NCBI GenBank assembly: GCA_054600435.1 | Contig: BAAIJX010000019.1 | Coordinates: 124,001 to 188,000, forward strand | Reading direction: 5' to 3' | DNA: 64,000 nt | DNA from: Neophaeotheca triangularis | Lineage: Eukaryota | Shown here: positions 1-64,000 of the stretch, one piece after another | How the letters are laid out: each line of letters starts with the position of its first letter | How positions within the stretch are numbered: position 1 is the stretch's first letter | The notes under the pieces: generated by a model | Told to the model about the DNA's origin: nothing | The model's input: only the letters and a program-made list of their open reading frames with translations | Databases searched by the model: none | Program-made: the position numbers and the translations under genes

Positions 1-1044
1 CTCCTGCTCAAACAAGTCCACAGCCCCGACCAAAATCTTGTAGGCGAAGCCATTGAAGTAGTCCGCCACCTAATCCAACGCTCACCCGACGAGCACCAAA
101 AGACCGTAACACGGCTCGCCAAGAACCTCGACTCTCTCACTTCCCCAACAGCCCGCGCCAGCATCATCTGGCTCGTAGGCGAATTTTCCGGCCCTGAAGG
201 CTCCGAAGGCATAGCTCCAGATGTCCTGCGAATCCTGATAAAAAGCTACGTCGATGAGAGCGAAGAGGTCAAGGGCCAAATTATCCTCTTAGCAGCGAAA
301 CTCTACCTCCACCACCTCAACGCCCACAATTCGAAACAAAAAGCCCTCGACAATCTCAACAGCAACGACAACGACCCCTCTGACCCGCCCTCCCCATCCC
401 CCAACGACCCTGACACCTCTCCCCTCCCCGAAAATCACCCCGTCGCCCACCTTTACACCCATGTCCTGCTCCTCGCCCGCTACACCCCCTCTTACCCCCT
501 CCGCGACCGCGCCCGCTTCCTCCGGAACCTACTATCCACACCCAGCAGCACGGACCTCGCTTCCCTGCTCCTGCTAGCCCCAAAACCCATCCCACAAGCT
601 CCTTCACCCTCGGAAAGCCGGCGCGGCTATGCTCTCGGTTCGGCTAGTCTCGTTCTGGGCCCTGATCTCGTCGGTCTGGGGGGCGCGAGGGGGTATGAGG
701 GGGTTGCGGAGTGGGTTACCGAAGGCGAGGAGCCGGATGCGCGGTTGAGGAATGTTGCGGGCGGGGGTGGCGGGGAGAAGTCTGGTGGCGTCGGGGGTCA
801 GGTTGAGAAGGGGAGTGCGAGTAGGGCGTTGGATGAGGTTTTGGCTGGGGAGGAGAGGGGGGTTGCTAGTGTTGGTGGTGGGGTAAAGGGCAAGGGAGCA
901 AAGACGCTGGATGATTGGCTGGATGAGAGTGGGAGTGAGGAGGGGAGCGAGTATGAGACTGAGAGTGAGTACGAGGAGGAAAGTGAGGAGAGTGAGAGCG
1001 AGAGCGAGAGTGAGGAGGATGAGAAGGCTGGGTTGGTCAAGTAA
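1..1044 (+). CDS. apl6: AP-3 adaptor complex beta subunit, 3' part (5' end lies outside the window)
   Basis: Frame +1 from base 1 reads LLLKQVHSPDQNLVGEAIEVVRHLIQ...ARASIIWLVGEF...LARYTPSYPLRDRARF, an adaptin beta trunk, and ends KTLDDWLDE plus an acidic tail at the stop at 1044. Confidence 0.85.
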   Translation, partial: LLLKQVHSPDQNLVGEAIEVVRHLIQRSPDEHQKTVTRLAKNLDSLTSPTARASIIWLVGEFSGPEGSEGIAPDVLRILIKSYVDESEEVKGQIILLAAKLYLHHLNAHNSKQKALDNLNSNDNDPSDPPSPSPNDPDTSPLPENHPVAHLYTHVLLLARYTPSYPLRDRARFLRNLLSTPSSTDLASLLLLAPKPIPQAPSPSESRRGYALGSASLVLGPDLVGLGGARGYEGVAEWVTEGEEPDARLRNVAGGGGGEKSGGVGGQVEKGSASRALDEVLAGEERGVASVGGGVKGKGAKTLDDWLDESGSEEGSEYETESEYEEESEESESESESEEDEKAGLVK

Positions 1045-1245
1045 TGAGTGTGTACAGGAAGAGTATCGTGCTCATGACGAGTCTTGCGTACTGCCAATTA
1101 CAATGTTACCGATCGCGGGACACTCAAATTAAAGCAGCCTAAACGCCTCTGACCGACCGACCGGGTATCGCTTCAAATATCGTCGTTGCGTTCAAGCATT
1201 TGCCTTTCCAAAACGCCAAAGGACATCCTGAGCAGAGCATGGAGC

Positions 1246-2763
1246 CTAGATGTTCTGTTCCATCTCGGTGATGTAGAGCTTGATATGGCTCTCCATCTTC
1301 ATGTACTCCTCCCTGGCACTCTGCACCTCCTGCTCGATATTCTCTTTCAAATCCGCCATCTAATCGCAAAGTCAGCAAACCCGCACTAAAAACCAATTTC
1401 GATTCGCCAAACGATGAAGAAACTCACCTTCTTCTCCGTCTGCTCAATCCGCATTCTCCTCCTCTCAACCTCATCCCCCCTCTCCCTCCTCTCATCACTT
1501 AACTCGGCATGCACGCGTCGCAAACCCTCCATCTTCTCCCGCGCACCCTGCGCCTTACTCTCCGCCTGCGTGCGCAACTTCTCCGTCCGCTCCTGCCACT
1601 GCTCCAGCTGCTTCCTCAGCATACGCTCCTGTCGCTCCACCTCCCGAACGTTGTTAACTTTCTCGGCAAGAGTCTCGCGGTTGCGCGACGCCGTTTGCGC
1701 TTCGTCTTCTTCGCGGTTGAGCTCGGTTTGCAATTCCGTGAGAATGCGCGTCAGGGAGCCAATGTCGCTGCACAGGAGGGTGAAGGTGTCGTGGCTGGTT
1801 TGAAGCGCTCTGGCGCGGCGGTCTAGACGGTCAATCTCGCTCTTGTCGTTGTTGAGGGAGGTGCTGAGGGAGTGGAGAGAGGATTCGAGAGCAGCGGGGG
1901 ACTGCTCGGTGTAGGGGCGGAGTTTGGCTGCTTCGGCGCGGACGTTGATGGCGACGGCTGTGCGGTCTTCTAGAACGGCTTTGAAGCGGTTTTGTTCGCT
2001 CTTCACGCGCTCGAGTTTCTCGGCGACGCGCTCTTGTCCTTTCTTTAGCTCTAACAGGCGGGTCTTGAGCTCTTGGTTGCGCTTCTCCTTCTCTTTCATC
2101 GCGACCTCCACATTCTTCCTGTTCCTCTGCATCTCTTGCAATTGCTCTTCCTTGTCCTGATTGCCCGCATATAGCTCCTCGATTTTCGCCTTTGTCCTCT
2201 CGCTGGAGTTGTAGTGCTCATCGATAACCGCCGTCTGGCTCTCGCGGAACCGGATAAAGTTGATGATATAGCTGAAGATCTTGACCAGCCTCTGATGTGT
2301 CGGCTTGTAGAGATCCGAGAAGGTGAAATCACGCACGCCGCATTCGACCAGTAGCTTGCGCATTGTGACAAAGAACCCCATGAGCTCGCGAGTGTCCGCC
2401 GTGAAGATGCGCTCAAAGTCGTCGGCGCCGCACATGTCTTCCGCGGCCGCGCGCATCGCCGGCGCAACCACTTCGCGCGTGGTGTTGGTCAGGAGTTCGG
2501 CGAACCATTCGAAGACTTTCTGGATTTGTTGAGGATTGGGCTTGCGGAGGTCGTCGATGGAGAACGCAATACCAATATCGCTGATGCATCCTGCGATCTC
2601 CTTGTCGGGCTGGAATGGGTTGTCAGTGTGGCTCGTGGGCAGTGCGTGTGTACTCTCTCACCAATGTCATGAAGGCATCGCCGTCGTCTTCTTGCTTGCG
2701 CTTTTGTTGTTGACTGGATTGCTGAGAGCTACGCGCCATGCTCATGCGCGGGTTAAAATCCAT
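1246..2763 (-). CDS. nuf2: Kinetochore NDC80-complex subunit Nuf2 (3 exons)
   Basis: MDFNPRMSM...[19 protein letters not shown]...[12 protein letters not shown] plus a long coiled coil; GT-AG introns at 2610-2661 and 1360-1427; last exon ends [13 protein letters not shown]. Confidence 0.92.
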
Positions 2764-3652
2764 ACTGGGCATATCGTTGCTTTGTTGCCGTCGTTGATCC
2801 GTATGCAAGTAGTTGGAGCCTCGAGCGTGAGCGTGTGCCGAGTAAAGGTGCTGCGCGATAGACGCGGAGGTGTCAACAAACAGCCGGCGTTGGCGGGGCA
2901 GACATCATGCCAAGCTTTTTTGCACTTCACTTCACCTGCCGCCCCAGTATGGCATTGGCAAAGGGTATCGAGACCGGGCCGAGATACGTACCGACATACT
3001 CTGCATACCTACAGTAAAGCCCCTGTCTACAATTGCATCAACCTATTTAAGCAACGAATCTCGGCTTCTTCCGCCACAGATGGTAGACTCGATGGCTGAA
3101 CGGCCGTCAAAAACCTCAGGTACGGGGCCTGCAACATACACGGCCATCTAGGGCGGGAGACGGCACTTGCAAGGCTCGGGTACCTTATACTCATATGCAG
3201 CTGCGACCCCAAGTACTGTGAGCAGCACGACCCACGACCAGATGCTCTATCCCCCCGTCGTTCCAATAACGTTGCCCTATAGCCAGCTCGTCAATGTTGC
3301 AACGGACTGCATCAGCGAGTGCTGCCCATCATTTGGTTTTTGGTCGCTACGGGTGAGCTCAATTACCTACTGCAGCTATGTAGGGATTCTGAAGGTCAAA
3401 GGTGATCTCGTCCCCTTGACCTTCCTCTTCTATTTGACAGCGCCCCAAGCTCCGCCCTAACCTTGCAGTCGAGAAGGTAGGTACTACTCAGCAAGCATCC
3501 CGCCTTGGGATTGACTAGCCCACTTTCGCGAAGAACTACCTCGCCTTTTCTACCTTAAGACGTCGCTCCATTCCAGTCTCCAGCTTCGGCTAGAACAATC
3601 AACACGCTGGAGTCTCACTTACCAGACCATTAACAACCGCGCATCAATCTCC

Positions 3653-5671
3653 ATGTCTTACCCCCCGCCTCCGGCACGAGAGCCCTCAGACTTCGAGCAA
3701 CTACCGGAAGAACTCATCGCTGAGATCTTCGAGTTCACCCGGGGGTTCGAAGACATCGACATATCATCCATCGCCGCACTTTGCGGAGTTTCGAGGCTGT
3801 TCTATGTGATTGGCACTCCGTACTTGTACCATAAACTTTGCATCGAAACCTCTGAAGAGCATAGGCGACACACATTGAGACCGACTCTGCTTCTCAGGAC
3901 TCTCATTCGGAAGCCTCAGCTCGGGAGGTGCATCAGGGAGCTGAGCCTGACCTATGCAAGAGAGCAGGATGACGGCCATCTTGAAGCTACGGTATCATCT
4001 CCAAGTACTGGTACAGTTTCAAATCTTGGTATAAGCCTTAACGAATTGAGGCTCTGTCTTGCCGAGATAGACTACAGCTGGCTTCGGCATACGCTTGAGT
4101 CCCACTTTCTTGCCTTCGAGCCGATGGCGACCATGTTGCTTATTCTTTGGAAGGCGACCAGGATCACAACCCTCTTCTTCTGCTTCAACGAGCCCTACAA
4201 CTTCGAGTTACGCACCGAGTCCGAGGTCCACGACGAGCCCAAAGCACAGGACTGGCATTATACCGCAGTTGCATTGCTCATGCAGTACGGTTCTAACATG
4301 GGCATCCCGCGATTCAATTCGTTGGTTCACCTTGGCGTAGGCAACCCTCACGGACGTCTCGGACTTTCCGCCGGTTACCCCAATGTCGGCGTGGATCTCG
4401 AACGACTTCCGGCACTAAAGACCCTGAGCTTCAGCGACCTCTTCGAAATCCCGTCGCCACTGAATCCCGGCCGCCGAGTAAGCGCAACTTTACGAGCCTT
4501 GAAATTCACTCATGGGAACTATCCCATGCAGGACGTCATGTGCTGGCTAAGGGGGTGCGAGTCTTTGTGTGAGATTGAGATAGACTGGAGGGATCGTCCT
4601 GCCGATGAACCTTGGCGGAACGTTACAGATCTCGGGCAGGGATTGACGAATCTTCTCTGCAGGCATCAATCGACACTTGAACGTCTCGTGCTCACGGCCA
4701 TGGAGGCAGATGAGTTTAAATTGTCGTGGATACCACCGCTTACCGACATGGACAACTTCACGAAGCTCTCGCGACTCGAAGTCGAAGCTCAGTTCCTAGG
4801 CCTTACCACAATCAGGCTGGGACATAATATCTTCGCTCCGCATATCAAGCTGCCACCAAACCTGAAATCACTTGAGATCCATAGTCAGTTTGATTTCGAT
4901 CTGATCCCTGAGATGTTCGCCGAGGTAGCACGTTTGGACCTCGGGATTCTTGAGTTCATCCGACTGACATGGCTCTTGGAAGAAGACGAATTCATGCCGG
5001 GCGAGATTACTGCTGGTGTAACGACTGGTAATTGTGGCATGGCCCTTGGGATCAGAAGGTACGGAGTCGACGATCATTTTGTCATGGAGACGGAAGTGCC
5101 GCCCACTACTTCTTTGCTCAAGGCAGTGGCTCTGGACCTTGAGTACAACGGCATACATGGGGTGCTTGAACGTAACTTCCAGCCCCGAACAGACGACCGG
5201 GGCGACGACCCGCTTGCGGCAGCCGTCAAGTTCATCGATGCCTTAGCTGCCGGCTTTGACCCAGATGCAGCTGGCGGTGCGATGAATGTTCAGACAGAGG
5301 TGCCGGTGGCGTCCACAGGACCTGAATTGGATGAGACGACCGCTAGTACGGGTACGGTCACCGAATATGCGGACGAGCCAATAGCAATGGCAGGCCCTGA
5401 AATTACCGAGGTGCTCGTGACATCGAGTGCAGTTGCCAATCCAGCGGAGGATACAGACGTCTTGATGACAGATACATCAGACTACGGCTCCACCATGGAC
5501 GAAGGAGCTGGCGGCGCAGACCCTGATACTCAGATGTCGGAGGACAAGGACGAACCCAAAGACGAAGGAAAGGACGAAGCAAAGGCTGCCGAATATTATG
5601 AGGGCAAACGCATGGTTTGGTCGACTTTTGATTATGGCATGGCGTGGCAAGCAGCGCATGAGCAGAAGTGA
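3653..5671 (+). CDS. F-box-like / LRR-like protein (672 aa)
   Basis: Long intronless ORF; N-terminal FEQLPEELIAEIFEF F-box-type motif; LRR-like segments (LPALKTLSF, LRALKF, LPPNLKSLEI). Confidence 0.65.
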   Translation: MSYPPPPAREPSDFEQLPEELIAEIFEFTRGFEDIDISSIAALCGVSRLFYVIGTPYLYHKLCIETSEEHRRHTLRPTLLLRTLIRKPQLGRCIRELSLTYAREQDDGHLEATVSSPSTGTVSNLGISLNELRLCLAEIDYSWLRHTLESHFLAFEPMATMLLILWKATRITTLFFCFNEPYNFELRTESEVHDEPKAQDWHYTAVALLMQYGSNMGIPRFNSLVHLGVGNPHGRLGLSAGYPNVGVDLERLPALKTLSFSDLFEIPSPLNPGRRVSATLRALKFTHGNYPMQDVMCWLRGCESLCEIEIDWRDRPADEPWRNVTDLGQGLTNLLCRHQSTLERLVLTAMEADEFKLSWIPPLTDMDNFTKLSRLEVEAQFLGLTTIRLGHNIFAPHIKLPPNLKSLEIHSQFDFDLIPEMFAEVARLDLGILEFIRLTWLLEEDEFMPGEITAGVTTGNCGMALGIRRYGVDDHFVMETEVPPTTSLLKAVALDLEYNGIHGVLERNFQPRTDDRGDDPLAAAVKFIDALAAGFDPDAAGGAMNVQTEVPVASTGPELDETTASTGTVTEYADEPIAMAGPEITEVLVTSSAVANPAEDTDVLMTDTSDYGSTMDEGAGGADPDTQMSEDKDEPKDEGKDEAKAAEYYEGKRMVWSTFDYGMAWQAAHEQK

Positions 5672-6884
5672 TTGCGATTGAGTGCTTCGAGAGCATGGGG
5701 GATGGGTGGCACTATCGTTGGTATTCGGTAGCTATGGCATGAATTCTGCGGACGGCATGGACGCCCGAGTGTTACTACTCGTGTATTCATGCTACATCTT
5801 GACATGTGCCAACAAACGCACGTGATAGCGATTATGTGCCAAGCTTTCTCCGCTTCACTCTAGCTTACTTCACCTCTTCTCACTACGCATGTTCAAATTC
5901 CTCTGCTCGAATTTTAGATCCTAAACGGGTTGGCAAGGCTATCCGCATCAAACACTCGGATGCTCCGTTCACCGCCCAAGCTCTGATCGGCGCCTGAACT
6001 TGACTTGTCGTTCTTTCTGACCTGGGCCACCTGGCCGTCTTCGACGCCGCGAGTCTCGAATCACGCTCGAATATACTCATGAGTCCGGCCGAGGGCACCT
6101 ATATGTTGTCGACTGCCAGAAATTTACTCCAGCGGAAGATTTTTGAGGCTCGCTGGGAGTGGACGATCTCTCGTACTATCTAGGATCCTTGTCGAGACGC
6201 AAGCGTGATTGTCGCTGGACCCGTATACTGATATGAAACGCGGTCAAAGCTGGATCTCTGTCCCGACGCCATCGAATGGGATTTTTGCCATGGCCTGCAG
6301 TGGTTTGCCCGGTCGGAGCATGAAACTTCAATATGTTCATTCACCTGCTAGTGGAACCCCAGCTCTTTCACTCTCTTCGTTTCTAAGCCCTTTTCATGGG
6401 ATTTTTGAAAGCAAAGTGCGTGGCGCGTGATTTTGGAGACTCCGTGAATGGCTATAGCCTGGAAACCGTGTCTGTCAAAACAGTGGGCCGTCATGCATGC
6501 CATAAGCAGCGAATCTACCCCGACTGCCCTTCACTACCCTCTAGAGCAGATCCGGCAATGGAACGTCAGGCAGATGTCTTATCAGCCAGGTGCGTATTCT
6601 GTTAGATTTGAGTTTTTGAGTACATTGCCATTCACATAGGGAAGCTCCAGAGTTCGTTCCTCATTGAGCCTAGCCAGGCACCCTCGAGCACACGACTTTC
6701 ACATTCACTTCGAAGCAGGCATCAGTGCACGGTCCAGCTCAGGCTATACTTTAGCCACCTTCGCCTACGCCTCGACTTTTGAACATACACACTCGACAAC
6801 TCCAGTTTCTCAAGCTACTCGTACCAGCGCTTTTTGCAGCACTCTTGGTTGAACTTCAACATCAAACTACCGCCATCCAGAGCC

Positions 6885-9071
6885 ATGGCTCCAGACAGTG
6901 GTGCTCCAGAGCACATGAGGCTGACTCCACCGCCCGAACAAATCTCCTTTGACATGAAGTCAGACGAAGGGACAGGGCTTAAGCCTTTAGCCTCCAACAG
7001 CCCTAATCTCTACCAACTGATCAAGGTCGATTCCACCTCGCCAAAGACCACGGAGGACACAAGCAAGAAGCCACCAATTCTGCAACTTCCAGCTGAGCTA
7101 TTACTCGACATCTGCGACTTGCTCATCACCGACCCGGACGACAATCAATATACAGCCGACGTCAAATCGATTTCACTGGTCTCACGCTATTTCAACGAGA
7201 TTGCTTCTTCAGTGCTGTACCGCAATTTCGAGTCTCGCACTTTCACCGACGTGCGTTGGTCTAACCATTATGAAACGCAAAGTGTCGAAAAAGCGGCTTT
7301 GAACACTCGTTGGTATCTCCTCGCACTTGCAACAAACCCTTCTCTGGCCGATCTCGTTTGTGGTACTTTCTACTTCATTCCTTTCGATACGGCACACTGC
7401 GAGCCTCCTTCACCGCACCTGATGCAGCAACTAGGCAAATTACTCGCGACTGTATTCCCTACGGAGCTGCGTAGCAAGTTGACGGACTCGCTGCACCGCG
7501 GGTGCAAAACAGCCGAACTCATCCTAATCCTTTGGATCACGACTAGCATCACGACATTGAAGATGAATTTTTACGACTGGGAAGCACCATACTCGCTGCA
7601 AAACTCTGCTTGTGCATGCTGTCTCGATATCTCATGGGTCGTTGCCACGATTTTCACTAGCATTCATCAACCAGATGGAGCAGTGGTGTGCCGATATCCG
7701 CGCCTGCGCAACGTCGACCTCTGGGGATGGAAGAAAAGATGGTCCAGTGACGACTCAAACTTAGACGCCGATGATACCCTGTTCAGGTCCGGCACTGAGT
7801 ACTCAACTGTGCTGCCATTCTTGACGCTTCCAGCTCTTTCCTCCTTCAGACTCGCAGGGTTTTCTTCTGGGGGCATAGACAGAATGGGTACAGATAACGC
7901 GCATGCTTCAGTACCGCGTGGCACCCCGAGCCTTGAAATCATCGAAATCGAAGACGAGATATCTGCACCGGACTTCTTGGACCTACTCGAAAGCTCCCGC
8001 AAGCTTCAAGTAATTTCATACCGTCCACGACCCTTCCAGAGAACCATCATTGACCTCGGGATTACCGGAAGTCTCGGCCTCCATGGACAGAGCCTTGATA
8101 GAGCCCTTGCCTCTCATCAGCAGACCCTTCACACGCTGATTTTGTTGAAGTTCGACTACGGCAACACCCCATTTGGCGCAGGTGACCCAAGACTCACAAA
8201 TCTAAGCCTGTTCAAGGCTCTCAAGAGGCTTTCGATCGACGCAAGCCTTCTAGGGTGGTCAAAAGACAGAGTTTACTGCCGAAAAAATCGTCAGCGGCTT
8301 CCCACAAACCTCGAGAAGCTGTTCGTTCATGTGAGCACAGGGATAGAAGAGAGCGTGCAAAGCATCCTCGACACTGTCACCTCCTACAGCCTTCCCAAAG
8401 TTTTCGAACTGACGCTCTCGTTTGCGTTCCCGAGTACGCTCCCACGCACTTGTGTTGGGTTCTCGAAAGTCTTATTCGAAAAGCGTGAGGATACGGTACC
8501 TATCAAGTTGGGGATACGAGTCATGGAAGATGTCTTGAGCATGGTACTGCAGTTCAAAGGCCCAAGCCTCATGTCGTTGGTGGAGGATGCATTGGAAGAT
8601 ATCGAGAGTTGCGGGCTTGACGACGTCGTGAACCGAACTTCAAAGGATGCCATTGAGCCCTACAATACCGAGCTACTGTGGGCTGGTCAGAAAGAGCAGG
8701 ATGAAGCCAGTGAAGGATCGCTGCAACAGGGCTGCAAGCAAGGTCAAGGGATGACGACGTCAGTGTCCGATCCGACTTCTCGCGTCGGGGGAATTTTCGA
8801 GGGCCCGACTACAGACGAGGCCAGTATTCCAGCTTCTTTCGCCTGCGCCTCCAGCGCAGGGGCTTTTCATGATGGGGAGGAGATCGAGAAGTGCACGAAG
8901 ACACTCGGCAAACAAGATGGCGAAGGCGACGAGCGGTTGATCGAAGGCACTGTGCTACGTTCAGTGTGGAGCATCGTACGGTCATACGACTTCGCCGCGG
9001 ACGAGGAAATCATCGATGTAGAAAACGACCTCTCTGAAGAGGTGGCAAACTGGGATGAGGTAATACGCTAG
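6885..9071 (+). CDS. F-box-like / LRR-like protein, tandem neighbour of the previous gene
   Basis: ILQLPAELLLDICDLL...ISLVSRYFNEIASSVLYR F-box-type motif; LPALSSFRL and LPTNLEKLFV repeats; first ATG at 6885. Confidence 0.65.
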   Translation: MAPDSGAPEHMRLTPPPEQISFDMKSDEGTGLKPLASNSPNLYQLIKVDSTSPKTTEDTSKKPPILQLPAELLLDICDLLITDPDDNQYTADVKSISLVSRYFNEIASSVLYRNFESRTFTDVRWSNHYETQSVEKAALNTRWYLLALATNPSLADLVCGTFYFIPFDTAHCEPPSPHLMQQLGKLLATVFPTELRSKLTDSLHRGCKTAELILILWITTSITTLKMNFYDWEAPYSLQNSACACCLDISWVVATIFTSIHQPDGAVVCRYPRLRNVDLWGWKKRWSSDDSNLDADDTLFRSGTEYSTVLPFLTLPALSSFRLAGFSSGGIDRMGTDNAHASVPRGTPSLEIIEIEDEISAPDFLDLLESSRKLQVISYRPRPFQRTIIDLGITGSLGLHGQSLDRALASHQQTLHTLILLKFDYGNTPFGAGDPRLTNLSLFKALKRLSIDASLLGWSKDRVYCRKNRQRLPTNLEKLFVHVSTGIEESVQSILDTVTSYSLPKVFELTLSFAFPSTLPRTCVGFSKVLFEKREDTVPIKLGIRVMEDVLSMVLQFKGPSLMSLVEDALEDIESCGLDDVVNRTSKDAIEPYNTELLWAGQKEQDEASEGSLQQGCKQGQGMTTSVSDPTSRVGGIFEGPTTDEASIPASFACASSAGAFHDGEEIEKCTKTLGKQDGEGDERLIEGTVLRSVWSIVRSYDFAADEEIIDVENDLSEEVANWDEVIR

Positions 9072-10689
9072 TACTGAGCGAAGGCTTCCAGACGAAAGCG
9101 GTAGTTGCGGTTTGGTAGTCCAGAGCTGCAAACCAAGCTCAAAAATATCGATTTGACAGTGAAGGAGGGTCTTAAGGGTTGAAGAGGAGAAAGTCGCGTA
9201 TGCCTGAATAGCTTTAGCACCAGTCGAGTCGTACTCATACCATGCTATCAACATTCCAATCTCCCATTGCCTTCATCATTCGGTCTGCAGCCATAATTCC
9301 TGGCCCAAGCCATCCAGCCAATGGCCCGCCCGCACCATCACCACAGTCCGCCACTTCCCAACCAAAGGCGGCCCAACGAAGCGCCCACTACACGACTCAA
9401 CGCCTCCTCCTCAATCTCACACCACTAGTCACGAAACCTCTCCCCCAAAGACCCCAACAACGCAACACCCCAGACACACAAACAGCTCTCCAAAAGCTGC
9501 CCCAAACTCAGCCGCCGTCCCAAACCAACGCACCCATCCGCTCTCGTCGCCGCACAAAACCGCCTACACCCTTCCCCACCAACCTCCAAAGCCCGAGACT
9601 GGAATCCCCGCTCAACGCGCCTGCGTGGCACCGTCCACGAAGCGCCAGGGGAGCCCGGGAAGGGGCTCTGGCGGCGAGTAACCACGAAGTCCGAGTCTCC
9701 GCAAATTCTGAGTCTGGCCCACAGCGCACGGAGACGTCGAAGCGGCTGTATTGCGAGCGCTCCCGAGGCGGTGCCGACGTGTTCTTTTCCTTCTCCCGGG
9801 GAGCAGGATGTTTCGCAAGGTGTATGTAGCTGGCGGCGTCGGGTGGTGTGGATACTTCGCCGCGCGGGGTCGACTGGTGTCGACGGCGGGATGGGGGTTT
9901 GATTCTTTTGCGAAGATGGTGGCGAGGGTTTGGCCGTGGGGGCGCGGGTTGTTTGTTGGGAGGTGGCGGTGGAGGATTTGGTTTGTTTTGTTTTTTGCGA
10001 GGTGAGAGGATTTTGGGGGAAGGTATTTGGTGTTGGCGATGAGTTTGGGGTCCGTTCTTGCGCGGTGGTGGAGATGAGAGACTCGTCTGTGGGATAGAGA
10101 AGAGGGGGGGGGGGGGGGTTGCTTTTGGGGCTTTGGGATCCGGATTAGCAGTTCAGAGATTCGAGATTCGAGATGCTTTGCATAGACACCGAGGCCTTGC
10201 TGCTTGGGGGTCGTCAAAAACGAGCGTGCCCAGGGGTTTGAAAGTCTGATACTTGGGAAATCTGCTGCTTCACCGGACTTAAATTGGATATCAGGCATCT
10301 GAAGGGGCTGTTCAGCGTCTTGCTGCTGGTGATATTATCTCCAAGGCTCGTAGCACGTCGAGGCCCTTTGCGGTTGCAAGGAAGGGGCTTACTCCTCGCC
10401 TACCAAGTACCCACGGTGCCCTTTTCGAACATGCTGGCTATCACCGGGAGAACGGAGTAGTCGAAGTACTTGAGGTGACCAGATTAAGCGGAAATGTCTC
10501 CGGCAAAGAGTGACTTCTCTTTTCTCAAGGACTAGCCACGGTTGTAGGAAGTCCCTAGACTTGCGACGGTTGCTCAGAATGGTTGCGAAGAGACAAGAAG
10601 GCATGACTATAACCCAAACAACGCGAATAAGTGCGATACAGGATAGCCCCCCGCCCCCCAACAAGAACACCAACTCCCGTCCCTTTCAT

Positions 10690-13145
10690 TTAGAAGTGAC
10701 ATCGCGGCCTTGATGATATAGGCAGCCTACACCAAAAGTCAGCAGCGAATTTATCTAGCTCGGAATGAGACAATGACCCCCCTTCTCCGCCATGGCATAC
10801 ACGGTACTCGAAGTATGGCTCCCAATAGCCATGGGCTGCACACTCGCATCCACAACTCTCAACCCTTGAACTCCATAGACTTTCAAAGAAGGATCCACGA
10901 CCCCGCCAAGCTCCCTCGGCATCATGGACAGCGAACTGGTAGGGTGCGCCCAAGTGCCCCTCGCGAAGCCCCTGAGCGCAGCTGAGATCTGCTCGTCCGT
11001 CGTGTAGTTTGCTCCGGGCACGAGCTCCGTGGGGCTGAGTTCTTGCATCGGGGCCGAGTTTAATCATTCGCGGGTCTTCTTGAGAGCGAGGATGGAGATT
11101 GCTTCGTCGGCTGGGTGTTGGAAAGTGCCGTAGTTGAAAACTGGTGGGGCGGATGGGGCGGTGCTGTTGATTGTGATGACGCCGCGAGAGAGGGGGCGGA
11201 GGATGGCGACGGGGATGGTGTTGCTGCCTGCCCATGCGATTTTCATGGCTGTGGCGTGCGGGGAGTTATAGAGGTCGAGGGTCAGATTGGTTTGGGCTTC
11301 AAAGCCGGCGAGGATGGTGGCGTCGATGCCTTCGCCGAGGACAGCCTGCAGTACTGATGTAGTGTTGACAGCGGCGGCGGATCTGATGACTTCTTTGTAG
11401 TCGTCGGTGGTGTTTTGCAAGGGCAAGAAGGCGACGCAACTCCCGCCGAAGTAAGGTATGGTGAGTGGACCTGCTATGATATTAGACTTGTTTTGCCCTG
11501 GGCCAGGCATCGCAGTCACCTGTTCTAGACTCGTAGTACTCCTCAAGGCTGTCTGCAAGCCAGCTCTCGTTGGTAAAGTACCAGCTTGGTGTCGGAAATG
11601 GGTAATTGGTGACTTGGAAGACCATGATCGTCAGTATACTGTCTCGTGCATCGTCCCATGAAGTACCGAGGAAGTCAAGGGTTGCATGCTTACAGTTAGA
11701 CTCCATGAAAAACGAAGGCTGGATAGACGTCAGTAGAATCACTCGATATCAACATCCCGTACTCACTTGATCCTGCCAATTTCCCCCACGCCGGGTAGAT
11801 CTTCGACAACATCAACGCCGTACTTGGAGAGCAGCGATTTTGGTCCGACTCCAGATAGTTGAAGGATCTGCGGACTGTACAAGGCACCCGCGGCAAGTAT
11901 AACCTCTTTGCAACCCTTGATCGTGCTTGTGCGGTTCAACTCGCGGTTCAAGTACTACAAAGTCCTGTCAGTCGCTGATATGCTTGGAGCGTCGAAGCTA
12001 GAACCAGGGATACCCACCTCAACCGAGCTGGCTCTTTTGTTCTCATCGAAAAGGATTCTAAACACCGCTGAGCCGGTCAACAGATGCAAATTTGGCCTCA
12101 TATCCGCAATGGGCCGGTAGTACGCAGCTGAAGCATGATCTCTCGACTGGTCTCTGCCTTTGATCGACGCTGGGCCATAGATGACACCATTGGCATCACC
12201 GGCGTTTGGTTGCGGCTGCGTTAAAAGTCCAATGCCGTTCCAGCCACGGAAGAAATGCTCTTTAAATAGCATCAATCAGCATTGGGGTGGTGCAACGAGG
12301 GACGCGCATATCACACACGGAAAACTGGATACTGGAAGTTCGAGAAGCTGGAGCCGACCGGGCCTTCAGTGCCGTGAGGCCCAAGATCCTCTGAGATGAC
12401 ACCGGGGAAGGCGTCCGCCATCTCTTCTGCTGGTGGGTTGAAATTCCCGCTCTGAAGATGAAGTGTCAGGGTGACGAGATAGACTGGGCCGTGGTTGCGA
12501 GTAGCTGACCTTCTTGAAGTAGGGTAGCAAAGACTCCCATCCCCATCCTGGATTGCCAAACTTCTCCCAAGCATCATAGTCCAAGGCAGAGCCGCGGTTG
12601 AAGAACTGGCCGTTGATAACGGTGGCTACCCATAACGGCGCTTAGTGCCAGGCATAATGTGATGACCCTTCAAGCAGAGAATGGCTTACCTCCCCCAACT
12701 ACAGCACCGCTAAAGACCGGCGTTGTACGACCGTCAAGCCAGGGCTGGGGGACACTCTCATAGTTGCGTTCATACTCTGTGGAGACCGCCAGGCCTGGCA
12801 CGAGCGTGCCATTCTCTTGACCATCGCTATCACTTGTTGTTAGCGAGATAAGGTATTCCGAGAAGCTTCGATCAACGCAGCCTAGGCTCCTTACAGATAG
12901 CCGTACTCAATCACAAGCACGGCGGCTGAGGTGATGTCAAGTTAGAAGGGCTGAAAGCGGCTGCTGCGATGCGATTAAAGCTTACTCTTCGGATCCTCGG
13001 TGAGGCCATTGGCGACAACGAGACCGCTGGTGCCTCCCCCAATCACCACATAATCGTATTCTGGGAGGATGTTGGCGGCATTGTCGAAGACGGCAGCGCG
13101 GTGGGTAAGAGCGTACGATGTACATGCATGCATGTTCTGCAGCAT
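10690..13145 (-). pseudogene. GMC oxidoreductase pseudogene (multi-exon; ends approximate)
   Basis: YDYVVIGGGTSGLVVA FAD motif, [32 protein letters not shown]...GGVVDPSLKVYGVQGLRVVDAS; in-frame TGA at 11064-11066, 1-nt frameshift near 11780-11787, and last donor apparently GG rather than GT near 10781. Confidence 0.85.
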
Positions 13146-13858
13146 GCAATAACAAAAATAGCAATCCGTCGATCGAGCACCCGAAATATTATCACATATA
13201 GTCGCACAATCCCAACGAAACACCTGCAGCCTTCATTAATATTGCAATGGGAAGTAAATAAAAAAGATAGACTTCGCGGAGCTGCCACCGTAGCCTCGTC
13301 GATCGGCAAAGTCAGAAATCGTCGCTTTTTAGCCCGTTTACAAGACTCAAGTAAGTTGCTTGCTTGACGTAGAAGCTTTACAAGAGAGGTGACGGACGGT
13401 GGCTCCTACCACGACCTATCTACTCTTGGTGGGAAATCATTATCGGGAAGTGTAGAGAAGCATGGAGGTAAACTACGTTTTTAGTCGTAGAGGATGTGTT
13501 CTAATCTTAGCAGTCCTTGTTCGAGAGCTAAGACATCCCCGAGCATGCTTGTTAAGGTAGGTAGCACCGGGGTGGGGTGTACGACGTCTGTGGAGAGGAG
13601 GCTCTCGACATGTGGAGGCAATACGACAAAGGGTCCGTAATGGTGGAGTCGGGCCTTCACCGTTTCGTCAGACGCAGGGTGTGCGGACACTGCAGAGTAT
13701 ATAGCTGTCTACTAGTTATATTAACAAGGCGAGACCTTGGACGAAAAGATTTCCGAAATCCAGATTGCCTGCCTGATAAGCTTCGCTCATCAGCACTTCT
13801 TCCACCAGCCTACCCAGCAAAAACAGATCGTAGACTGCCACCGACAACGAAAACAAAA

Positions 13859-14493
13859 ATGCACTTCTTCACCACCGTCGCCCCGGTCGCCCTCCTCACC
13901 GCCTCAGCGAACGCGCTCGTCGCTCGCAGCGACACATCAAACTCTACCGCGCAGCCCTCTTCAAATTTCACCATCCACGCCCGCTGCGCCACCGAGACCG
14001 ACTTCACCAACTCGCCCGGCTACCTGCACGCCGAATACTCCTACCCACCAGGCTACTTCGCGACCTTCGTGGCTAAAGAAGATGCCATAGTCGGACACCT
14101 CACCGACACCCAAAACGCCAGCAACAGCGCCCTCGACTTCGATCGTGACGGCTTCACCAACTATGGCTTCAAGCTGTACCCTCTGACGGAAGAGTATACG
14201 CAAGGCTTGACGCACATATTCGCCGGGCAAGAGGGGACGCAGGGCATGTTTGTTGATGGGGATGGTTTGTTGCAGTATCAGAATCCCGAGGGGAGGGAGA
14301 CGAGCTGGTATGTTTGTTTGAACGCGGTAAGTTTCCTCCTAGTATCGACAAGGTTGGTCTCTGGCTAATTTTTCCGCTGCAGCCGCTTGAGAGGAGCAGG
14401 GCCGATGCGCTGTACTACAAGTTTGCCGATGCTGCTATTGACGATTACGGCAATGAGTGCTATGATGTGGATCTTGTTGTTGAGTACGTCTGA
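13859..14493 (+). CDS. Small secreted protein (2 exons)
   Basis: Signal peptide MHFFTTVAPVALLTASANA; intron 14327-14382 (GTAAGT...CTAAT...CAG); ends WYVC...ECYDVDLVVEYV*. Confidence 0.75.
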
Positions 14494-14718
14494 GCGAGTA
14501 ATCGAGGTATTCGTTGAGGTGGTTTTGCTGCGTAGATCCGGTCTCTAGAATCTTAACTCCGGTGTGTAGGATCGGAATAGAATAGTCTAGATCTCTGCCT
14601 TCCTGTTGCTCGGTATAGGTAGGCGCATCTTGCCCGTAGAGCCCAGCCCTATACTACGGCGGTAGGGTTAGACCGTACTACGCGCCTACGTCGTAGGTAT
14701 AGTCGACGCTGATCCACT

Positions 14719-15447
14719 TCATCCGCTGTCAAAACTAGTCGCGTTCGACTGAACTTCGAGTTCCCGCAGCTCATCACGAGCTTGTTCGATCCACGTCTCA
14801 AACATCATCTCACCAGCCTTGACAGCCCTCACAGGCACAGCAGTTGTTCCAGTGCCAAGCTCGCCATCCCGTGCGACGCCCTTTCCCTTGTCAGGCTGAG
14901 CAGGAATCCAAGCCTGGGGATGACCAATCGGTGGCTCGCCATCCTCCTTCAGCTCAATAGCAACAGTAAAACTGCAACCAACCGGCAACGGTTTGAGCGT
15001 AGACCCGCAGTTTGCGAGCCTGCTCATTGTAGCTCGAAATTGCTCTTCGAGGTCCACAGTAGACAACACGTCGTCCACCACCCCTCCTCGCTCGTCCAGA
15101 CGCCGGAGAGGCACATCGTGCTCGCCAGCCGGCACCTCGGGGAATTGTGATACGTCGAACATGAAGCGCTCGAGAGGTTTGTTCTGTTGGCTGTACATGA
15201 CCACCGCTATTCTTTCCACCGTGCCTTTGAGAAGTTCATTCTCAACTGCTGCTACCGCGTCGCTGATCCATTCGCACACCTTGGGGTGTCGCGACTGGCG
15301 GACTGCGTAATTGTATTTTCGAGCGGAAAGGAACGACGTCTGTGGGTAGATTGCGCGTTCGTAGAGGATTGTGTGGATGGCGACGACGAGAAAGTCGGTG
15401 AAGGCGGTGATGAAGTTACGGTAGGTCGGCGAGTCGTCGGCCATCAT
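14719..15447 (-). CDS. rev7: DNA polymerase zeta accessory subunit Rev7 (HORMA domain)
   Basis: FTDFLVVAIHTILYERAIYPQTSFLSARKYNYAVRQSRHPKVCEWI...PLERFMFD. Confidence 0.9.
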   Translation of the reverse strand: MMADDSPTYRNFITAFTDFLVVAIHTILYERAIYPQTSFLSARKYNYAVRQSRHPKVCEWISDAVAAVENELLKGTVERIAVVMYSQQNKPLERFMFDVSQFPEVPAGEHDVPLRRLDERGGVVDDVLSTVDLEEQFRATMSRLANCGSTLKPLPVGCSFTVAIELKEDGEPPIGHPQAWIPAQPDKGKGVARDGELGTGTTAVPVRAVKAGEMMFETWIEQARDELRELEVQSNATSFDSG

Positions 15448-15916
15448 GGTCCTTGCTACATCTTGATGTTGATGTCCGCCAAAAGTAAAAGGGATGTCTG
15501 CTATCAGGCGACGCGATTGCTGGAGCAAAAGTCTTGGCACAGGCGCGTGACGCGAGGTCCCGTGACGTCTTTGCTACCTATCTCGAATTTGGCCTGGCAA
15601 GTGAACTCCCTTCTTACAACCTTGGTTATTTTGATACCATTCACAATTTGCCGCTTCACAATAGCAGCATAGCGTTGAAGCGTTCATTGACGAAAATCTT
15701 CTTCCTTCCGCTGTAAGGGCCTCTTCCGAATCCCCAGAAACCCCGCCAAGGCGCAGGAAAATCGACACCGACACGAGTGAGGGCTCTCCAACATATCTGC
15801 CATCATCCACGCGATCACAGTCTCAAAAAAAGTGACTGCAGGTGAAGGTTCAAAGTCGTATGCTCTACTAGATCAACTTGCTTTTAGGCACTAGCAGCCA
15901 AAAGCCGACCGCCACG

Positions 15917-18900
15917 ATGGATGAGCTAGTGCGCCTACTCACCGAGACGCAATCCGCGCAAGAAGGTCCCAGAAAGAATGCGGAATGGCAACTCAAACAA
16001 CAGTATGCGAACCCGGACTTCCCTCTTGGTCTCCTCCATGTCGGTGCTGAAGGTGGTTTACCTCTCCCGGTCCGTCAGGCTGCCCTTCTCTACCTCAAAA
16101 CATTTGTGCTCGCCTGCTGGAGCGAACAATTCGATGAGTTCACCGGCCAATTGTACGCCCATGCGGAGAAAAAGCTCCAAGTCAGGCACGGCCTGCTTGA
16201 GCTTGCGCTGAGCGAGCAAGGTGAGAGAAAGATCCAAAGTGCAGCCAGCCTTGTGGTCAGCAAGATTGCCACAGCAGACTTCCCCGATCAATGGCCAGAC
16301 TTGATGCCAAAACTGCTCAATGTGATCAACAGTGGGTCGGATGCGCAAACTCAAGGCGCTCTCAGAGTCTTGTTGGAAATCGTAGATGGCTGCCTTGTGG
16401 AGGAGACCTTTTTCCAGGCTGCCAGGGGTGTCGTCAACGCAGTGTACGGCGTGGCAACCAACGATGAGCGCGATGCACACGTCCGCGCTCTTGCAGTGTC
16501 AGTATTCAGATCGACGTTCGATACGCTCGAGATGATCATGGATGACAACAAAGCGCAAGTTAAGGCTTTTGCTGATGAGGCCTTGAAGGCTTGGCTACCA
16601 TTGTTGACAACCATCGTCAAATCGCCACTTCCACCTGCACCATCGCACGAGGAAGAGCAGCAAGAGTCAGGCGGGCCAAAGTCATACCGTGGTAGAGTGG
16701 CGCTGAAGATGCAAACAGTCAAGGTTTTGATGCGGATAAGGACACTCTTCCCCCAAGTCTTGTCACCCCACAGCCCCGAGCTGTTCTCCGCCACATGGCA
16801 GGAGCTGTCTACGCTGCAGGAGCAATATCACACAATGTACATTCTGGACGATCGACAAGGCCGACTGATCGATGCAGATGGCCTAGCGTACACTCTCGAT
16901 TTCCTTGTGCTCGAAGAGCTGGACTTTATGCAAGCGTGTTTGCGCGCACCACCCGTACGCAGAGAGCTTGAGCAGCAGCTTCAAGCACAGACTAACTGGG
17001 TGTCCGAAGTCATGAAGGTTGCTGTGGCGTACGCGCAGATCACAACCGAGGAGGAAGGCATGTGGGACATTGATGTCAACGTCTTCTTGTCCGAAGAGGC
17101 CAACGTCACCGCAAATTACACACCTCGTACTGCTTGTGGTGATCTGGTCATCAAGTTGGGAGAATGGCTGAACTCAGGCGCTGTCGAGGGATTGCTCTCG
17201 TACACAAGGTCACTCTACTCTCAGAACACCAGCTGGAAGGCAAAAGAGGCCGCTCTTTATCTTCTGAATCAGCTTTTGAGCGATTTCCAAGATGTCGAGA
17301 AGCAGATCGGCGCAGAGGCAGCGACTGGCTATGTGGACTTCATCAAGCACGCCATGTCGGAAGAGGCCGACTTTTTGAGAGCTCGCGGTTTTCTTGTGGC
17401 AGGAAGCTTGACGCGTACGTCTGGAGACGCTCTCATGCCGGTCGCAGTTTCATTTTTCGAAGCCACTCTGGCCGCTATTGGCAATGACACCTCCGAGGTG
17501 GTCAAGGTGGCCTGCATCCGCGCACTGCAGTACTACCTGACCATCCTTCCGCCTTCGACTACAATACAACTTCAACCAACGATGATAGGCTCCCTTCACC
17601 ATTTCGTCAACACACAAGATCTAGGGGATGCAGCGGACAGCGATGATCTTCTCATCACTATCATCGAGACGTTACGTGATACCATCATGCTCGATGTCCA
17701 GAACGGTCTTACTAGCGGTGGCGTCGATTTGCTGTTTTCAGTAGCCAGCAAAGGCGCCAACAACTTTCAAATCGCTCTCCTTGTCACCGAAACCTTCGAA
17801 GACCTCGCAAGCGTGCTCTCTGCCAGGGGTCCAGAAGCCTACGCTCAGCTGGCCCTCAAGGTGTTGCCATCTCTCATGGGCGCGTTCGACGTTGCTAGCA
17901 TGACAGAAGAGGACGGTCTCGCAAACCTTGCAGCGGAGTTGCTTTCAGTACTGGCTGCAGAAGCCCCCAGCCCGATGCCATCGGACTTCGTTGGAACCGT
18001 AATGCCACGCCTAAATCGCCTGCTGCTCAGCTCCAGCGATGAAGAGTTGCTCAAGTCAGCAACATCCGCCGTCAAACACATGGTTGAGAAAGACCCCGAG
18101 CAAGTCTTCGGTTGGCAAGACGAGACGGGCAAGCCCGGTTTGGAAGTTGTCCTCATCATCATTGACCGCTTGCTAAACCCCGCCGTTGAGGACAGTGGGG
18201 CTGCAGAGGTGGGAGGTTTAGCTGCCGCTGTTGTCGAAAAGGCCGGCTCAGAGAAACTGGGACCTTACCTCATGCAACTGCTTCGCGCCGTCGCCGTCCG
18301 CCTCTCAACCGCGGTCCAGGCCCAATTTATTCAAAGTCTTATCCTAGTTTTTGCCCGCCTCTCCCTCATCTCAGCCCACGAAGTCGTCTCCTTCCTCGCG
18401 GAGGTGCAAATCGGCTCTCAGAGTGGCCTCGAAGTCGTCATCGGCAAGTGGCTGGAAAACAGCATCAACTTCGCCGGCTACGACGAGATCAAGCAAAAGT
18501 ATGATGGCACTTTCTACGTCATCTCCAACGCTGAGCTAACACTCACCAGTATCATCGCTCTCTCCCGCCTCTGGGAGCTCCATGACCCCCGTCTCGCCAA
18601 CATCCAAGTCAAAGGCGACATCATCATGCCCCAAAGCGACCGCATCATGACGCGCTCTCGCGCCCGCCAGCAGCCAGAACAACACACGACTATCCCCGCG
18701 CAACTCAAAATCATCAAAGTCCTCGTGGAAGAGCTTCTCGCCCCCACCTCCAACGACGCCGCACGCTCAGCCGCGAACGGCCTCACTGCCGCCGGCGACG
18801 ACTATGCCGACGACGACGCTGACGGAGACGATTGGGAAGACGACCCCAGCGATTTCCAGGATCTCGGAACGGGCATGAGTAAAGCGCAGCTGATGGCTTA

Positions 18901-19069
18901 TGGCGCCGACGACGGCCCCGGTGGTTCTGGGTCCAGAGGCATCGATGACGAGACGCAGGCGTTTTTGGTGGAGTTTTTCGTGAAGAAAGGGCAGGAGCCG
19001 GGGTTTGGGGAGGTTTTTGCTGCGTTGAATCCTAGTGAGCAGGAAAAGTTGAGGGCTATGGGGGGTTAG
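15917..19069 (+). CDS. kap114: Importin-9 / Kap114 karyopherin
   Basis: IBN_N-type N-terminus (RQAALLYLK, KIATADFPDQWPDL), HEAT repeats, IQVKGDII...RIMTRSRARQ motif and acidic loop; 51-nt intron at 18499-18549. Confidence 0.85.
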   Translation: MDELVRLLTETQSAQEGPRKNAEWQLKQQYANPDFPLGLLHVGAEGGLPLPVRQAALLYLKTFVLACWSEQFDEFTGQLYAHAEKKLQVRHGLLELALSEQGERKIQSAASLVVSKIATADFPDQWPDLMPKLLNVINSGSDAQTQGALRVLLEIVDGCLVEETFFQAARGVVNAVYGVATNDERDAHVRALAVSVFRSTFDTLEMIMDDNKAQVKAFADEALKAWLPLLTTIVKSPLPPAPSHEEEQQESGGPKSYRGRVALKMQTVKVLMRIRTLFPQVLSPHSPELFSATWQELSTLQEQYHTMYILDDRQGRLIDADGLAYTLDFLVLEELDFMQACLRAPPVRRELEQQLQAQTNWVSEVMKVAVAYAQITTEEEGMWDIDVNVFLSEEANVTANYTPRTACGDLVIKLGEWLNSGAVEGLLSYTRSLYSQNTSWKAKEAALYLLNQLLSDFQDVEKQIGAEAATGYVDFIKHAMSEEADFLRARGFLVAGSLTRTSGDALMPVAVSFFEATLAAIGNDTSEVVKVACIRALQYYLTILPPSTTIQLQPTMIGSLHHFVNTQDLGDAADSDDLLITIIETLRDTIMLDVQNGLTSGGVDLLFSVASKGANNFQIALLVTETFEDLASVLSARGPEAYAQLALKVLPSLMGAFDVASMTEEDGLANLAAELLSVLAAEAPSPMPSDFVGTVMPRLNRLLLSSSDEELLKSATSAVKHMVEKDPEQVFGWQDETGKPGLEVVLIIIDRLLNPAVEDSGAAEVGGLAAAVVEKAGSEKLGPYLMQLLRAVAVRLSTAVQAQFIQSLILVFARLSLISAHEVVSFLAEVQIGSQSGLEVVIGKWLENSINFAGYDEIKQKYDGTFYVISNAELTLTSIIALSRLWELHDPRLANIQVKGDIIMPQSDRIMTRSRARQQPEQHTTIPAQLKIIKVLVEELLAPTSNDAARSAANGLTAAGDDYADDDADGDDWEDDPSDFQDLGTGMSKAQLMAYGADDGPGGSGSRGIDDETQAFLVEFFVKKGQEPGFGEVFAALNPSEQEKLRAMGG

Positions 19070-19946
19070 GTTAGGGGAACGCGGTGGTGTGCTGCCGAGG
19101 GGTGAAGTGAGAGTGCTGGTTTGGCGGACGGAGCATGAGGTGAGGTACTCTAACGGGTACTGGTGGTTTTGTTACGATGACTGTGGGCTAGGTAGATATC
19201 TGGTCACAAGTGTCCTTTGAACCACAAGGCAAATGGAGTTTCCCTGAGGACTTTGAGGTCTCTCATTTGCAGCCTTTGTAGGAGGCTTTCAAGCCATGTA
19301 GTTTCCTGTTCTTCACAATTCCGAATCACTCCGTGGTTGGATTGCGTGTCTCAATACCAACTTCAATTCAATCTTCCCCACCGACATTTCCATTTCAGTC
19401 CCTATCAGGGATTATACCCTGCCGCATCTCGTTTCGACTAGTACATCTTTTATTAATTCCCCTTGAATTTCTTGCCGGTTACACCCCTGGCACACCGAGG
19501 ATCCGAAGCTCGAACACCCCGGTGACCGGATCGCTGCGTCGATCTCCCGTGAAGGCTCGAACAGGTGGCACGGGTAGCGGACGCTGTATTCAGGTGCTGC
19601 GGTAGAAGCAGAAGCTGGGACGGTGGTAACGGTGAGCGAGACTGTAGGTGCTGCATTAGTGGCGGAGGCCGCGATGGCGGCGTGGGCTTTGTAGATGCTG
19701 CTGATGGGTGTGATTGAAGAAATCTTCTCATGTGATACGTGCAGCACATGTGTCGCCTTACCTCTAGCACCACCACCTGCGGAAACGATGGCCCGTAAGT
19801 CGAAATGTTGATTATGCGATGCACTATATACCTCATGCCGATCCTAAAGTCAATGGCCTCGTAACGCTAACCAAACAACAAAAGCGCCACGAAATACAAA
19901 ACCCCCCCATCAACACGCCTCAAACCCCTGGGAATAAGTCCTCTCC

Positions 19947-22850
19947 CTACAACCTCGCATCCACCCCCCAGCCCCTACCACTCCTAGCGCTCTCCCACTC
20001 AACCCCCGGCCACACATGCCCCAGCGCCTCCCACACACTCCCTACACACGCAATCTCCAGCCCCTCCTTGACCTCCGCGCTGACCTCCTTCAAATCCCTG
20101 CGATTCTGATTCGGCAGCAAAACCTTCTTTACCCCCGCCCTCAGCGCCCCGATTAACTTCTCCCGAATGCCACCCACGGGCATAACCTTCCCCCTGAGCG
20201 AAACCTCGCCAGTCATGGCGAGACTCGGCGGGACGGCGCGGCCGGAAAACAGCGAGATGAGGGCAATCGTGTGAGCCAAGCCAGCCGAGGGGCCGTCTTT
20301 GGGAACGGCGCCGGAGGGACAGTGCACGTGGATGGCGCGATTCTTCATCACGTCTTCGGTGGGGTCAGAAGAGACTCCCAACTCGAAAGCGTGCGCTTTG
20401 ACCCAGCTGAGGGCGACTTCAACGCTTTCCTTCAGCACGTCGCCGAGTTTACCTGTCAGTTGCACGCGCCCTGTGCCTGGCATATCGGCGATTTCGATGA
20501 AGAGGATGCTACCCTGAGCGCCGGACGAGTAGGCGACGAGGCCCGTGACGACGCCGGGTTGGGCTGAGGTGGCGGCGAGTTCTTCCTCAAAACGCTCGGG
20601 GCCGAGGATCTCTTCCAGGTCGGGAATGGTTAGAGAGGGGTTGTAGGGTGTTGGGGTTGTAGTGTTCGAGGCGTCGCTGGATTCGGAGTACTCGACCGCT
20701 TTGTGCCGGCAGAGAGCGCCAAGTTCGCGTTCGAGGTTGCGCACGCCGGCTTCACGGGTGTAAGAGGTGATGACTTTGTCAAGGACGTCTTCGGGAAGGG
20801 AGAGGTTCTCTGGAGCTAGGCCGTTGGTGGTGATTTGTTTGGGCAGTAGGTGCCGGGACGCGATGGCGCGCTTTTCGAGCGTTGTGTAGCCGCTTAGCTG
20901 AATGGTTTCCATTCTGTCGAGGAGTGGAGCGGGGATCGTGTCCAAGGAGTTTGCGGTAGCGATGAAGATCACCTTGCTCAGGTCTAGCGGTATGTTCACG
21001 TAGTGGTCGACGAAGGTGTGGTTTTGTTCTGGGTCGAGAACTTCGAGCATGGCGGCAGAAGGGTCGCCGTGATGGCCGGCCATGCCGAGTTTGTCGATTT
21101 CGTCGAGCAGGAAGACGGGGTTCGAGACTTCGACCTTCTTCAGGCCCGAGACGATGAGACCTGGCATGGCTGCCACGTAAGTACGGCGATGGCCACGGAT
21201 CTCGGCCTCGTCGCGAACACCTCCCAGAGAAATCCGATGAAACTTGCGGCCGAGCGCCGTTGCTACCGATTTGGCAAGAGACGTCTTACCAGTACCCGGA
21301 GGACCGACTAGTAGAAGGATGGGGGATTTGTCGACCATCTTCTTGCGTTGCAGCAGTTGTTTTTCCTGGCTGCTTGGCTTGCGGGGTGAGATGTTCTCTT
21401 CAGCCTCCTTTTGCTTATTGATTTGTTCAGCCGAGCGCTGGGGATCGTACTCCTCCTTCTTCTCGCGAGGTTCTTGCTCTGCTACTTGCTGCTCCGGCTC
21501 CTTTTGCGCTTTTTCAGCATCCTCAATCTTCTTGATCTGACCGTCGAGATCGGCATTGACACCTTGCTTAAGCTTGAGCACGGCTAAATACTCCAACAGT
21601 CTCTTCTTGATCTTCTCGAGGCCGTAGTGATCGTCGTCGAGTTGCTTCCTCGCATTTGCCAAAGTTTCTCGATTGAGGTTGTCCTCTGTAAACTTGCTCC
21701 ACGGGATCTCGGCCAGGTTCTCAAGATAGTTTCGCACCACTTGATGCTCGGCCTGCATAGGTGGGATATCGCCCAGGCGCTTCAACTCCTTGTCCACGAC
21801 CTTCTGTGCCTCAGGTGGGAGTTTCGCCTCATCAAGCCTCTTTTTGAGCTGCGCAACCTCGTTTTCCTCTTCGTCCTCGCCTTGACCAGCATTGCCACCC
21901 GGCGGGCCATTAGGGGGCTGACCGCCACCACGTTGACCCTGACCCATCATCCTTCTAATCCTCGGATCCTGCCTCAACTTGTTCAAAGTCTCAATATCCA
22001 AATTGCCACCCCTCCTCTCATTCTGCGGCACATTCGTAATAGTCAGAATCCGCCCATTCCCATTGATATTCCCAATACTCTTCTGCAGCACCTCGACAAC
22101 CTTACCCAACCTCTCCTTCACATCCAACGCAGCCAGAATCCTCAACCGATCCTCATGAGCACAATCTATGATACTAATCATGAAATCCGCCAACATGCCA
22201 GCCTCCTGCAGGTCCTTCCTCGCAATATACAGCTGCAACCTCCGAGCAAAAATGCCGCTCAAATTCTCCGAAGGCTGTCGCGACAACTGCGCCGCCAGTC
22301 TCACCATCGTAACCAGCTCTGCGGACCGCTGCCGTAGCGTCGCGAACACGTTCATCGCTTCCTCATCATTTTCCCGCAGCGGCGCATCCTCGTGCACCGT
22401 GACTCGCGCCTCGAAGTACATGCGGTCCCGGAGGATCTTCTCGACTCGGAATCGGCTCAGCCCTTTCACAACGAGGGCGCCGCCTTCCTTGCCGGCGGAG
22501 CCTTGCACTTCCATGACGCGGGCGATGGTACCATAACTGAAAAGATCGGGGCGGCGGGCTTCGCTAGGGTTGGTCGGTTGGGTGGTGGCTGCTTTGTCGT
22601 TGCCGTTGGAGGGGTCTGAGTCACCGGATTCGAGGAGCTGATTGCCGTCTGGACTTAGGTATGGGCTGTTGAGAGGGATGCAGCCGACGGAGAGTGCGGC
22701 GTTGGCGTTTTGTTGGTAGTGGTGGTAGATGAGAGCGCTGACATCCGGGCGACCGGCGACGGGGATGCGGGTGGTCACGCCTGGGAGGAGGACGACGCCG
22801 TAAGGGAGGGGGATGAGAGGGATAGTTCGAGTGTGAGGTGAGGGTGCCAT
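19947..22850 (-). CDS. lon2: Peroxisomal Lon protease (LONP2-type)
   Basis: LON N-domain, Walker A GPPGTGKTS, catalytic PKDGPSAG, and C-terminal PTS1-like ARL. Confidence 0.93.
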   Translation of the reverse strand: MAPSPHTRTIPLIPLPYGVVLLPGVTTRIPVAGRPDVSALIYHHYQQNANAALSVGCIPLNSPYLSPDGNQLLESGDSDPSNGNDKAATTQPTNPSEARRPDLFSYGTIARVMEVQGSAGKEGGALVVKGLSRFRVEKILRDRMYFEARVTVHEDAPLRENDEEAMNVFATLRQRSAELVTMVRLAAQLSRQPSENLSGIFARRLQLYIARKDLQEAGMLADFMISIIDCAHEDRLRILAALDVKERLGKVVEVLQKSIGNINGNGRILTITNVPQNERRGGNLDIETLNKLRQDPRIRRMMGQGQRGGGQPPNGPPGGNAGQGEDEEENEVAQLKKRLDEAKLPPEAQKVVDKELKRLGDIPPMQAEHQVVRNYLENLAEIPWSKFTEDNLNRETLANARKQLDDDHYGLEKIKKRLLEYLAVLKLKQGVNADLDGQIKKIEDAEKAQKEPEQQVAEQEPREKKEEYDPQRSAEQINKQKEAEENISPRKPSSQEKQLLQRKKMVDKSPILLLVGPPGTGKTSLAKSVATALGRKFHRISLGGVRDEAEIRGHRRTYVAAMPGLIVSGLKKVEVSNPVFLLDEIDKLGMAGHHGDPSAAMLEVLDPEQNHTFVDHYVNIPLDLSKVIFIATANSLDTIPAPLLDRMETIQLSGYTTLEKRAIASRHLLPKQITTNGLAPENLSLPEDVLDKVITSYTREAGVRNLERELGALCRHKAVEYSESSDASNTTTPTPYNPSLTIPDLEEILGPERFEEELAATSAQPGVVTGLVAYSSGAQGSILFIEIADMPGTGRVQLTGKLGDVLKESVEVALSWVKAHAFELGVSSDPTEDVMKNRAIHVHCPSGAVPKDGPSAGLAHTIALISLFSGRAVPPSLAMTGEVSLRGKVMPVGGIREKLIGALRAGVKKVLLPNQNRRDLKEVSAEVKEGLEIACVGSVWEALGHVWPGVEWESARSGRGWGVDARL

Positions 22851-23275
22851 GATGATAGGGCGGGTGGAGGGGCGGTGGATGGTGATAGGGAAGGGAGGAT
22901 GATCAGCTTGAGCTTGAGTGTGAAGGAGAAGAACAAAGGAAGAGTCAAGATTGATTACACATGGCTAAGGTAGGTAAGGTATCTATCAACTCCCCTAACC
23001 GCCACCTCGATCTGGACTCGATGTGTCGTCGAATGTTCCATGATGCATCCCGAGGTACAACCCGGCCGATCCTCGGCCTCTGTTTCCCCAGACTCTGAGC
23101 TCCATCAACTCCACATCCAGAAGCGGTAATGTATTCCCTTCCCTACACAAGCCGGACGACTTTACACACACGTGATAAAAACATACCTTTGTAGGTAGGT
23201 AAGTAGGTAAGCTACATCCATAGTTATCAGGCGGCCAACCCGAGTACTACCCAAAGCGGTCATCTAGATCCAACA

Positions 23276-23895
23276 TCAACCCAACTTCTTCCTAGGAGCA
23301 GTGCCCCCTTTCACGCGCTGTCCCGAATCCAACCCATGCTGAAAAACACCCCCTTTGCTCTCCTCAGCCACTCTGCGAACTTCATGGACGCCTCCCAAGA
23401 TCACAGCGATGCGTACTATCTCAGCATTCACGTTCGCAAAGTGCACCCTTGCGGTTTCAATCTCGCCATCTTTGAGCTCGACAACCAGAGCATCATCCTC
23501 GATCCTTGAGCGCTCGTCGAGGACGACGAAGAGTATCGGGCTGAGGGTCGTGGTTTCGAGATGGTCGGCGTGGGATTGAAATTCGAGGGCGATGTCTTTG
23601 ATCGGGCGGTTGACGAATTCGTTTTGTCGTGGTGTTCCGCTTTTTGATATAAGTGAGTTTGTGGCTTCCAACTGTCGTCCGGTTTTGAGTTCGGACCAGC
23701 AGTTGACGAGGAAGAGGCTTGGTTGGCAATCTATTTCTTTGCTGTAGGCGTAGGTTGTGTTGAAGAAGGAGGTCAGGCGCTGTTGGAGAGTTGGCTAGTG
23801 TATAGGATGTGGACTTCTAGTTTATTATCTACCTCGGCGCTCATTGTGTTTGCAGTGCACATGACTGCGTAGAGGTCGGCGTCTATTTGAGGCAT
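23276..23895 (-). CDS. Hypothetical protein (2 exons)
   Basis: ATG at 23895; intron 23780-23832 joins in frame to ORF 23276-23671 (FVVLDERS...). Confidence 0.55.
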
Positions 23896-24284
23896 AACTG
23901 GCAATACTGCTTTCAGCGGAATAACATGGCGATTTCGTATGCTTCAACTGCTGGCCGTCCGACTAGTACGCGAGTTGCTGCGACGACAATGCCAGCTTTT
24001 GGGTCCTGGGTCTTACGTAATGATGCATAACTCGAGACGGGAGCTCGTTCTCGAGCGTTGCCAGATATAAATGGTTTTCTGTCAGGCACAGGCCGAAATG
24101 TAAAAGAATCACAAGAAAAACGCCATGCTAGATGCTGTATCGTGCGCACTGTCGGTCGTAGCAGTATCGTCGTAACGGCAGCCCATCGCGCAAATTACGC
24201 CGCAGCGCAACTACTGTCTATTGCTCCGTCACCAGTTCCAGGAGAGGTCGTTTCATCATCTACATCCCCTATTTCGCCACCCAC

Positions 24285-27200
24285 TTAGCTGTCATTCGCT
24301 AACCCGGCTCTCCATTTGTCCAACACGGTGGCAACGTCCTTGACTTGCGCCGGTTTAGTAATGTATTCGTCGACTCCCGCAACGAAAGCGGCGTGGCGGT
24401 CTTTGCTGCTGACGAGACCGGTGAGAGCTACGACGTGCAAACGTTGTGACAGATTTGAAGGAGGATGGTGTGATTCGCGATTTCGGATGGTAGAAGTGGC
24501 TTCGAAACCTATAGGTAGGGGTTGTGTTAGTGGGTGAGAGGGACGAGGCTAGTGGTTTTGGGCGGAAGGAAAGCTGCTTACCGTCGATTTCCGGCATCGA
24601 GAGGTCCATGAAGCAAATGTCGAAGGGGTGTTCGGAAGTCACGGCTTCTTCGTGAGCGGCTATGGCTTCACGACCACCGCTTGCAGTGATTGGCTCGTTG
24701 ATGCCGCATTTTTTAACGTACATGCGGAGGAGTTTGACGTTGATGGCGTTGTCATCAACAAGCAGGAGACGTGGTTCTCTGGATGGTGTGATAGACGGGG
24801 TGGGATTGGTGGCCTGCGACGATGAATGCGTTGATTCGCTGCTGGTGGAAGAGGTGGAAGTGGTGTGTCCTGCATCGGTATTGTTGTCGTGAGCCTCAGT
24901 AGCACCGGAGGAAACGTCTGTGGTATCGGAGCTTGCGTCCTCAACGGTGAGGGCCGCGGTGCTTTTGGTAAGGGTGTTGGAGTCGTCTATGACGCTGAAG
25001 ATCATGTGTAGGGCGTTTGAAAGTTTGGTAGGTACGAGCGGCCCTAAAATCTCCACCACGGGCCCTTCACCGACCGTGGAGTGCTTTTTGAGAGAGACTT
25101 GATTAGCGCTTGGTATGGACTCGGCGCCGATCAAGACCTTCTTCACATGCGCGTACCGCGCGTCGCAGCGCTGTTCGAACGTCTCGAGATCGCTACATCT
25201 GACAAAGAGTATGTCCGGAGTATCCAGTTCAGGCTCCCACATTTTCAGGTTTGTATAGGTCAATGCTTTTAGATTGCGTGTGAGGGACGCGAAGAGATTG
25301 TCAACCAGTCGCTCGCCCCTCAACCCGTAGATGCCGCTGGCCCAGACGGGAGGGATGAAAACTTGGGCTTGTAGCGGTGATGGTATGTGGCTCTGCGGCG
25401 GAATCACGCGGGGCTTCTTTAGAAGCCGAGGCGAACTTGTCAAGCTGGCCAGGGGAAGGACGACCTGCGCCATGGTGCCGATAGTTTCGTTGGAATCAAT
25501 GCGTATATTTCCTTTTAACGTGTCAACAACTCTTTTTACGAGAGGAAGACCCAGCCCTGTTCCGTTGTCTATCTGGTCGACTTGGGAGAATGGGACATAG
25601 AGACGGTTCTGTAGAAAATCTTTCGGAATGCCTCTGCCGCAGTCGGTTATTGCAACAGTGAGATTGCAGTCCTCAACGGTAACATTGACCCTCAAGCAGC
25701 AGTCAATTCCACTGTATTTGACGGCGTTTGTCTACGGTACGTCAGCGAATGTTGGCTCGCAGAAGATTGCTTTCTTCGATACTTACCAGTAGGTTTTCCA
25801 GGACAATACTGAATGCCTTGTTTGTGGTCAGATGGACTCTGTCTTCTTCGATGTTGGCGTCAAATGTGAAAACAATGGGATGACTATTGGCCTTAGTTCC
25901 ATCCGGCTCAGTAGTGGCGGCAGCGAGGCTGATGGTTTTCGTTCTTTCAACCGCCCTGCCAATGATCTTTTCACAAAGTTTCAACAGATCGGTTTCATCT
26001 TCGACATCAGTGGCGCTGTCGGGCGCGGTAATGCCAAGTGTGTCCAATCGGGACGGAGTGCCAACAGCCTTTAAACCATGAGCCGTGGCATTGATTTCGG
26101 TAAACTGCAGGATCTTGTCGATGTTATCCAGCAACTCGTTGCCACCAGTCCGTGCGCTTCGAATCAGGTCAGATTGCTCACGAGAGCATTTCGTACCCGT
26201 AAGGAGTTCGAGACTGCCTAGCACACCATGCAAAGGCGAGCGCATCTCATGGGAGACAGATCCCAAGAAGTCCACTTTCATGCGATCCAGTACATGCGAC
26301 TCAATGCGGCGTACCTGCGCCGCCACGGATGTGCAAAAGGCGGATAGCTGAGCAAGGTCGGCCTTGCTGGTGTACACTCGATAAAAGCTTGTGGACCACC
26401 CGAAGGCAGCTGCGGACGTGCGATTATGAAGCGAGTCCCATAATGGCATGAACATGACCTGCTTGGCGTCCGGGAACGACTGGCGGAGGGCATCACTAAC
26501 ATTCCGGTCCAGCAAGTTGGAGTTTCCGCCGGCGGCCGTCATGAATATAGCCTCTTCAGCACCATCGGACAAGTGAAAAGCAGCCCCGTGCGGGTATTGA
26601 GAGCTAAGCTGTTGAAGTGTGCTTTCTGGCACCTCGCACTGGCGCACAGAGGCTGTATTAAGCTTCTGCGCTAGCACACGATGTCCACTATTTCCCGGGA
26701 AGTTGATATCGCTTGCGGTGAGAATCTCTTGAAAGCGGCAACCGTCTAATTCGAACGCATTGAAAAGCAGCTCGGCGGCTTGGCGGTATATCTCCAGGAC
26801 ATAAGGCGTATGGTGGCCATTGTCGGTATTGGCGCTACGATCGCGCGGACCGAGGTTCGTGTCGAATTTATGCATGGAGTAAGTTGCAACTTCGAGGAGC
26901 GAGGCCACAGCGGAGTTAAACATGCTTGCCCTTGAGCCCTCGAGCGCTCTTTCTGCTTGCTCGAGCTGCCTCATGATGTTCTCGCTCGTGTCACACAAGA
27001 ATCTTCTTCGTTTCTGTAGCAAGCCGGGTGACGCATGTCTAGAGAACGTGAACACAGTGCCGATTACAAGGCCATCTGCACTGCAGATCGGGGAGCCAGC
27101 GTAGTGGCGGAAATCGGCGACCGTTCCGTTCACGAAGGGCAAGTTCCTCGTTTGGTCGTTCTCGGTCATATCGAGCTCTTCGTAGATGGCTGGCAAGTCT

Positions 27201-27670
27201 CGCATGGTAACAGTTCGCTCGCACAAACCACCATGGTGAAGCACAAAGTCGCATCCGTACCATCTCGTAGACTCCAGAGTCACCTTTGCCGTGGAGAGGC
27301 CATCCCGAGATGCGCCGGCCAGAAAGTACTGCGTCTTGTCGTCAAGGAGCGAGATCATGGCCAGATCCGCGTCCAGCTCGTAGATGAGGCAGCGCAAGAG
27401 CGCCGTGAGCGCGGCATCTGTCTGTAGGGCGGAATCAGAGTCGGGAGAGGCGTGGCTGTCACGGCCTCCCGAGCAATCGCTTCCACGCTCATACTGCGCG
27501 AGAGCCGGCTTGAGCTGACAGTACTTGCGAACTTCCCAAATGCGAGCCCGGTGCTCGATACTGGCAACGACTTGGCTGGAGAGGCTGCTGTCGACCTGCC
27601 GACAGGACCGGGGAGGCGCATCCCATTCACTCGAGGAAAGCGCCGGCGCCTCCGCCACCGCCTCCGCCAT
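24285..27670 (-). CDS. Hybrid histidine kinase (GAF-HisKA-HATPase-receiver)
   Basis: GAF-like RHYAGSPI; H-box FLGSVSHEMRSPLHGV; G-boxes DCGRGI and GTGLGL; receiver LLVDDNAIN...FMDLSMP...YITKP; introns near 25.74-25.79 kb and 24.51-24.58 kb. Confidence 0.9.
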
Positions 27671-28331
27671 AAAGGAGTGACAACGGTGCGGTATAGCTGA
27701 GAGCGACCTGAGCCAGGTCTATAGCGATTGAAAGCGTACCAAGGCAGAGCAGATCATTCAAGTACAATCAGGTGCAGCTTGATGGGTTTGATTAGGGACG
27801 GTCAGCCACATCTACACGGTACGTACCGCCATTTTCAAATCCAAATCCCCGAGGCCCCGCGGACACTTTGGTCTTTCGCAAACATACCTCCTTGCCTACC
27901 TACCTCCTAGGTCAAGCACGTTTATCTCACTTACAACTTACTGTGTACGTGTGGGTACCCGTCTGGGAGGGAAACTTGCACGTGGGGAGAAATAACTAAA
28001 ACGATCAAAGCTCCCCCCTCGCGCAACTACGACTTTGCAAAGAAGTCTAGCGTGTAGTTTCTGGCAATTGCCGCATTGTCTACTAACAAGGGGTAAGCAT
28101 CAGGCACAAGCCCTGCGTTCACGCGAAGTGTTGGAAATATTCAATTAAGCAAAGAAATTTTCAACGTCCATCGACGTGAGTCGTTGCTTGCAGGTGGTGA
28201 AGATGTTGCTTATCAAAGCCAACCACCCGCAGCTTGCCAAACGGCTCTACTATTGTTGCGCGCTCCTCCTGCGTGCTAACCACAGAACAAAGAGCGGCTA
28301 TAGAGCACTATCCACTTATCCCGAACTGCTT

Positions 28332-29645
28332 TCACCTCCACCTCTTCACCTGCGAAGCATCCTCAAAATCTTTTCCCTCCCTCTCCCTTTCAATCCTCTT
28401 GTCAAAATCCCTCTGTGCCTCGCCTCTCGCAAGCTGCTTTTCTTCGTCACTTTCCGAGAAGCTGAAGGCATCGCTGACAGTCGAGCCTGCCCGCTGCTCG
28501 GACTGTGGCGGTTTCCAAGACCCTCGAGTGGAAGGAGTCGTTCCTTGTCGAGGGCTAGCGGTGTTGGAATCAGACTGCGCTTGCGAGGCTGCGTTGGCGC
28601 GGATCCGTGCCCAAGAGCTTGTGGGTTGAGCTGCATTCTGGGATTGCTGCGTGTCCGGCTTGTTCAAGTCGAAAGTTTCTTCTGTGTTTGCAGTTCGATT
28701 TTCGCGGGCGCTTGGTTTTCGTTGGGTGTCTCTTTGCCTTGACTGCGAGTCGCTCATCACTTCTGTATCCATGGAATGTCCAGCCTGTGAGACATTGTCG
28801 CCCTGCCGTATTTCCTTGTAAGCGTCCGCCATGTTATAGCCCCCACTCGGAGACATATCATCCCCTTGTGCCTGCATCTCTTTCACTCCTCTTCTCTGCC
28901 TCGCCATCTCATAAGTCTCTTGCCCAGCAGAGATCCCAGCACTGACTCCATCCCTCCCCTTCGCCTCTCCCTTCGCCAACGCCTTTGCCCTTTCCTGGCC
29001 CACTTCTTGCACCTTGTTCTTCATGATCTCATTACACTCCTTCAACCTCGGATCCATACTTCTGCCCGCCAAAGCCGTAGTAAGCGCATAACTCCCAAGG
29101 AAAATCGAGCCCATCGTCATTCCGCCAAAAGCGTACAAGCTCGTGCGCAGGAAATGCCAAGTCACTCGTGCCGCCTCTCCCCTCAACATGAAGAACTTAT
29201 CAGGGCTCAGCTTCCCTCCTCCTTCTTTCGGGAAAGGACTCCAGAACGGGAACCGGTACGTCGCTCGGGTGCGATAGCTCATGGCCAACCCGAGGACGAG
29301 ACCGATGGGCTCACCGAACGACCCTATTCTCAAGCTCTTCGCATAGTGGTAAGCGAAAGCTTCGGCCTCTTCCTGCCGTAAAGGGCGTTGCATCAGGTTG
29401 GCGGCGAAATTGCATTGTTGCGTTACGCCTTCGACCAAGGCGGGAGGATGAGGGCGGGTGCCGAACAAGGAGAAGCGCGTTGGGAGCTTGGTGCCGTCGA
29501 TTGTGAAGCTCTGGCCTATGTTGAGTCGAGAACCGTCGGTGCTGGTAGGGGTTGCGGTGTTAGTACTGTAAGGGTCGGTGTCGGAGCTAGGTGGGGGCTC
29601 GGAGGCGAAGGAGTCGCTCGAATCGGTCGCGTTTTCGAGGACCAT
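28332..29645 (-). CDS. Hypothetical membrane protein (437 aa)
   Basis: Uninterrupted ORF; two hydrophobic segments around RFPFWSP; polar C-terminus ending AQRDFDKRIERERE. Confidence 0.7.
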   Translation of the reverse strand: MVLENATDSSDSFASEPPPSSDTDPYSTNTATPTSTDGSRLNIGQSFTIDGTKLPTRFSLFGTRPHPPALVEGVTQQCNFAANLMQRPLRQEEAEAFAYHYAKSLRIGSFGEPIGLVLGLAMSYRTRATYRFPFWSPFPKEGGGKLSPDKFFMLRGEAARVTWHFLRTSLYAFGGMTMGSIFLGSYALTTALAGRSMDPRLKECNEIMKNKVQEVGQERAKALAKGEAKGRDGVSAGISAGQETYEMARQRRGVKEMQAQGDDMSPSGGYNMADAYKEIRQGDNVSQAGHSMDTEVMSDSQSRQRDTQRKPSARENRTANTEETFDLNKPDTQQSQNAAQPTSSWARIRANAASQAQSDSNTASPRQGTTPSTRGSWKPPQSEQRAGSTVSDAFSFSESDEEKQLARGEAQRDFDKRIEREREGKDFEDASQVKRWR

Positions 29646-30337
29646 TGTCGGGTGGATTTTGCTTTGATAGAATCTTCGCAGGGGAAGAGTTGCTCGAAGA
29701 GTAGAGTCTCTGAGCTTGGAGGTGGTTTTGTCTCTCTGTAGGTGTCACTGATACTTATGGTCTAGAGAGACGCGATTGTGGGGAAAGCTCGAGATGTTCC
29801 TGCGGCATGGTTGATGTCATGCGACATGCCGAACCTTCGGAACTGTGTTCAGACTTCACCTCATGCTTTTCAAACAGACTGTTCTCACACACAAGTGCTC
29901 GGGAAGACCAATCTTCCATATCATGGGAAGCTGCTCATTTTGGAGATGGTATAATGGCTTCCCCCGGCTTCCATCATAGAATAGAAGGTGACAAAACGCA
30001 GAGAAAGTAGAAATAGGATACGCGGTCGCATATCACTCTGGAGACAAAGCTACCATAATACTGGTGAGGCTGAGAAAACGCTGGGAAAAATCCTTTCTCT
30101 GAGGCCCCAAGGAAACATTTCTCGTTCTCTACACTCCCTGTTGATGAGCATCTAGCTCGAGGCATCGTGCTCAGAGACCTTGATCCCTCAGATTCGAACC
30201 AACACCTTCCCATGCCTCGTCGAAGTCTGAAAGCATGCACACTCGATCCCGCTACCCTATCTGCTGAATTCCCGCGTCTGCTGATGTCTGTGGCTTTGTG
30301 AATAGCAGGGTATACTGGCTGGAACTGTGAGGTCTCC

Positions 30338-31576
30338 CTAGGTCCGTTCAGTAGCCCTCCGGCCGCGCTCGAACTTGAGCGTCGGTGCGTCCTCCAGTAT
30401 TGCGGAGAGATCTTTCATGCCCAGAAAGCAGTCGTCGAGCTCCTCTTTACTTTGCGTGACGGGTCTTTTCTTCCTCGTGACCTTGACGATCTTCACCGGT
30501 TCTTCTTCCGTAACTTCCTCTGTGCGAATTTTCACGCGTTTCACCCCTGTCCATCGTTTGCGCCACTTGATGGGCATATCGGGGTTCAGCCATCTCTCCT
30601 TATACGCTTTGGCTTCGGCCACAAGCTTCTCGTATCCTTTCTTGTTCTCTTCAATTATATTGGGTCCTCCGACACCTTTGCTGAGCTTGACCCTGTTGGG
30701 GACTCTGCTGCCATCTGGACAATGAAGAATGGGAGTACCATCAATCTCGCGGGGTGGCGTCGACTCCAGTGGAATGTACAATGGGGTCCCCAGCTCGAGG
30801 AGCGGTATCACGAAGAAGGCCTCATACTTGAGCCCAGCTATGACCGACCAACGGATAAAGGTTGACGTGTTGTGATAAAATGGATCATCAATAGAAATGA
30901 CCTTATAAATCGTGCCGACGTTGACGAAACGTAGCTTTCCAGCCATTCGGATCTGATCCCTGGTCAAGTTTGAGTAGGCCGAGCCTGGTTCCAACGCGTC
31001 TGTCGTTTGGGTATCCAACAGCCCTCCCCGAGCTTCCATGAAATCTTCGAGTCGGGTGCGAATCGTGATGACGACGGTAAAGTGCGAATACCACATGGAA
31101 AGAGCTTCGAAGCGTATTCTGTAGCAGACTCGAGTGAGAGCGGGCTCTTGCACTGGCGGGAGGGTCGGGAGCTTTAGTCCTTCCACGTAACGGGACAGCT
31201 TCGTCAGGGAAAAAGGTGTGCGCTCCAGAACGGATTGATCTGCCGCTGTTGAATGATCCTGCGCGCCCAAGTGCGAAGAAGATGCTTTGGCGTCCTTCTT
31301 TGTCTTATTGTGGTGGGCAAATGTGCCTTTCTCAGCGTCGTCTGGGGCGATGGACTTCTTCATGGTCTGATCTTTGACGGCGAGCATGTAGAAATGGTAG
31401 ATGCGGTTGCGTAGCTCTGGTGCCAGCTCGAGGAAGGGGAAGTGGTTGCGGCTCTTCTCTAGTCTCTTCAGTGTGGGAATCCGGGAGGCGGCAGACCGCG
31501 AGGTTCGCTCTTCGAACGCTTCGCCATCTGTCCACTGCACGTCACCTTCCCTCCGAACGGAGGTGCTTGCGGCCAT
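30338..31576 (-). CDS. Orphan family X member 1 (F-box/2EXR-like N-terminal motif)
   Basis: FPFLELAPELRNRIYHF and EPALTRVCYRIRFEALSMWY motifs. Confidence 0.7.
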   Translation of the reverse strand: MAASTSVRREGDVQWTDGEAFEERTSRSAASRIPTLKRLEKSRNHFPFLELAPELRNRIYHFYMLAVKDQTMKKSIAPDDAEKGTFAHHNKTKKDAKASSSHLGAQDHSTAADQSVLERTPFSLTKLSRYVEGLKLPTLPPVQEPALTRVCYRIRFEALSMWYSHFTVVITIRTRLEDFMEARGGLLDTQTTDALEPGSAYSNLTRDQIRMAGKLRFVNVGTIYKVISIDDPFYHNTSTFIRWSVIAGLKYEAFFVIPLLELGTPLYIPLESTPPREIDGTPILHCPDGSRVPNRVKLSKGVGGPNIIEENKKGYEKLVAEAKAYKERWLNPDMPIKWRKRWTGVKRVKIRTEEVTEEEPVKIVKVTRKKRPVTQSKEELDDCFLGMKDLSAILEDAPTLKFERGRRATERT

Positions 31577-31955
31577 GGTGTGAGCGAATGATGGCAGTGA
31601 GTTTGAGTGGGTTTTCGCGCAGTTGTGTAGGCCACAGCTCGTGGTCACTGGGAACGAATATCTAGACCAACGTGGTCCCTTCTTCTTGACCGGTGAAGGG
31701 AGATGTTGTCTTGCAAGACTGGAGTGTTGTCAAAGGAAGCGAGTTGTTAGCATGCCGCGTCTTGAAGCGCGCAAACTCCGGCTCCGGCACCTTGCTGCCT
31801 AAAACGCCTTTTCAATCGCCATCAAACACAATCATGTCCAGTCGCTTCTTGCAAAAAAAAAAGAAGAAAAGAGGGGGAGGATAGCGTGTGACGTACACAC
31901 ACAATTATGAATAGCATGTAATGACAGCAATTTGTGTGATCAAGAAGCCTAATGC

Positions 31956-31966
31956 GGACTTGAACC
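31956..31966 (-). promoter_or_regulatory. Pol III B box downstream of U6 copy 1
   Basis: GGTTCAAGTCC on the minus strand, 35 nt past the T8 terminator. Confidence 0.7.
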
Positions 31967-32001
31967 TGTGCTCTACGGCTTACAATAGGTTTGAAAAGGA
32001 C

Positions 32002-32105
32002 AAAAAAAAGTTTGGTAGCTCACTTTACTTGCATGTGTCATCCTTAGTGCAGGGGCCATGCTAATCTTCTCTGTATTGTTTCAAATTGACCATTTGCCCG
32101 AGGGC
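32002..32105 (-). ncRNA. U6: U6 snRNA copy 1 (variant A)
   Basis: GCCCTCGGGCAAATGGTCAATTTGAAACAATACAGAGAAGATTAGCATGGCCCCTGCACTAAGGATGACAC...T8; ACAGAGA box, AGC triad and ISL present. Confidence 0.97.
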
Positions 32106-32519
32106 GGATAGGTGTAGCGGTATAGCACATATCTACACTCCTTAATTAGCGCAGAGCCTATCGGCTGCGTATTCTTACAGGGCTGTACTGCACATAGCAC
32201 TAGATCGTTGCAATCCAGTATTGAAGGAACACCGTCGTCTCGAGGAAACATTCTCTTCGACCTGCAACATCGATCGGCTCTCGTTGAAAAGTTAGATGTG
32301 GGCATCTACGTTCATTGTTTCGATCAAAGCCACGTCGGCAACATTGACAAGACAGTACTTAGGCATGAACATTGGAAGAGAGTTGGTTGTCTTTGCTATG
32401 TAATACCAATGCTAGCTATGCTTCATCCATCCAATAAATGCATGTAGACCAGCTGGAAGGAGAACCTATGCATAGGTAGTGCAATCAAACACTTGTAGTA
32501 CTGCTTCCAAAGAATCGTA

Positions 32520-33606
32520 TCACGGTAAGACGCTGGCGTCGCGCGCCTGAGCATGTAGACAATACTCGCGGAGTCTTGGTGTGCAGTGTTTCCAATCCCT
32601 CACGCAATGCCTAAAACGCGCATCATTGCCTTGACATTTGACAAAAGCCTCATCTTCTTCAAGATCGTCCCCGTTTGCCGCTTTAGTGATCCCGTCTCTC
32701 AAAGAAACCCCTTCTCCGTTCACCGATCTGAAATCCTGGTCAGGCTTGCCCTGTGTCCTACCCTGCTCCTTTTCCACGTCTTCGCCAACCGCGATCTCGC
32801 ATCACTTGCTCTTGTTCTTGTTCAGCAGCCTCCGCCCTTTACATTCTGCCTTGATCAGTCTCCTGACTGATGGCTCAGCTTCAGCCTCGGCCTCTAGCTC
32901 TTGCAAAATCTTGGCTATGGCTCTAGTGAGGGCTTTGCCTTCGACACTGAGGGCAGGGAGCTCTGACGCTGGGTCCTGTATGGCATACCAGTTCTCACTG
33001 ATGCCTCCTCTCGCCCATCAGTGAGTATGGGGAACCTCAAGCTGAGTCCATAGCAGTGCAGTTTGATGAACTAGGGACAAGAGGATATGAAATGTTTTCT
33101 CTTGGCCTTCGAGTCCTTCTTGATAGTCCCCGTCCTCGAATCCAACCCTACAAGATGACGCGTGGAACTCGATAGATTTCACCATTGCTAGCTTCTCGAA
33201 GCTGATGGCTGGACAGAAAGACGTGGCTGTGAAACACAAATTTTTGAGACCTTGCTCGTCGGAAGGTGGCAGCACGTGGCAAGTCTCATATATAGGTGCA
33301 ATGTCTCTCCGATCATCGGCAAATACGATCTTGAAAGTTACGATCTTATCCTGATACCACATTGGCAGTGCCTCGTACCGCACTTTAACAGGTTCGTGTG
33401 ATGTTAGGCTCTGCTTGCTCGGCGTACCAAGGGTCCTGGTAAGGCGCCCATTCTGCTTCCCCGGCGTGTTGATCGAATGGAATCTTCATGCGATTGACGT
33501 CGATCAGATCATCCTTGGCCTTCGCCACATGATCCTCGAGGATGTGGCTACTTGTGTATCTGTTAGTGGAAGTCCATGAGAGGAAGTCTAGCGCATCTGT
33601 TGACAC
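32520..33606 (-). pseudogene. Orphan family X member 2, decayed
   Basis: EPNITRTC followed by stop/frameshift (about 33384-33387), then VRYEALPMWYQDKIV...FCPAISFEKL; further in-frame stops at 33018 and about 32803. Confidence 0.7.
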
Positions 33607-35509
33607 TCACCATCATTCAATAGAGAGGGCGCGGTCATGTCATGGCCTCGCTCGCAATGCGGTGCTGAAAAATCCAAGGGAGCTGGACGTGACAGCGTGG
33701 ATAACGCCATGGCGGCCGGAATTTTCTCGTCGATCCCCAGACCAGTTGCAGATGGCAAACGTAATGTGGTTTGATCTTGATCGCCAACCGACGAGGTGTC
33801 GTCTGTGAGGTGAAGTGTTGCGGTTCAAGAAGTCGAAGATGTGTCGAGGCGCAAAGTTTGCAAGCTAGGCTGCGCGTCGACGTTAGCGTATGTGGTACTC
33901 ATTCACTTTGGGGTCTTGACAAACTATTCATGAGACCTTCTACTTCATGATTTATGAGCTATTTCTTCCATCTTATAGCAATGGATCCAACCTGAAACAA
34001 GGTGAGTCTTAACCAAGCGAGTTACAGTGAAGCAAACAAGTGATACAGTTGGATTCTGGAGAGCCTGGTATTTGTTCAGTAGCAACGTGTCTCGTATCGT
34101 TTTCGTAGCAGACCTTGCTTCCTCCATATCGATATAGCCTCCCGTGCTGCTCGCGCTGCCTGCCTGTCTACAATGCTGCTGCCCTTACGGAATAAAAGCC
34201 TCTCTCGAGCTATCCTGTCGAGTTTTAGGTCTCCAATGTTTCATACATGCTTTTAACCTTCGGCTCGAGAGCGTCTGTCTTCCTGTTGGCTCAGGTGGAT
34301 GTTGTACCTCCGTCTAGCGTGCGGGCAGTCTCTGGGTTGCGGGGGGCTTGATCTTACTAGGACCGTTTTTCGAGGGTTGGTGCACAGCGTATTCCAGCGG
34401 AAGGTTGTCTTGCTCATTCGTTCCTGGACGGATAGTAAGCGCTGTTCACGAGCCGAGCACTTGTAAAGGGCACTACGAGCATCAAAATATATCTCACTGC
34501 TAAGAGGGAGAGGGTATACAAGCCAGCAACATAACAGTAGAGGTGCTCGAGTAAACTTTGGGGAATATGGGTGCTAATACGAGAGCTCGACGAAAATACA
34601 GCTTTCGATTTGTTGCTGTCGAGGCTTCACAGGTAGACTGGAGGGACATTTGGGTCAAGTAGTTGGTGGGTGGAATAGCATGACTAGAGAAAGTAGCACA
34701 AATACATCGCTTCGGACTACACTATGTAACAACCCTTCATCCTAAACGGGCCCCAAGAGCAAGAAAGGGTACGTGCTGAACTTTTTTTAATGGTATTTAT
34801 GCCACGACACCCTTGAACCCATCAACGTGACCGTGAAACGCGGACCCTTCCTCGTGACTCGGTATAAAACAGGTGTCCATCAAAGATAAAAGAAATTCGA
34901 AATCCCTCTGAAGATATCGTGCGGCAGCTCATAACTGCCTCAGCCCCAGCGTTCTGTCGCGAGGCCACGATTTTGCCATCTCGAAGAGATAGAGCAGCCT
35001 GGAATATCTCTTTGTTCCACGGAGCGCGTGCAATTGATAAAGAAATGATAGGTGCCTTCTGAGCGCACTGTCGACAAGGTCTATGCGTTCGTTGTTTGAG
35101 ACGAAGAAAATTCTGGAAGCCCATGCAAGCCCGGCGGCCTGAGGGAGTGTGCGCGGTCGCTGACGAGAAAGGTCGCCTCGTTCGTTTATCTGAAAGCAGA
35201 AAAGGAAACGCCGAAATTGTCGGTGAAGTACAGCGATCGATGAGTCGTGCAATTTGGCTGCTGACTCGTCGCATGGAGAGTGTCGACAAAGTATGGAATC
35301 CTTATCTCGCTGACTAGGATGATCGGACAACAAGAGTCTGGCATCGCGCTGTCCCGAGAGTGACAAATTCGCGTCGACGCTGACCCGAAGCAAATGCAAA
35401 ACAGCTGGAGGTAATGTCGATCGCCAGTCTCAACGTCGGATTTTCCCAGGGCGACAACTTTGTTGCCTCGATCGGGTTAAGAGACTGCTGCGAGGATCAC
35501 GCTGACGTC

Positions 35510-36853
35510 TCATGAGGCAGACATCCCAACGCCGTTATTGGCGGCAGCATCCCTAAAGAACCTTATTACCCGAGTACCATCTCCCCAGACGAACTCCCGA
35601 ACGACTGCTACATCGATGGGCTCTTTGTCCGTATCTTTCTTGCTCGCAGCCTCCTCTTCACTTAGGGCGAACATCATCTGCATCATTTCCATCCTCAACT
35701 TCTCCACAAAATCAAGCCCAATCTTGCCGTGAGTTTCAGCGGGAGCCATAGGTAGGTAGGGGCGGGAGTGGTTGTGCTGCGACTTCATCCATGTGGCGAC
35801 ATCAGGCCTCTCGAGTCCATGCTTAGGATTCTCGATACGCGCCGGAGGATAAGTCTGGTGGGACATGAGGTCACCTTTGGTTATGAAGATGCGTAAGGCG
35901 TCCCAGTCAAGCTTTGTGCGGTAGGCCAGACGAAGTATAGTGAGTAGCATTTGCGACTCTGCCAGTTTCCCATTCTCGTAGACTTCCTCTGGCATGTAAA
36001 TAGGGCGTTCGAAGGCGGGGTTCATGTATTGCAGCTTGCCCTGGTGTATTGGAATCTGGAACTCGATCGCACGCGCTCGCTTCAATTTCTCGATGCTGAT
36101 GACGGGGCAAAACGGTATCTTGTCGAAGAGGTACTTTCGCCTTTGCTGGTTGGGGGCTTTGTTGGGGCATACGAGATCGCAGTAGTTGATATGGAGTACG
36201 ATCGTTTTGCTGGCGTAAAAAATAGGAAGTGTGTCGTAACGAGTGCGATACGAGACGCGGGTAATGGGTGGTTCAGCGATGACTGAACGTTCGCGCTTTT
36301 CCTGTTCGTCGGGGTAGGTGTGACGATTGTACTGGAGGTCTTCGCAAATTGTCAGTGCTATCTTGCGAGATCGCGTGTGGGTGGGATAGCTCCTACCGAT
36401 ACGATCGTCACCCTGCTCGAAGGCCGCTTTCTTCGCGACTGAGTTTTTGAATTCGTCATTCTTGTGCCCAGAATCCACCGCATCCGCCACAACGAACTCG
36501 TAGATCCTGTTCTGAAGCTCTTGCGGCAGGTCCATCAAGCGGAAAGTTTGATCTCTGGACTTTGGCTGGAGCGCAAGAGAGCTCTGAGCCAGAAGTGTCG
36601 TGGTTGCCGCTAGGTCTGCCGCTGGTTGTCGTCGGAGCATTTCCTCCACATCAAACCAGTCTCGGTTGACAGGACGGAAACGGTTCCCAAGGCAGGGAGA
36701 GCAGTTCTGGCTTCGGACTGGCCGATTCTCCCCTGACGGTTGGGCCTGTGAGTCATTTGATTCGGGAGTTGGCTGGGAACAGTGACCATGTTCACAGTGG
36801 CCAAAGGGTTGAGAGATTGAGAGCGAGGCCATAAGGGCCGCTGCTTCGTCCAT
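35510..36853 (-). CDS. Orphan family X member 3 (F-box/2EXR-like motif)
   Basis: FRLMDLPQELQNRIYEF, EPPITRVSYRTRYDTLPIFY and FCPVISIEKL; first ATG at 36853. Confidence 0.7.
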   Translation of the reverse strand: MDEAAALMASLSISQPFGHCEHGHCSQPTPESNDSQAQPSGENRPVRSQNCSPCLGNRFRPVNRDWFDVEEMLRRQPAADLAATTTLLAQSSLALQPKSRDQTFRLMDLPQELQNRIYEFVVADAVDSGHKNDEFKNSVAKKAAFEQGDDRIGRSYPTHTRSRKIALTICEDLQYNRHTYPDEQEKRERSVIAEPPITRVSYRTRYDTLPIFYASKTIVLHINYCDLVCPNKAPNQQRRKYLFDKIPFCPVISIEKLKRARAIEFQIPIHQGKLQYMNPAFERPIYMPEEVYENGKLAESQMLLTILRLAYRTKLDWDALRIFITKGDLMSHQTYPPARIENPKHGLERPDVATWMKSQHNHSRPYLPMAPAETHGKIGLDFVEKLRMEMMQMMFALSEEEAASKKDTDKEPIDVAVVREFVWGDGTRVIRFFRDAAANNGVGMSAS

Positions 36854-37369
36854 CTTTTGTTTGAGGGCTTGGAAGCGAGAAGTGGCAATGAGTGGTTTGA
36901 CTGAAGGAGGCTTCGTGCAAGATTGCAATTGTTGCGAAGGTAATTGGTCGAGAGGTAAGTTGAAAAGGCGTTGCCGTACGCGTGGCGGAAGTAGTGTTTC
37001 CCAAAGTGAATGAATCGCAGCGCAGGATTGAAATACAAGGTAGTGACTCGGGTGAGAGCTAGCCAAAAGAGTAACTGCTGATGCTAACTCGAACGATGTG
37101 AAGATGTAGTGTCAAGTGAAAGGAGTTGCCGGGGTTTGGTTGCAAAACGCGACAGGTGATTTTCTGCTGTATAGCGCACGTTCCACTATAACAACATCGC
37201 AAATATGCTATTTATCGAGCACCTGTCCATATACACAGGTAATGTACACAGACCCATTCATGGTGAAAAGTCTCCTACCTCTGCATGCAAGGTAAATGTT
37301 AAGAGCTCATATTGGTCCGCTCCTTGATAGATATAATAATGCAACCAAAAGAAAGCCTTTCTCAATGCG

Positions 37370-37380
37370 CGTCTCGAACA
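37370..37380 (-). promoter_or_regulatory. Pol III B box-like element downstream of U6 copy 2
   Basis: TGTTCGAGACG on the minus strand, 40 nt past the terminator. Confidence 0.55.
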
Positions 37381-37420
37381 CAAAGCCTCTTCTACTCCCT
37401 CCCTTTTTTCCAAATCAGGC

Positions 37421-37524
37421 AAAAAAAAGTTTGGTAGCTCACTTTACTTGCATGTGTCATCCTTAGTGCAGGGGCCATGCTAATCTTCTCTGTATTGTTT
37501 CAAATTGACCAAATGCCCGAAGGC
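37421..37524 (-). ncRNA. U6: U6 snRNA copy 2 (variant B)
   Basis: GCCTTCGGGCATTTGGTCAATTTGAAACAATACAGAGAAG...T8; body identical to copy 1 except nt 4, 12 and 13. Confidence 0.97.
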
Positions 37525-39221
37525 AAGAGGCTTTGATGTTTGCTGAATATACTGTTTAAAGTACTTTGTTGCCTAGATGCCAGAGACTCATGTGTATCTC
37601 AGTGAGAGCGCGGTGGCCACGTTGTGTTCTCGAGGTTGCAATGTACAGGACCGCTGGAGAATCTCTTCGCAGGCTGCTCCTGAAAAGCATTCGACCATCC
37701 AACAATTGATTGGGACGTGAGCAGTTGGCAGGAAACCAAGTCGAGAGGCAGCTGATATGGTTTCACGCTGAGGTTGGCAACACTTTCGGTACTTGAGGTT
37801 GTTATCAAAACTGGTGACTTCCAATGCTGGATACCTCGTACATAGATTATTCAATCAAACAATGCTCAATCAACTTCTCCGCAACCACATGTGCGAAGCC
37901 GCAGTCGAACTCAAGCCCCTGGAGAGGGACTCCTTGAACGCCTTCCAATGCCTCCCACTTTCTGGAGATGAAATTGAAAAAACTCCCGGTCATTGAGCTT
38001 CCTACCCTTGAGGCTGTCCTCCTTGATACCTTCGCCATTCTCCGGGCGCTTGACAGCAACACGATGCATGATCTTGTTTGCCGCTTTACCATTGGGCATA
38101 TCTGCTATGATATGTTCAGTGACGGATAGCTAGTTGAATGGGAGGCAATATATCAATAGATTGCTTATGGGGTTTGAGCAATGTGGAATCGCAACACGAA
38201 GGCACATCTTTGTCTAGCAGCACTAGAACTGCAGACAGTAAGCGAGGCAGACTTGGAGAGACCGTTGACAGAGCAATAGCTGTGAGAGGATTGTACCACT
38301 ATTTCCAATTATGAAGTTCGACAGAGCGCATTGCTCTAGGGTTGAACAGCCTTCGTGATGTTCGATGATTTGAGCCTGCATGTTATGCGGCAGTTCTAAC
38401 AGATATCGTCTAAGCAAAGAGCTTGCACAGAAGACGCCCTGCAGTGGAAAACGATTGTATTCGGTCTTTGTCTGTTACTGTAATATAACTTACCTTCTTG
38501 GAAATAGGAGATCGTTGTGACAGTGTGCAGTGGTCTCTATTACCAATGCTCATCCAGCTAGATAGCAGATATGAATCACAGGAGGGAAACCACGAAGATA
38601 CTTAGTGTTACCTAGTGCAATGGTGGTTATTGGAGGGCTCCACGTGGGGCACGCCATCGCCCGCTGTCCATGACATCTGGGCGTCTGATCTGAAGGTAGG
38701 TTAAAGAGCGAGCTCTTCATGCGTTGCACCAATTCTCGAGGCGGCTCCTCTAACACACCAATGGAAACGTCAAGTAAGCGGTCATGTGGTAAACTTATTG
38801 ATGGACGAGGTGAAGTTGCCTCGTTACGAGCCAAGACCGAAGTACTGACGTTCTCGAAGCAAAAAAGCCAGCGATCGCGCCATCTGGACCCGAGAGCGGT
38901 TTCGGCCAATCAAATGAGTGTTTTATAAGCCGGTGGCAGAAAATGTGGGGGGGACAAGGGTTTGGGGAAGCTCGAACGAGACAACGAGACGACTTTTTGC
39001 CGACGCCGACGGGATTGACTGACTTCTTTGCCTCCCGACTTCGCTCGCTCGCTCTCATTTACTACAACAAGCAGACCCTTTGTCTCTTGACACCACCAAC
39101 AACAACCACTACCATCCGAACCTTTTACGGGTTTCAGAGGATGAAATAGCAGCAATACACCCCCCTTCCCACAACCTCCCCCATATTCATCTGATTGCTG
39201 GGACTGGCTCACCCTCCAAGC

Positions 39222-42200
39222 ATGACCAACGTCCTTTCAGCGGGCGAGGCCGGTATGTGCCTATAAGAAACCCCTCCATGGCGGCAACACCGTACACTGA
39301 ACAGAGAGGATGTGATATTGACAGCAGTCCCCAGTCGCCCGCATCGCCTACCTCTCCTCCGACACCATCATCTCCGTCCAAGCCTCCCTCGCCACAGACT
39401 CCGAGTTCTCTAAATTTCTCACACAATACGCCTCGAACCAGGCCCACTCCCTCGTCTGCTCAACTCTCCCCGAAATCCTCCCTGTTCGCCACAATGCCGA
39501 CCCCCTTCTCTCCGCCTTCCAGCCGCTTCGCAGTGGCAAGATCACATCCGTGACTACGAGCTCGAATGTGCTGCTGAAAAGCATTCCGCACTTGTACAAG
39601 CTTGCGCAGTACCCAATCGTACTCCACGTGGCTCTTCACCCAGGCGGATACCCTGATTACGGCGATATCACGAGCATTAGAAATACTGGCTTTACATTCT
39701 TGCAAAGCACAAGGTTGCAGGAGGCGCAGGATCTGGCATTGACCGCTCACGCCCTCGCAGTCCGGACAGGAAAGGGTGTTATTCACTTTTTTGACCCGGC
39801 AAACTCGGCCGAGGATTTGCCTGTGCAGCACGAAAGCAGGGACTTGGTGAGCCAGGTGCTCAACTTGGATTTGGTGAGGGCGTGCCAGGGTGCAAAGAGG
39901 AGCGATGATACTCTGTACGTCAACGACACACAAAACACCCAAGCTCCGGTAGTGGCTGGTTTGGCTGGCGCAGAGCTTCCCACGAGAGGAACTGCTACAC
40001 CTAACGGACCTTCTACTCGTGATCCCTCTACGACCTCCAGCTCGTCCTCGGACCGTAAGGGCAGCTCGTCTGGCGCGTCTGAGGCAAGCTCAGCAACTAC
40101 TGTTGATTCGCAACCCGCCAAGCCGATTAGCTCTGAGGATATCGATACGGTTTGCGCGGCCATTTGGTCGCAGATCAAGGCTTCGACTGGACGGTCTTAC
40201 TCTGCTTTCAACTACACTGGGCCTTCGAATGCGGAAGCCGCGCTTTTCCTTTTCGGCTCTGACCCTGGTTTGTTCAGCGCAGAGTTCGATGCCGCAAGCC
40301 CCGCCGATTTCTTTAACTCGGTCGGTCTGATCACTCCTGTGCTCTATCGGCCATGGCTCCCGAATCGTCTGTTGGAGGTGCTGCCGAAGAGCGTGAAGAA
40401 GGTTGCTGTTCTTGAGCAAGTCCGGAGGAAGACAACCAAGTGGGGCCCTATCCTGCTCGATGTGCTTAGCTCGCTCAAGACTCAACCTTCCGGCAGTGAT
40501 CTGCGCATTGTCGGATATCAGCTTGGCTACATCGAGTACACCACCGTAACGCAAGCGTTGAGCGGTATTTTCCAGAACTTGCTTTCGGACGCTCCTATCC
40601 AGAACTTGGAAGTTGGAGCGCACGATGGTCCGAAGTCCAGCTTGAGCGGCTCCCAGAAGGAGTATGAGCTCAACGAGCCTGCTCTCGAGAACGCTTACGT
40701 AAAGGTTCTCCAGAAGCTTTTCGATGAGCGACTCTACGTCGCCAATGCCATCACTTCCAAGGACGCTGGCATTTCGCGCGACATCGGCAACAGTCCGGCT
40801 TACGGTTTCGGTTCCCTTCTGGCACGCAAGGAACACCGCAAGCGATTCATCAGCGAGGTGCAACGGCTAGCAAAGAGCAAAGAATTCACAACTTCCAGCC
40901 CGCAAAGCTGGCTCTCCAACTGGGCTATGGTTGCGAACGAGGCTGAAAAGGCCAATGCCATCACACCAGATGTCCTTGCCCGCCTCGGCACCGATGGTTC
41001 GCCCGCTGCCGCTAAGTTGCTCCGGTCAAAGGGTCTCTTCTACAACGAGTCCCAATGGCTCATTGGCAGCGACGCTTGGGCTTACGATCTCGGCAACAGT
41101 GGTGTCCACCATGTTCTCGCTTCCGGTGAAAACGTCAACATGCTCATCGTCGACTCGACCCCCTACTCCGAACGCGCTGCCCAAGACGCTGCTAGGCGGA
41201 AGAAGGACATTGGCCTGTACGCCATGAACTTTGGCAACGCTTACGTCGCCAGCGTTGCTGTTTACAGCTCGTACACGCAGGTGTTGCAATCGATGCTCGA
41301 AGCTGAGGCTTTTGACGGTCCATCAGTTGTCGTCGCCTACCTGCCATACCACCAGGAAGAGGCTTCGGCTTTGGAGGTGCTGCAAGAGACCAAGAAAGCT
41401 GTGGATGTCGGATACTGGCCTCTTTACCGCTGGGATCCCAAGGCTGAAGCCAAGGGCGAAGAGTGCTTCAAGCTAGACTCTGAGCGTATCAAGAAGGAGC
41501 TGCAGGAATTCCTGCGTAGGGACAACCACCTGAGCCAGCTTATGCGTAGGCATCCCGAGTTCCACGCCAACCTGTCTGAAAGCTATGGCAGCGAGGTGCG
41601 CAAGGTGCAGAAGAGGCGAGCGAAGGACGCTTACGAGACGCTGCTTGAGGGTTTGCAGGGCGCGCCGCTGACGGTGCTGTTCGCAAGTGACAACGGTAAT
41701 GCAGAGACGCTTGCGAAGAGACTGGCAAACCGCGCCAAGGCCAGGGGTCTGAAGGGCATGTGCATGGCAATGGATGACTACCCTGTTGAGGACCTGGGCA
41801 CAGAGGAGAATGTGGTGTGCATCACCGCCACCGCCGGTCAGGGAGAGTTCCCTCAGAATGGTCGCAACTTCTGGGAGGCTGTGAAGAACAGCACCGACCT
41901 CGACCTTGCTGGTGTCCAGTACTCCGTGTTTGCGTTGGGTGACTCGCACTACTGGCCTCGCAAGGAAGACAAGCACTACTACAACAAGCCTGGCAAGGAC
42001 CTCTTCGCCAGAATGGCTACCCTCGGCGGCAAGCAGTTGGTGGACTGCGGGCTCGGTGACGACCAGGACCCTGACGGCTACCAGACTGGGTACGCTGAGT
42101 GGGAGCCCAAGCTGTGGGACACGCTCGGCGTTAGCAACGTCGAGGGCCTGCCTGAGGAGCCACCGCCAGTCACCAATGAGGACATCAAGATCAACTCCAA

Positions 42201-43948
42201 CTACCTGCGGGGTACTATCGCCGAGGGTTTGACTGACCCCAGCACTGGTGCCATAAGCGCAGCTGATCAACAGTTGACCAAGTTTCACGGTATCTACATG
42301 CAGGACGACCGCGATCTTCGAGACGAGCGTAAAGCTCAAGGTCTCGAGCCAGCCTATTCCTTCATGATTCGCTGCCGTCTTCCGGGTGGTGTCGCTACGC
42401 CATTGCAGTGGCAGCAGATGGACGCTATCTCCAACCAGATGGGTAACGAGACCATGAAGCTCACCACCCGTCAGACCTTCCAGTTCCACGGTGTTGTCAA
42501 GGGCAAACTGAAGCCGGCCATGCAAGCCATCAACCAGTCTCTCATGACCACCATCGCCGCATGTGGTGATGTGAATCGTAACGTCATGTGCTCAAGCTTA
42601 CCGCAGCACAGCCAGTACCACGCTGATGTGCACGCCGTGAGCAAGAAGGTCTCCGACCACTTGCTGCCATCCACCACAGCTTACCACGAGATTTGGCTCA
42701 AGGAGGACGGCGCCGACAAGGTGCAAGTTGCCGGTGATGCTGTCCAGGACTTCGAGCCCATGTACGGCCCCACCTACCTTCCCCGAAAGTTCAAGATTAC
42801 CATCGCTATCCCGCCGCACAATGACACTGACGTCTACGCACATGACATTGGTCTCATTGCTATCAAGGGTGCTGATGGTCGTCTCGAGGGTTTCAACTTG
42901 CTGGCTGGCGGTGGTATGGGTGTCACTCACAACATGAAGAAGACCTACCCGCGTACAGGCAGTATGTTCGGGTACGTCAGCAAGGAGGATGTCCACATTG
43001 CTTGCGAGAAGATCATGCTGGTTCAGCGCGACAACGGTGATCGCAAGAACCGCAAGCATGCCCGCCTAAAGTACACCATCGACGACATGGGCGTCGAGGC
43101 CTTCCGCAGTCAAGTGGAGGAGCTCTGGGGTAAGAAGTTCGAGGCTGAGAAGCCTTTCCACTTTGACTCCAACATCGACACTTTCGGCTGGCAGAAGGAC
43201 GAGAATGACCAACACCACTTCACCATGTTCATCGAGAACGGCCGCATCGAAGACACTGCAGAGTTCCCCATGAAGACCGGTCTCCTCGAGATTGCCAAGC
43301 TTGGCATCGGCGAGTTCCGTTTGACGGGCAACCAGCATCTCATTCTCTCCAACATCCCAACCGACAAGCTCCAAACCATGAAAGACATGCTTGCAAAGTA
43401 CAAACTCGACAACACCAACTTCTCCGCGCTCCGCTTGTCCTCCTCCGCCTGTGTGGCTTTCCCAACCTGCGGCCTTGCCATGGCGGAATCCGAACGCTAC
43501 CTTCCCGAGCTCATCACCAAGCTCGAGTCCACCATCGAAGAGGAGGGTCTTCGCCAGGACAGCATCGTCATGCGCATGACGGGATGCCCCAACGGCTGCG
43601 CCAGGCCTTGGCTCGCCGAGGTCGCCTTTGTCGGTAAAGCCTACGGCGCTTACAACATGTATCTCGGCGGCGGCTACCACGGACAGCGCCTGAATAAGCT
43701 GTACCGCAGCAGTATCAAGGAGGAGGAGATCTTGGGCATTTTGAGACCGCTCATTAAGCGGTATGCGCTTGAGCGCGAGGAGGGTGAGAGGTTTGGAGAC
43801 TTTTGCGTCAGGGTCGGTGTCATTAACCGCACCATTGAGGGCAAGACTTTCCATGATAATGTAAGTTGATTTCCATTCTTGATTGACCTGTTGATAGCGG
43901 ATTACTGACTGGCTTTCGCAGACTGCCGAGGTTGAAGACGACGAGTAG
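39222..43948 (+). CDS. met5: Sulfite reductase (NADPH) hemoprotein beta subunit
   Basis: PFOR-like domains (WLIGSDAWAYD), flavodoxin (ASDNGNAE, TAGQGEFP), siroheme/4Fe-4S CVAFPTC...GCPNGC; introns at 39253-39334 and 43861-43921. Confidence 0.95.
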
Positions 43949-45463
43949 AGTGCTCCGAGGAATGTTTGATGCACGCATGGATTGGGTGATTTGCCATGCT
44001 ATGCTATGCTATGCGACCGTTGCGACGCGATGCTACGTGTTGTTGTCTTGCTAAGTTGGTTTCTCGTGTGCTTCTGGCATAGCTTTGCTCGGCGTTGGTT
44101 GATGGCTTACTTGCGGTTTCGAAAAAAACGGTACTGGCGGTCGGTCTGTGCCCCGTTCGATGAGTACTTGTAGATAGCCGTCGTAGCTTTTGTTACTTGA
44201 CTCACTTTACAATCGTGTCTTTGGTCCTTGTCCGCTTGGGTGGGTTGTTAGGCGTTAGTTAGCCGAGGGGGAGCTATAGCATAGGGTTAGAGTTTGAGAT
44301 GTTGGAAACTGCCCTCCCCTTGAGCAAGGACCGGGCAAAGTTCTGTCCTGGGCGCTGCTCTACGGTACGGGAGTTGACACGAAGCGGCGAGACTTACACG
44401 GAGCAAGTGGCTCGATTGCCGGCCGTAGGGCTTGGGATAGAGCTTGATCGTCATCCAGGGCGCCGGGAAGGCCTTACCGGAGATGTCAAGGTGACAGAGA
44501 GCCGGTAATCTGAGTTAGGAATGGGGGAAAACGCGGACGAAAGGGCGTCTTCCGGGCATAGCTATTAGATACGCGAGCTTACACTACTTGGTGCGATTCT
44601 TTAGCCATTGCTTAGATAGAGGCACTAAACCGCTCGACTAGGGGATTATGTATGAGCACAGATAAGCCGCGAGAGATCGCGAAGCGCTGTAATTAGCGCT
44701 ACTAGCGATTCGTATATATGTGGTCTACTTCTAGAAAGATGTTCTTGTGGACAAGCCTTGAGCTCGGGGCAAGTTCATGACAGATTTTGTTGTTGTCCTC
44801 GAGGGGTAGTAAGGATCGAATCCTTGGGCAAACCCTTGTATAGTCCGCCGTGTGGTAAGAACAGCTCGTTGTAATGCCGCTGAGAGGCTACAGCCACTAA
44901 AAGAGCACCCGCATCCCGGTAAGAAACAGGCCATGAAATTCTGAGGATGTAGCTTGTTGACCTGAGAATGCCATGTTTAGAGTCCGGTGACGGCCAATTT
45001 GACACTCTTCTCGGCGGTTATTAGCACATCATCTCAACAGGCCACGAGGTGTTGGAGGAATGCAATGCCCGTACGACGGCCCATTCACGACGGCAGTCCA
45101 ATACAATTCAGCGACAATTATCGCCGGGAGACTAGTAACGTGAAGACACTGATGTTTAAAGAGTGGACATTTGATTGAAGCGAAGCAGTAACTTCCTACA
45201 AGTAGCTGAAAACTCTCAGAAATGCCCGTACTCCCACCTCGGGAGACTCCAGTACTCAATCCCTCATCAGAATTGGCCCCTAGAACGTTCCAGTTGCAAC
45301 CTTCATACACCACGAGAAAACATTATGCCGAAAGACATCCTAACACCACATTCTTCGCATCCCGAAGACCGCAACCCAATACAGCATCGAAAGAAGCGCC
45401 ATTGAAAAGAAACGCAACAATCTCTCGTCCTCGCTTCACCATGCCAACTAAACCCCACACCTC

Positions 45464-47988
45464 TCAATCATCCTTCTCCCCCTCCTGCCTCTCCGTATCC
45501 TTCTCCGTCTCCCCCGTCTTCCCCAAAGCCGCTCCCGCAACCGGCAAAGCGATTCTAGGTGGCGCTCGAGCCCCGTTTACACCGGCTCTGGTGCGGGCTG
45601 CTAGGCCTGGGCGTAGCATTCGGGCGGTCGGGTCGTAGTCGCGGAGAACTTGGTCGATGCGGGAGTTGTCGGGGGTGCGGGGTTGAGTGGGGGAGGCCTG
45701 GGATGGGGTTTGGGTAGAGCCAGGGCCGGTGTGTTGGGTGAATTGGCGTTGGCGGATTGTCTCCGTCTCCAACTCTTGGGAGGTGAATTGCTCCGGCAGG
45801 GAGTCTGGTTGCTGCATGTGGAAAGTGTTGACGCCGCCCGGCCCGTAAATGTTCTGGTTGCGTGTCATGTTGTAGGCTATCTGAGGCCTGCGATTAGTAG
45901 GCTCATCCTTCGTTTCCTGGTTCTTTGGAGGCATTGTCGCTACTGGTACCAGAGCAAGAACTCACTTCAGGGTCAGGCACATTGCCACTTATTTGATCCC
46001 GCATGAACTGATCGTGATCAACCCGCTCGATCGGAAAGACAGATCCCTCATCCATCGCCCTGGGATCGATGCTACCAGATTGCACGAAAGCGGGGCGATC
46101 ATTGATCTGCATCGGCGACTGAGAAAACCCAGGAGGCGCAGCGGTAGTGGGGCGAGATTGGTGTAGAGGAACAGAAGCGCCGAGCCAAGCGGGAGGAGAT
46201 GGAAGAGCAGCGTTCGCTGCGGGAGCCGTCTGGTACCTCTTCGCCGTAGACTCTATGCTCTCCGTTGGCTTCCTCTTGCGACCTCCAGGAACTTTGCCAC
46301 CCCGAACGCTCTTTGGAGTAGCGGTCTCAGTGGTCTCGTCCTCGCCTTCCAGAATTCCCTCACCAATCTTCCTCGCCTGATCCTTTTTGGCGTTCCCATG
46401 CTTATTTTGCACTTTGCGCCTCTGGTAAGCGTTCGGGCCCTCCATGAAGGCTACCGTACCCTTGCCGTGCAAGATATCTAGACAGACGCGCTTGTCCAAA
46501 GCCAGCGCAGCTCGCATGTCTTCAAGACGTTGCTCAAACTTGAGACCCTTGCTGCGATAGTAGCCGTCGTTGTCGCCGCCGGTGGGATAGACGGCTGCAC
46601 CGCCGGCATGGTAGCGGTAAGTTACGAGGAACAGCAGGCGGAGACGGACGTTGACTTCTTCGTTCGAGAGCTTGGTGACGTTGAAAGCTTTCTGCTGGCC
46701 GAGGTAGTAGGATTGCTCCTTGTTGCTGGGGTCGCCTCCCGTTGTTGGGGTGTTGCAGGCGTCCAAGAAGAGTTTGACCCAGTAGTCGCTACCTTGGTCG
46801 AAGTGGTCGCTGTACCACGCAAAGTTGTCGACTTCGAGCCCCAGCGGCTCGTTGGCAGGGTATATCCTGTTCATGGCGGCTGTGGAGTCGATCTCGGGCA
46901 TCATCTTGAAGGTGCTGGTAGGCGCCTTCTCCTTTTGCTTAGTCCTCCAACATTTGGTGCACATCTTGCCACGGTTGGTCTTGGAAAAATTGAAGCCTTT
47001 GCCGCAGATCTTGCAGATTGACTCCTTCCCCCTTTTGGCCATGGGAACATCTTCTTCAGAAGCTTCTACTTCTTCTTCTTGGGTGAGCGGAGCACTGAAC
47101 ATGGCCCTTCCTTCTGGTGAGGTTCCACCCCTCTGCCCACTGAGCTGAGCACCAAAGCTTTCTCTTCCCTGTGGAGTGAAGCCAGATCCTGATCCCACCG
47201 AGCTGGTAACCATGGGATCCCCAAAGCCAGATTCCGATCTCATCGACCCAGAACCGTATGCAGCTGGGCATCCAGATCCAGTGTTGGAGGGAACTTGATA
47301 TCGATCCGGGGTAGCTTGCATCCCATAGGACCAATATCCCTCAGCCTGTTGTCCCTGCTGCGCACTGCGGGTAGCCCGTGCCAACTGCCGGTCAAATTCC
47401 TGCTGCGCCTGCTGCATCTGCTGTGCATGCGCATCCGGCCGGGTATGCAGATCCGGGAAGTACGTCTGGGTATCTGCTTCATAGCGATCTTGGTAGACAG
47501 GAGTCTGCGGAGCGGGAGGGTTCGCGTAGTACGGCTGCTGGACGTACGGAGGGTAAAGACTGCCCTGCCCCTGGACAGGTGGAGAAGGGTACTGGTTCGT
47601 AGTTGCGGCATCCTTGGCATCGGCATCGTCGGCGAAGATGTTGAAGCCGCCATCGTCGCCCTGGGCCCAGCGCTCGAGGTCTGGGTCATCCAGAATGTTG
47701 GCAAAGGAGGACGGTGCCACGTTGAGACCGGGAGATGGGGGAAAAGGGCCCGTTGGGATAGCCGAGGAGGATGGAATAGGGGTTGCCATCTGGGGCAGAG
47801 TCGGATCGCGGCGGTGCTGCCCAGTGGTTGGACCATTGCCACTTTCGACCGGAGCAAAACTGGAGGATGTGTTAGCTCTGACATGCATCGTTGTATTCGA
47901 TGTTTACTTGCCCCTGGCCGCCGAAGAGCTCTTCGAAATCTTCGTCTTGGTGGGCATGAAGCATGTCGTTGGGGTTGAGGTCCGACAT
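45464..47988 (-). CDS. Orphan family Y member 1, with CxxC..CxxC motif and low-complexity flanks
   Basis: ATG at 47988, GC-AG intron 47860-47911, second intron starting at 45965; CKIC...CTKC; core FEQRLEDMRAALALDKRVCLDIL...PNAYQRRKVQN..GN. Confidence 0.65.
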
Positions 47989-48469
47989 CTGGATGAATTA
48001 TTGCCTAGTTTAGGCAGATGAGAGTATTCGGAAGGGACCGAGGGTAATGGTAGTCGGATGGTGTTGAGGTATGAATATGGGTGGTAGGGATATCAGGGTA
48101 GGTTGGTAATCGAATGGTTTGATGATCTGGAAAGATGGATGTCGAATGGATGTCGGGTATGGTAGGTTGATGGGAAGTAGCAGCCTCTATCGAGGGTTTT
48201 GATCTCGACGAGCGTCGTTTGCTAGCCGCCTAATGACTGGTGTCGTCGAGTTGTAACTGCTGGAAGCGAAGGGGGATGACCTTGGACTGGTCATTGACCG
48301 TTCTTTGATTGTCCCGGGCATGCTCTACGTCGTTATGCGGGTACGATGGCAATTACCTGCGTTGAATTACTGCCTAGTTTGTCTTCTCGGCGCTCACAAG
48401 CCTGCTGTCAACCTGAAGTGTGCTGTCTTCGTAGCTGCACGGGATCATGAGCTGGCTACGCCCTCGACT

Positions 48470-49320
48470 ATAGGGGTGTAGCAATTGCTACTCTATAGTG
48501 CCCGGAGCGTACTAATTTAGTCGTAATTCACACTGTATTGTTAATAGTTACTGTTTCCGGGCAAAATTTTAACTGATTTTAGGTTAGCAGTAGGTTCGAA
48601 GGGGTAGGAGATGTCTAAGTATTACTTTTACCTCGATTCTAGGTCTAGAGCAATTGCTACCCTATAATGTGCCTGGAGTGTACTGATTTGCTAGAAATCT
48701 GCGCTATATCACTAGTAAATTCTCTCTCGGCAAATTTCTTAAGTATCTCTAGGTTAGTAGTAGGGTCGTTAGGGGTAGAGTAGGCTAATCGAAAACTTTC
48801 CCTTGACCGTTAGGACCGAGCAATTGCTATTTTATAGTGCCGGGATTTACTCATTAGTATAGAATCTCTGATACGTTATATACGGCTTAAGCTCCTCGGC
48901 AAGACTTCGACGAATCTATCGTTAGTAGAATACGGGTAGTAGAGCCGGGATATTTGAGGGTTTAACTGTAAACCTAGCCGCCGTATTAATGTATCTACTA
49001 CTAGAAAACGCTCGGAAGATGTGGCCTACGTTTAATTAGCGCTAAATCGTAATGGATTCAGGCCTCTAGGCGGGCATCGCACTGCTCTTCAAGTCGGCAA
49101 TCTGTTTAGTAGAGGCGGGATGTACTTCGGGGCTAATCTCGTTGTTAACTAGTGGGTGCTACTCCAAGTTGTTTTACTGTGCCTAGAGCGTAGAGATAAG
49201 CGCTGCATTTCAAAAGATAGCATCTCCTGGCGCGTAGCTAGCCAACTCTACATCGGCACTATAGGTAGTAGAGGCACAGTAGATCTTAGGTCCAAATTTG
49301 CAGTACAACCCTAGCCTCAG
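48470..49320. repeat. Degenerate tandem array with ~170-bp period, TpA-rich
   Basis: AGCAATTGCTA at 48480, 48649 and 48819; GTTAG(C/T)AG at about 48583, 48753 and 48921; TAGTAGAG at 48937, 49107 and 49266. Confidence 0.7.
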
Positions 49321-50066
49321 GAAAAAAAGAACCTCGTACCGCCCGGAATGTATGGTAGAGCATTGAATTGTTTAATTCCAGCTCCTCTCGGCGGTGATGA
49401 CTCGTCTAATAACTCGGGGAACTCGCGGTTTGTAGCCTGACAGAGCATGCTGTAGGTTAGGAACTTGATCGTTTGTGACTGGTGGCAAATAGACCATAGT
49501 GCCGAGAGCCAGAATATATTTTACGGAGAGTCAGCGTCTTCTCGCATTCTTCTCACATCAGCGACTGTAAATTTTACGGATTGAGTGTCCTCGGCGCATT
49601 AGGTCGTGAATGTGAGCAAGGCGCTGCCTTGACCATCGGTGTGCTCGCTGTGCCTAGTCGCCTACGATGTCCTTTGAGTGGAGAATCCTGTGTCTGGAAT
49701 TACAGCCCGGATAGACAGGAAGATGGAGCACTCGAGGGGAGGACTCTTGAGAGACGATGAGGTGCGGTCGCCCGGTATGCTTGGCGTCTCGGAGATGGTT
49801 CGGCAGTTGGATTGCCCTCGGACTCGGTAGATGCCAGACCCTGGTCCTTGACGTCCCATTCTGGGCAAAATCAACGTCATCTCTGCATTTGCTCGCCCTG
49901 CAATTGACGATGAAGCTTAGAAATACACCCAGAGCTCCCTGTCTGTTTGTCTGTATAAAGAAAGAGGTAGGTATCGCTACTCCAATCTTACTCTCTTACC
50001 CAATTTGCTCCCAATCACAGCCTCTATCCTTCACAACACCTCTCGAAACAGCTCAACACCGCAGCC

Positions 50067-51224
50067 ATGAAGCAGTGGAACCTGATCGGCACCGGCAGCT
50101 TCGACAACCTCCAATTCAAGGACGTCGAGAAGCCCAGCTATGGCGACAAAGAAGTCCTCGTCAAGTGTTCGTCTCACCTCCTTCTGAACAAAGCCATTTC
50201 CCCGGTAGGCCCACTAACGAAGCCCTACCCACCAACCAGTTCAAGGCTCCTCTCTCAACTACCGCGACCTGATCATCCCGCAAGGAAAATACCCTTTCCC
50301 TCTCGGCGAGAATGTCGTCCCCGCCTCCGACGGCGCCGGTGTCGTCGAAGCCGTCGGCAAAAACGTCTCGCAATTCAAGCCCGGCGACAAAGTCCTGCTC
50401 CTTTTCAACCAAGGCCACCACTACGGCAGCCTGAATGCCCAATCCATGGCCACGGGCCTCGGCGGCGCCGTCGACGGCTGTCTGCGCGAATACGGTGCAT
50501 TCGACGAGATGGGCCTCGTGCACATGCCCAGCAACCTCAACCCGCTCGAGGGCGCGACGCTCACCTGCGCTGGTCTGACCGCCTGGAACGCCCTCTATGG
50601 TCTTGAGAGCAAGAAGCTCATGCCCGGTGATTGGGTGCTTACACAGGGCACGGGCGGTGTCAGCATATTCGCGCTGCAGTTCGCCAAAGCGGCTGGTGCG
50701 AAGGTCATCTCGACGACTTCGTCCAAGGAGAAAGCGGACCGCCTGAAAGAGCTGGGAGCAGACCACATCATCAACTACAAAGAGGACGCCAACTGGGGCG
50801 ACTCAGCCATGAAGCTCACGGGCGGCAGGGGTGTCTCGCACATCTTGGAAGTCGGCGGGCCCACGACCATGAAGCAGAGTCTGGCGGCCATTGGTATTGA
50901 CGGCGTCATCTCTATCATTGGCTTCCTGGGCGGCATGAAAAATGAGAGCCAGCCCACTTTCCTCGACTGCTTGATGAACATTTGCACCGTTCGCGGCATT
51001 TTGGTCGGCAGCCGGGTGCAGTTTGAGGAGATGAATAAGGCTATTGAGGCTAACAACATTAAGCCTGTCGTCGACAAGAAGGTTTTCAAGCTTTCGGAGG
51101 CTAAGGAGGCGTATCAGGTGAGTTTTGCCCTTGCTGTGAATTTGTGCTATGGCTTTGCTGACTTTTTGGGTAGTACATGTGGGAGCAGAAGCACTTTGGC
51201 AAGCTGTGCATCAGCTACGATTAG
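50067..51224 (+). CDS. Zinc-type alcohol dehydrogenase-like / MDR quinone oxidoreductase
   Basis: SLNYRDL, SDGAGVVEAVG, TLTCAGLTAWNAL, QGTGGVS, KHFGK; introns at 50167-50239 and 51118-51173. Confidence 0.9.
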
Positions 51225-51365
51225 ATGGATATATATACGCGGTGTACATGACTCGTTCCTATTCGTTCTTCGTGGAGCTCTTGCATCCCACTTGTCACCA
51301 TAATCCTGCCCCACCGCTCTGGCAACATACCCCGCCCCAGCCCGCTAAGATCAGTTTTGGTATCT

Positions 51366-53907
51366 CTAGAAGCCGTAGTTGCCGAAAATTCCTTCTGCAG
51401 CTAAAGCAGAGCGCAGTCGCTGCTCCAAGTCTTGATCGCCAGTGTACGAGGGACTAGGCGCTCCAGCGAGGCTCTCGGTGGGGTTCAACTCGGTCGAACT
51501 GGGTGAGCTGGTGCCTCGTGTGGGGGGGATGTCTGTGTTGTTTTTTTCATGATCAGCGCTCAGGGTTGGAGAGGCGGTGAGGTCGATGATCGCTGGAGGG
51601 CTCTGGGGGATCGGGGTTCTGTCTCGAGATTGGTCACTGGTAAAAGGTTGCCGATCGGCTTGGACGCTGCTCGTATCGAGGAGAGACTCGTTGTAAGTTG
51701 CGTAGTGCCTACCATCGGCTGAGGGAAGAGAAAGATGACCGCTCCCAAAGCCGCTGGTATCGCGAGAGTTCCCAGTGCCGTGGTAATCATTAGTGGTGGT
51801 ATGAAGCTGCGGCGGATGTGGCTGAGCGGCACCAACGACAACGGGGCCTGCTAGAGACCTCTGGTTCCAAAAGCCGGCACGGGCGGGTGGTAGGCTGTCG
51901 CCCTCGAGACCATTTTCTTCGCTGGGACGACAGGCAGTGATGTTGCGAAGCTGTGGCTGCCGATCTCCGGCGCTCACCGAATCAGGACAATCTCCAAGGA
52001 AGACATCGCCGAACCCGACACCAAATCGCTCTGAGGATTGGTCGTTGCCGCTAAAATATGTGTTCTGAAACTCCGGTTGCTGAGATTCTGCGGCACCCAG
52101 GTCAAAGGGAGCTTCATTGAAGAGGTCGCCGAAGCCAATCGTCGCTTGAGCGGCGTAAGGATCGGAGCCGCCGGGGAACTCATCGCCTAGGAAGCCGTAG
52201 CCGATGGTGCTTCCATGTCGCTGCTGCTGCGGGGAGATTTGGGCGGAAGAGGGAATGCTGTCGACATATCTCATACTTTGCCTGAGGCTCCGAGTCACCG
52301 CGGCGTCTGATGTCTCGGCAGGAGGTAGTACCTGCCCACTCTGTGGGGAGCTGAGGTCCCGCCTAGGAGAAGCTCGGAGGAACGGCTCTGGGGTGCTGCT
52401 CAGAACCCCTGGCTGAGCGGAAAAGTGCCTCTCCTGGATCTGGGACTGCAATGGAAACCATGGCGCCGGGGGCTGGATCATCTCGTGGTACTGCTGTCGT
52501 GCGACGGAAGGCTTGGCGTATCCTGACATGATGCCACCATTGTAGGAATGAGAATTTCCACCGGGATGCTGCTGCTGCGCACCTTCTTGCAGGGTTGGTA
52601 TCCCTATCCGGCCACCGAAATGGGATCCAGTAGGAGGCTGGGGCCACTGCACAGAGAAAGTCGCAGGAGCGTCAGGCGCAATAGCTGGGATTTGGCCGTC
52701 AGACAGCTCGGCTTGTTGCGTCTGGCTTTCGATTGCCGGAGAGAAAGCACGAGTCCTCTCAATTGCCCCAGCCTCAGCTTGATTACCTCCGATCGACTCA
52801 ATACCAGCGTTCGAGGACGGAGCCGGCGCAAGTTTTCTGAGCTTGCGAGGACGTGGTCTTTCATCCTCTTCGGACGGGTTGCTGGAAGGAGATGCCTGGA
52901 CAATACTTCGAGCGGCTCTCTTGGTCTTGCGTCCTTTACTGCCTCCTTTGGGCGCCGAATTGCCTGGCTCGTCGGCGATGAAGAGGCTGTGAGGGGCGGT
53001 AGAAGTCTTTTGTGCACCGACGCCATTCTCAAATGTGTTGGTGAAACTTCGGCCTGTATTCCCTGGGCTTGTGCTCTTTTGGGATACTGCTGCCTGGCCG
53101 GCGAACTGTTGGACTTCGGAGTCGAATGCTCCGCTTCCGGGGATTGACGAGAAGTTGTCTGGATCTGGCAGCTGCTTACGACTACCGAGAGGACCTTTGC
53201 GACCCCTCGCCGCATTCGATCTGACGTTTGCCAACTTCCGCGCAAGGTAGGCGGCCGGAGCGATAGTGAGATCTTGAATATGTAAATGCATTGTCGATCA
53301 ACATGTCCTTGACCACTCGCTTGTTGAGCTTCAACCCCTTTATGATCAAGCCAACTCGAACGCTGAAGGTTGATATCCGATCTACATTGTATCCAGTGTC
53401 GGTCTTGACGACAGGACCGTCCGTTCGTACCCGGTGGTAAGAGATGCCCTCCTCGTGGAAGTTCTTTGCATTCCCCACAAGCTTGACAGCAACCGCGCGA
53501 GCTCTCGAGTCGAACTTTGCGTGCCGCTGGTACTCATGGACCCACTCCGCTGCGTCGGAATCGTCGTTGCTGGTCTCCCAGAAACCCTCGAACACCTTTG
53601 AGGCCAAGAAGTGGAAGCGCTCTGGCGTACAGTCCTCGACATCATCGTACTCCAATTCCAGCTTGAAACGTTTGCCCGTCTTGCCGCGCAGGAAAGCTTC
53701 GGCGTCTTCGGCGTCGATGAAGTCGGGCTTGTACACGGGAAAGCGCGTAATGATCCCTTTGGTATTCCCAAGCTCCTGTGCCTTTCTCTTCCTACCTTTT
53801 CCCATGGTCAAACTCTGTTCGGTCAAAACGGGCTCTTGAGCGTCTTCGAGCATGATGGGGTTTGAAGAGACGGCTGGTCCAACGCTGGCACCAGTGAGAG
53901 TGTCCAT
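51366..53907 (-). pseudogene. Orphan family Y member 2, frameshifted
   Basis: ORF 53182-53952 (FSVRVGLIIKGLKLNKRVVKDML) continues in another frame near 53290 as IQDLTIAPAAYLARKLAN..SN, matching the contiguous motif in member 3; no room for an intron. Confidence 0.65.
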
Positions 53908-54867
53908 TGGACGAAGACTTTGGAGAGATTTTTGGTAGAAGCCCCGTTGCAATGGGTCTCTAGAGAAAGGCGAAAGCTCGGTGGCTTAAAGTAACGACGA
54001 ATTTGTCCCTCTGCTGGTGCCTATGTCTGTGTCTAGCCGTGAGCAGCTCGCGACTTTTTTCCTTCTTGTATAGCTTGCTATCAGCTTCGAGTTTCGTCAA
54101 GTAGCGTGAAGAAATCGGTCTTCGAGTAGAGTTTTGTTGTATAATACTCTGTAGAGCAAAGTCGTTATTGAGGTGGAAGTATAGCTAAGCAGCTCGAGGT
54201 TAATGGCTGCCTAGAATGTAAAGTGAAGTTGAAATCACGTGTTGTTGATTGTTGATGGCTCGGGACCAGTGCCGTCTTCGCGGTGATAGCCATATCTCTC
54301 AGTATCGTCAAATAGACTATAGAAGTGACGTATACGCAATGTAAAGCGTGGTGCTTAGCACTGTTTGAGGAACATTATAGTACCATGTATAGAGGTAACT
54401 AGGCGGGAAAGATAAATGCCAGAAAAAAGAATGTTGAGAAACACCATCTATGCTTTGACAAAGCAACGCTTGCTGCGTTGTTTGATTCATAATTTCATAT
54501 CTACAATCTGCTGAACCGGACCATTGGCGAAGAACCTCAGCTACAGGAATTGCTCTTGAAGAAGTTGGCTGTCGAGAACAGTAGCCATAGCGGCAAATAA
54601 AGAGGCTTTTGTAAGACTTGCTACATAAACTTTCAACGGAAGGCGTGGTTAAAAGTTCAAAGGCACGGCGTAATGGGCACTCAATGGCCTGAAATGCACA
54701 ATTAGGCATTCCCTCAATAACCTGAATATTCTTCAAGTCAGAGACTACACTATCGCGTTGCATAAAAAGCTTGCTTCGTGTATATGAAAAGAAACTGGAA
54801 GACTTTCTCCTTTCTTTCCAAGCGCTGCAAACTCAGAGTATATATTTGATTCACAGCCAAGCTTCTT

Positions 54868-54970
54868 GCCTTCGGGCATTTGGTCAATTTGAAACAATAC
54901 AGAGAAGATTAGCATGGCCCCTGCACTAAGGATGACACATGCAAGTAAAGTGAGCTACCAAACTTTTTTT
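54868..54970 (+). ncRNA. U6: U6 snRNA copy 3 (variant B)
   Basis: Same sequence as copy 2; TATATAT at 54839-54845; T7 terminator. Confidence 0.97.
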
Positions 54971-54999
54971 GGCCCTTTTCACTTCCACTCTTTGGCCAG

Positions 55000-55010
55000 C
55001 GTTCGAACTA
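55000..55010 (+). promoter_or_regulatory. Pol III B box-like element downstream of U6 copy 3
   Basis: CGTTCGAACTA, 29 nt past the terminator. Confidence 0.55.
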
Positions 55011-55938
55011 CCTTGGAAGCCAGCTCTTCCCTTCTATTTTTTTTTCTTTGTACGACAAAATTCTCACATTCATTTGGGTGTTGCGCACATTCCCAGCTTC
55101 CAGTTCTACCGGCAACACAAGCATGACTTAGCGGCGAGGTAAATATTACCCGAAGACTAATAGGCATTGTTGGCCCTCACCGCCGTAGAAGCGAGCTCCA
55201 GCCGTAGGTACTTCTCTTCCTTGAAGCCGTGTTCACGGGGAAAGGATTGCTCAGCAGCTCCTTGTCCTTACAGACAGGAGATGTTTCTTTCTGCGCTCCG
55301 TTAAAGCGCATCCCTTCGTTAGCTCTTTGTTCGAAGTCGCCTTCCAATCTGTCTTTGCTCGAGTCTGGACTTCACTCTCGGCGCGATCTCCCAGTGTCCC
55401 GCTAGCCGGAGCAAGAGAAGTGACAGCGGTCTCCACCAAATCCAGATATAGACAAAAGAGAAGAGACTGGTAGGACGAGGGCTTTATGGATAAACGTGAA
55501 TATTCAGAACGTTTACGGATCAGGAATGCGGTCGAGGATTCAACCAGTCAAACATCAATTGGCCTCGTGATGTCAGTATGTAGCAAGCAAGATCGGAGAT
55601 TGCTTTTACAACTTACTTTCCAAAGCGAACTACCTTCGATCAAAGACTTGTGAGGGAAATGTGTGAGACAATCAGACTTGGCGATCAAATTGGATTGTGC
55701 GAGTCAATGCATACATAACTATATAAAAGCAAAGAGAGTCACGTAGCTACGTTAGTAGGTTAATGGATAAGGTAAACTTAGGCAATCCACGCGCCAAACA
55801 CGAAACCTATCCTAACGCCCGCTAATTGCTACCAAACGTCCCAGATAAATGCCCCATCCCCATAACGCACGTCCATGTTCCTCTGCTGCATCAGAGCTCG
55901 GCCTTGTCGCTCTCTTATGCTTCCCAAAGATCTTTCCA

Positions 55939-57780
55939 CTACTGCTGACCTTCAAAGTCGAAGTCCATCAAAGCCTCCATGCCAGGCTGAACGTACCCTG
56001 AGAACCCATTCTTCGGTTGCTCCCCATCAAGGCCAAGATTATCCATCTCGTTGTTACCGAAGTCATGTCCGATCCCTTGACGAGTACCTCGCGCTCCCAT
56101 ATCGTCGTCTCCGTGCCCCAAAGTAGCAGCGCTCTGATCAATTAAATCATCGATATCGTGCTGTGTCAAGCTCTGAACCATTGTTTCCCAGTCTGGGTCC
56201 TGCTGTGACTGCTCAGAGGGTGCGCCAGAAACCGCATCTCCGCTGAGGGTGACTTCCGGCATTTGGGGATTGTTGAATGAGTTGATTGGCGCAACCGGGT
56301 CTGCTCCGCTTGTAGATAGTTGGTTCTCGAGGTGCGACTCATAAACAGAGGAAGCACACGGGTGGCTGGTCTGAAATGTCCCGTGATGACTGTGGTTGCG
56401 GTAAGCAGGATGCTCAAGGTGCTGGCTTGCCATCAAGTGCGTGTAGTTCTGAGAATTGTAGCTTGTCATCGGGATGTGCTGGTGGAAACATTGCTCGTAG
56501 GCCACTGCCTGATCGCCGGGGAACATTGGCTGATGTTGACCATTAACCTGGGTGATTTCGTTGCCCTGGAATTGGTCGCGAAGAGCATTTGTCAGCTGTT
56601 CATCGCTCTGATCGGGCATCGAGGTGTAGGCAAGAGTGGAGTGTTGTCTCTCGTAGCTGGGAGTCGGCGGAAGCTGCTGTTTGGAACTGTACGATTCAGG
56701 AGTGCTGTTGATGAAATCCCCATAGCTTGGAGTGAGCGAGTGCTGCTTCTGCTTGTTCACAGGAAAGGAGTCAGGGGTGTTGATGATGAAGTCGACGGGA
56801 GTCGCCACTCGAAGAGCTCCGACGGTGGCAGCAACTTGACGAGCTCCTGCTTGAGGTACAGCTACTTTTTTAGGCGTTTGATCGACCCTTCTGTGTTTAC
56901 GAGACGCCCCTTGAGACAACGAGCGAGAATCGTAGACGTTAGATGCACTCTCAGTTATGGTGACAGGAGTTTGAGCATTCGGGGCAGTCTCCGAAAGAGC
57001 CATCATAGACTCGAACGGTTGAACCTTGTTAAGTTTGCTTGGCTTCGCGCTCTTCGGCTGAGAACTTCTGTCTGGCCTTTTGCAGTTGGTCTGATTGTTG
57101 ATGACCTTTCTGTGGAGATAGTCTTGGGGCGCTAACGCGAGATCCTCGAGGCGATTAGAGAACCCTTTGCTCAAGACGTCTTTCGCGACGAGCTTGTTGA
57201 CGCTTATAGCTTCGACGATTCCATCTACGCGCGCCGAGAAGATCAAACTCAAGTCCACGATATAATTGCTCAGCGTTTTCGTCTGCTTGCGATCTCTTTT
57301 CAGCTTGTGACTCGGCACTCCGTCTTTGTGGATGCGTTTTGCAGTGTCGACCACGAGCATTGAGATTGCCAAGGCTCTTTTGACTTGATCCGCGTCCTGC
57401 AAGAGCCTGCGGCAGAAATTGAGCGCCTCTTTCTGCGACTTCTCGTGTTTCTCCGCACCGCCATCATTCAGCCCTTCCGGCGACTTGTGTTCGTGGAGTA
57501 GTGCATGGAAGACGCGACAGGCCAATTCATGGACCTTGTCTCCTTCAACGCTTGCGAAGTCGTCGTCAGGGAGGTTTGGTTTGACCATCTTCGTTGAGGC
57601 CCCAGGTTCACCACGCAAGAAGATCTCAGCATCTTCAACCGTTTTGAAGACAAATTGATAGGCAGGGGCCTTGCATTCGGTGTCGGTGAGGGCTTCTGAC
57701 GCTTGTCTCTTTCGCTTATGGTTAGCAGACATCGTTCGAGGTGCGCTTCGCAAGTGTTCAAACTCGTCGTTCTCGTTCAT
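55939..57780 (-). CDS. Orphan family Y member 3 (613 aa)
   Basis: FKTVEDAEIFLRG...FSARVDGIVEAISVNKLVAKDVL...DLALAPQDYLHRKVIN..TN, aligning by eye with members 1 and 2. Confidence 0.7.
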   Translation of the reverse strand: MNENDEFEHLRSAPRTMSANHKRKRQASEALTDTECKAPAYQFVFKTVEDAEIFLRGEPGASTKMVKPNLPDDDFASVEGDKVHELACRVFHALLHEHKSPEGLNDGGAEKHEKSQKEALNFCRRLLQDADQVKRALAISMLVVDTAKRIHKDGVPSHKLKRDRKQTKTLSNYIVDLSLIFSARVDGIVEAISVNKLVAKDVLSKGFSNRLEDLALAPQDYLHRKVINNQTNCKRPDRSSQPKSAKPSKLNKVQPFESMMALSETAPNAQTPVTITESASNVYDSRSLSQGASRKHRRVDQTPKKVAVPQAGARQVAATVGALRVATPVDFIINTPDSFPVNKQKQHSLTPSYGDFINSTPESYSSKQQLPPTPSYERQHSTLAYTSMPDQSDEQLTNALRDQFQGNEITQVNGQHQPMFPGDQAVAYEQCFHQHIPMTSYNSQNYTHLMASQHLEHPAYRNHSHHGTFQTSHPCASSVYESHLENQLSTSGADPVAPINSFNNPQMPEVTLSGDAVSGAPSEQSQQDPDWETMVQSLTQHDIDDLIDQSAATLGHGDDDMGARGTRQGIGHDFGNNEMDNLGLDGEQPKNGFSGYVQPGMEALMDFDFEGQQ

Positions 57781-59256
57781 GTTGTTGTAGTTAGTTGAGT
57801 TGAAGCCTTTCGATGAGGGAGAGCGGCCAGCTTATAAACCACGAGCGTTGCGCCGGCGCGTTGTGTTGAAAACCCTGGTGCCAGCCTCGAAAGTGATATG
57901 CGACATGCCAAGGTGTCTAAATAACGCATCAATGAGCCCACTGTAGTGTGTTGTAGATGCAAGCAGCGTTCTGAGCTTCCCTCCGAACTCCTGGCCTTCA
58001 CCAAATACCACGTTGACCATCTTGATATAAGGTGCATCATCCAGATCGCTCAACACGTTGATGCTTGAGAAAAGTGTATACAACCGCGACTTTGCGCAAT
58101 CTCTGTTAGACACTCTCGCTCATATACCTTCCATGATTGGGGACCGCGCATGATTCATCAGGCTTCTAAAGCCTTGTACTGGGTGTTCCCCTCTCTCATA
58201 GGTATCTCGCTCTGATGCTGCTCTGCAACAGTACCTTGAAGACGAATAAAGGAGATTGCATGCCTTTGCAGTAGGTCTGGAACAAATCAAAAGGTAGCGA
58301 ACGATCATGAAAAAATGTTTCTTTGACAGTGAGCCCAACGTATCTTAGACTCGAGCTTCGCCAAGATACGATCGCAGACAAAGAAAACATAAGGGGTGGC
58401 ACTGGGGCTACACACTGGTCTTTGTCCGTGTTCTTTTGTCCTTGCGAATTGCCGCGAGCCGGGGATATGTTCGACACTCGAGCAAATGCTCCATCACCAA
58501 ATTCATGTGTTTTCCAGCTACACTGTAAATTTTACCGCGGGAGCATGTCGCGCAATACCAGTAGCACCTCCCTACCCCTTTCGCCTCGAGTTTTGTGACC
58601 TTACTCTTTCGTCTTTACGTCCGTCCCTAGTAACAGCTTGTTGTCAAAGTACGACCACAAAAAGTCGCTGTTCACCGTTTGGCGTGCGGAAATGGGCGTT
58701 ATCATTAGATCAGCGGTTGCCCAGGTTTGGAAGGTCGTGTTGTGTTCGACGTGTCGCAGATGCACGAGGTAGATTGATCCAGAGGGGTCGTGCCATGTAG
58801 AGGGCTAAATGAGAAGGGGAACGTTCAAAAAGCCTTAATCGTTTTCGTAGGCGTGTAAGAAGCCAGTATCGAATCTTGAGCGGTCGCAGAATCAATTCCT
58901 TCCGACGGGTGGTGAGTATAGTTCTTGCTACTCGCCTCAAACATACAGACTTCCCGCTATGCCTTCGAGGGGTCGTTGTGACGGATTGCTTTATAGCTCC
59001 AAGATGAAAACACAAGTCGAAAGAAATGGCTCGCAGACCGAGCTGGCGCTTGTGCACTAGGATGCAGTAGCAAAGTCAGTTTGCAAAGGCCGAATCGCAC
59101 GTGGGAGTACCCCAGAACTTTGTGCTCGCGTAAAGAAATTGTGAAAACTGAATCGCCGTGCAAATGGGCGATGGCTACGGCCGTGCCGACGTATAGTTGG
59201 GTCAAGACTGTCCACAGCAACTATGGTATATATATGCTACACCGCTACACCTATCC

Positions 59257-59362
59257 GCCCTCGGGCAAATGGTCAATTTGAAACAATACAGAGAAGATTA
59301 GCATGGCCCCTGCACTAAGGATGACACATGCAAGTAAAGTGAGCTACCAAACTTTTTTTTTT
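59257..59362 (+). ncRNA. U6: U6 snRNA copy 4 (variant A)
   Basis: Same sequence as copy 1; TATATATAT at 59227-59235; T10 terminator. Confidence 0.97.
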
Positions 59363-59384
59363 GGGCTAAACCGAGTGAGTCCTG

Positions 59385-59395
59385 CGTTCGAAACA
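59385..59395 (+). promoter_or_regulatory. Pol III B box-like element downstream of U6 copy 4
   Basis: CGTTCGAAACA, 22 nt past the terminator. Confidence 0.55.
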
Positions 59396-60198
59396 TAGCC
59401 TAAGCCTTTTGTTTTGTTGCTACGACACGCTATTATAATGTCGAACAGGACATAAGTATGACGAACATCTGTTAGTATCGTGTGTAGTAGCGTAGTTGCG
59501 CATCTTCCCTTTCTGCGTTGCCTTGAAACATTGTGATGGCATATTTGCGTAGGGACCTCTTCTTTTGTGAGATTTACTAAGCGTTTCTTATGAGGTATCT
59601 TGGTATAACCATCGTTTTCGCCTCTTTTCCCCGCGCGTTGTATTGCCACAAGCGAAACATGGCTTTGTCTGTCGAAAGACTCCTCCAGGACTGAGGAATA
59701 GCAAGGGAGTAGTCAAAAATTTGGAGGACTCGAGGGTCAATCGAGGCTTAACAGCTGCCGTAGAGACAGTACGAAGACTTGGCTCACTTGTTCGCTTCGC
59801 ACTGTTCAATAGGAGGAGGAAAGACTAGAACTTGCTTATGGCGTGTTGCACTAAGAGTCTGAGAAAACTTCCTCTACCCCTGGGAAGCCCGCCAGTAGGG
59901 TTTTGGCCCATGCGATGTGGACAGCCACTTGTAAGTTAGCCTTCTGTCAGAAATAAAGAGGCCGTTGAGAGGGCTTCAATTGGGGGAACACGACAGAGAT
60001 ACAGCACAGACAGGCAAGGTAAGGTGAACGACATTGCTAGCGGTCCCTTCACAAGATGAGACAACCGTCTGACCCTAGGCCCCACTGTATTGTGGTAGCC
60101 ATGTGTAATACGGAGCGAGCAGTGCGCGGAAAGGCAGACCAGTGTCACTTGGTCGCAGCAATAGAGTCATAATTCACAACTTTCACTTTCAAAAAGTC

Positions 60199-60231
60199 AA
60201 AAAAAAAAAAGATTGAAACCGGGCTCGAACG
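60199..60231 (-). terminator. B box-like motif plus T12 run downstream of U5
   Basis: Minus strand reads CGTTCGAGCCC (60231-60221), then GGTTTCAATC, then T12 (60210-60199). Confidence 0.5.
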
Positions 60232-60239
60232 AGTGGCTT

Positions 60240-60336
60240 TGTGTTTCCAAAGATTGTTTTTCCGACTTAGTGCGATGGGCCAGGGATACATGTGGTAAAA
60301 GGCAACGAGTATACTGATTAACCCAACCGCGTCGGT
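60240..60336 (-). ncRNA. U5: U5 snRNA (possibly a variant copy; ends approximate)
   Basis: Invariant loop I TTGCCTTTTACCA; stems CCGAC/GTCGG and GCGGTTGGG/CCCATCGC; Sm-like site AATCTTTGG at 60255-60247. Confidence 0.8.
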
Positions 60337-60600
60337 GCTGGGTCTTCGGTTTTGCATCATATCTACTCTTGTTACATCGCCCCAGTTGTATCTCGCCCTC
60401 CAGGCATGGTGGCCCATGCGCAATGCTTCTGCCTAAGTCTCCCATGCCGCGTCCCACCTCTCTCCCAACATCCTCACCCACCACCATTTCAATCTCCGAC
60501 CTTGCGCGGTCTGGAAAGACCCTCACCATCTCCATTGCAGCGCACAAGCATCCATGGTGAGTAGCTGCTCTGCAATCTTCCCCTGGGACGCATCTCTCGC

Positions 60601-60682
60601 ATGATGAAAACACGACCCAACAGCGTATGGACGTTCTTTTTTCGAGTCCAATGATCGCATAACAAGTATTGTTTCAACCTGA
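60601..60682 (+). ncRNA. Intronic box C/D snoRNA 1, guide antisense to U6
   Basis: C box ATGATGA 60601-60607; D box CTGA 60679-60682; GTATTGTTTCAA (60666-60677) is the reverse complement of U6 nt 22-33. Confidence 0.75.
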
Positions 60683-60901
60683 CAACACGCGATTCTTCCG
60701 CCTACTCTTTTCACGTACGCGCCTTCAACCCACGCCCAGCTGACATTTGTACCGACAAGCGCGCGCAGGCGGCCGTCGGGACGCCCCATCCAAGCACCTT
60801 CGATGCGACATCATTCGCCGCGCTCTCTGTACCCAAGCTTCTGTGCCCCTTCATCATCGAAACACTGTAAGGTAAGATGAACTTATCCAACGCACCCTTG
60901 C

Positions 60902-60985
60902 ATGATGATCACCGCAGGCAGCGAGTGGACTGTTGCTAGTCCGTCATGAGCCACTGTCGACTACTACATAGAATCAACCATCTGA
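60902..60985 (+). ncRNA. Intronic box C/D snoRNA 2, guide antisense to the 18S rRNA 5' end
   Basis: C box 60902-60908; D box 60982-60985; GACTACT...AGAATCAACCA before box D. Confidence 0.75.
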
Positions 60986-61207
60986 ACTCACCTCAACCAC
61001 CCCACTACTATTCGCATAAGAAGAAGCCTCCCTAGCTGACACCGCTTTCCGAGGCAGCCACGCATAGAGCACTTCAACGAGCTCTACGCAGCACTGCAGC
61101 AGATACCCAGCTTCTCACCACCAATCTTTGGAACGTTGTCAAGAGGAGTCCTTGGGTGCCAAGTGACCTTTAGGTAAGACCAAACATATTTCCGATTCCA
61201 CATCAGC

Positions 61208-61293
61208 ATGATGAAATCCAAAATACCCGAGAACGACAGTTGCTTGTCTCCAGTGTTCGACCTTTGACTACGGGTTGAGAATCAACCATCTGA
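61208..61293 (+). ncRNA. Intronic box C/D snoRNA 3, paralogue of snoRNA 2
   Basis: C box 61208-61214; D box 61290-61293; shares the 18-nt AGAATCAACCATCTGAAC and upstream GACTAC with snoRNA 2. Confidence 0.75.
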
Positions 61294-61623
61294 ACAGCTC
61301 AGAATCCGTTCATCTGCATTGCTCATCCACGGAAGACGCGATCTGAAGCTGACGCCCTCTCCAACTAGGCAAATGCCATGATCTGCGACCTTCCTACAGC
61401 CAACGCAATCTGGCGTGGCGCAAGTAATGTTCGGCTGTGCGTGGCCCATAAGTGTCAGAGAAATTTGTGGAGAGACTTCCTTGGGACAGCTGCCATCTCG
61501 TCTGTGCTGCCCAAAGAGCCTCCAACGGTAGGGTAGCTGCTGGAAAACAGCAGCACCAGAGACTGCTAATGTTGCGCTGTGCCAGACGACGAGTAAGCAC
61601 CCTCCCATCTTTTGTCCTGCGTG

Positions 61624-61697
61624 CTCGCGAAGATGATACCAGGTTATCGCAATTGAGCACTGTGTGCGGTGAAAAGATCAAGAACGGCCTGAGCGGG
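61624..61697 (+). ncRNA. Intronic box C/D snoRNA 4, two guides antisense to the 18S h33/h34 region
   Basis: Degenerate C box AAGATGA 61630-61636; D box 61689-61692; terminal stem CTCGC/GCGGG; guides GTTATCGCAATTGAGCA and AAGAACGGC. Confidence 0.7.
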
Positions 61698-64000
61698 CGG
61701 CGACCTGGCGAGACAATTATGGACATCAGGACCGAGAGTCGCGCAGAAGCTGACAACATAGAGGTCCAGAGGAGCGATCACCGTAGATGCAAGAGCCACC
61801 GTAGAGTGTTCTGCAGACAAGCGTGCTGCAGATGTTACGCACGACAGTAAGGACGCCTTCGAAGAGGCCATGGCCTTTCTGGCCCGAGAGAGGTAGACAT
61901 AAACTGCTCGGGTTCGACAGCACTAACCGTTCGAGAAATCGAGGGTGGCCCTCGTCATCAGAGCCTCGAGCCAGACAAAAGGTATGCTGCAACCATCTCT
62001 TTGTTCTGATTTCATTATTCCTTATCCTATTCTTTCCCCATGCAACACATCCCGCACTCGGAACGCAGTACTGCTGTCGACGCCTCACGACGATTGCACG
62101 ACCAGAAGACTAAAGAGTAGCGCACCATGTTTTCGCAAAAGCTATTATGGTGCGAGTCGAGCCGATTAATATGCAAAAAAGGTCACAGAAGATGCACTCA
62201 AGTCTTGCGAGCCTTCCCGCAAACAATCCACTATTTCCGCCGCACCGGCCGCTCAGCCGCATTGCAACGTAGACTACTCAACTCTCGATCTCTTGAGCCC
62301 CAGGCCAGCTATCATTATGCTCAAGCCACCAAAGGCACGGCCTCCGGAAAAGGGATGAGAACGGAACACCGCCCACCTCCCAAGGCTCGCAGAGTCGCGG
62401 GCCTTTGCGGCTCCGCTATGGAGACAAGAAAGCCGACCACAAAAGAGGCCAATTGTGGATCTGGAGATGCAGCATCTTGAATCATGGCCTGCAATGAAGA
62501 CGGCCGAACAACAATTGGCGACTTTCATCGCTTGTCCATGTGTACAACATTCCGACGCTCCCTGCGACCGCTACTGTGTCTACGTCTCTCTCTCACCCGC
62601 ACGACACCGCAAAGAAAGCTGGAAAGAGTAGAAGGGAACCGGTAAGTAAATTTGCGGGAGGAGGCTTTCGAAAATCGAACAAGACACTTCTTGATGTAGG
62701 GAGCGTAGACGGAGCGCGCAGAGCACCGATACTTGATGAAGCCTGTCTGGGAATCCTCACCTCCCTAGCTCCCACGCTTCTTACTTGAGGCCATTGCCCC
62801 TCCTCGCGAACGGCCAGAGCTGGAAAGTAAGGAACCGAGTAAGAGCTGGGGCAACAATGAAGGTTCAGTAATTGCAGGCGGAAGCTGTGAACAATCGGTA
62901 GGATTTTGCAGCGACAATAGCTGGGTTGGGAAGCAAGAGACGGAAGCAATCATACCGAGATGTTCGCGTGTCCGAGCATGCTGGATATTTGGCACGGCAA
63001 GAGCATGTTGGTACAAGCACGGAGGGGCAATGAGCACCCCCGGGTCCGAGTAAAAGCGACGGTGAGTTTCCACCGCTCAAGATCCAGAAAATAACAAGCG
63101 AGGTGTGTCTACGCTGGGGCTATCCAGCCTTGACACTCGAGAGCTCTGTTCGATATCGAGATTGGAGCCTAGGCCTCATTTGAAACACTATCACACCACA
63201 TGATCTGTCACGCTTTTCGCGCTATTGGGCTGCTTGGGTGATCGTTGTTATGGGCCGCTGACAAATGCGGCTCAGGAGTCAGACGCATTCCCCTTGCCAC
63301 TGCGTCGGCCGCCCATCTTTCCAAGACTCCTAGTCAGATCAACAAAGTTCTTCGAAGCATCCGTTTGTCAACTTGGCTCGCGAGAGGCGACTGGCGCTTG
63401 AGCATCATGACAAAGTCAAGACTCCATGTCTTCGAGAAGAGAGATGTGTTGCGGGCATCCGCTGACCCATAGCCAGACTAGCTGGGCTCTCAGAGCCGTA
63501 AACGAATCAATGAGGGTTTCGGACACCATGTACGGCATTGACGAGCCTTGGCAGCTCGCGTCGCTATTGCCCTGAGAATGCCCAAATCACATGGCCGAAC
63601 AGTGACAGGCCGAAGCAAGGTCGTAAGCAGCTTACCCTTCAAATGGTCTCTGCCTCGCCCGGCCGGAGGTTCGTCTACCAAGGTCAAAGCTACCTGGTAC
63701 AAGGCTGCTGTTATAGGCCTCACCACAGCCACCACGTCTCTCTTGATGCTGTCTTCCGTCCTCTCCACTAAGCCCCTCTTCCCTCCCGAGTTTCCGTCCG
63801 AAATACCATGCCTTTGAAACACCACAAGAAGCCGCGACAACCTTCTCCATGCCCAGAGGGAAAAGATCAAAGGAAGGAAGAGTTCGGAAAGATATGGGGA
63901 AACAATATAGCGGGGAGAAAGAGACACTCGGCGATGTTGGCGTCGAAGTCATAGGGAAAAGCTGGCGAGATGTCAAGAGGAGATGACAATCACAAGGCTT

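Follow-up and report, generated by a model that had tools for sequence, protein, structure and literature searches.

The 64-kb stretch of DNA analysed here (the window) contains, with fair probability, a genuine small-RNA neighbourhood, which consists of a cluster of duplicated U6 genes of the yeast SNR6 type and a U5 gene and snoRNA host gene that likely lie nearby by historical accident. To a protein-only annotation this 30-kb stretch would look like orphan genes around MET5; it holds nine small-RNA genes. The lineage is Dothideomycetes. The best named relatives of the MET5 protein are in rock-inhabiting Mycosphaerellales/Teratosphaeriaceae (79% identity), and no splicing-related domains were found in the neighbouring proteins.

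The U6 genes

A search of the whole 64-kb window with the Rfam U6 model (RF00026) showed four full-length matches (model positions 1–105) with 78.6–81 bits against a gathering score of 44, and no further matches at the gathering level. Four intact U6 genes had been predicted, and all four are thus present. The ACAGAGA box, AGC triad, 5′ stem-loop and 3′ U-tract are found in each of the Rfam alignments. The RNA-coding parts of genes a and d are identical (variant 1), as are those of b and c (variant 2), and the two variants differ at nt 4 and 12–13 only, in the 5′ stem-loop region. The copies stand in mirror order: the variant 2 genes flank a 17-kb block with MET5, and the variant 1 genes lie outside them (Table 1). 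Inversion or gene conversion around MET5 could make use of these identical genes, which form two inverted pairs.

Table 1. Positions of small-RNA genes and their sequence elements in the window
Feature	Position	Strand	Remarks
U6 gene a, variant 1	unit 31956..32135; RNA 32006-32105	-	Rfam RF00026, 78.6 bits
U6 a TATA-like TAGATAT	32129-32135	-	-30..-24
U6 a T8	32002-32009	-	
U6 a B block GGTTCAAGTCC	31956-31966	-	
U6 a second T-run, T10	31853-31862	-	
U6 gene b, variant 2	unit 37370..37551; RNA 37425-37524	-	Rfam, 81 bits
U6 b TATATT	37546-37551	-	
U6 b T8	37421-37428	-	
U6 b B-like TGTTCGAGACG	37370-37380	-	
U6 gene c, variant 2	unit 54839..55010; RNA 54868-54967	+	Rfam, 81 bits
U6 c TATATAT	54839-54845	+	
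U6 c T7	54964-54970	+	
U6 c B-like CGTTCGAACTA	55000-55010	+	
U6 c second T-run, T9	55037-55045	+	
U6 gene d, variant 1	unit 59227..59395; RNA 59257-59356	+	Rfam, 78.6 bits
U6 d TATATAT	59227-59233	+	
U6 d T10	59353-59362	+	
U6 d B-like CGTTCGAAACA	59385-59395	+	
U5 snRNA gene	unit 60199..60366; RNA 60228-60336 (Rfam model)	-	Rfam RF00020, 37.2 bits
U5 upstream GTAGATATG	60358-60366	-	-30..-22
U5 B-box-like CGTTCGAGCCC in 3′ hairpin	60221-60231	-	1 mismatch, at +106
U5 T12	60199-60210	-	
Non-coding snoRNA host gene, snoRNA-intron part	60554..61769	+	GTRAGN ... GCTGAC ... AG signals
Host exon 1 end, ATG	60554-60556	+	
Host introns (predicted)	60557-60759, 60872-61053, 61174-61368, 61593-61761	+	splice signals
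snoRNA 1, box C/D	60597..60686	+	C box ATGATGA 60601, D box CTGA 60679
U6 guide of snoRNA 1	60666..60677	+	12 nt antisense, positions 2-13 upstream of D box
snoRNA 2, box C/D	60898..60989	+	C box 60902, D box 60982
snoRNA 3, box C/D	61204..61297	+	C box 61208, D box 61290
snoRNA 4, box C/D	61626..61696	+	C box AAGATGA (1 mismatch) 61630, D box 61689

Similarity among the U6 copies is confined to 105–135 bp, i.e. the gene plus about 30 nt, and the flanks are unrelated. When the two U6 arms were compared at the DNA level and as six-frame protein, nothing else was found but one 16-residue match over a U6 gene. Since only these 105–135 bp are common, the copies may come from very short local duplications or, alternatively, from old duplications whose flanks have decayed while selection and/or gene conversion preserved the likeness of the genes. 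Local duplication is the most likely origin. Retrocopies were ruled out because the upstream promoter sequence is kept.

A TATA-like element is situated at about −30 in all four genes, canonical TATATAT in c and d, TAGATAT in a and TATATT in b; canonical TATAWAW is absent from a and b. Every copy has a T-run terminator of T7–T10, and a GTTC[GA]A core is found 30–46 nt beyond each annotated 3′ end (chance 0.021 per site, 1.8e-7 for all four). The full B box displays 1–3 mismatches versus GGTTCGANNCC. There is no convincing intragenic A block (best match, 3 mismatches), and upstream of −33 the four genes have no k-mer of at least 7 and no motif in common. The downstream core (p ~2e-7) argues for the TFIIIC-type (B-block) promoter in all four, as had been suggested.

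In S. cerevisiae the B block of SNR6 lies about 120 nt downstream. The U6 genes reported here are similar to SNR6 in the TATA-like element, the T-run and a B block past the terminator, but differ in that yeast has one copy and here there are four, the B-block core is just 30–46 nt past the gene, and the A block shows no match better than 3 mismatches. The SNR6 layout is described as an upstream TATA with a B block placed beyond a T-run terminator (PMC5855946). Since the four copies have this layout, each probably has its own Pol III transcription as an independent unit of the yeast SNR6 type, in which the B block just past the terminator would recruit TFIIIC/TFIIIB. The four predicted promoter/terminator cassettes, which are endogenous, could serve for guide-RNA expression in poorly studied black fungi.

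The snoRNA host gene and its U6-directed guide

The snoRNA host gene and U5 are situated back-to-back with 220 nt between them, and 264 nt separate the first C box from the 5′ end of U5, in agreement with the distance of about 0.3 kb that had been claimed. Box C/D units were defined by a RUGAUGA motif close to the 5′ end and a CUGA motif close to the 3′ end, 70–100 nt apart. Both strands of the whole window were scanned for an intron combined with a C/D signature, and these four introns and no others were found. The C box is perfect in three of the four units (one mismatch in snoRNA 4) and the D box in all, and unit lengths are approximately 71–94 nt. In each intron the distance from the 5′ splice site to the C box is 30–44 nt and that from the D box to the branch point 50–57 nt. 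snoRNA 4 has a CGC/GCG terminal stem; terminal stems of snoRNAs 1–3 are weak. snoRNAs 2 and 3 are paralogues (62 of 99 aligned columns identical), and their last 16 nt through the D box, consisting of the 12-nt guide AGAATCAACCAT and CTGA, are identical. Alternative AGs for intron 4 are present at 61763 and 61769.

After in-silico splicing the host open reading frames are short, with 37 codons from the exon-1 ATG and at the longest 114 from an assumed start. The original prediction had described a snoRNA polycistron. Four clustered intronic snoRNAs are indeed found, but the arrangement is better described as a non-coding host gene whose introns carry a single snoRNA each. When such a UHG-like host is spliced, each of its first four introns would yield one box C/D snoRNA.

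The box C/D clusters of N. crassa, in the passages on them in Liu et al. (2009; PMC2780460), carry one snoRNA per intron in UHG-like non-coding hosts. The gene reported here resembles those clusters in this respect as well as in canonical splice signals, short host open reading frames and matching geometry. It differs in its guides, as judged by eye, and in the adjoining U5, which does not appear in those passages. By eye, none of the four D-box guides matched a guide given for the 55 N. crassa C/D snoRNAs. A search of the Rfam snoRNA families gave no match at E ≤ 1 for snoRNAs 1–4; a SNORD29-like alignment of snoRNA 4 was weak and not significant (16.2 bits, E = 8.8). A pairing of snoRNA 2 with U5 is also not significant, as it was equalled in 107 of 1000 shuffles.

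The guide of snoRNA 1, adjacent to the D box, forms 12 perfect base pairs with U6 nt 22–33. A 12-nt pairing was reached in 0 of 2000 shuffles, where the longest was 11 (six shuffles). Thus at the sequence level the guide is real, and the first snoRNA is antisense to U6 as had been proposed. snoRNA 1 would be expected to bind these U6 positions and, according to the D-box +5 rule, is predicted to direct fibrillarin-dependent 2′-O-methylation of A25.

U6 antisense sequences beside a D or D′ box are likewise found in N. crassa CD11/yeast snR53, in mgU6-47 of S. pombe and vertebrates, and in vertebrate mgU6-53 and mgU6-77. However CD11 pairs with GAUUAGCAUGG (U6-Am47 in N. crassa numbering), whereas the guide here pairs with UUGAAACAAUAC. 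The mgU6-47 site is the last A of ACAGAGA and the snoRNA 1 target lies 5′ of ACAGAGA. The predicted U6 target site of snoRNA 1 is thus not that of the mgU6-47/CD11 (snR53) guides. By transferred numbering A25 corresponds to human G34, which is not among the eight human U6 sites listed in PMC5855946. Located just 5′ of ACAGAGA, A25 is a predicted ribose-methylation site that would be new among the known U6 sites checked, and it is directly testable.

The U5 gene and its promoter

The sole U5 match (Rfam RF00020) is 871 nt from the last U6, where a U5-like gene had been placed at about 0.9 kb. In a covariance-model check of the kind that the original prediction proposed, all four U6 genes score above the cut-off and U5, with 37.2 bits, is below its gathering score of 40 (E = 0.015 in a 34-kb search, 8.3e-4 in a 2-kb search). 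The U5 candidate has a long 5′ stem-loop with loop 1 GCCUUUUAC (9/9 match), and the stems pair in the Rfam model alignment with a few non-standard pairs. The free-energy fold shows the same long hairpin; its energy is uninformative because z = −0.03. The Sm-like site AAUCUUUGG carries one C at the conserved U of the model (versus AAUUUUUGG), and a 3′ hairpin is present. Since the Sm site reads AATCTTTGG, the usual T5 is broken, and U5 has no internal run of five or more T.

Positions −33 to −11 of U5 can be aligned to −34 to −13 of U6 a with a single gap, and 19 of 22 positions agree. The alignment score was reached by 0 of 2000 shuffles and by 21 of 5000 random 45-mers from the window, the latter figure including the U6 promoters. 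Downstream of U5, T12 and then T5 are found from +127. In the 64-kb window (both strands), all six runs of T≥8 are within 160 nt 3′ of U6 or U5 on the same strand, a zone that makes up 0.6% of strand positions. Of 28 T≥6 runs examined, a TATA-like box 124–155 nt upstream of a T≥7 run is present at U5 and each of the four U6 genes and nowhere else. Because U5 shares these promoter positions, a nearly identical start distance and then the T12, U5 and U6 may share transcription machinery. The U5 anatomy is Pol III-like, which challenges the historical-accident part of the favoured reading and, unexpectedly, points the way of the original prediction.

It is considered rather unlikely that a functional Pol III neighbourhood is present, where U5 has adopted a U6-type promoter and terminator and five TFIIIC/TFIIIB-dependent genes share factors and perhaps nuclear position. 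The similarity to the U6 a promoter, the broken Sm-site T-run and lack of an internal T5, the B-box-like CGTTCGAGCCC at +106, the T12 and T5, and the distribution of long T-runs and of their TATA-like partners are all consistent with Pol III synthesis of U5, and the U6-modifying snoRNA would be produced next door. A polymerase switch is reportedly known for U3 (Kiss et al. 1991, as cited in PMC2784804). However a TATA near −30 would suit a Pol II gene as well, B-box matches with no more than one mismatch occur at the chance rate (14 in 128 kb), the B-box-like motif is within a palindromic hairpin (CUCG UU CGAG) that is T-arm-like by construction, no A-box match at U5 is better than 3 mismatches, and UCUU in the T-run could serve Pol II Nrd1-Nab3 termination. 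No fungus is known to us in which Pol III makes U5, and a literature search showed none among the matches listed. That the U5 gene of this Dothideomycete lineage was rebuilt as a U6-like Pol III gene, with a U6 proximal promoter, an Sm site without internal T5, a T12 terminator and a 3′ hairpin that contains a B box, and forms a five-gene Pol III domain beside a new U6 methylation-guide gene, appears improbable. If this anatomy were functional, it would represent a polymerase switch for an Sm-class spliceosomal RNA in fungi and would bear on snRNA polymerase choice and then on cap and 3′-end formation.

A partly dead cluster, with U6 a and b and/or U5 silent or variant and a working U5 elsewhere in the genome, is also quite doubtful. 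The U5 score below the Rfam cut-off, the C in the Sm site, the missing canonical TATAWAW of U6 a and b and the imperfect B-block matches (1–3 mismatches) point in that direction, as does the finding that human U6 families are mostly pseudogenes (PMC5855946). But the identity of the RNAs within each pair, with catalytic elements intact in all copies, is not expected of decaying copies; the terminator and B-block core are retained in all four U6 genes, their upstream promoters show that they are not retrocopies, and U5 has a perfect loop 1 and stems that pair.

Linkage of the small-RNA genes

U5 and snoRNA host genes are Pol II units by textbook. In the favoured reading, these two are separate units that most likely came to lie close by historical accident and do not form an operon-like co-regulated domain. 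The lack of a common U6 motif upstream of −33 and of splicing-related domains in the neighbouring proteins also speaks against the co-regulation suggested in the original prediction. Against an accident, both U5 and the U6-guide snoRNA lie within 1.3 kb of a U6, which is a priori unlikely (by a rough estimate ~2e-4 each for single-copy genes in 33 Mb), although this coincidence was singled out afterwards.

The number of four-gene U6 clusters expected in 27.35 kb is 2e-9 with 4 copies, 1e-5 with 20 and 9e-3 with 100, with random placement in a 33-Mb genome assumed. The physical clustering that had been claimed is thus real and non-random (expectation ≤1e-5 for up to 20 copies), and four U6 genes in 27 kb are far above chance. 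It is highly improbable that U6 and U5 are so numerous and scattered in this genome that a 30-kb grouping is meaningless: some fungi have up to 20 U6 genes in the survey as cited in PMC5855946, but even 100 random copies give only the 9e-3 above, the first 30 kb of the window contains zero U6 genes by Rfam search, and the four copies pair up by variant in a mirrored arrangement.

In that fungal survey of 145 genomes, as reported in PMC5855946 citing Canzler et al. (2016), the mean is 2.3 U6 genes per genome. The present case is similar to the survey as reported there in having more than one U6 per genome and in its variable use of the TATA, A and B elements, but differs from its mean in having four U6 genes inside 27 kb. 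In A. fumigatus, U6 is found at two loci (PMC2377427).

Other small-RNA genes are also linked in Euglena, which has U3 snoRNA-U5 snRNA pairs, and in Leishmania, which has a U3/tRNA/U1/5S cluster (PMC2784804). The authors of that report trace the linkage back to an ancestral one that was duplicated and may have been retained because it affects expression. The neighbourhood described here is another example of close linkage of different small-RNA genes, but the unit repeated in Euglena (12 times) is the pair itself, whereas only U6 is repeated here, and the partners and the lineage differ.

The small-RNA genes and their clustering

At the level of sequence, the U6, U5 and snoRNA genes listed in the table are real. 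This confirms the observation; the interpretation offered in the original prediction is partly supported. Linked small-RNA genes are found elsewhere, e.g. the U3–U5 pairs of Euglena and a cluster in Leishmania (PMC2784804), thus linkage of such genes is of a known kind. New here are the particular combination of U6, U5 and snoRNA genes and the predicted guide for U6 A25.

Small-RNA genes and host-gene introns in the window
Feature	Position	Strand	Remarks
U6a	32006–32105	-	Rfam, full model; 78.6–81 bits over the four U6 genes (cut-off 44 bits)
U6b	37425–37524	-	Rfam, full model; same range
U6c	54868–54967	+	Rfam, full model; same range
U6d	59257–59356	+	Rfam, full model; same range
U5 candidate	60228–60336	-	Rfam 37.2 bits (cut-off 40 bits); E = 0.015 (30–64 kb)
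Host intron 1	60557–60759	+	GCTGAC branch site, one C box ... D box unit
Host intron 2	60872–61053	+	GCTGAC branch site, one C box ... D box unit
Host intron 3	61174–61368	+	GCTGAC branch site, one C box ... D box unit
Host intron 4	61593–61761	+	GCTGAC branch site, one C box ... D box unit

At curated thresholds Rfam gives four matches in the entire 64-kb window, every one U6, and all four genes predicted within 30 kb are full-length. The RNAs of U6a and U6d (variant 1) are identical, as are those of U6b and U6c (variant 2). The variants differ solely at nt 4 and 12–13, in and just after the 5′ stem-loop. Likeness among the copies is restricted to 105–135 bp consisting of the gene and at most about 30 nt upstream.

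Each U6 gene displays a TATA-like box near -30 (the canonical TATATAT in U6c and U6d, TAGATAT in U6a, TATATT in U6b), a T7–T10 terminator, and a GTTC[GA]A B-block core situated 30–46 nt beyond the annotated end, the latter with a chance probability of 0.021 per site and 1.8e-7 jointly. No A block is evident at the four genes, and upstream of -33 they have no k-mer of 7 or more in common. The arrangement is like that of the budding-yeast U6 gene SNR6, with its TATA box, T-run, and a B block past the terminator to which TFIIIC binds (PMC5855946). Judged by these motifs, the U6 genes bear TFIIIC-type signals. No tRNA genes were found in the window. Second long T-runs are present beyond the B block of U6a (T10, 31853–31862, - strand, approximately 145 nt past the gene) and U6c (T9, 55037–55045, + strand, approximately 70 nt past), and are absent at U6b and U6d; they may represent back-up Pol III terminators. 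Two further TATA ... T6 pairs, at 37310–37420 (+) and 54412–54522 (-), are mutually unlike and were dropped.

In transcription order each arm of the cluster consists of variant 2 followed by variant 1, thus the arms mirror one another around a 17-kb block that carries the conserved MET5 gene. With a genome size of approximately 33 Mb, estimated from the sizes of sequencing runs, the expected number of four-gene clusters that fit within 27.35 kb is 2e-9, 1e-5 or 9e-3 for assumed copy numbers of 4, 20 and 100. Across 145 fungal genomes the count of U6 genes averages 2.3 and reaches at most 20 (PMC5855946, which cites Canzler et al. 2016). For Aspergillus fumigatus, two U6 loci have been mapped (PMC2377427). 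The clustering of the U6 genes is thus non-random, even if 100 copies are assumed, and the very low expectation points to local duplication as its source.

Two histories are suggested by the matched U6 pairs: a two-gene unit may have been duplicated in inverted orientation long ago, its flanks decaying since, or inverted copies may have undergone gene conversion. Intrachromosomal inversions are frequent in Dothideomycetes. A large inverted segmental duplication was rejected: the regions 30–39 kb and 53.5–61 kb are alike in DNA at the U6 units alone, and a six-frame protein comparison of the two arms yields a single 16-residue match, over U6a and U6d. With likeness so limited, the cluster is not a recent duplication of this kind. 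An origin by a U6-targeting (Dada-like) transposon or by retrocopying was ruled out, as all four genes are uninterrupted and keep their promoter sequence; the open reading frames between them are mutually unrelated, which also counts against a Dada-like element. Searched with 22 nt from the 3′ part of U6, metagenome contigs gave no loci and the literature no occurrence, nor did literature searches on linked or clustered fungal snRNA genes or on U6 in Dothideomycetes find such a cluster.

The U5 candidate

The U5-like gene predicted near the U6 genes was found in a permissive Rfam scan of 30–64 kb. When the search space is 2 kb its E-value is 8.3e-4. The sequence shows the invariant loop GCCUUUUAC, a long 5′ hairpin and a 3′ hairpin. 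The Sm-like site, AAUCUUUGG, carries a single C at a conserved U of the normal Sm site, AAUUUUUGG. This is a probable U5 gene, although formally under the Rfam cut-off. No other RNA families were found between U6d and U5.

Several features of the gene resemble those of a Pol III gene and raise the question of whether U5 is made by Pol III, which we regard as unlikely. Positions -33 to -11 of U5 and -34 to -13 of U6a are alike at 19 of 22 positions with one gap, and share GTAGATATG offset by one base. The score of this alignment is reached by none of 2000 shuffles and by 21 of 5000 random 45-mers from the window, the U6 promoters themselves included; a TATA box at -30 is, however, compatible with Pol II as well. 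Owing to the C in its Sm site, the U5 RNA lacks any stretch of five T or longer. The 3′ hairpin contains a B-box-like CGTTCGAGCCC with one mismatch, followed 10 nt later by T12 and then T5, but this hairpin is palindromic and B-box matches occur in the window at the chance rate (14 in 128 kb). The distribution of T-runs also speaks in favor of Pol III. The window has only six runs of at least eight T on its two strands, and each of them follows a U6 gene or U5 on the same strand by no more than 160 nt; among 28 runs of at least six T, only those of the four U6 genes and U5 combine at least seven T with a TATA-like box 124–155 nt upstream. No fungal U5 is known to us to be made by Pol III, and a literature search listed none.

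The 10-mer GGCCCATGCG is present exactly twice in the window, at 59905–59914 and 60411–60420 (+), flanking U5. One copy, which forms part of a short inverted repeat (GCATGG ... CCATGC), precedes the U5 start by 75 nt; the other is approximately 310 nt beyond the 3′ end. Exact copies are expected about 0.1 times by estimate; with one mismatch allowed the total is five, which is the chance level. The 10-mer may be a shared promoter element.

The snoRNA host gene and the U6-directed guide

The intronic snoRNA cluster placed beside U5 by the original prediction lies in a + strand host gene 220 nt from the U5 5′ end, with an ATG at 60554–60556 immediately followed by a GTGAGT 5′ splice site. The four predicted introns are strikingly alike in geometry, the C box being in each case 30–44 nt from the 5′ splice site and the D box 50–57 nt from the branch site; a scan of both strands of the window for the whole intron and C/D signature returns these four introns and no others. 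Spliced in silico, the host RNA carries short frames, 37 codons from the exon-1 ATG and at most 114 codons from an assumed start. The exon-1 frame reaches its stop in the final codon of exon 2, directly ahead of the second 5′ splice site (60554–60871), and could expose the spliced RNA to nonsense-mediated decay. Such decay has been proposed for the animal UHG/GAS5 host RNAs. The layout is that of the UHG-like non-coding snoRNA host genes of Neurospora crassa (PMC2780460).

The first snoRNA had been predicted to be antisense to U6. Twelve nucleotides of snoRNA 1 (60666–60677), at positions 2–13 upstream of its D box, pair perfectly with U6 nt 22–33 (UUGAAACAAUAC). None of 2000 shuffles of the four snoRNAs reaches this length, the longest pairing being 11 nt, in six shuffles. 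By the +5 rule the predicted target is U6 A25, which we take to be the equivalent of yeast A40 and which, with numbering carried along the Rfam alignment, would correspond to human G34. Eight ribose-methylation sites of human U6 are listed in PMC5855946, and G34 is not one of them. The N. crassa CD11/snR53 family pairs with GAUUAGCAUGG, whereas the snoRNA 1 guide pairs with UUGAAACAAUAC; the guide is also distinct from S. pombe mgU6-47. Literature searches, among them one on fission-yeast U6 RiboMeth-seq, found no methylation at the A25 site. Since its site is unlike the human sites and the two fungal guides compared, snoRNA 1 adds a predicted new member to the U6 guides.

SnoRNAs 2 and 3 are paralogues: 62 of their 99 aligned columns are identical, as are the 16 nt up to and including the D box. 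None of the four snoRNAs matches an Rfam snoRNA family, and by eye none of them matches a guide of the 55 N. crassa C/D snoRNAs (PMC2780460). A pattern of the C box and the snoRNA 2/3 guide occurs at four loci in metagenome contigs. These are unlike snoRNAs 2 and 3 outside the searched motif, show no U5 or U6, and were rejected as chance matches, of which approximately 3–4 are expected by estimate. A U5-directed guide in snoRNA 2 (12 bp with two G-U pairs) was also rejected, 107 of 1000 shuffles being its equal.

Protein-coding neighbors and lineage

The Pfam domains of MET5 confirm that it encodes sulfite reductase beta. Its best named relatives among the matches listed (79% identity) are in rock-inhabiting Mycosphaerellales/Teratosphaeriaceae, and the further named matches listed are all ascomycetes, mostly other Dothideomycetes. 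Meristemomyces, Oleoguttula, Elasticomyces, Friedmanniomyces, Hortaea, Zymoseptoria and Cladosporium are among the relatives named. The other open reading frames of 28–64 kb show no or weak domains, and no splicing-related domain was found. Those of 463, 470, 533, 630, 643 and 666 aa (28332–37111 and 45903–57831) give no Pfam match or a sub-threshold 2EXR/F-box-like match; the 630-aa frame, between U6c and U6d, has no usable Protein Atlas match. As most long open reading frames around the U6 genes are of this type, the small-RNA genes sit among lineage-specific genes around the conserved MET5 and an alcohol dehydrogenase gene.

Two adjoining open reading frames at 24355–27718 (-) jointly carry HisKA, HATPase_c and receiver domains. 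By these domains they constitute one gene for a hybrid histidine kinase; the split is probably due to an intron or to a change of frame in the raw reading. In a second sequencing run of the same organism, a fraction of 0.33 of the sampled words of 54500–62500 is present, thus strains or close species differ considerably over this segment.

Follow-up and report, generated by a model that had tools for sequence, protein, structure and literature searches.

A probable intron-encoded box C/D snoRNA with A25 of U6 as its predicted methylation target in Neophaeotheca triangularis

U6 is the catalytic spliceosomal RNA, and its modification map is known for few organisms only. Guidance of U6 2'-O-methylation (Nm) by snoRNA has been established in fission yeast (PMC10484740) and in humans (PMC5855946), and these and the following sources are cited here for those portions of their text and tables that were available. 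Human U6 carries Nm at A47, A53, G54, C60, C62, C63, A70, and C77 (PMC5855946), and the box C/D guides tabulated for human and Xenopus are directed to A47, A53, C60, C62, and C77, together with the Xenopus-specific C68, no "U6-G" entry being present in the available part of that table (PMC6984369). In S. pombe, the guide for A41 is snoZ30 and that for A64 is sno530, further marks are located at C55–C57, and the A41 mark is abolished by deletion of snoZ30 (PMC10484740). The U6 of S. cerevisiae is stated to be without 2'-O-methyl groups (PMC5855946).

Several fungal surveys include guides to spliceosomal RNAs. Table 1 of the N. crassa study gives U6-Am47 (CD11), U5-Am62, U2-Gm183, and U2-Am31 as the snRNA sites, in a list that is non-exhaustive according to its authors (PMC2780460). 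A C/D snoRNA to U1, U5, or U6 was not found in the A. fumigatus screen, as far as the available part of that report extends (PMC2377427). The main text of the fungal snoRNAome study names U6-62 (CD11/snR53), U6-70 (CD54), and U6-85 (snR191), describes U6 Nm guides as predicted across Pezizomycotina and the CD54–U6 pairing as conserved across the same group, and, apart from the S. cerevisiae number 45, mentions no U6 position numbered in the 40s of its alignment; the supplements may list more (PMC5824354). By RiboMeth-seq, Arabidopsis U6 was found to be methylated at U27 (SnoR167), A43, A48 (SnoR53Y), C57, C63, A65, and G75 (PMC8053127, Table 3), and in the 5' region of Tetrahymena U6 both Um23 and Gm14 were verified (PMC3273799).

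The DNA analyzed here, referred to as the window, is a stretch of 64,000 nucleotides of the Neophaeotheca triangularis genome. A box C/D RNA had been proposed at 60601–60682 in a first-pass annotation of the window, and this proposal was borne out by its box C, its box D, the 82-nt anatomy, and its placement within a predicted intron. The features of the element, in window coordinates, are as follows.

60601..60682, plus strand: box C/D snoRNA core, from box C to box D, 82 nt (from the sequence)
60601..60607, plus strand: box C, ATGATGA, matching RUGAUGA at 7/7 positions (from the sequence)
60624..60627, plus strand: D' candidate CGTA, weak (2/4), flanking the internal hairpin (sequence reading)
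60628..60650, plus strand: internal hairpin TGGAC / GTCCA, 5 bp (fold)
60651..60657, plus strand: C' candidate ATGATCG, weak (5/7 versus RTGATGA), flanking the internal hairpin (sequence reading)
60666..60677, plus strand: D guide GTATTGTTTCAA, 12 nt, complement of U6 nt 22–33
60678, plus strand: spacer C, the single nucleotide between guide and box D
60679..60682, plus strand: box D, CTGA (from the sequence)
60597..60692, plus strand: external 4-bp stem of TCGC (60597–60600) and GCGA (60689–60692), the latter 6 nt past box D (folds)

The interval between box C and the guide is 58 nt, and the mature snoRNA probably ends a few nucleotides beyond the core. A total of 26 RTGATGA sites were identified in the window, five distinct ones of which are followed by CTGA at 57–118 nt downstream, and three of these five RTGATGA..CTGA pairs, with lengths of 82, 84, and 86 nt, are located in consecutive predicted introns. 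In the predicted gene structure listed below, the element at 60601–60682 is the first of three, and perhaps four, one-per-intron box C/D elements in its host gene.

60557..60768, plus strand: predicted host intron 1, with the GTGAGT donor at 60557, the branch site CAGCTGAC with branch A at 60743, and the acceptor AAG at 60759 or CAG at 60768 (sequence signals)
60902..60985, plus strand: second box C/D element (predicted intron 2), 84 nt long; branch A 54 nt past box D
61208..61293, plus strand: third box C/D element, paralogous to the second, 86 nt long; branch A 59 nt past box D
61630..61692, plus strand: candidate fourth element, 63 nt, in predicted intron 4, with AAGATGA as box C and CTGA as box D; branch A 61 nt past box D

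The fourth element is listed as a candidate only, because its box C carries one mismatch. Each of the four predicted introns combines a donor of the form GTRAGN with the branch site AGCTGAC, and the branch A follows box D at 61, 54, 59, and 61 nt, respectively. The element at 60601–60682 therefore follows the intronic, one-per-intron arrangement at a regular distance from the branch point, within introns that are predicted from sequence signals. The second and third elements have in common the D guide AGAATCAACCAT, the complement of which has no other occurrence in the window.

Boxes of this kind might in principle also be found in a functionless sequence, either a decayed copy of a snoRNA or a chance arrangement of motifs within an intron. 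Such an origin would agree with the lack of a terminal stem adjoining the boxes (no helix immediately flanking boxes C and D was present in the folds), with the degeneracy of the C' and D' candidates, with the result that the Rfam snoRNA families gave no match within 59000–64000 even at E up to 10, and with a folding energy no better than that of shuffled sequences (z = 0.33). C' and D' boxes are frequently degenerate in eukaryotes, and a folding energy close to that of shuffles is normal for the box C/D class; the MFE fold of U6 is likewise not better than shuffles. Against a functionless origin, boxes C and D are both perfect, the size of the element and its distance to the branch site match those of two or three intronic neighbors, and a perfect guide stands at the correct place, so that decay or chance assembly is regarded as very unlikely.

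The proposed target RNA is encoded four times in the window. The four U6 genes, detected with Rfam at 78.6–81 bits (gathering threshold 44), are located as follows.

59257..59356, plus strand: U6 gene (Rfam), with target nt 22–33 at 59278–59289 and A25 at 59281; the U6 closest to the snoRNA
54868..54967, plus strand: U6 gene (Rfam), with the target at 54889–54900
37425..37524, minus strand: U6 gene (Rfam), with the target at 37492–37503
32006..32105, minus strand: U6 gene (Rfam), with the target at 32073–32084

Among the four copies there are two sequence types; the differences between them are confined to the 5' stem-loop and nt 12–13, and the target nt 22–33 are therefore identical in all four. 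The genes are arranged in mirror order (minus, minus, plus, plus), the outer pair being mutually identical and the inner pair likewise; the repeated DNA around each gene covers only about 105–135 nt, and the stretches between the U6 genes are not repeated.

The claim of a perfect 12-nt guide that ends one nucleotide before box D was confirmed on the coordinates, with GTATTGTTTCAA at 60666–60677, C at 60678, and CTGA starting at 60679, and the guide is, also as claimed, the exact Watson-Crick complement of U6 nt 22–33 in all four U6 genes of the window. Since C60678 is mismatched with U21 and A60665 with A34, at the two edges of the duplex, the pairing between guide and U6 is exactly 12 bp, all of Watson-Crick type. 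The duplex is rich in A and U (3 of the 12 pairs are G-C). Pairing begins at the second nucleotide upstream of box D, and the fifth nucleotide, T60674, pairs with U6 A25, in agreement with the target that the D+5 rule had been used to predict. The predicted site indeed lies just 5' of the ACAGAGA box (nt 32–38), A25 being 7 nt before it. The arrangement as a whole is that of a box C/D antisense element, with a complementarity of at least 10 nt, placed 1–2 nt upstream of box D, and with the target nucleotide opposite position 5. It should be added that A25 and A29 are the two positions at which an A of the local U6 stands in place of the g of the Rfam consensus, and that the guide has U opposite both; the guide is thus fully Watson-Crick with the local U6 variant, without wobbles. 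The equivalence of A25 with human G34 and S. cerevisiae A40, put forward in the first-pass annotation, is consistent with the Rfam alignment insofar as the consensus "g" over A25 fits human G34.

The frequency expected by chance was estimated in several ways. A search of the window for the 12-mer, one mismatch being allowed, gave five sites, namely the guide and the antisense of the four U6 genes, where 0.19 would be expected; five sites were reached in 0 of 100 shuffles. Two antisense U6 12-mers fall outside the U6 genes, one being the guide and the other located at 25020, and for this reason the 12-mer alone is not rare; the one at 25020 occurs by chance and has no RNA-like context. In comparisons of the three snoRNA-like elements with shuffled versions of U6 and U5, 3 of 2000 shuffles contained, at any position, a run of at least 12 Watson-Crick pairs, and the energy of the guide–U6 duplex, −14.6 kcal/mol, was equalled by 1 of 1000 shuffled U6 sequences. 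Both shuffle tests leave out the placement directly against box D, and the requirement that the run abut box D is estimated to tighten the chance figure about tenfold. It is the context, rather than the 12-mer by itself, that separates the element from chance. Duplex folding of whole snoRNAs with whole U6 and U5 yielded long, loop-ridden structures, and was replaced by counts of ungapped runs and by guide-only duplexes.

The comparison of targets covered the U6 and U5 genes of the window, in which Rfam detected only the four U6 genes and a sub-threshold U5, and ARAGORN no tRNA genes. The rRNAs, U1, U2, U4, and the tRNAs lie outside the window, and for the D'-side stretch of the element (60608–60623), to which no target could be assigned, the best match within the window has 8 bp, with U5 nt 10–17, and is at chance level. 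These points would be compatible with a genuine box C/D snoRNA that acts on rRNA, another snRNA, or tRNA, the match to U6 being coincidental or unproductive, and a guide with multiple targets is exemplified by N. crassa CD11, which is directed to 18S, 26S, and U6 (PMC2780460). A perfect 12-bp match at the exact position of the guide is, however, rare by both shuffle counts given above, at any position and by energy. The 8-bp match to LSU rRNA that was proposed in the first-pass annotation as a weaker alternative is shorter than the 10–21 bp range for box C/D guides, and in N. crassa the adjacent LSU site has already been given to the U18-type guides CD46A/B (26S-Am635), according to the available text (PMC2780460). 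Action of the snoRNA on one of these other RNAs is thus rather unlikely, and U6 remains the preferred target.

The reading favored here, and considered fairly probable, is that of an intron-encoded box C/D snoRNA directing the 2'-O-methylation of U6 A25. Under this model, intron 1 of a host transcript with several snoRNAs would, after splicing and trimming, release a snoRNA of about 85–90 nt in its mature form, which would be bound by Snu13, Nop56, Nop58, and the methyltransferase Nop1/fibrillarin. The 12-nt guide before box D would then pair with U6 nt 22–33, in the segment that separates the 5' stem-loop from the ACAGAGA box, and fibrillarin would 2'-O-methylate A25, which faces position 5 of the guide. 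The assembly of box C/D snoRNPs and the methylation by fibrillarin opposite position 5 are established behavior of the class, and it is from this behavior that transcription and processing of the present RNA, its assembly into a snoRNP, its meeting with U6, and the methylation are inferred; the DNA itself shows the motifs with their spacing, the placement in a predicted intron, and a guide exactly complementary to all four U6 genes. The energy of the guide–U6 duplex is within the range of another fungal U6 guide, the pairing of snR53/CD11 with U6 having a mean of −13.78 kcal/mol in the available part of that study (PMC5824354).

A perfect guide may exist without a mark, as in the table for Xenopus, where for the new mgU6-68 guides "methylation not detected" is given in some contexts (PMC6984369). 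The snoRNP might pair with U6 without methylating it, and serve in U6 maturation as a chaperone or as a transient mask 5' of ACAGAGA. Box C/D RNAs that do not methylate do exist, as U14 in pre-rRNA processing (PMC2780460), and the U-rich stretch at 60635–60642 could add eight pairs, two of them G-U, with U6 nt 34–41, abutting the guide duplex. This additional pairing is, however, of low complexity, and 8-bp runs containing G-U are common (13 runs of at least 8 bp among those listed). Moreover, the geometry for methylation is canonical, with pairing from position 2 and a Watson-Crick A-U pair at position 5, and nothing in the sequence appears to oppose catalysis specifically. Pairing without methylation is therefore held to be highly improbable, and methylation of A25 is retained as the favored reading.

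The prediction is clean and testable, in that it concerns one RNA and one nucleotide and that the guide, being borne by an intron, can be removed. A guide to the stretch just 5' of ACAGAGA would add a site to the U6 map and, together with the plant Um27 two nucleotides away, would suggest that this short single-stranded stretch is recurrently targeted by lineage-specific ribose methylation. If the predicted guide leaves no mark, the result would be another warning against taking D+5 complementarity as proof of modification.

A second spliceosomal RNA gene is located between the closest U6 gene and the snoRNA host gene.

60228..60336, minus strand: U5 gene, with the invariant GCCUUUUAC loop (Rfam score 37.2 bits, gathering threshold 40, E = 0.0021)

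The U5 gene (60228–60336, minus) and the snoRNA host gene (60440–61800, plus) are divergent, head-to-head, with a gap of about 150–200 bp, and a U6 gene is located 1.3 kb upstream of the host gene. The genes of two spliceosomal RNAs thus form a physical cluster with a guide directed to one of the two RNAs. Within the second element, the D'-side sequence AGGCAGCGAGTG (60916–60933, plus) ends 2 nt before CTGT, a D'-like box, and forms with U5 nt 26–37 a run of 12 contiguous pairs, including two G-U, which takes in the 5' side of stem 1c as well as the initial nucleotides of loop 1; position 5 would fall on U5 C28. Runs as good were, however, found at any position in 70 of 2000 shuffles, and the energy was equalled by 64 of 1000 shuffled U5 sequences, and the pairing of the second element with U5 is regarded as suggestive only. 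An extended reading, in which the host gene would be a dedicated spliceosomal-RNA modification unit linked to its substrate genes, installing a lineage-specific Am25 in U6 and, through its second element, marking U5, is distinctly unlikely. If both marks were real, this lineage would mark parts of U6 and U5 that lie near elements handling the 5' splice site, parts that are unmodified in the model organisms compared.

Relatives of the element were searched for with a pattern consisting of the guide plus box D, with Y allowed at two positions, against metagenome and viral contigs. At least 117 loci on metagenome contigs matched the pattern, and RTGATGA was present within 110 nt upstream in 0 of the 118 matches listed; looser variants of box C accompanied 19 of these 118, none of which resembles a fungal snoRNA. 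On viral contigs, at least 119 loci matched. The guide-plus-box-D pattern is too short for collections of such size, and the scans are saturated with chance matches. Two of the 19 are on contigs that begin with C4A4 telomere repeats (L012:2164–2180, minus; L069:98–114, plus), where the guide-plus-box-D 17-mer is located about 60 nt inside the telomere and 37 nt after TGATG. The telomere repeats are as in nanochromosomes of spirotrich ciliates. Because these two contigs are 98% identical, the conservation of the 17-mer between them is uninformative, and it is most likely a chance match. Among the sequencing sets matching the window, of which the word shares were 0.39 (a second assembly), 0.05 (a marine metagenome), and 0.00, there were no RNA datasets.

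A text search of the literature for the 12-mer or its complement returned no snoRNA catalogue among the titles, and several studies of yeast U6 or the exosome. In the latter, the string is presumably that of a probe oligonucleotide. The guide GTATTGTTTCAA is absent from all box C/D sequences in Additional file 1 of the N. crassa study (PMC2780460), and the available portions of two further reports (PMC8216456, PMC3089462) contain nothing bearing on the A25 site. In the guide lists of human, Xenopus, S. pombe, N. crassa, and A. fumigatus, and in the main text of the fungal snoRNAome study, as far as these sources were available, an equivalent of A25 was not found; and in the portions at hand none of the U6 Nm sites mapped in human, S. 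pombe, Arabidopsis, or Tetrahymena falls at this position. The first-pass annotation had noted that the site is missing from the human U6 methylations it listed and had advised comparison with fungal snoRNA catalogues; the site is also off the published human list (PMC5855946) and the human/Xenopus guide table (PMC6984369), and a guide for A25 is not found in the available lists of N. crassa, A. fumigatus, and S. pombe. The description of the site as unfamiliar holds insofar as it is on no list compared; it is weakened by Arabidopsis Um27, only two nucleotides away, and by the lineage-specific sites known in Tetrahymena and Xenopus.

When set beside the described families (mgU6-47/snoZ30/SNORD7, mgU6-53, mgU6-77, SNORD67, SNORD94, CD11, CD54, and sno530), the element at 60601–60682 belongs to none of them, the targets of all being different from A25. 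Like it, snoZ30 (the S. pombe mgU6-47) and SNORD7 (the human mgU6-47) are box C/D guides of U6 2'-O-methylation (PMC10484740, PMC5855946). They are directed to S. pombe A41 and human A47, respectively, and the element shows no Rfam or sequence match to them. This target, A41/A47, would be the final A of ACAGAGA and would lie 13 nt downstream of the predicted A25 site. The N. crassa CD11 (snR53 family) and CD54 are also fungal box C/D guides of U6, CD11 being intron-encoded and CD54 being given as "IR" in Table 1 (PMC2780460). Both use a D' guide and target the side of the AGC triad and internal stem-loop of U6 (N. crassa U6-47 and U6-55), whereas the element at 60601–60682 uses a D guide; as read from the CD11 sequence, N. 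crassa U6-47 would be the A of UUAGC, corresponding to A44 of the U6 examined here. Homology to CD54 was considered and rejected, since the stretch UCUUUUUUCG is common to both but the D' guide of CD54, GGGGCCAU, is missing here.

The closest site is that of Arabidopsis SnoR167, an assigned box C/D guide for a mapped Nm, Um27, in the same short stretch 5' of ACAGAGA (PMC8053127). If Arabidopsis A48 is set to A44 of the U6 here, with no indel between, Um27 would correspond to U23, 2 nt 5' of A25; it differs from the predicted site in nucleotide, in base, and in kingdom, and the comparison draws on SnoR167 as entered in Table 3. Tetrahymena TtnuCD21 (U6 Um23/Um22) is a lineage-specific U6 guide, verified by primer extension, to a site in the 5' stem-loop (PMC3273799), and Xenopus mgU6-68a/b (U6 C68) are lineage-specific guides to the side of the internal stem-loop (PMC6984369). 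The sites of both fall outside the canonical human set. Lineage-specific U6 guides are thus a known phenomenon, Tetrahymena and Xenopus each having sites of their own. By this comparison, the element at 60601–60682 probably adds a new member to a class already known, the U6-directed methylation guides, and is an RNA of a familiar kind for which the predicted nucleotide is new relative to the catalogues compared, in the portions of them that were available.
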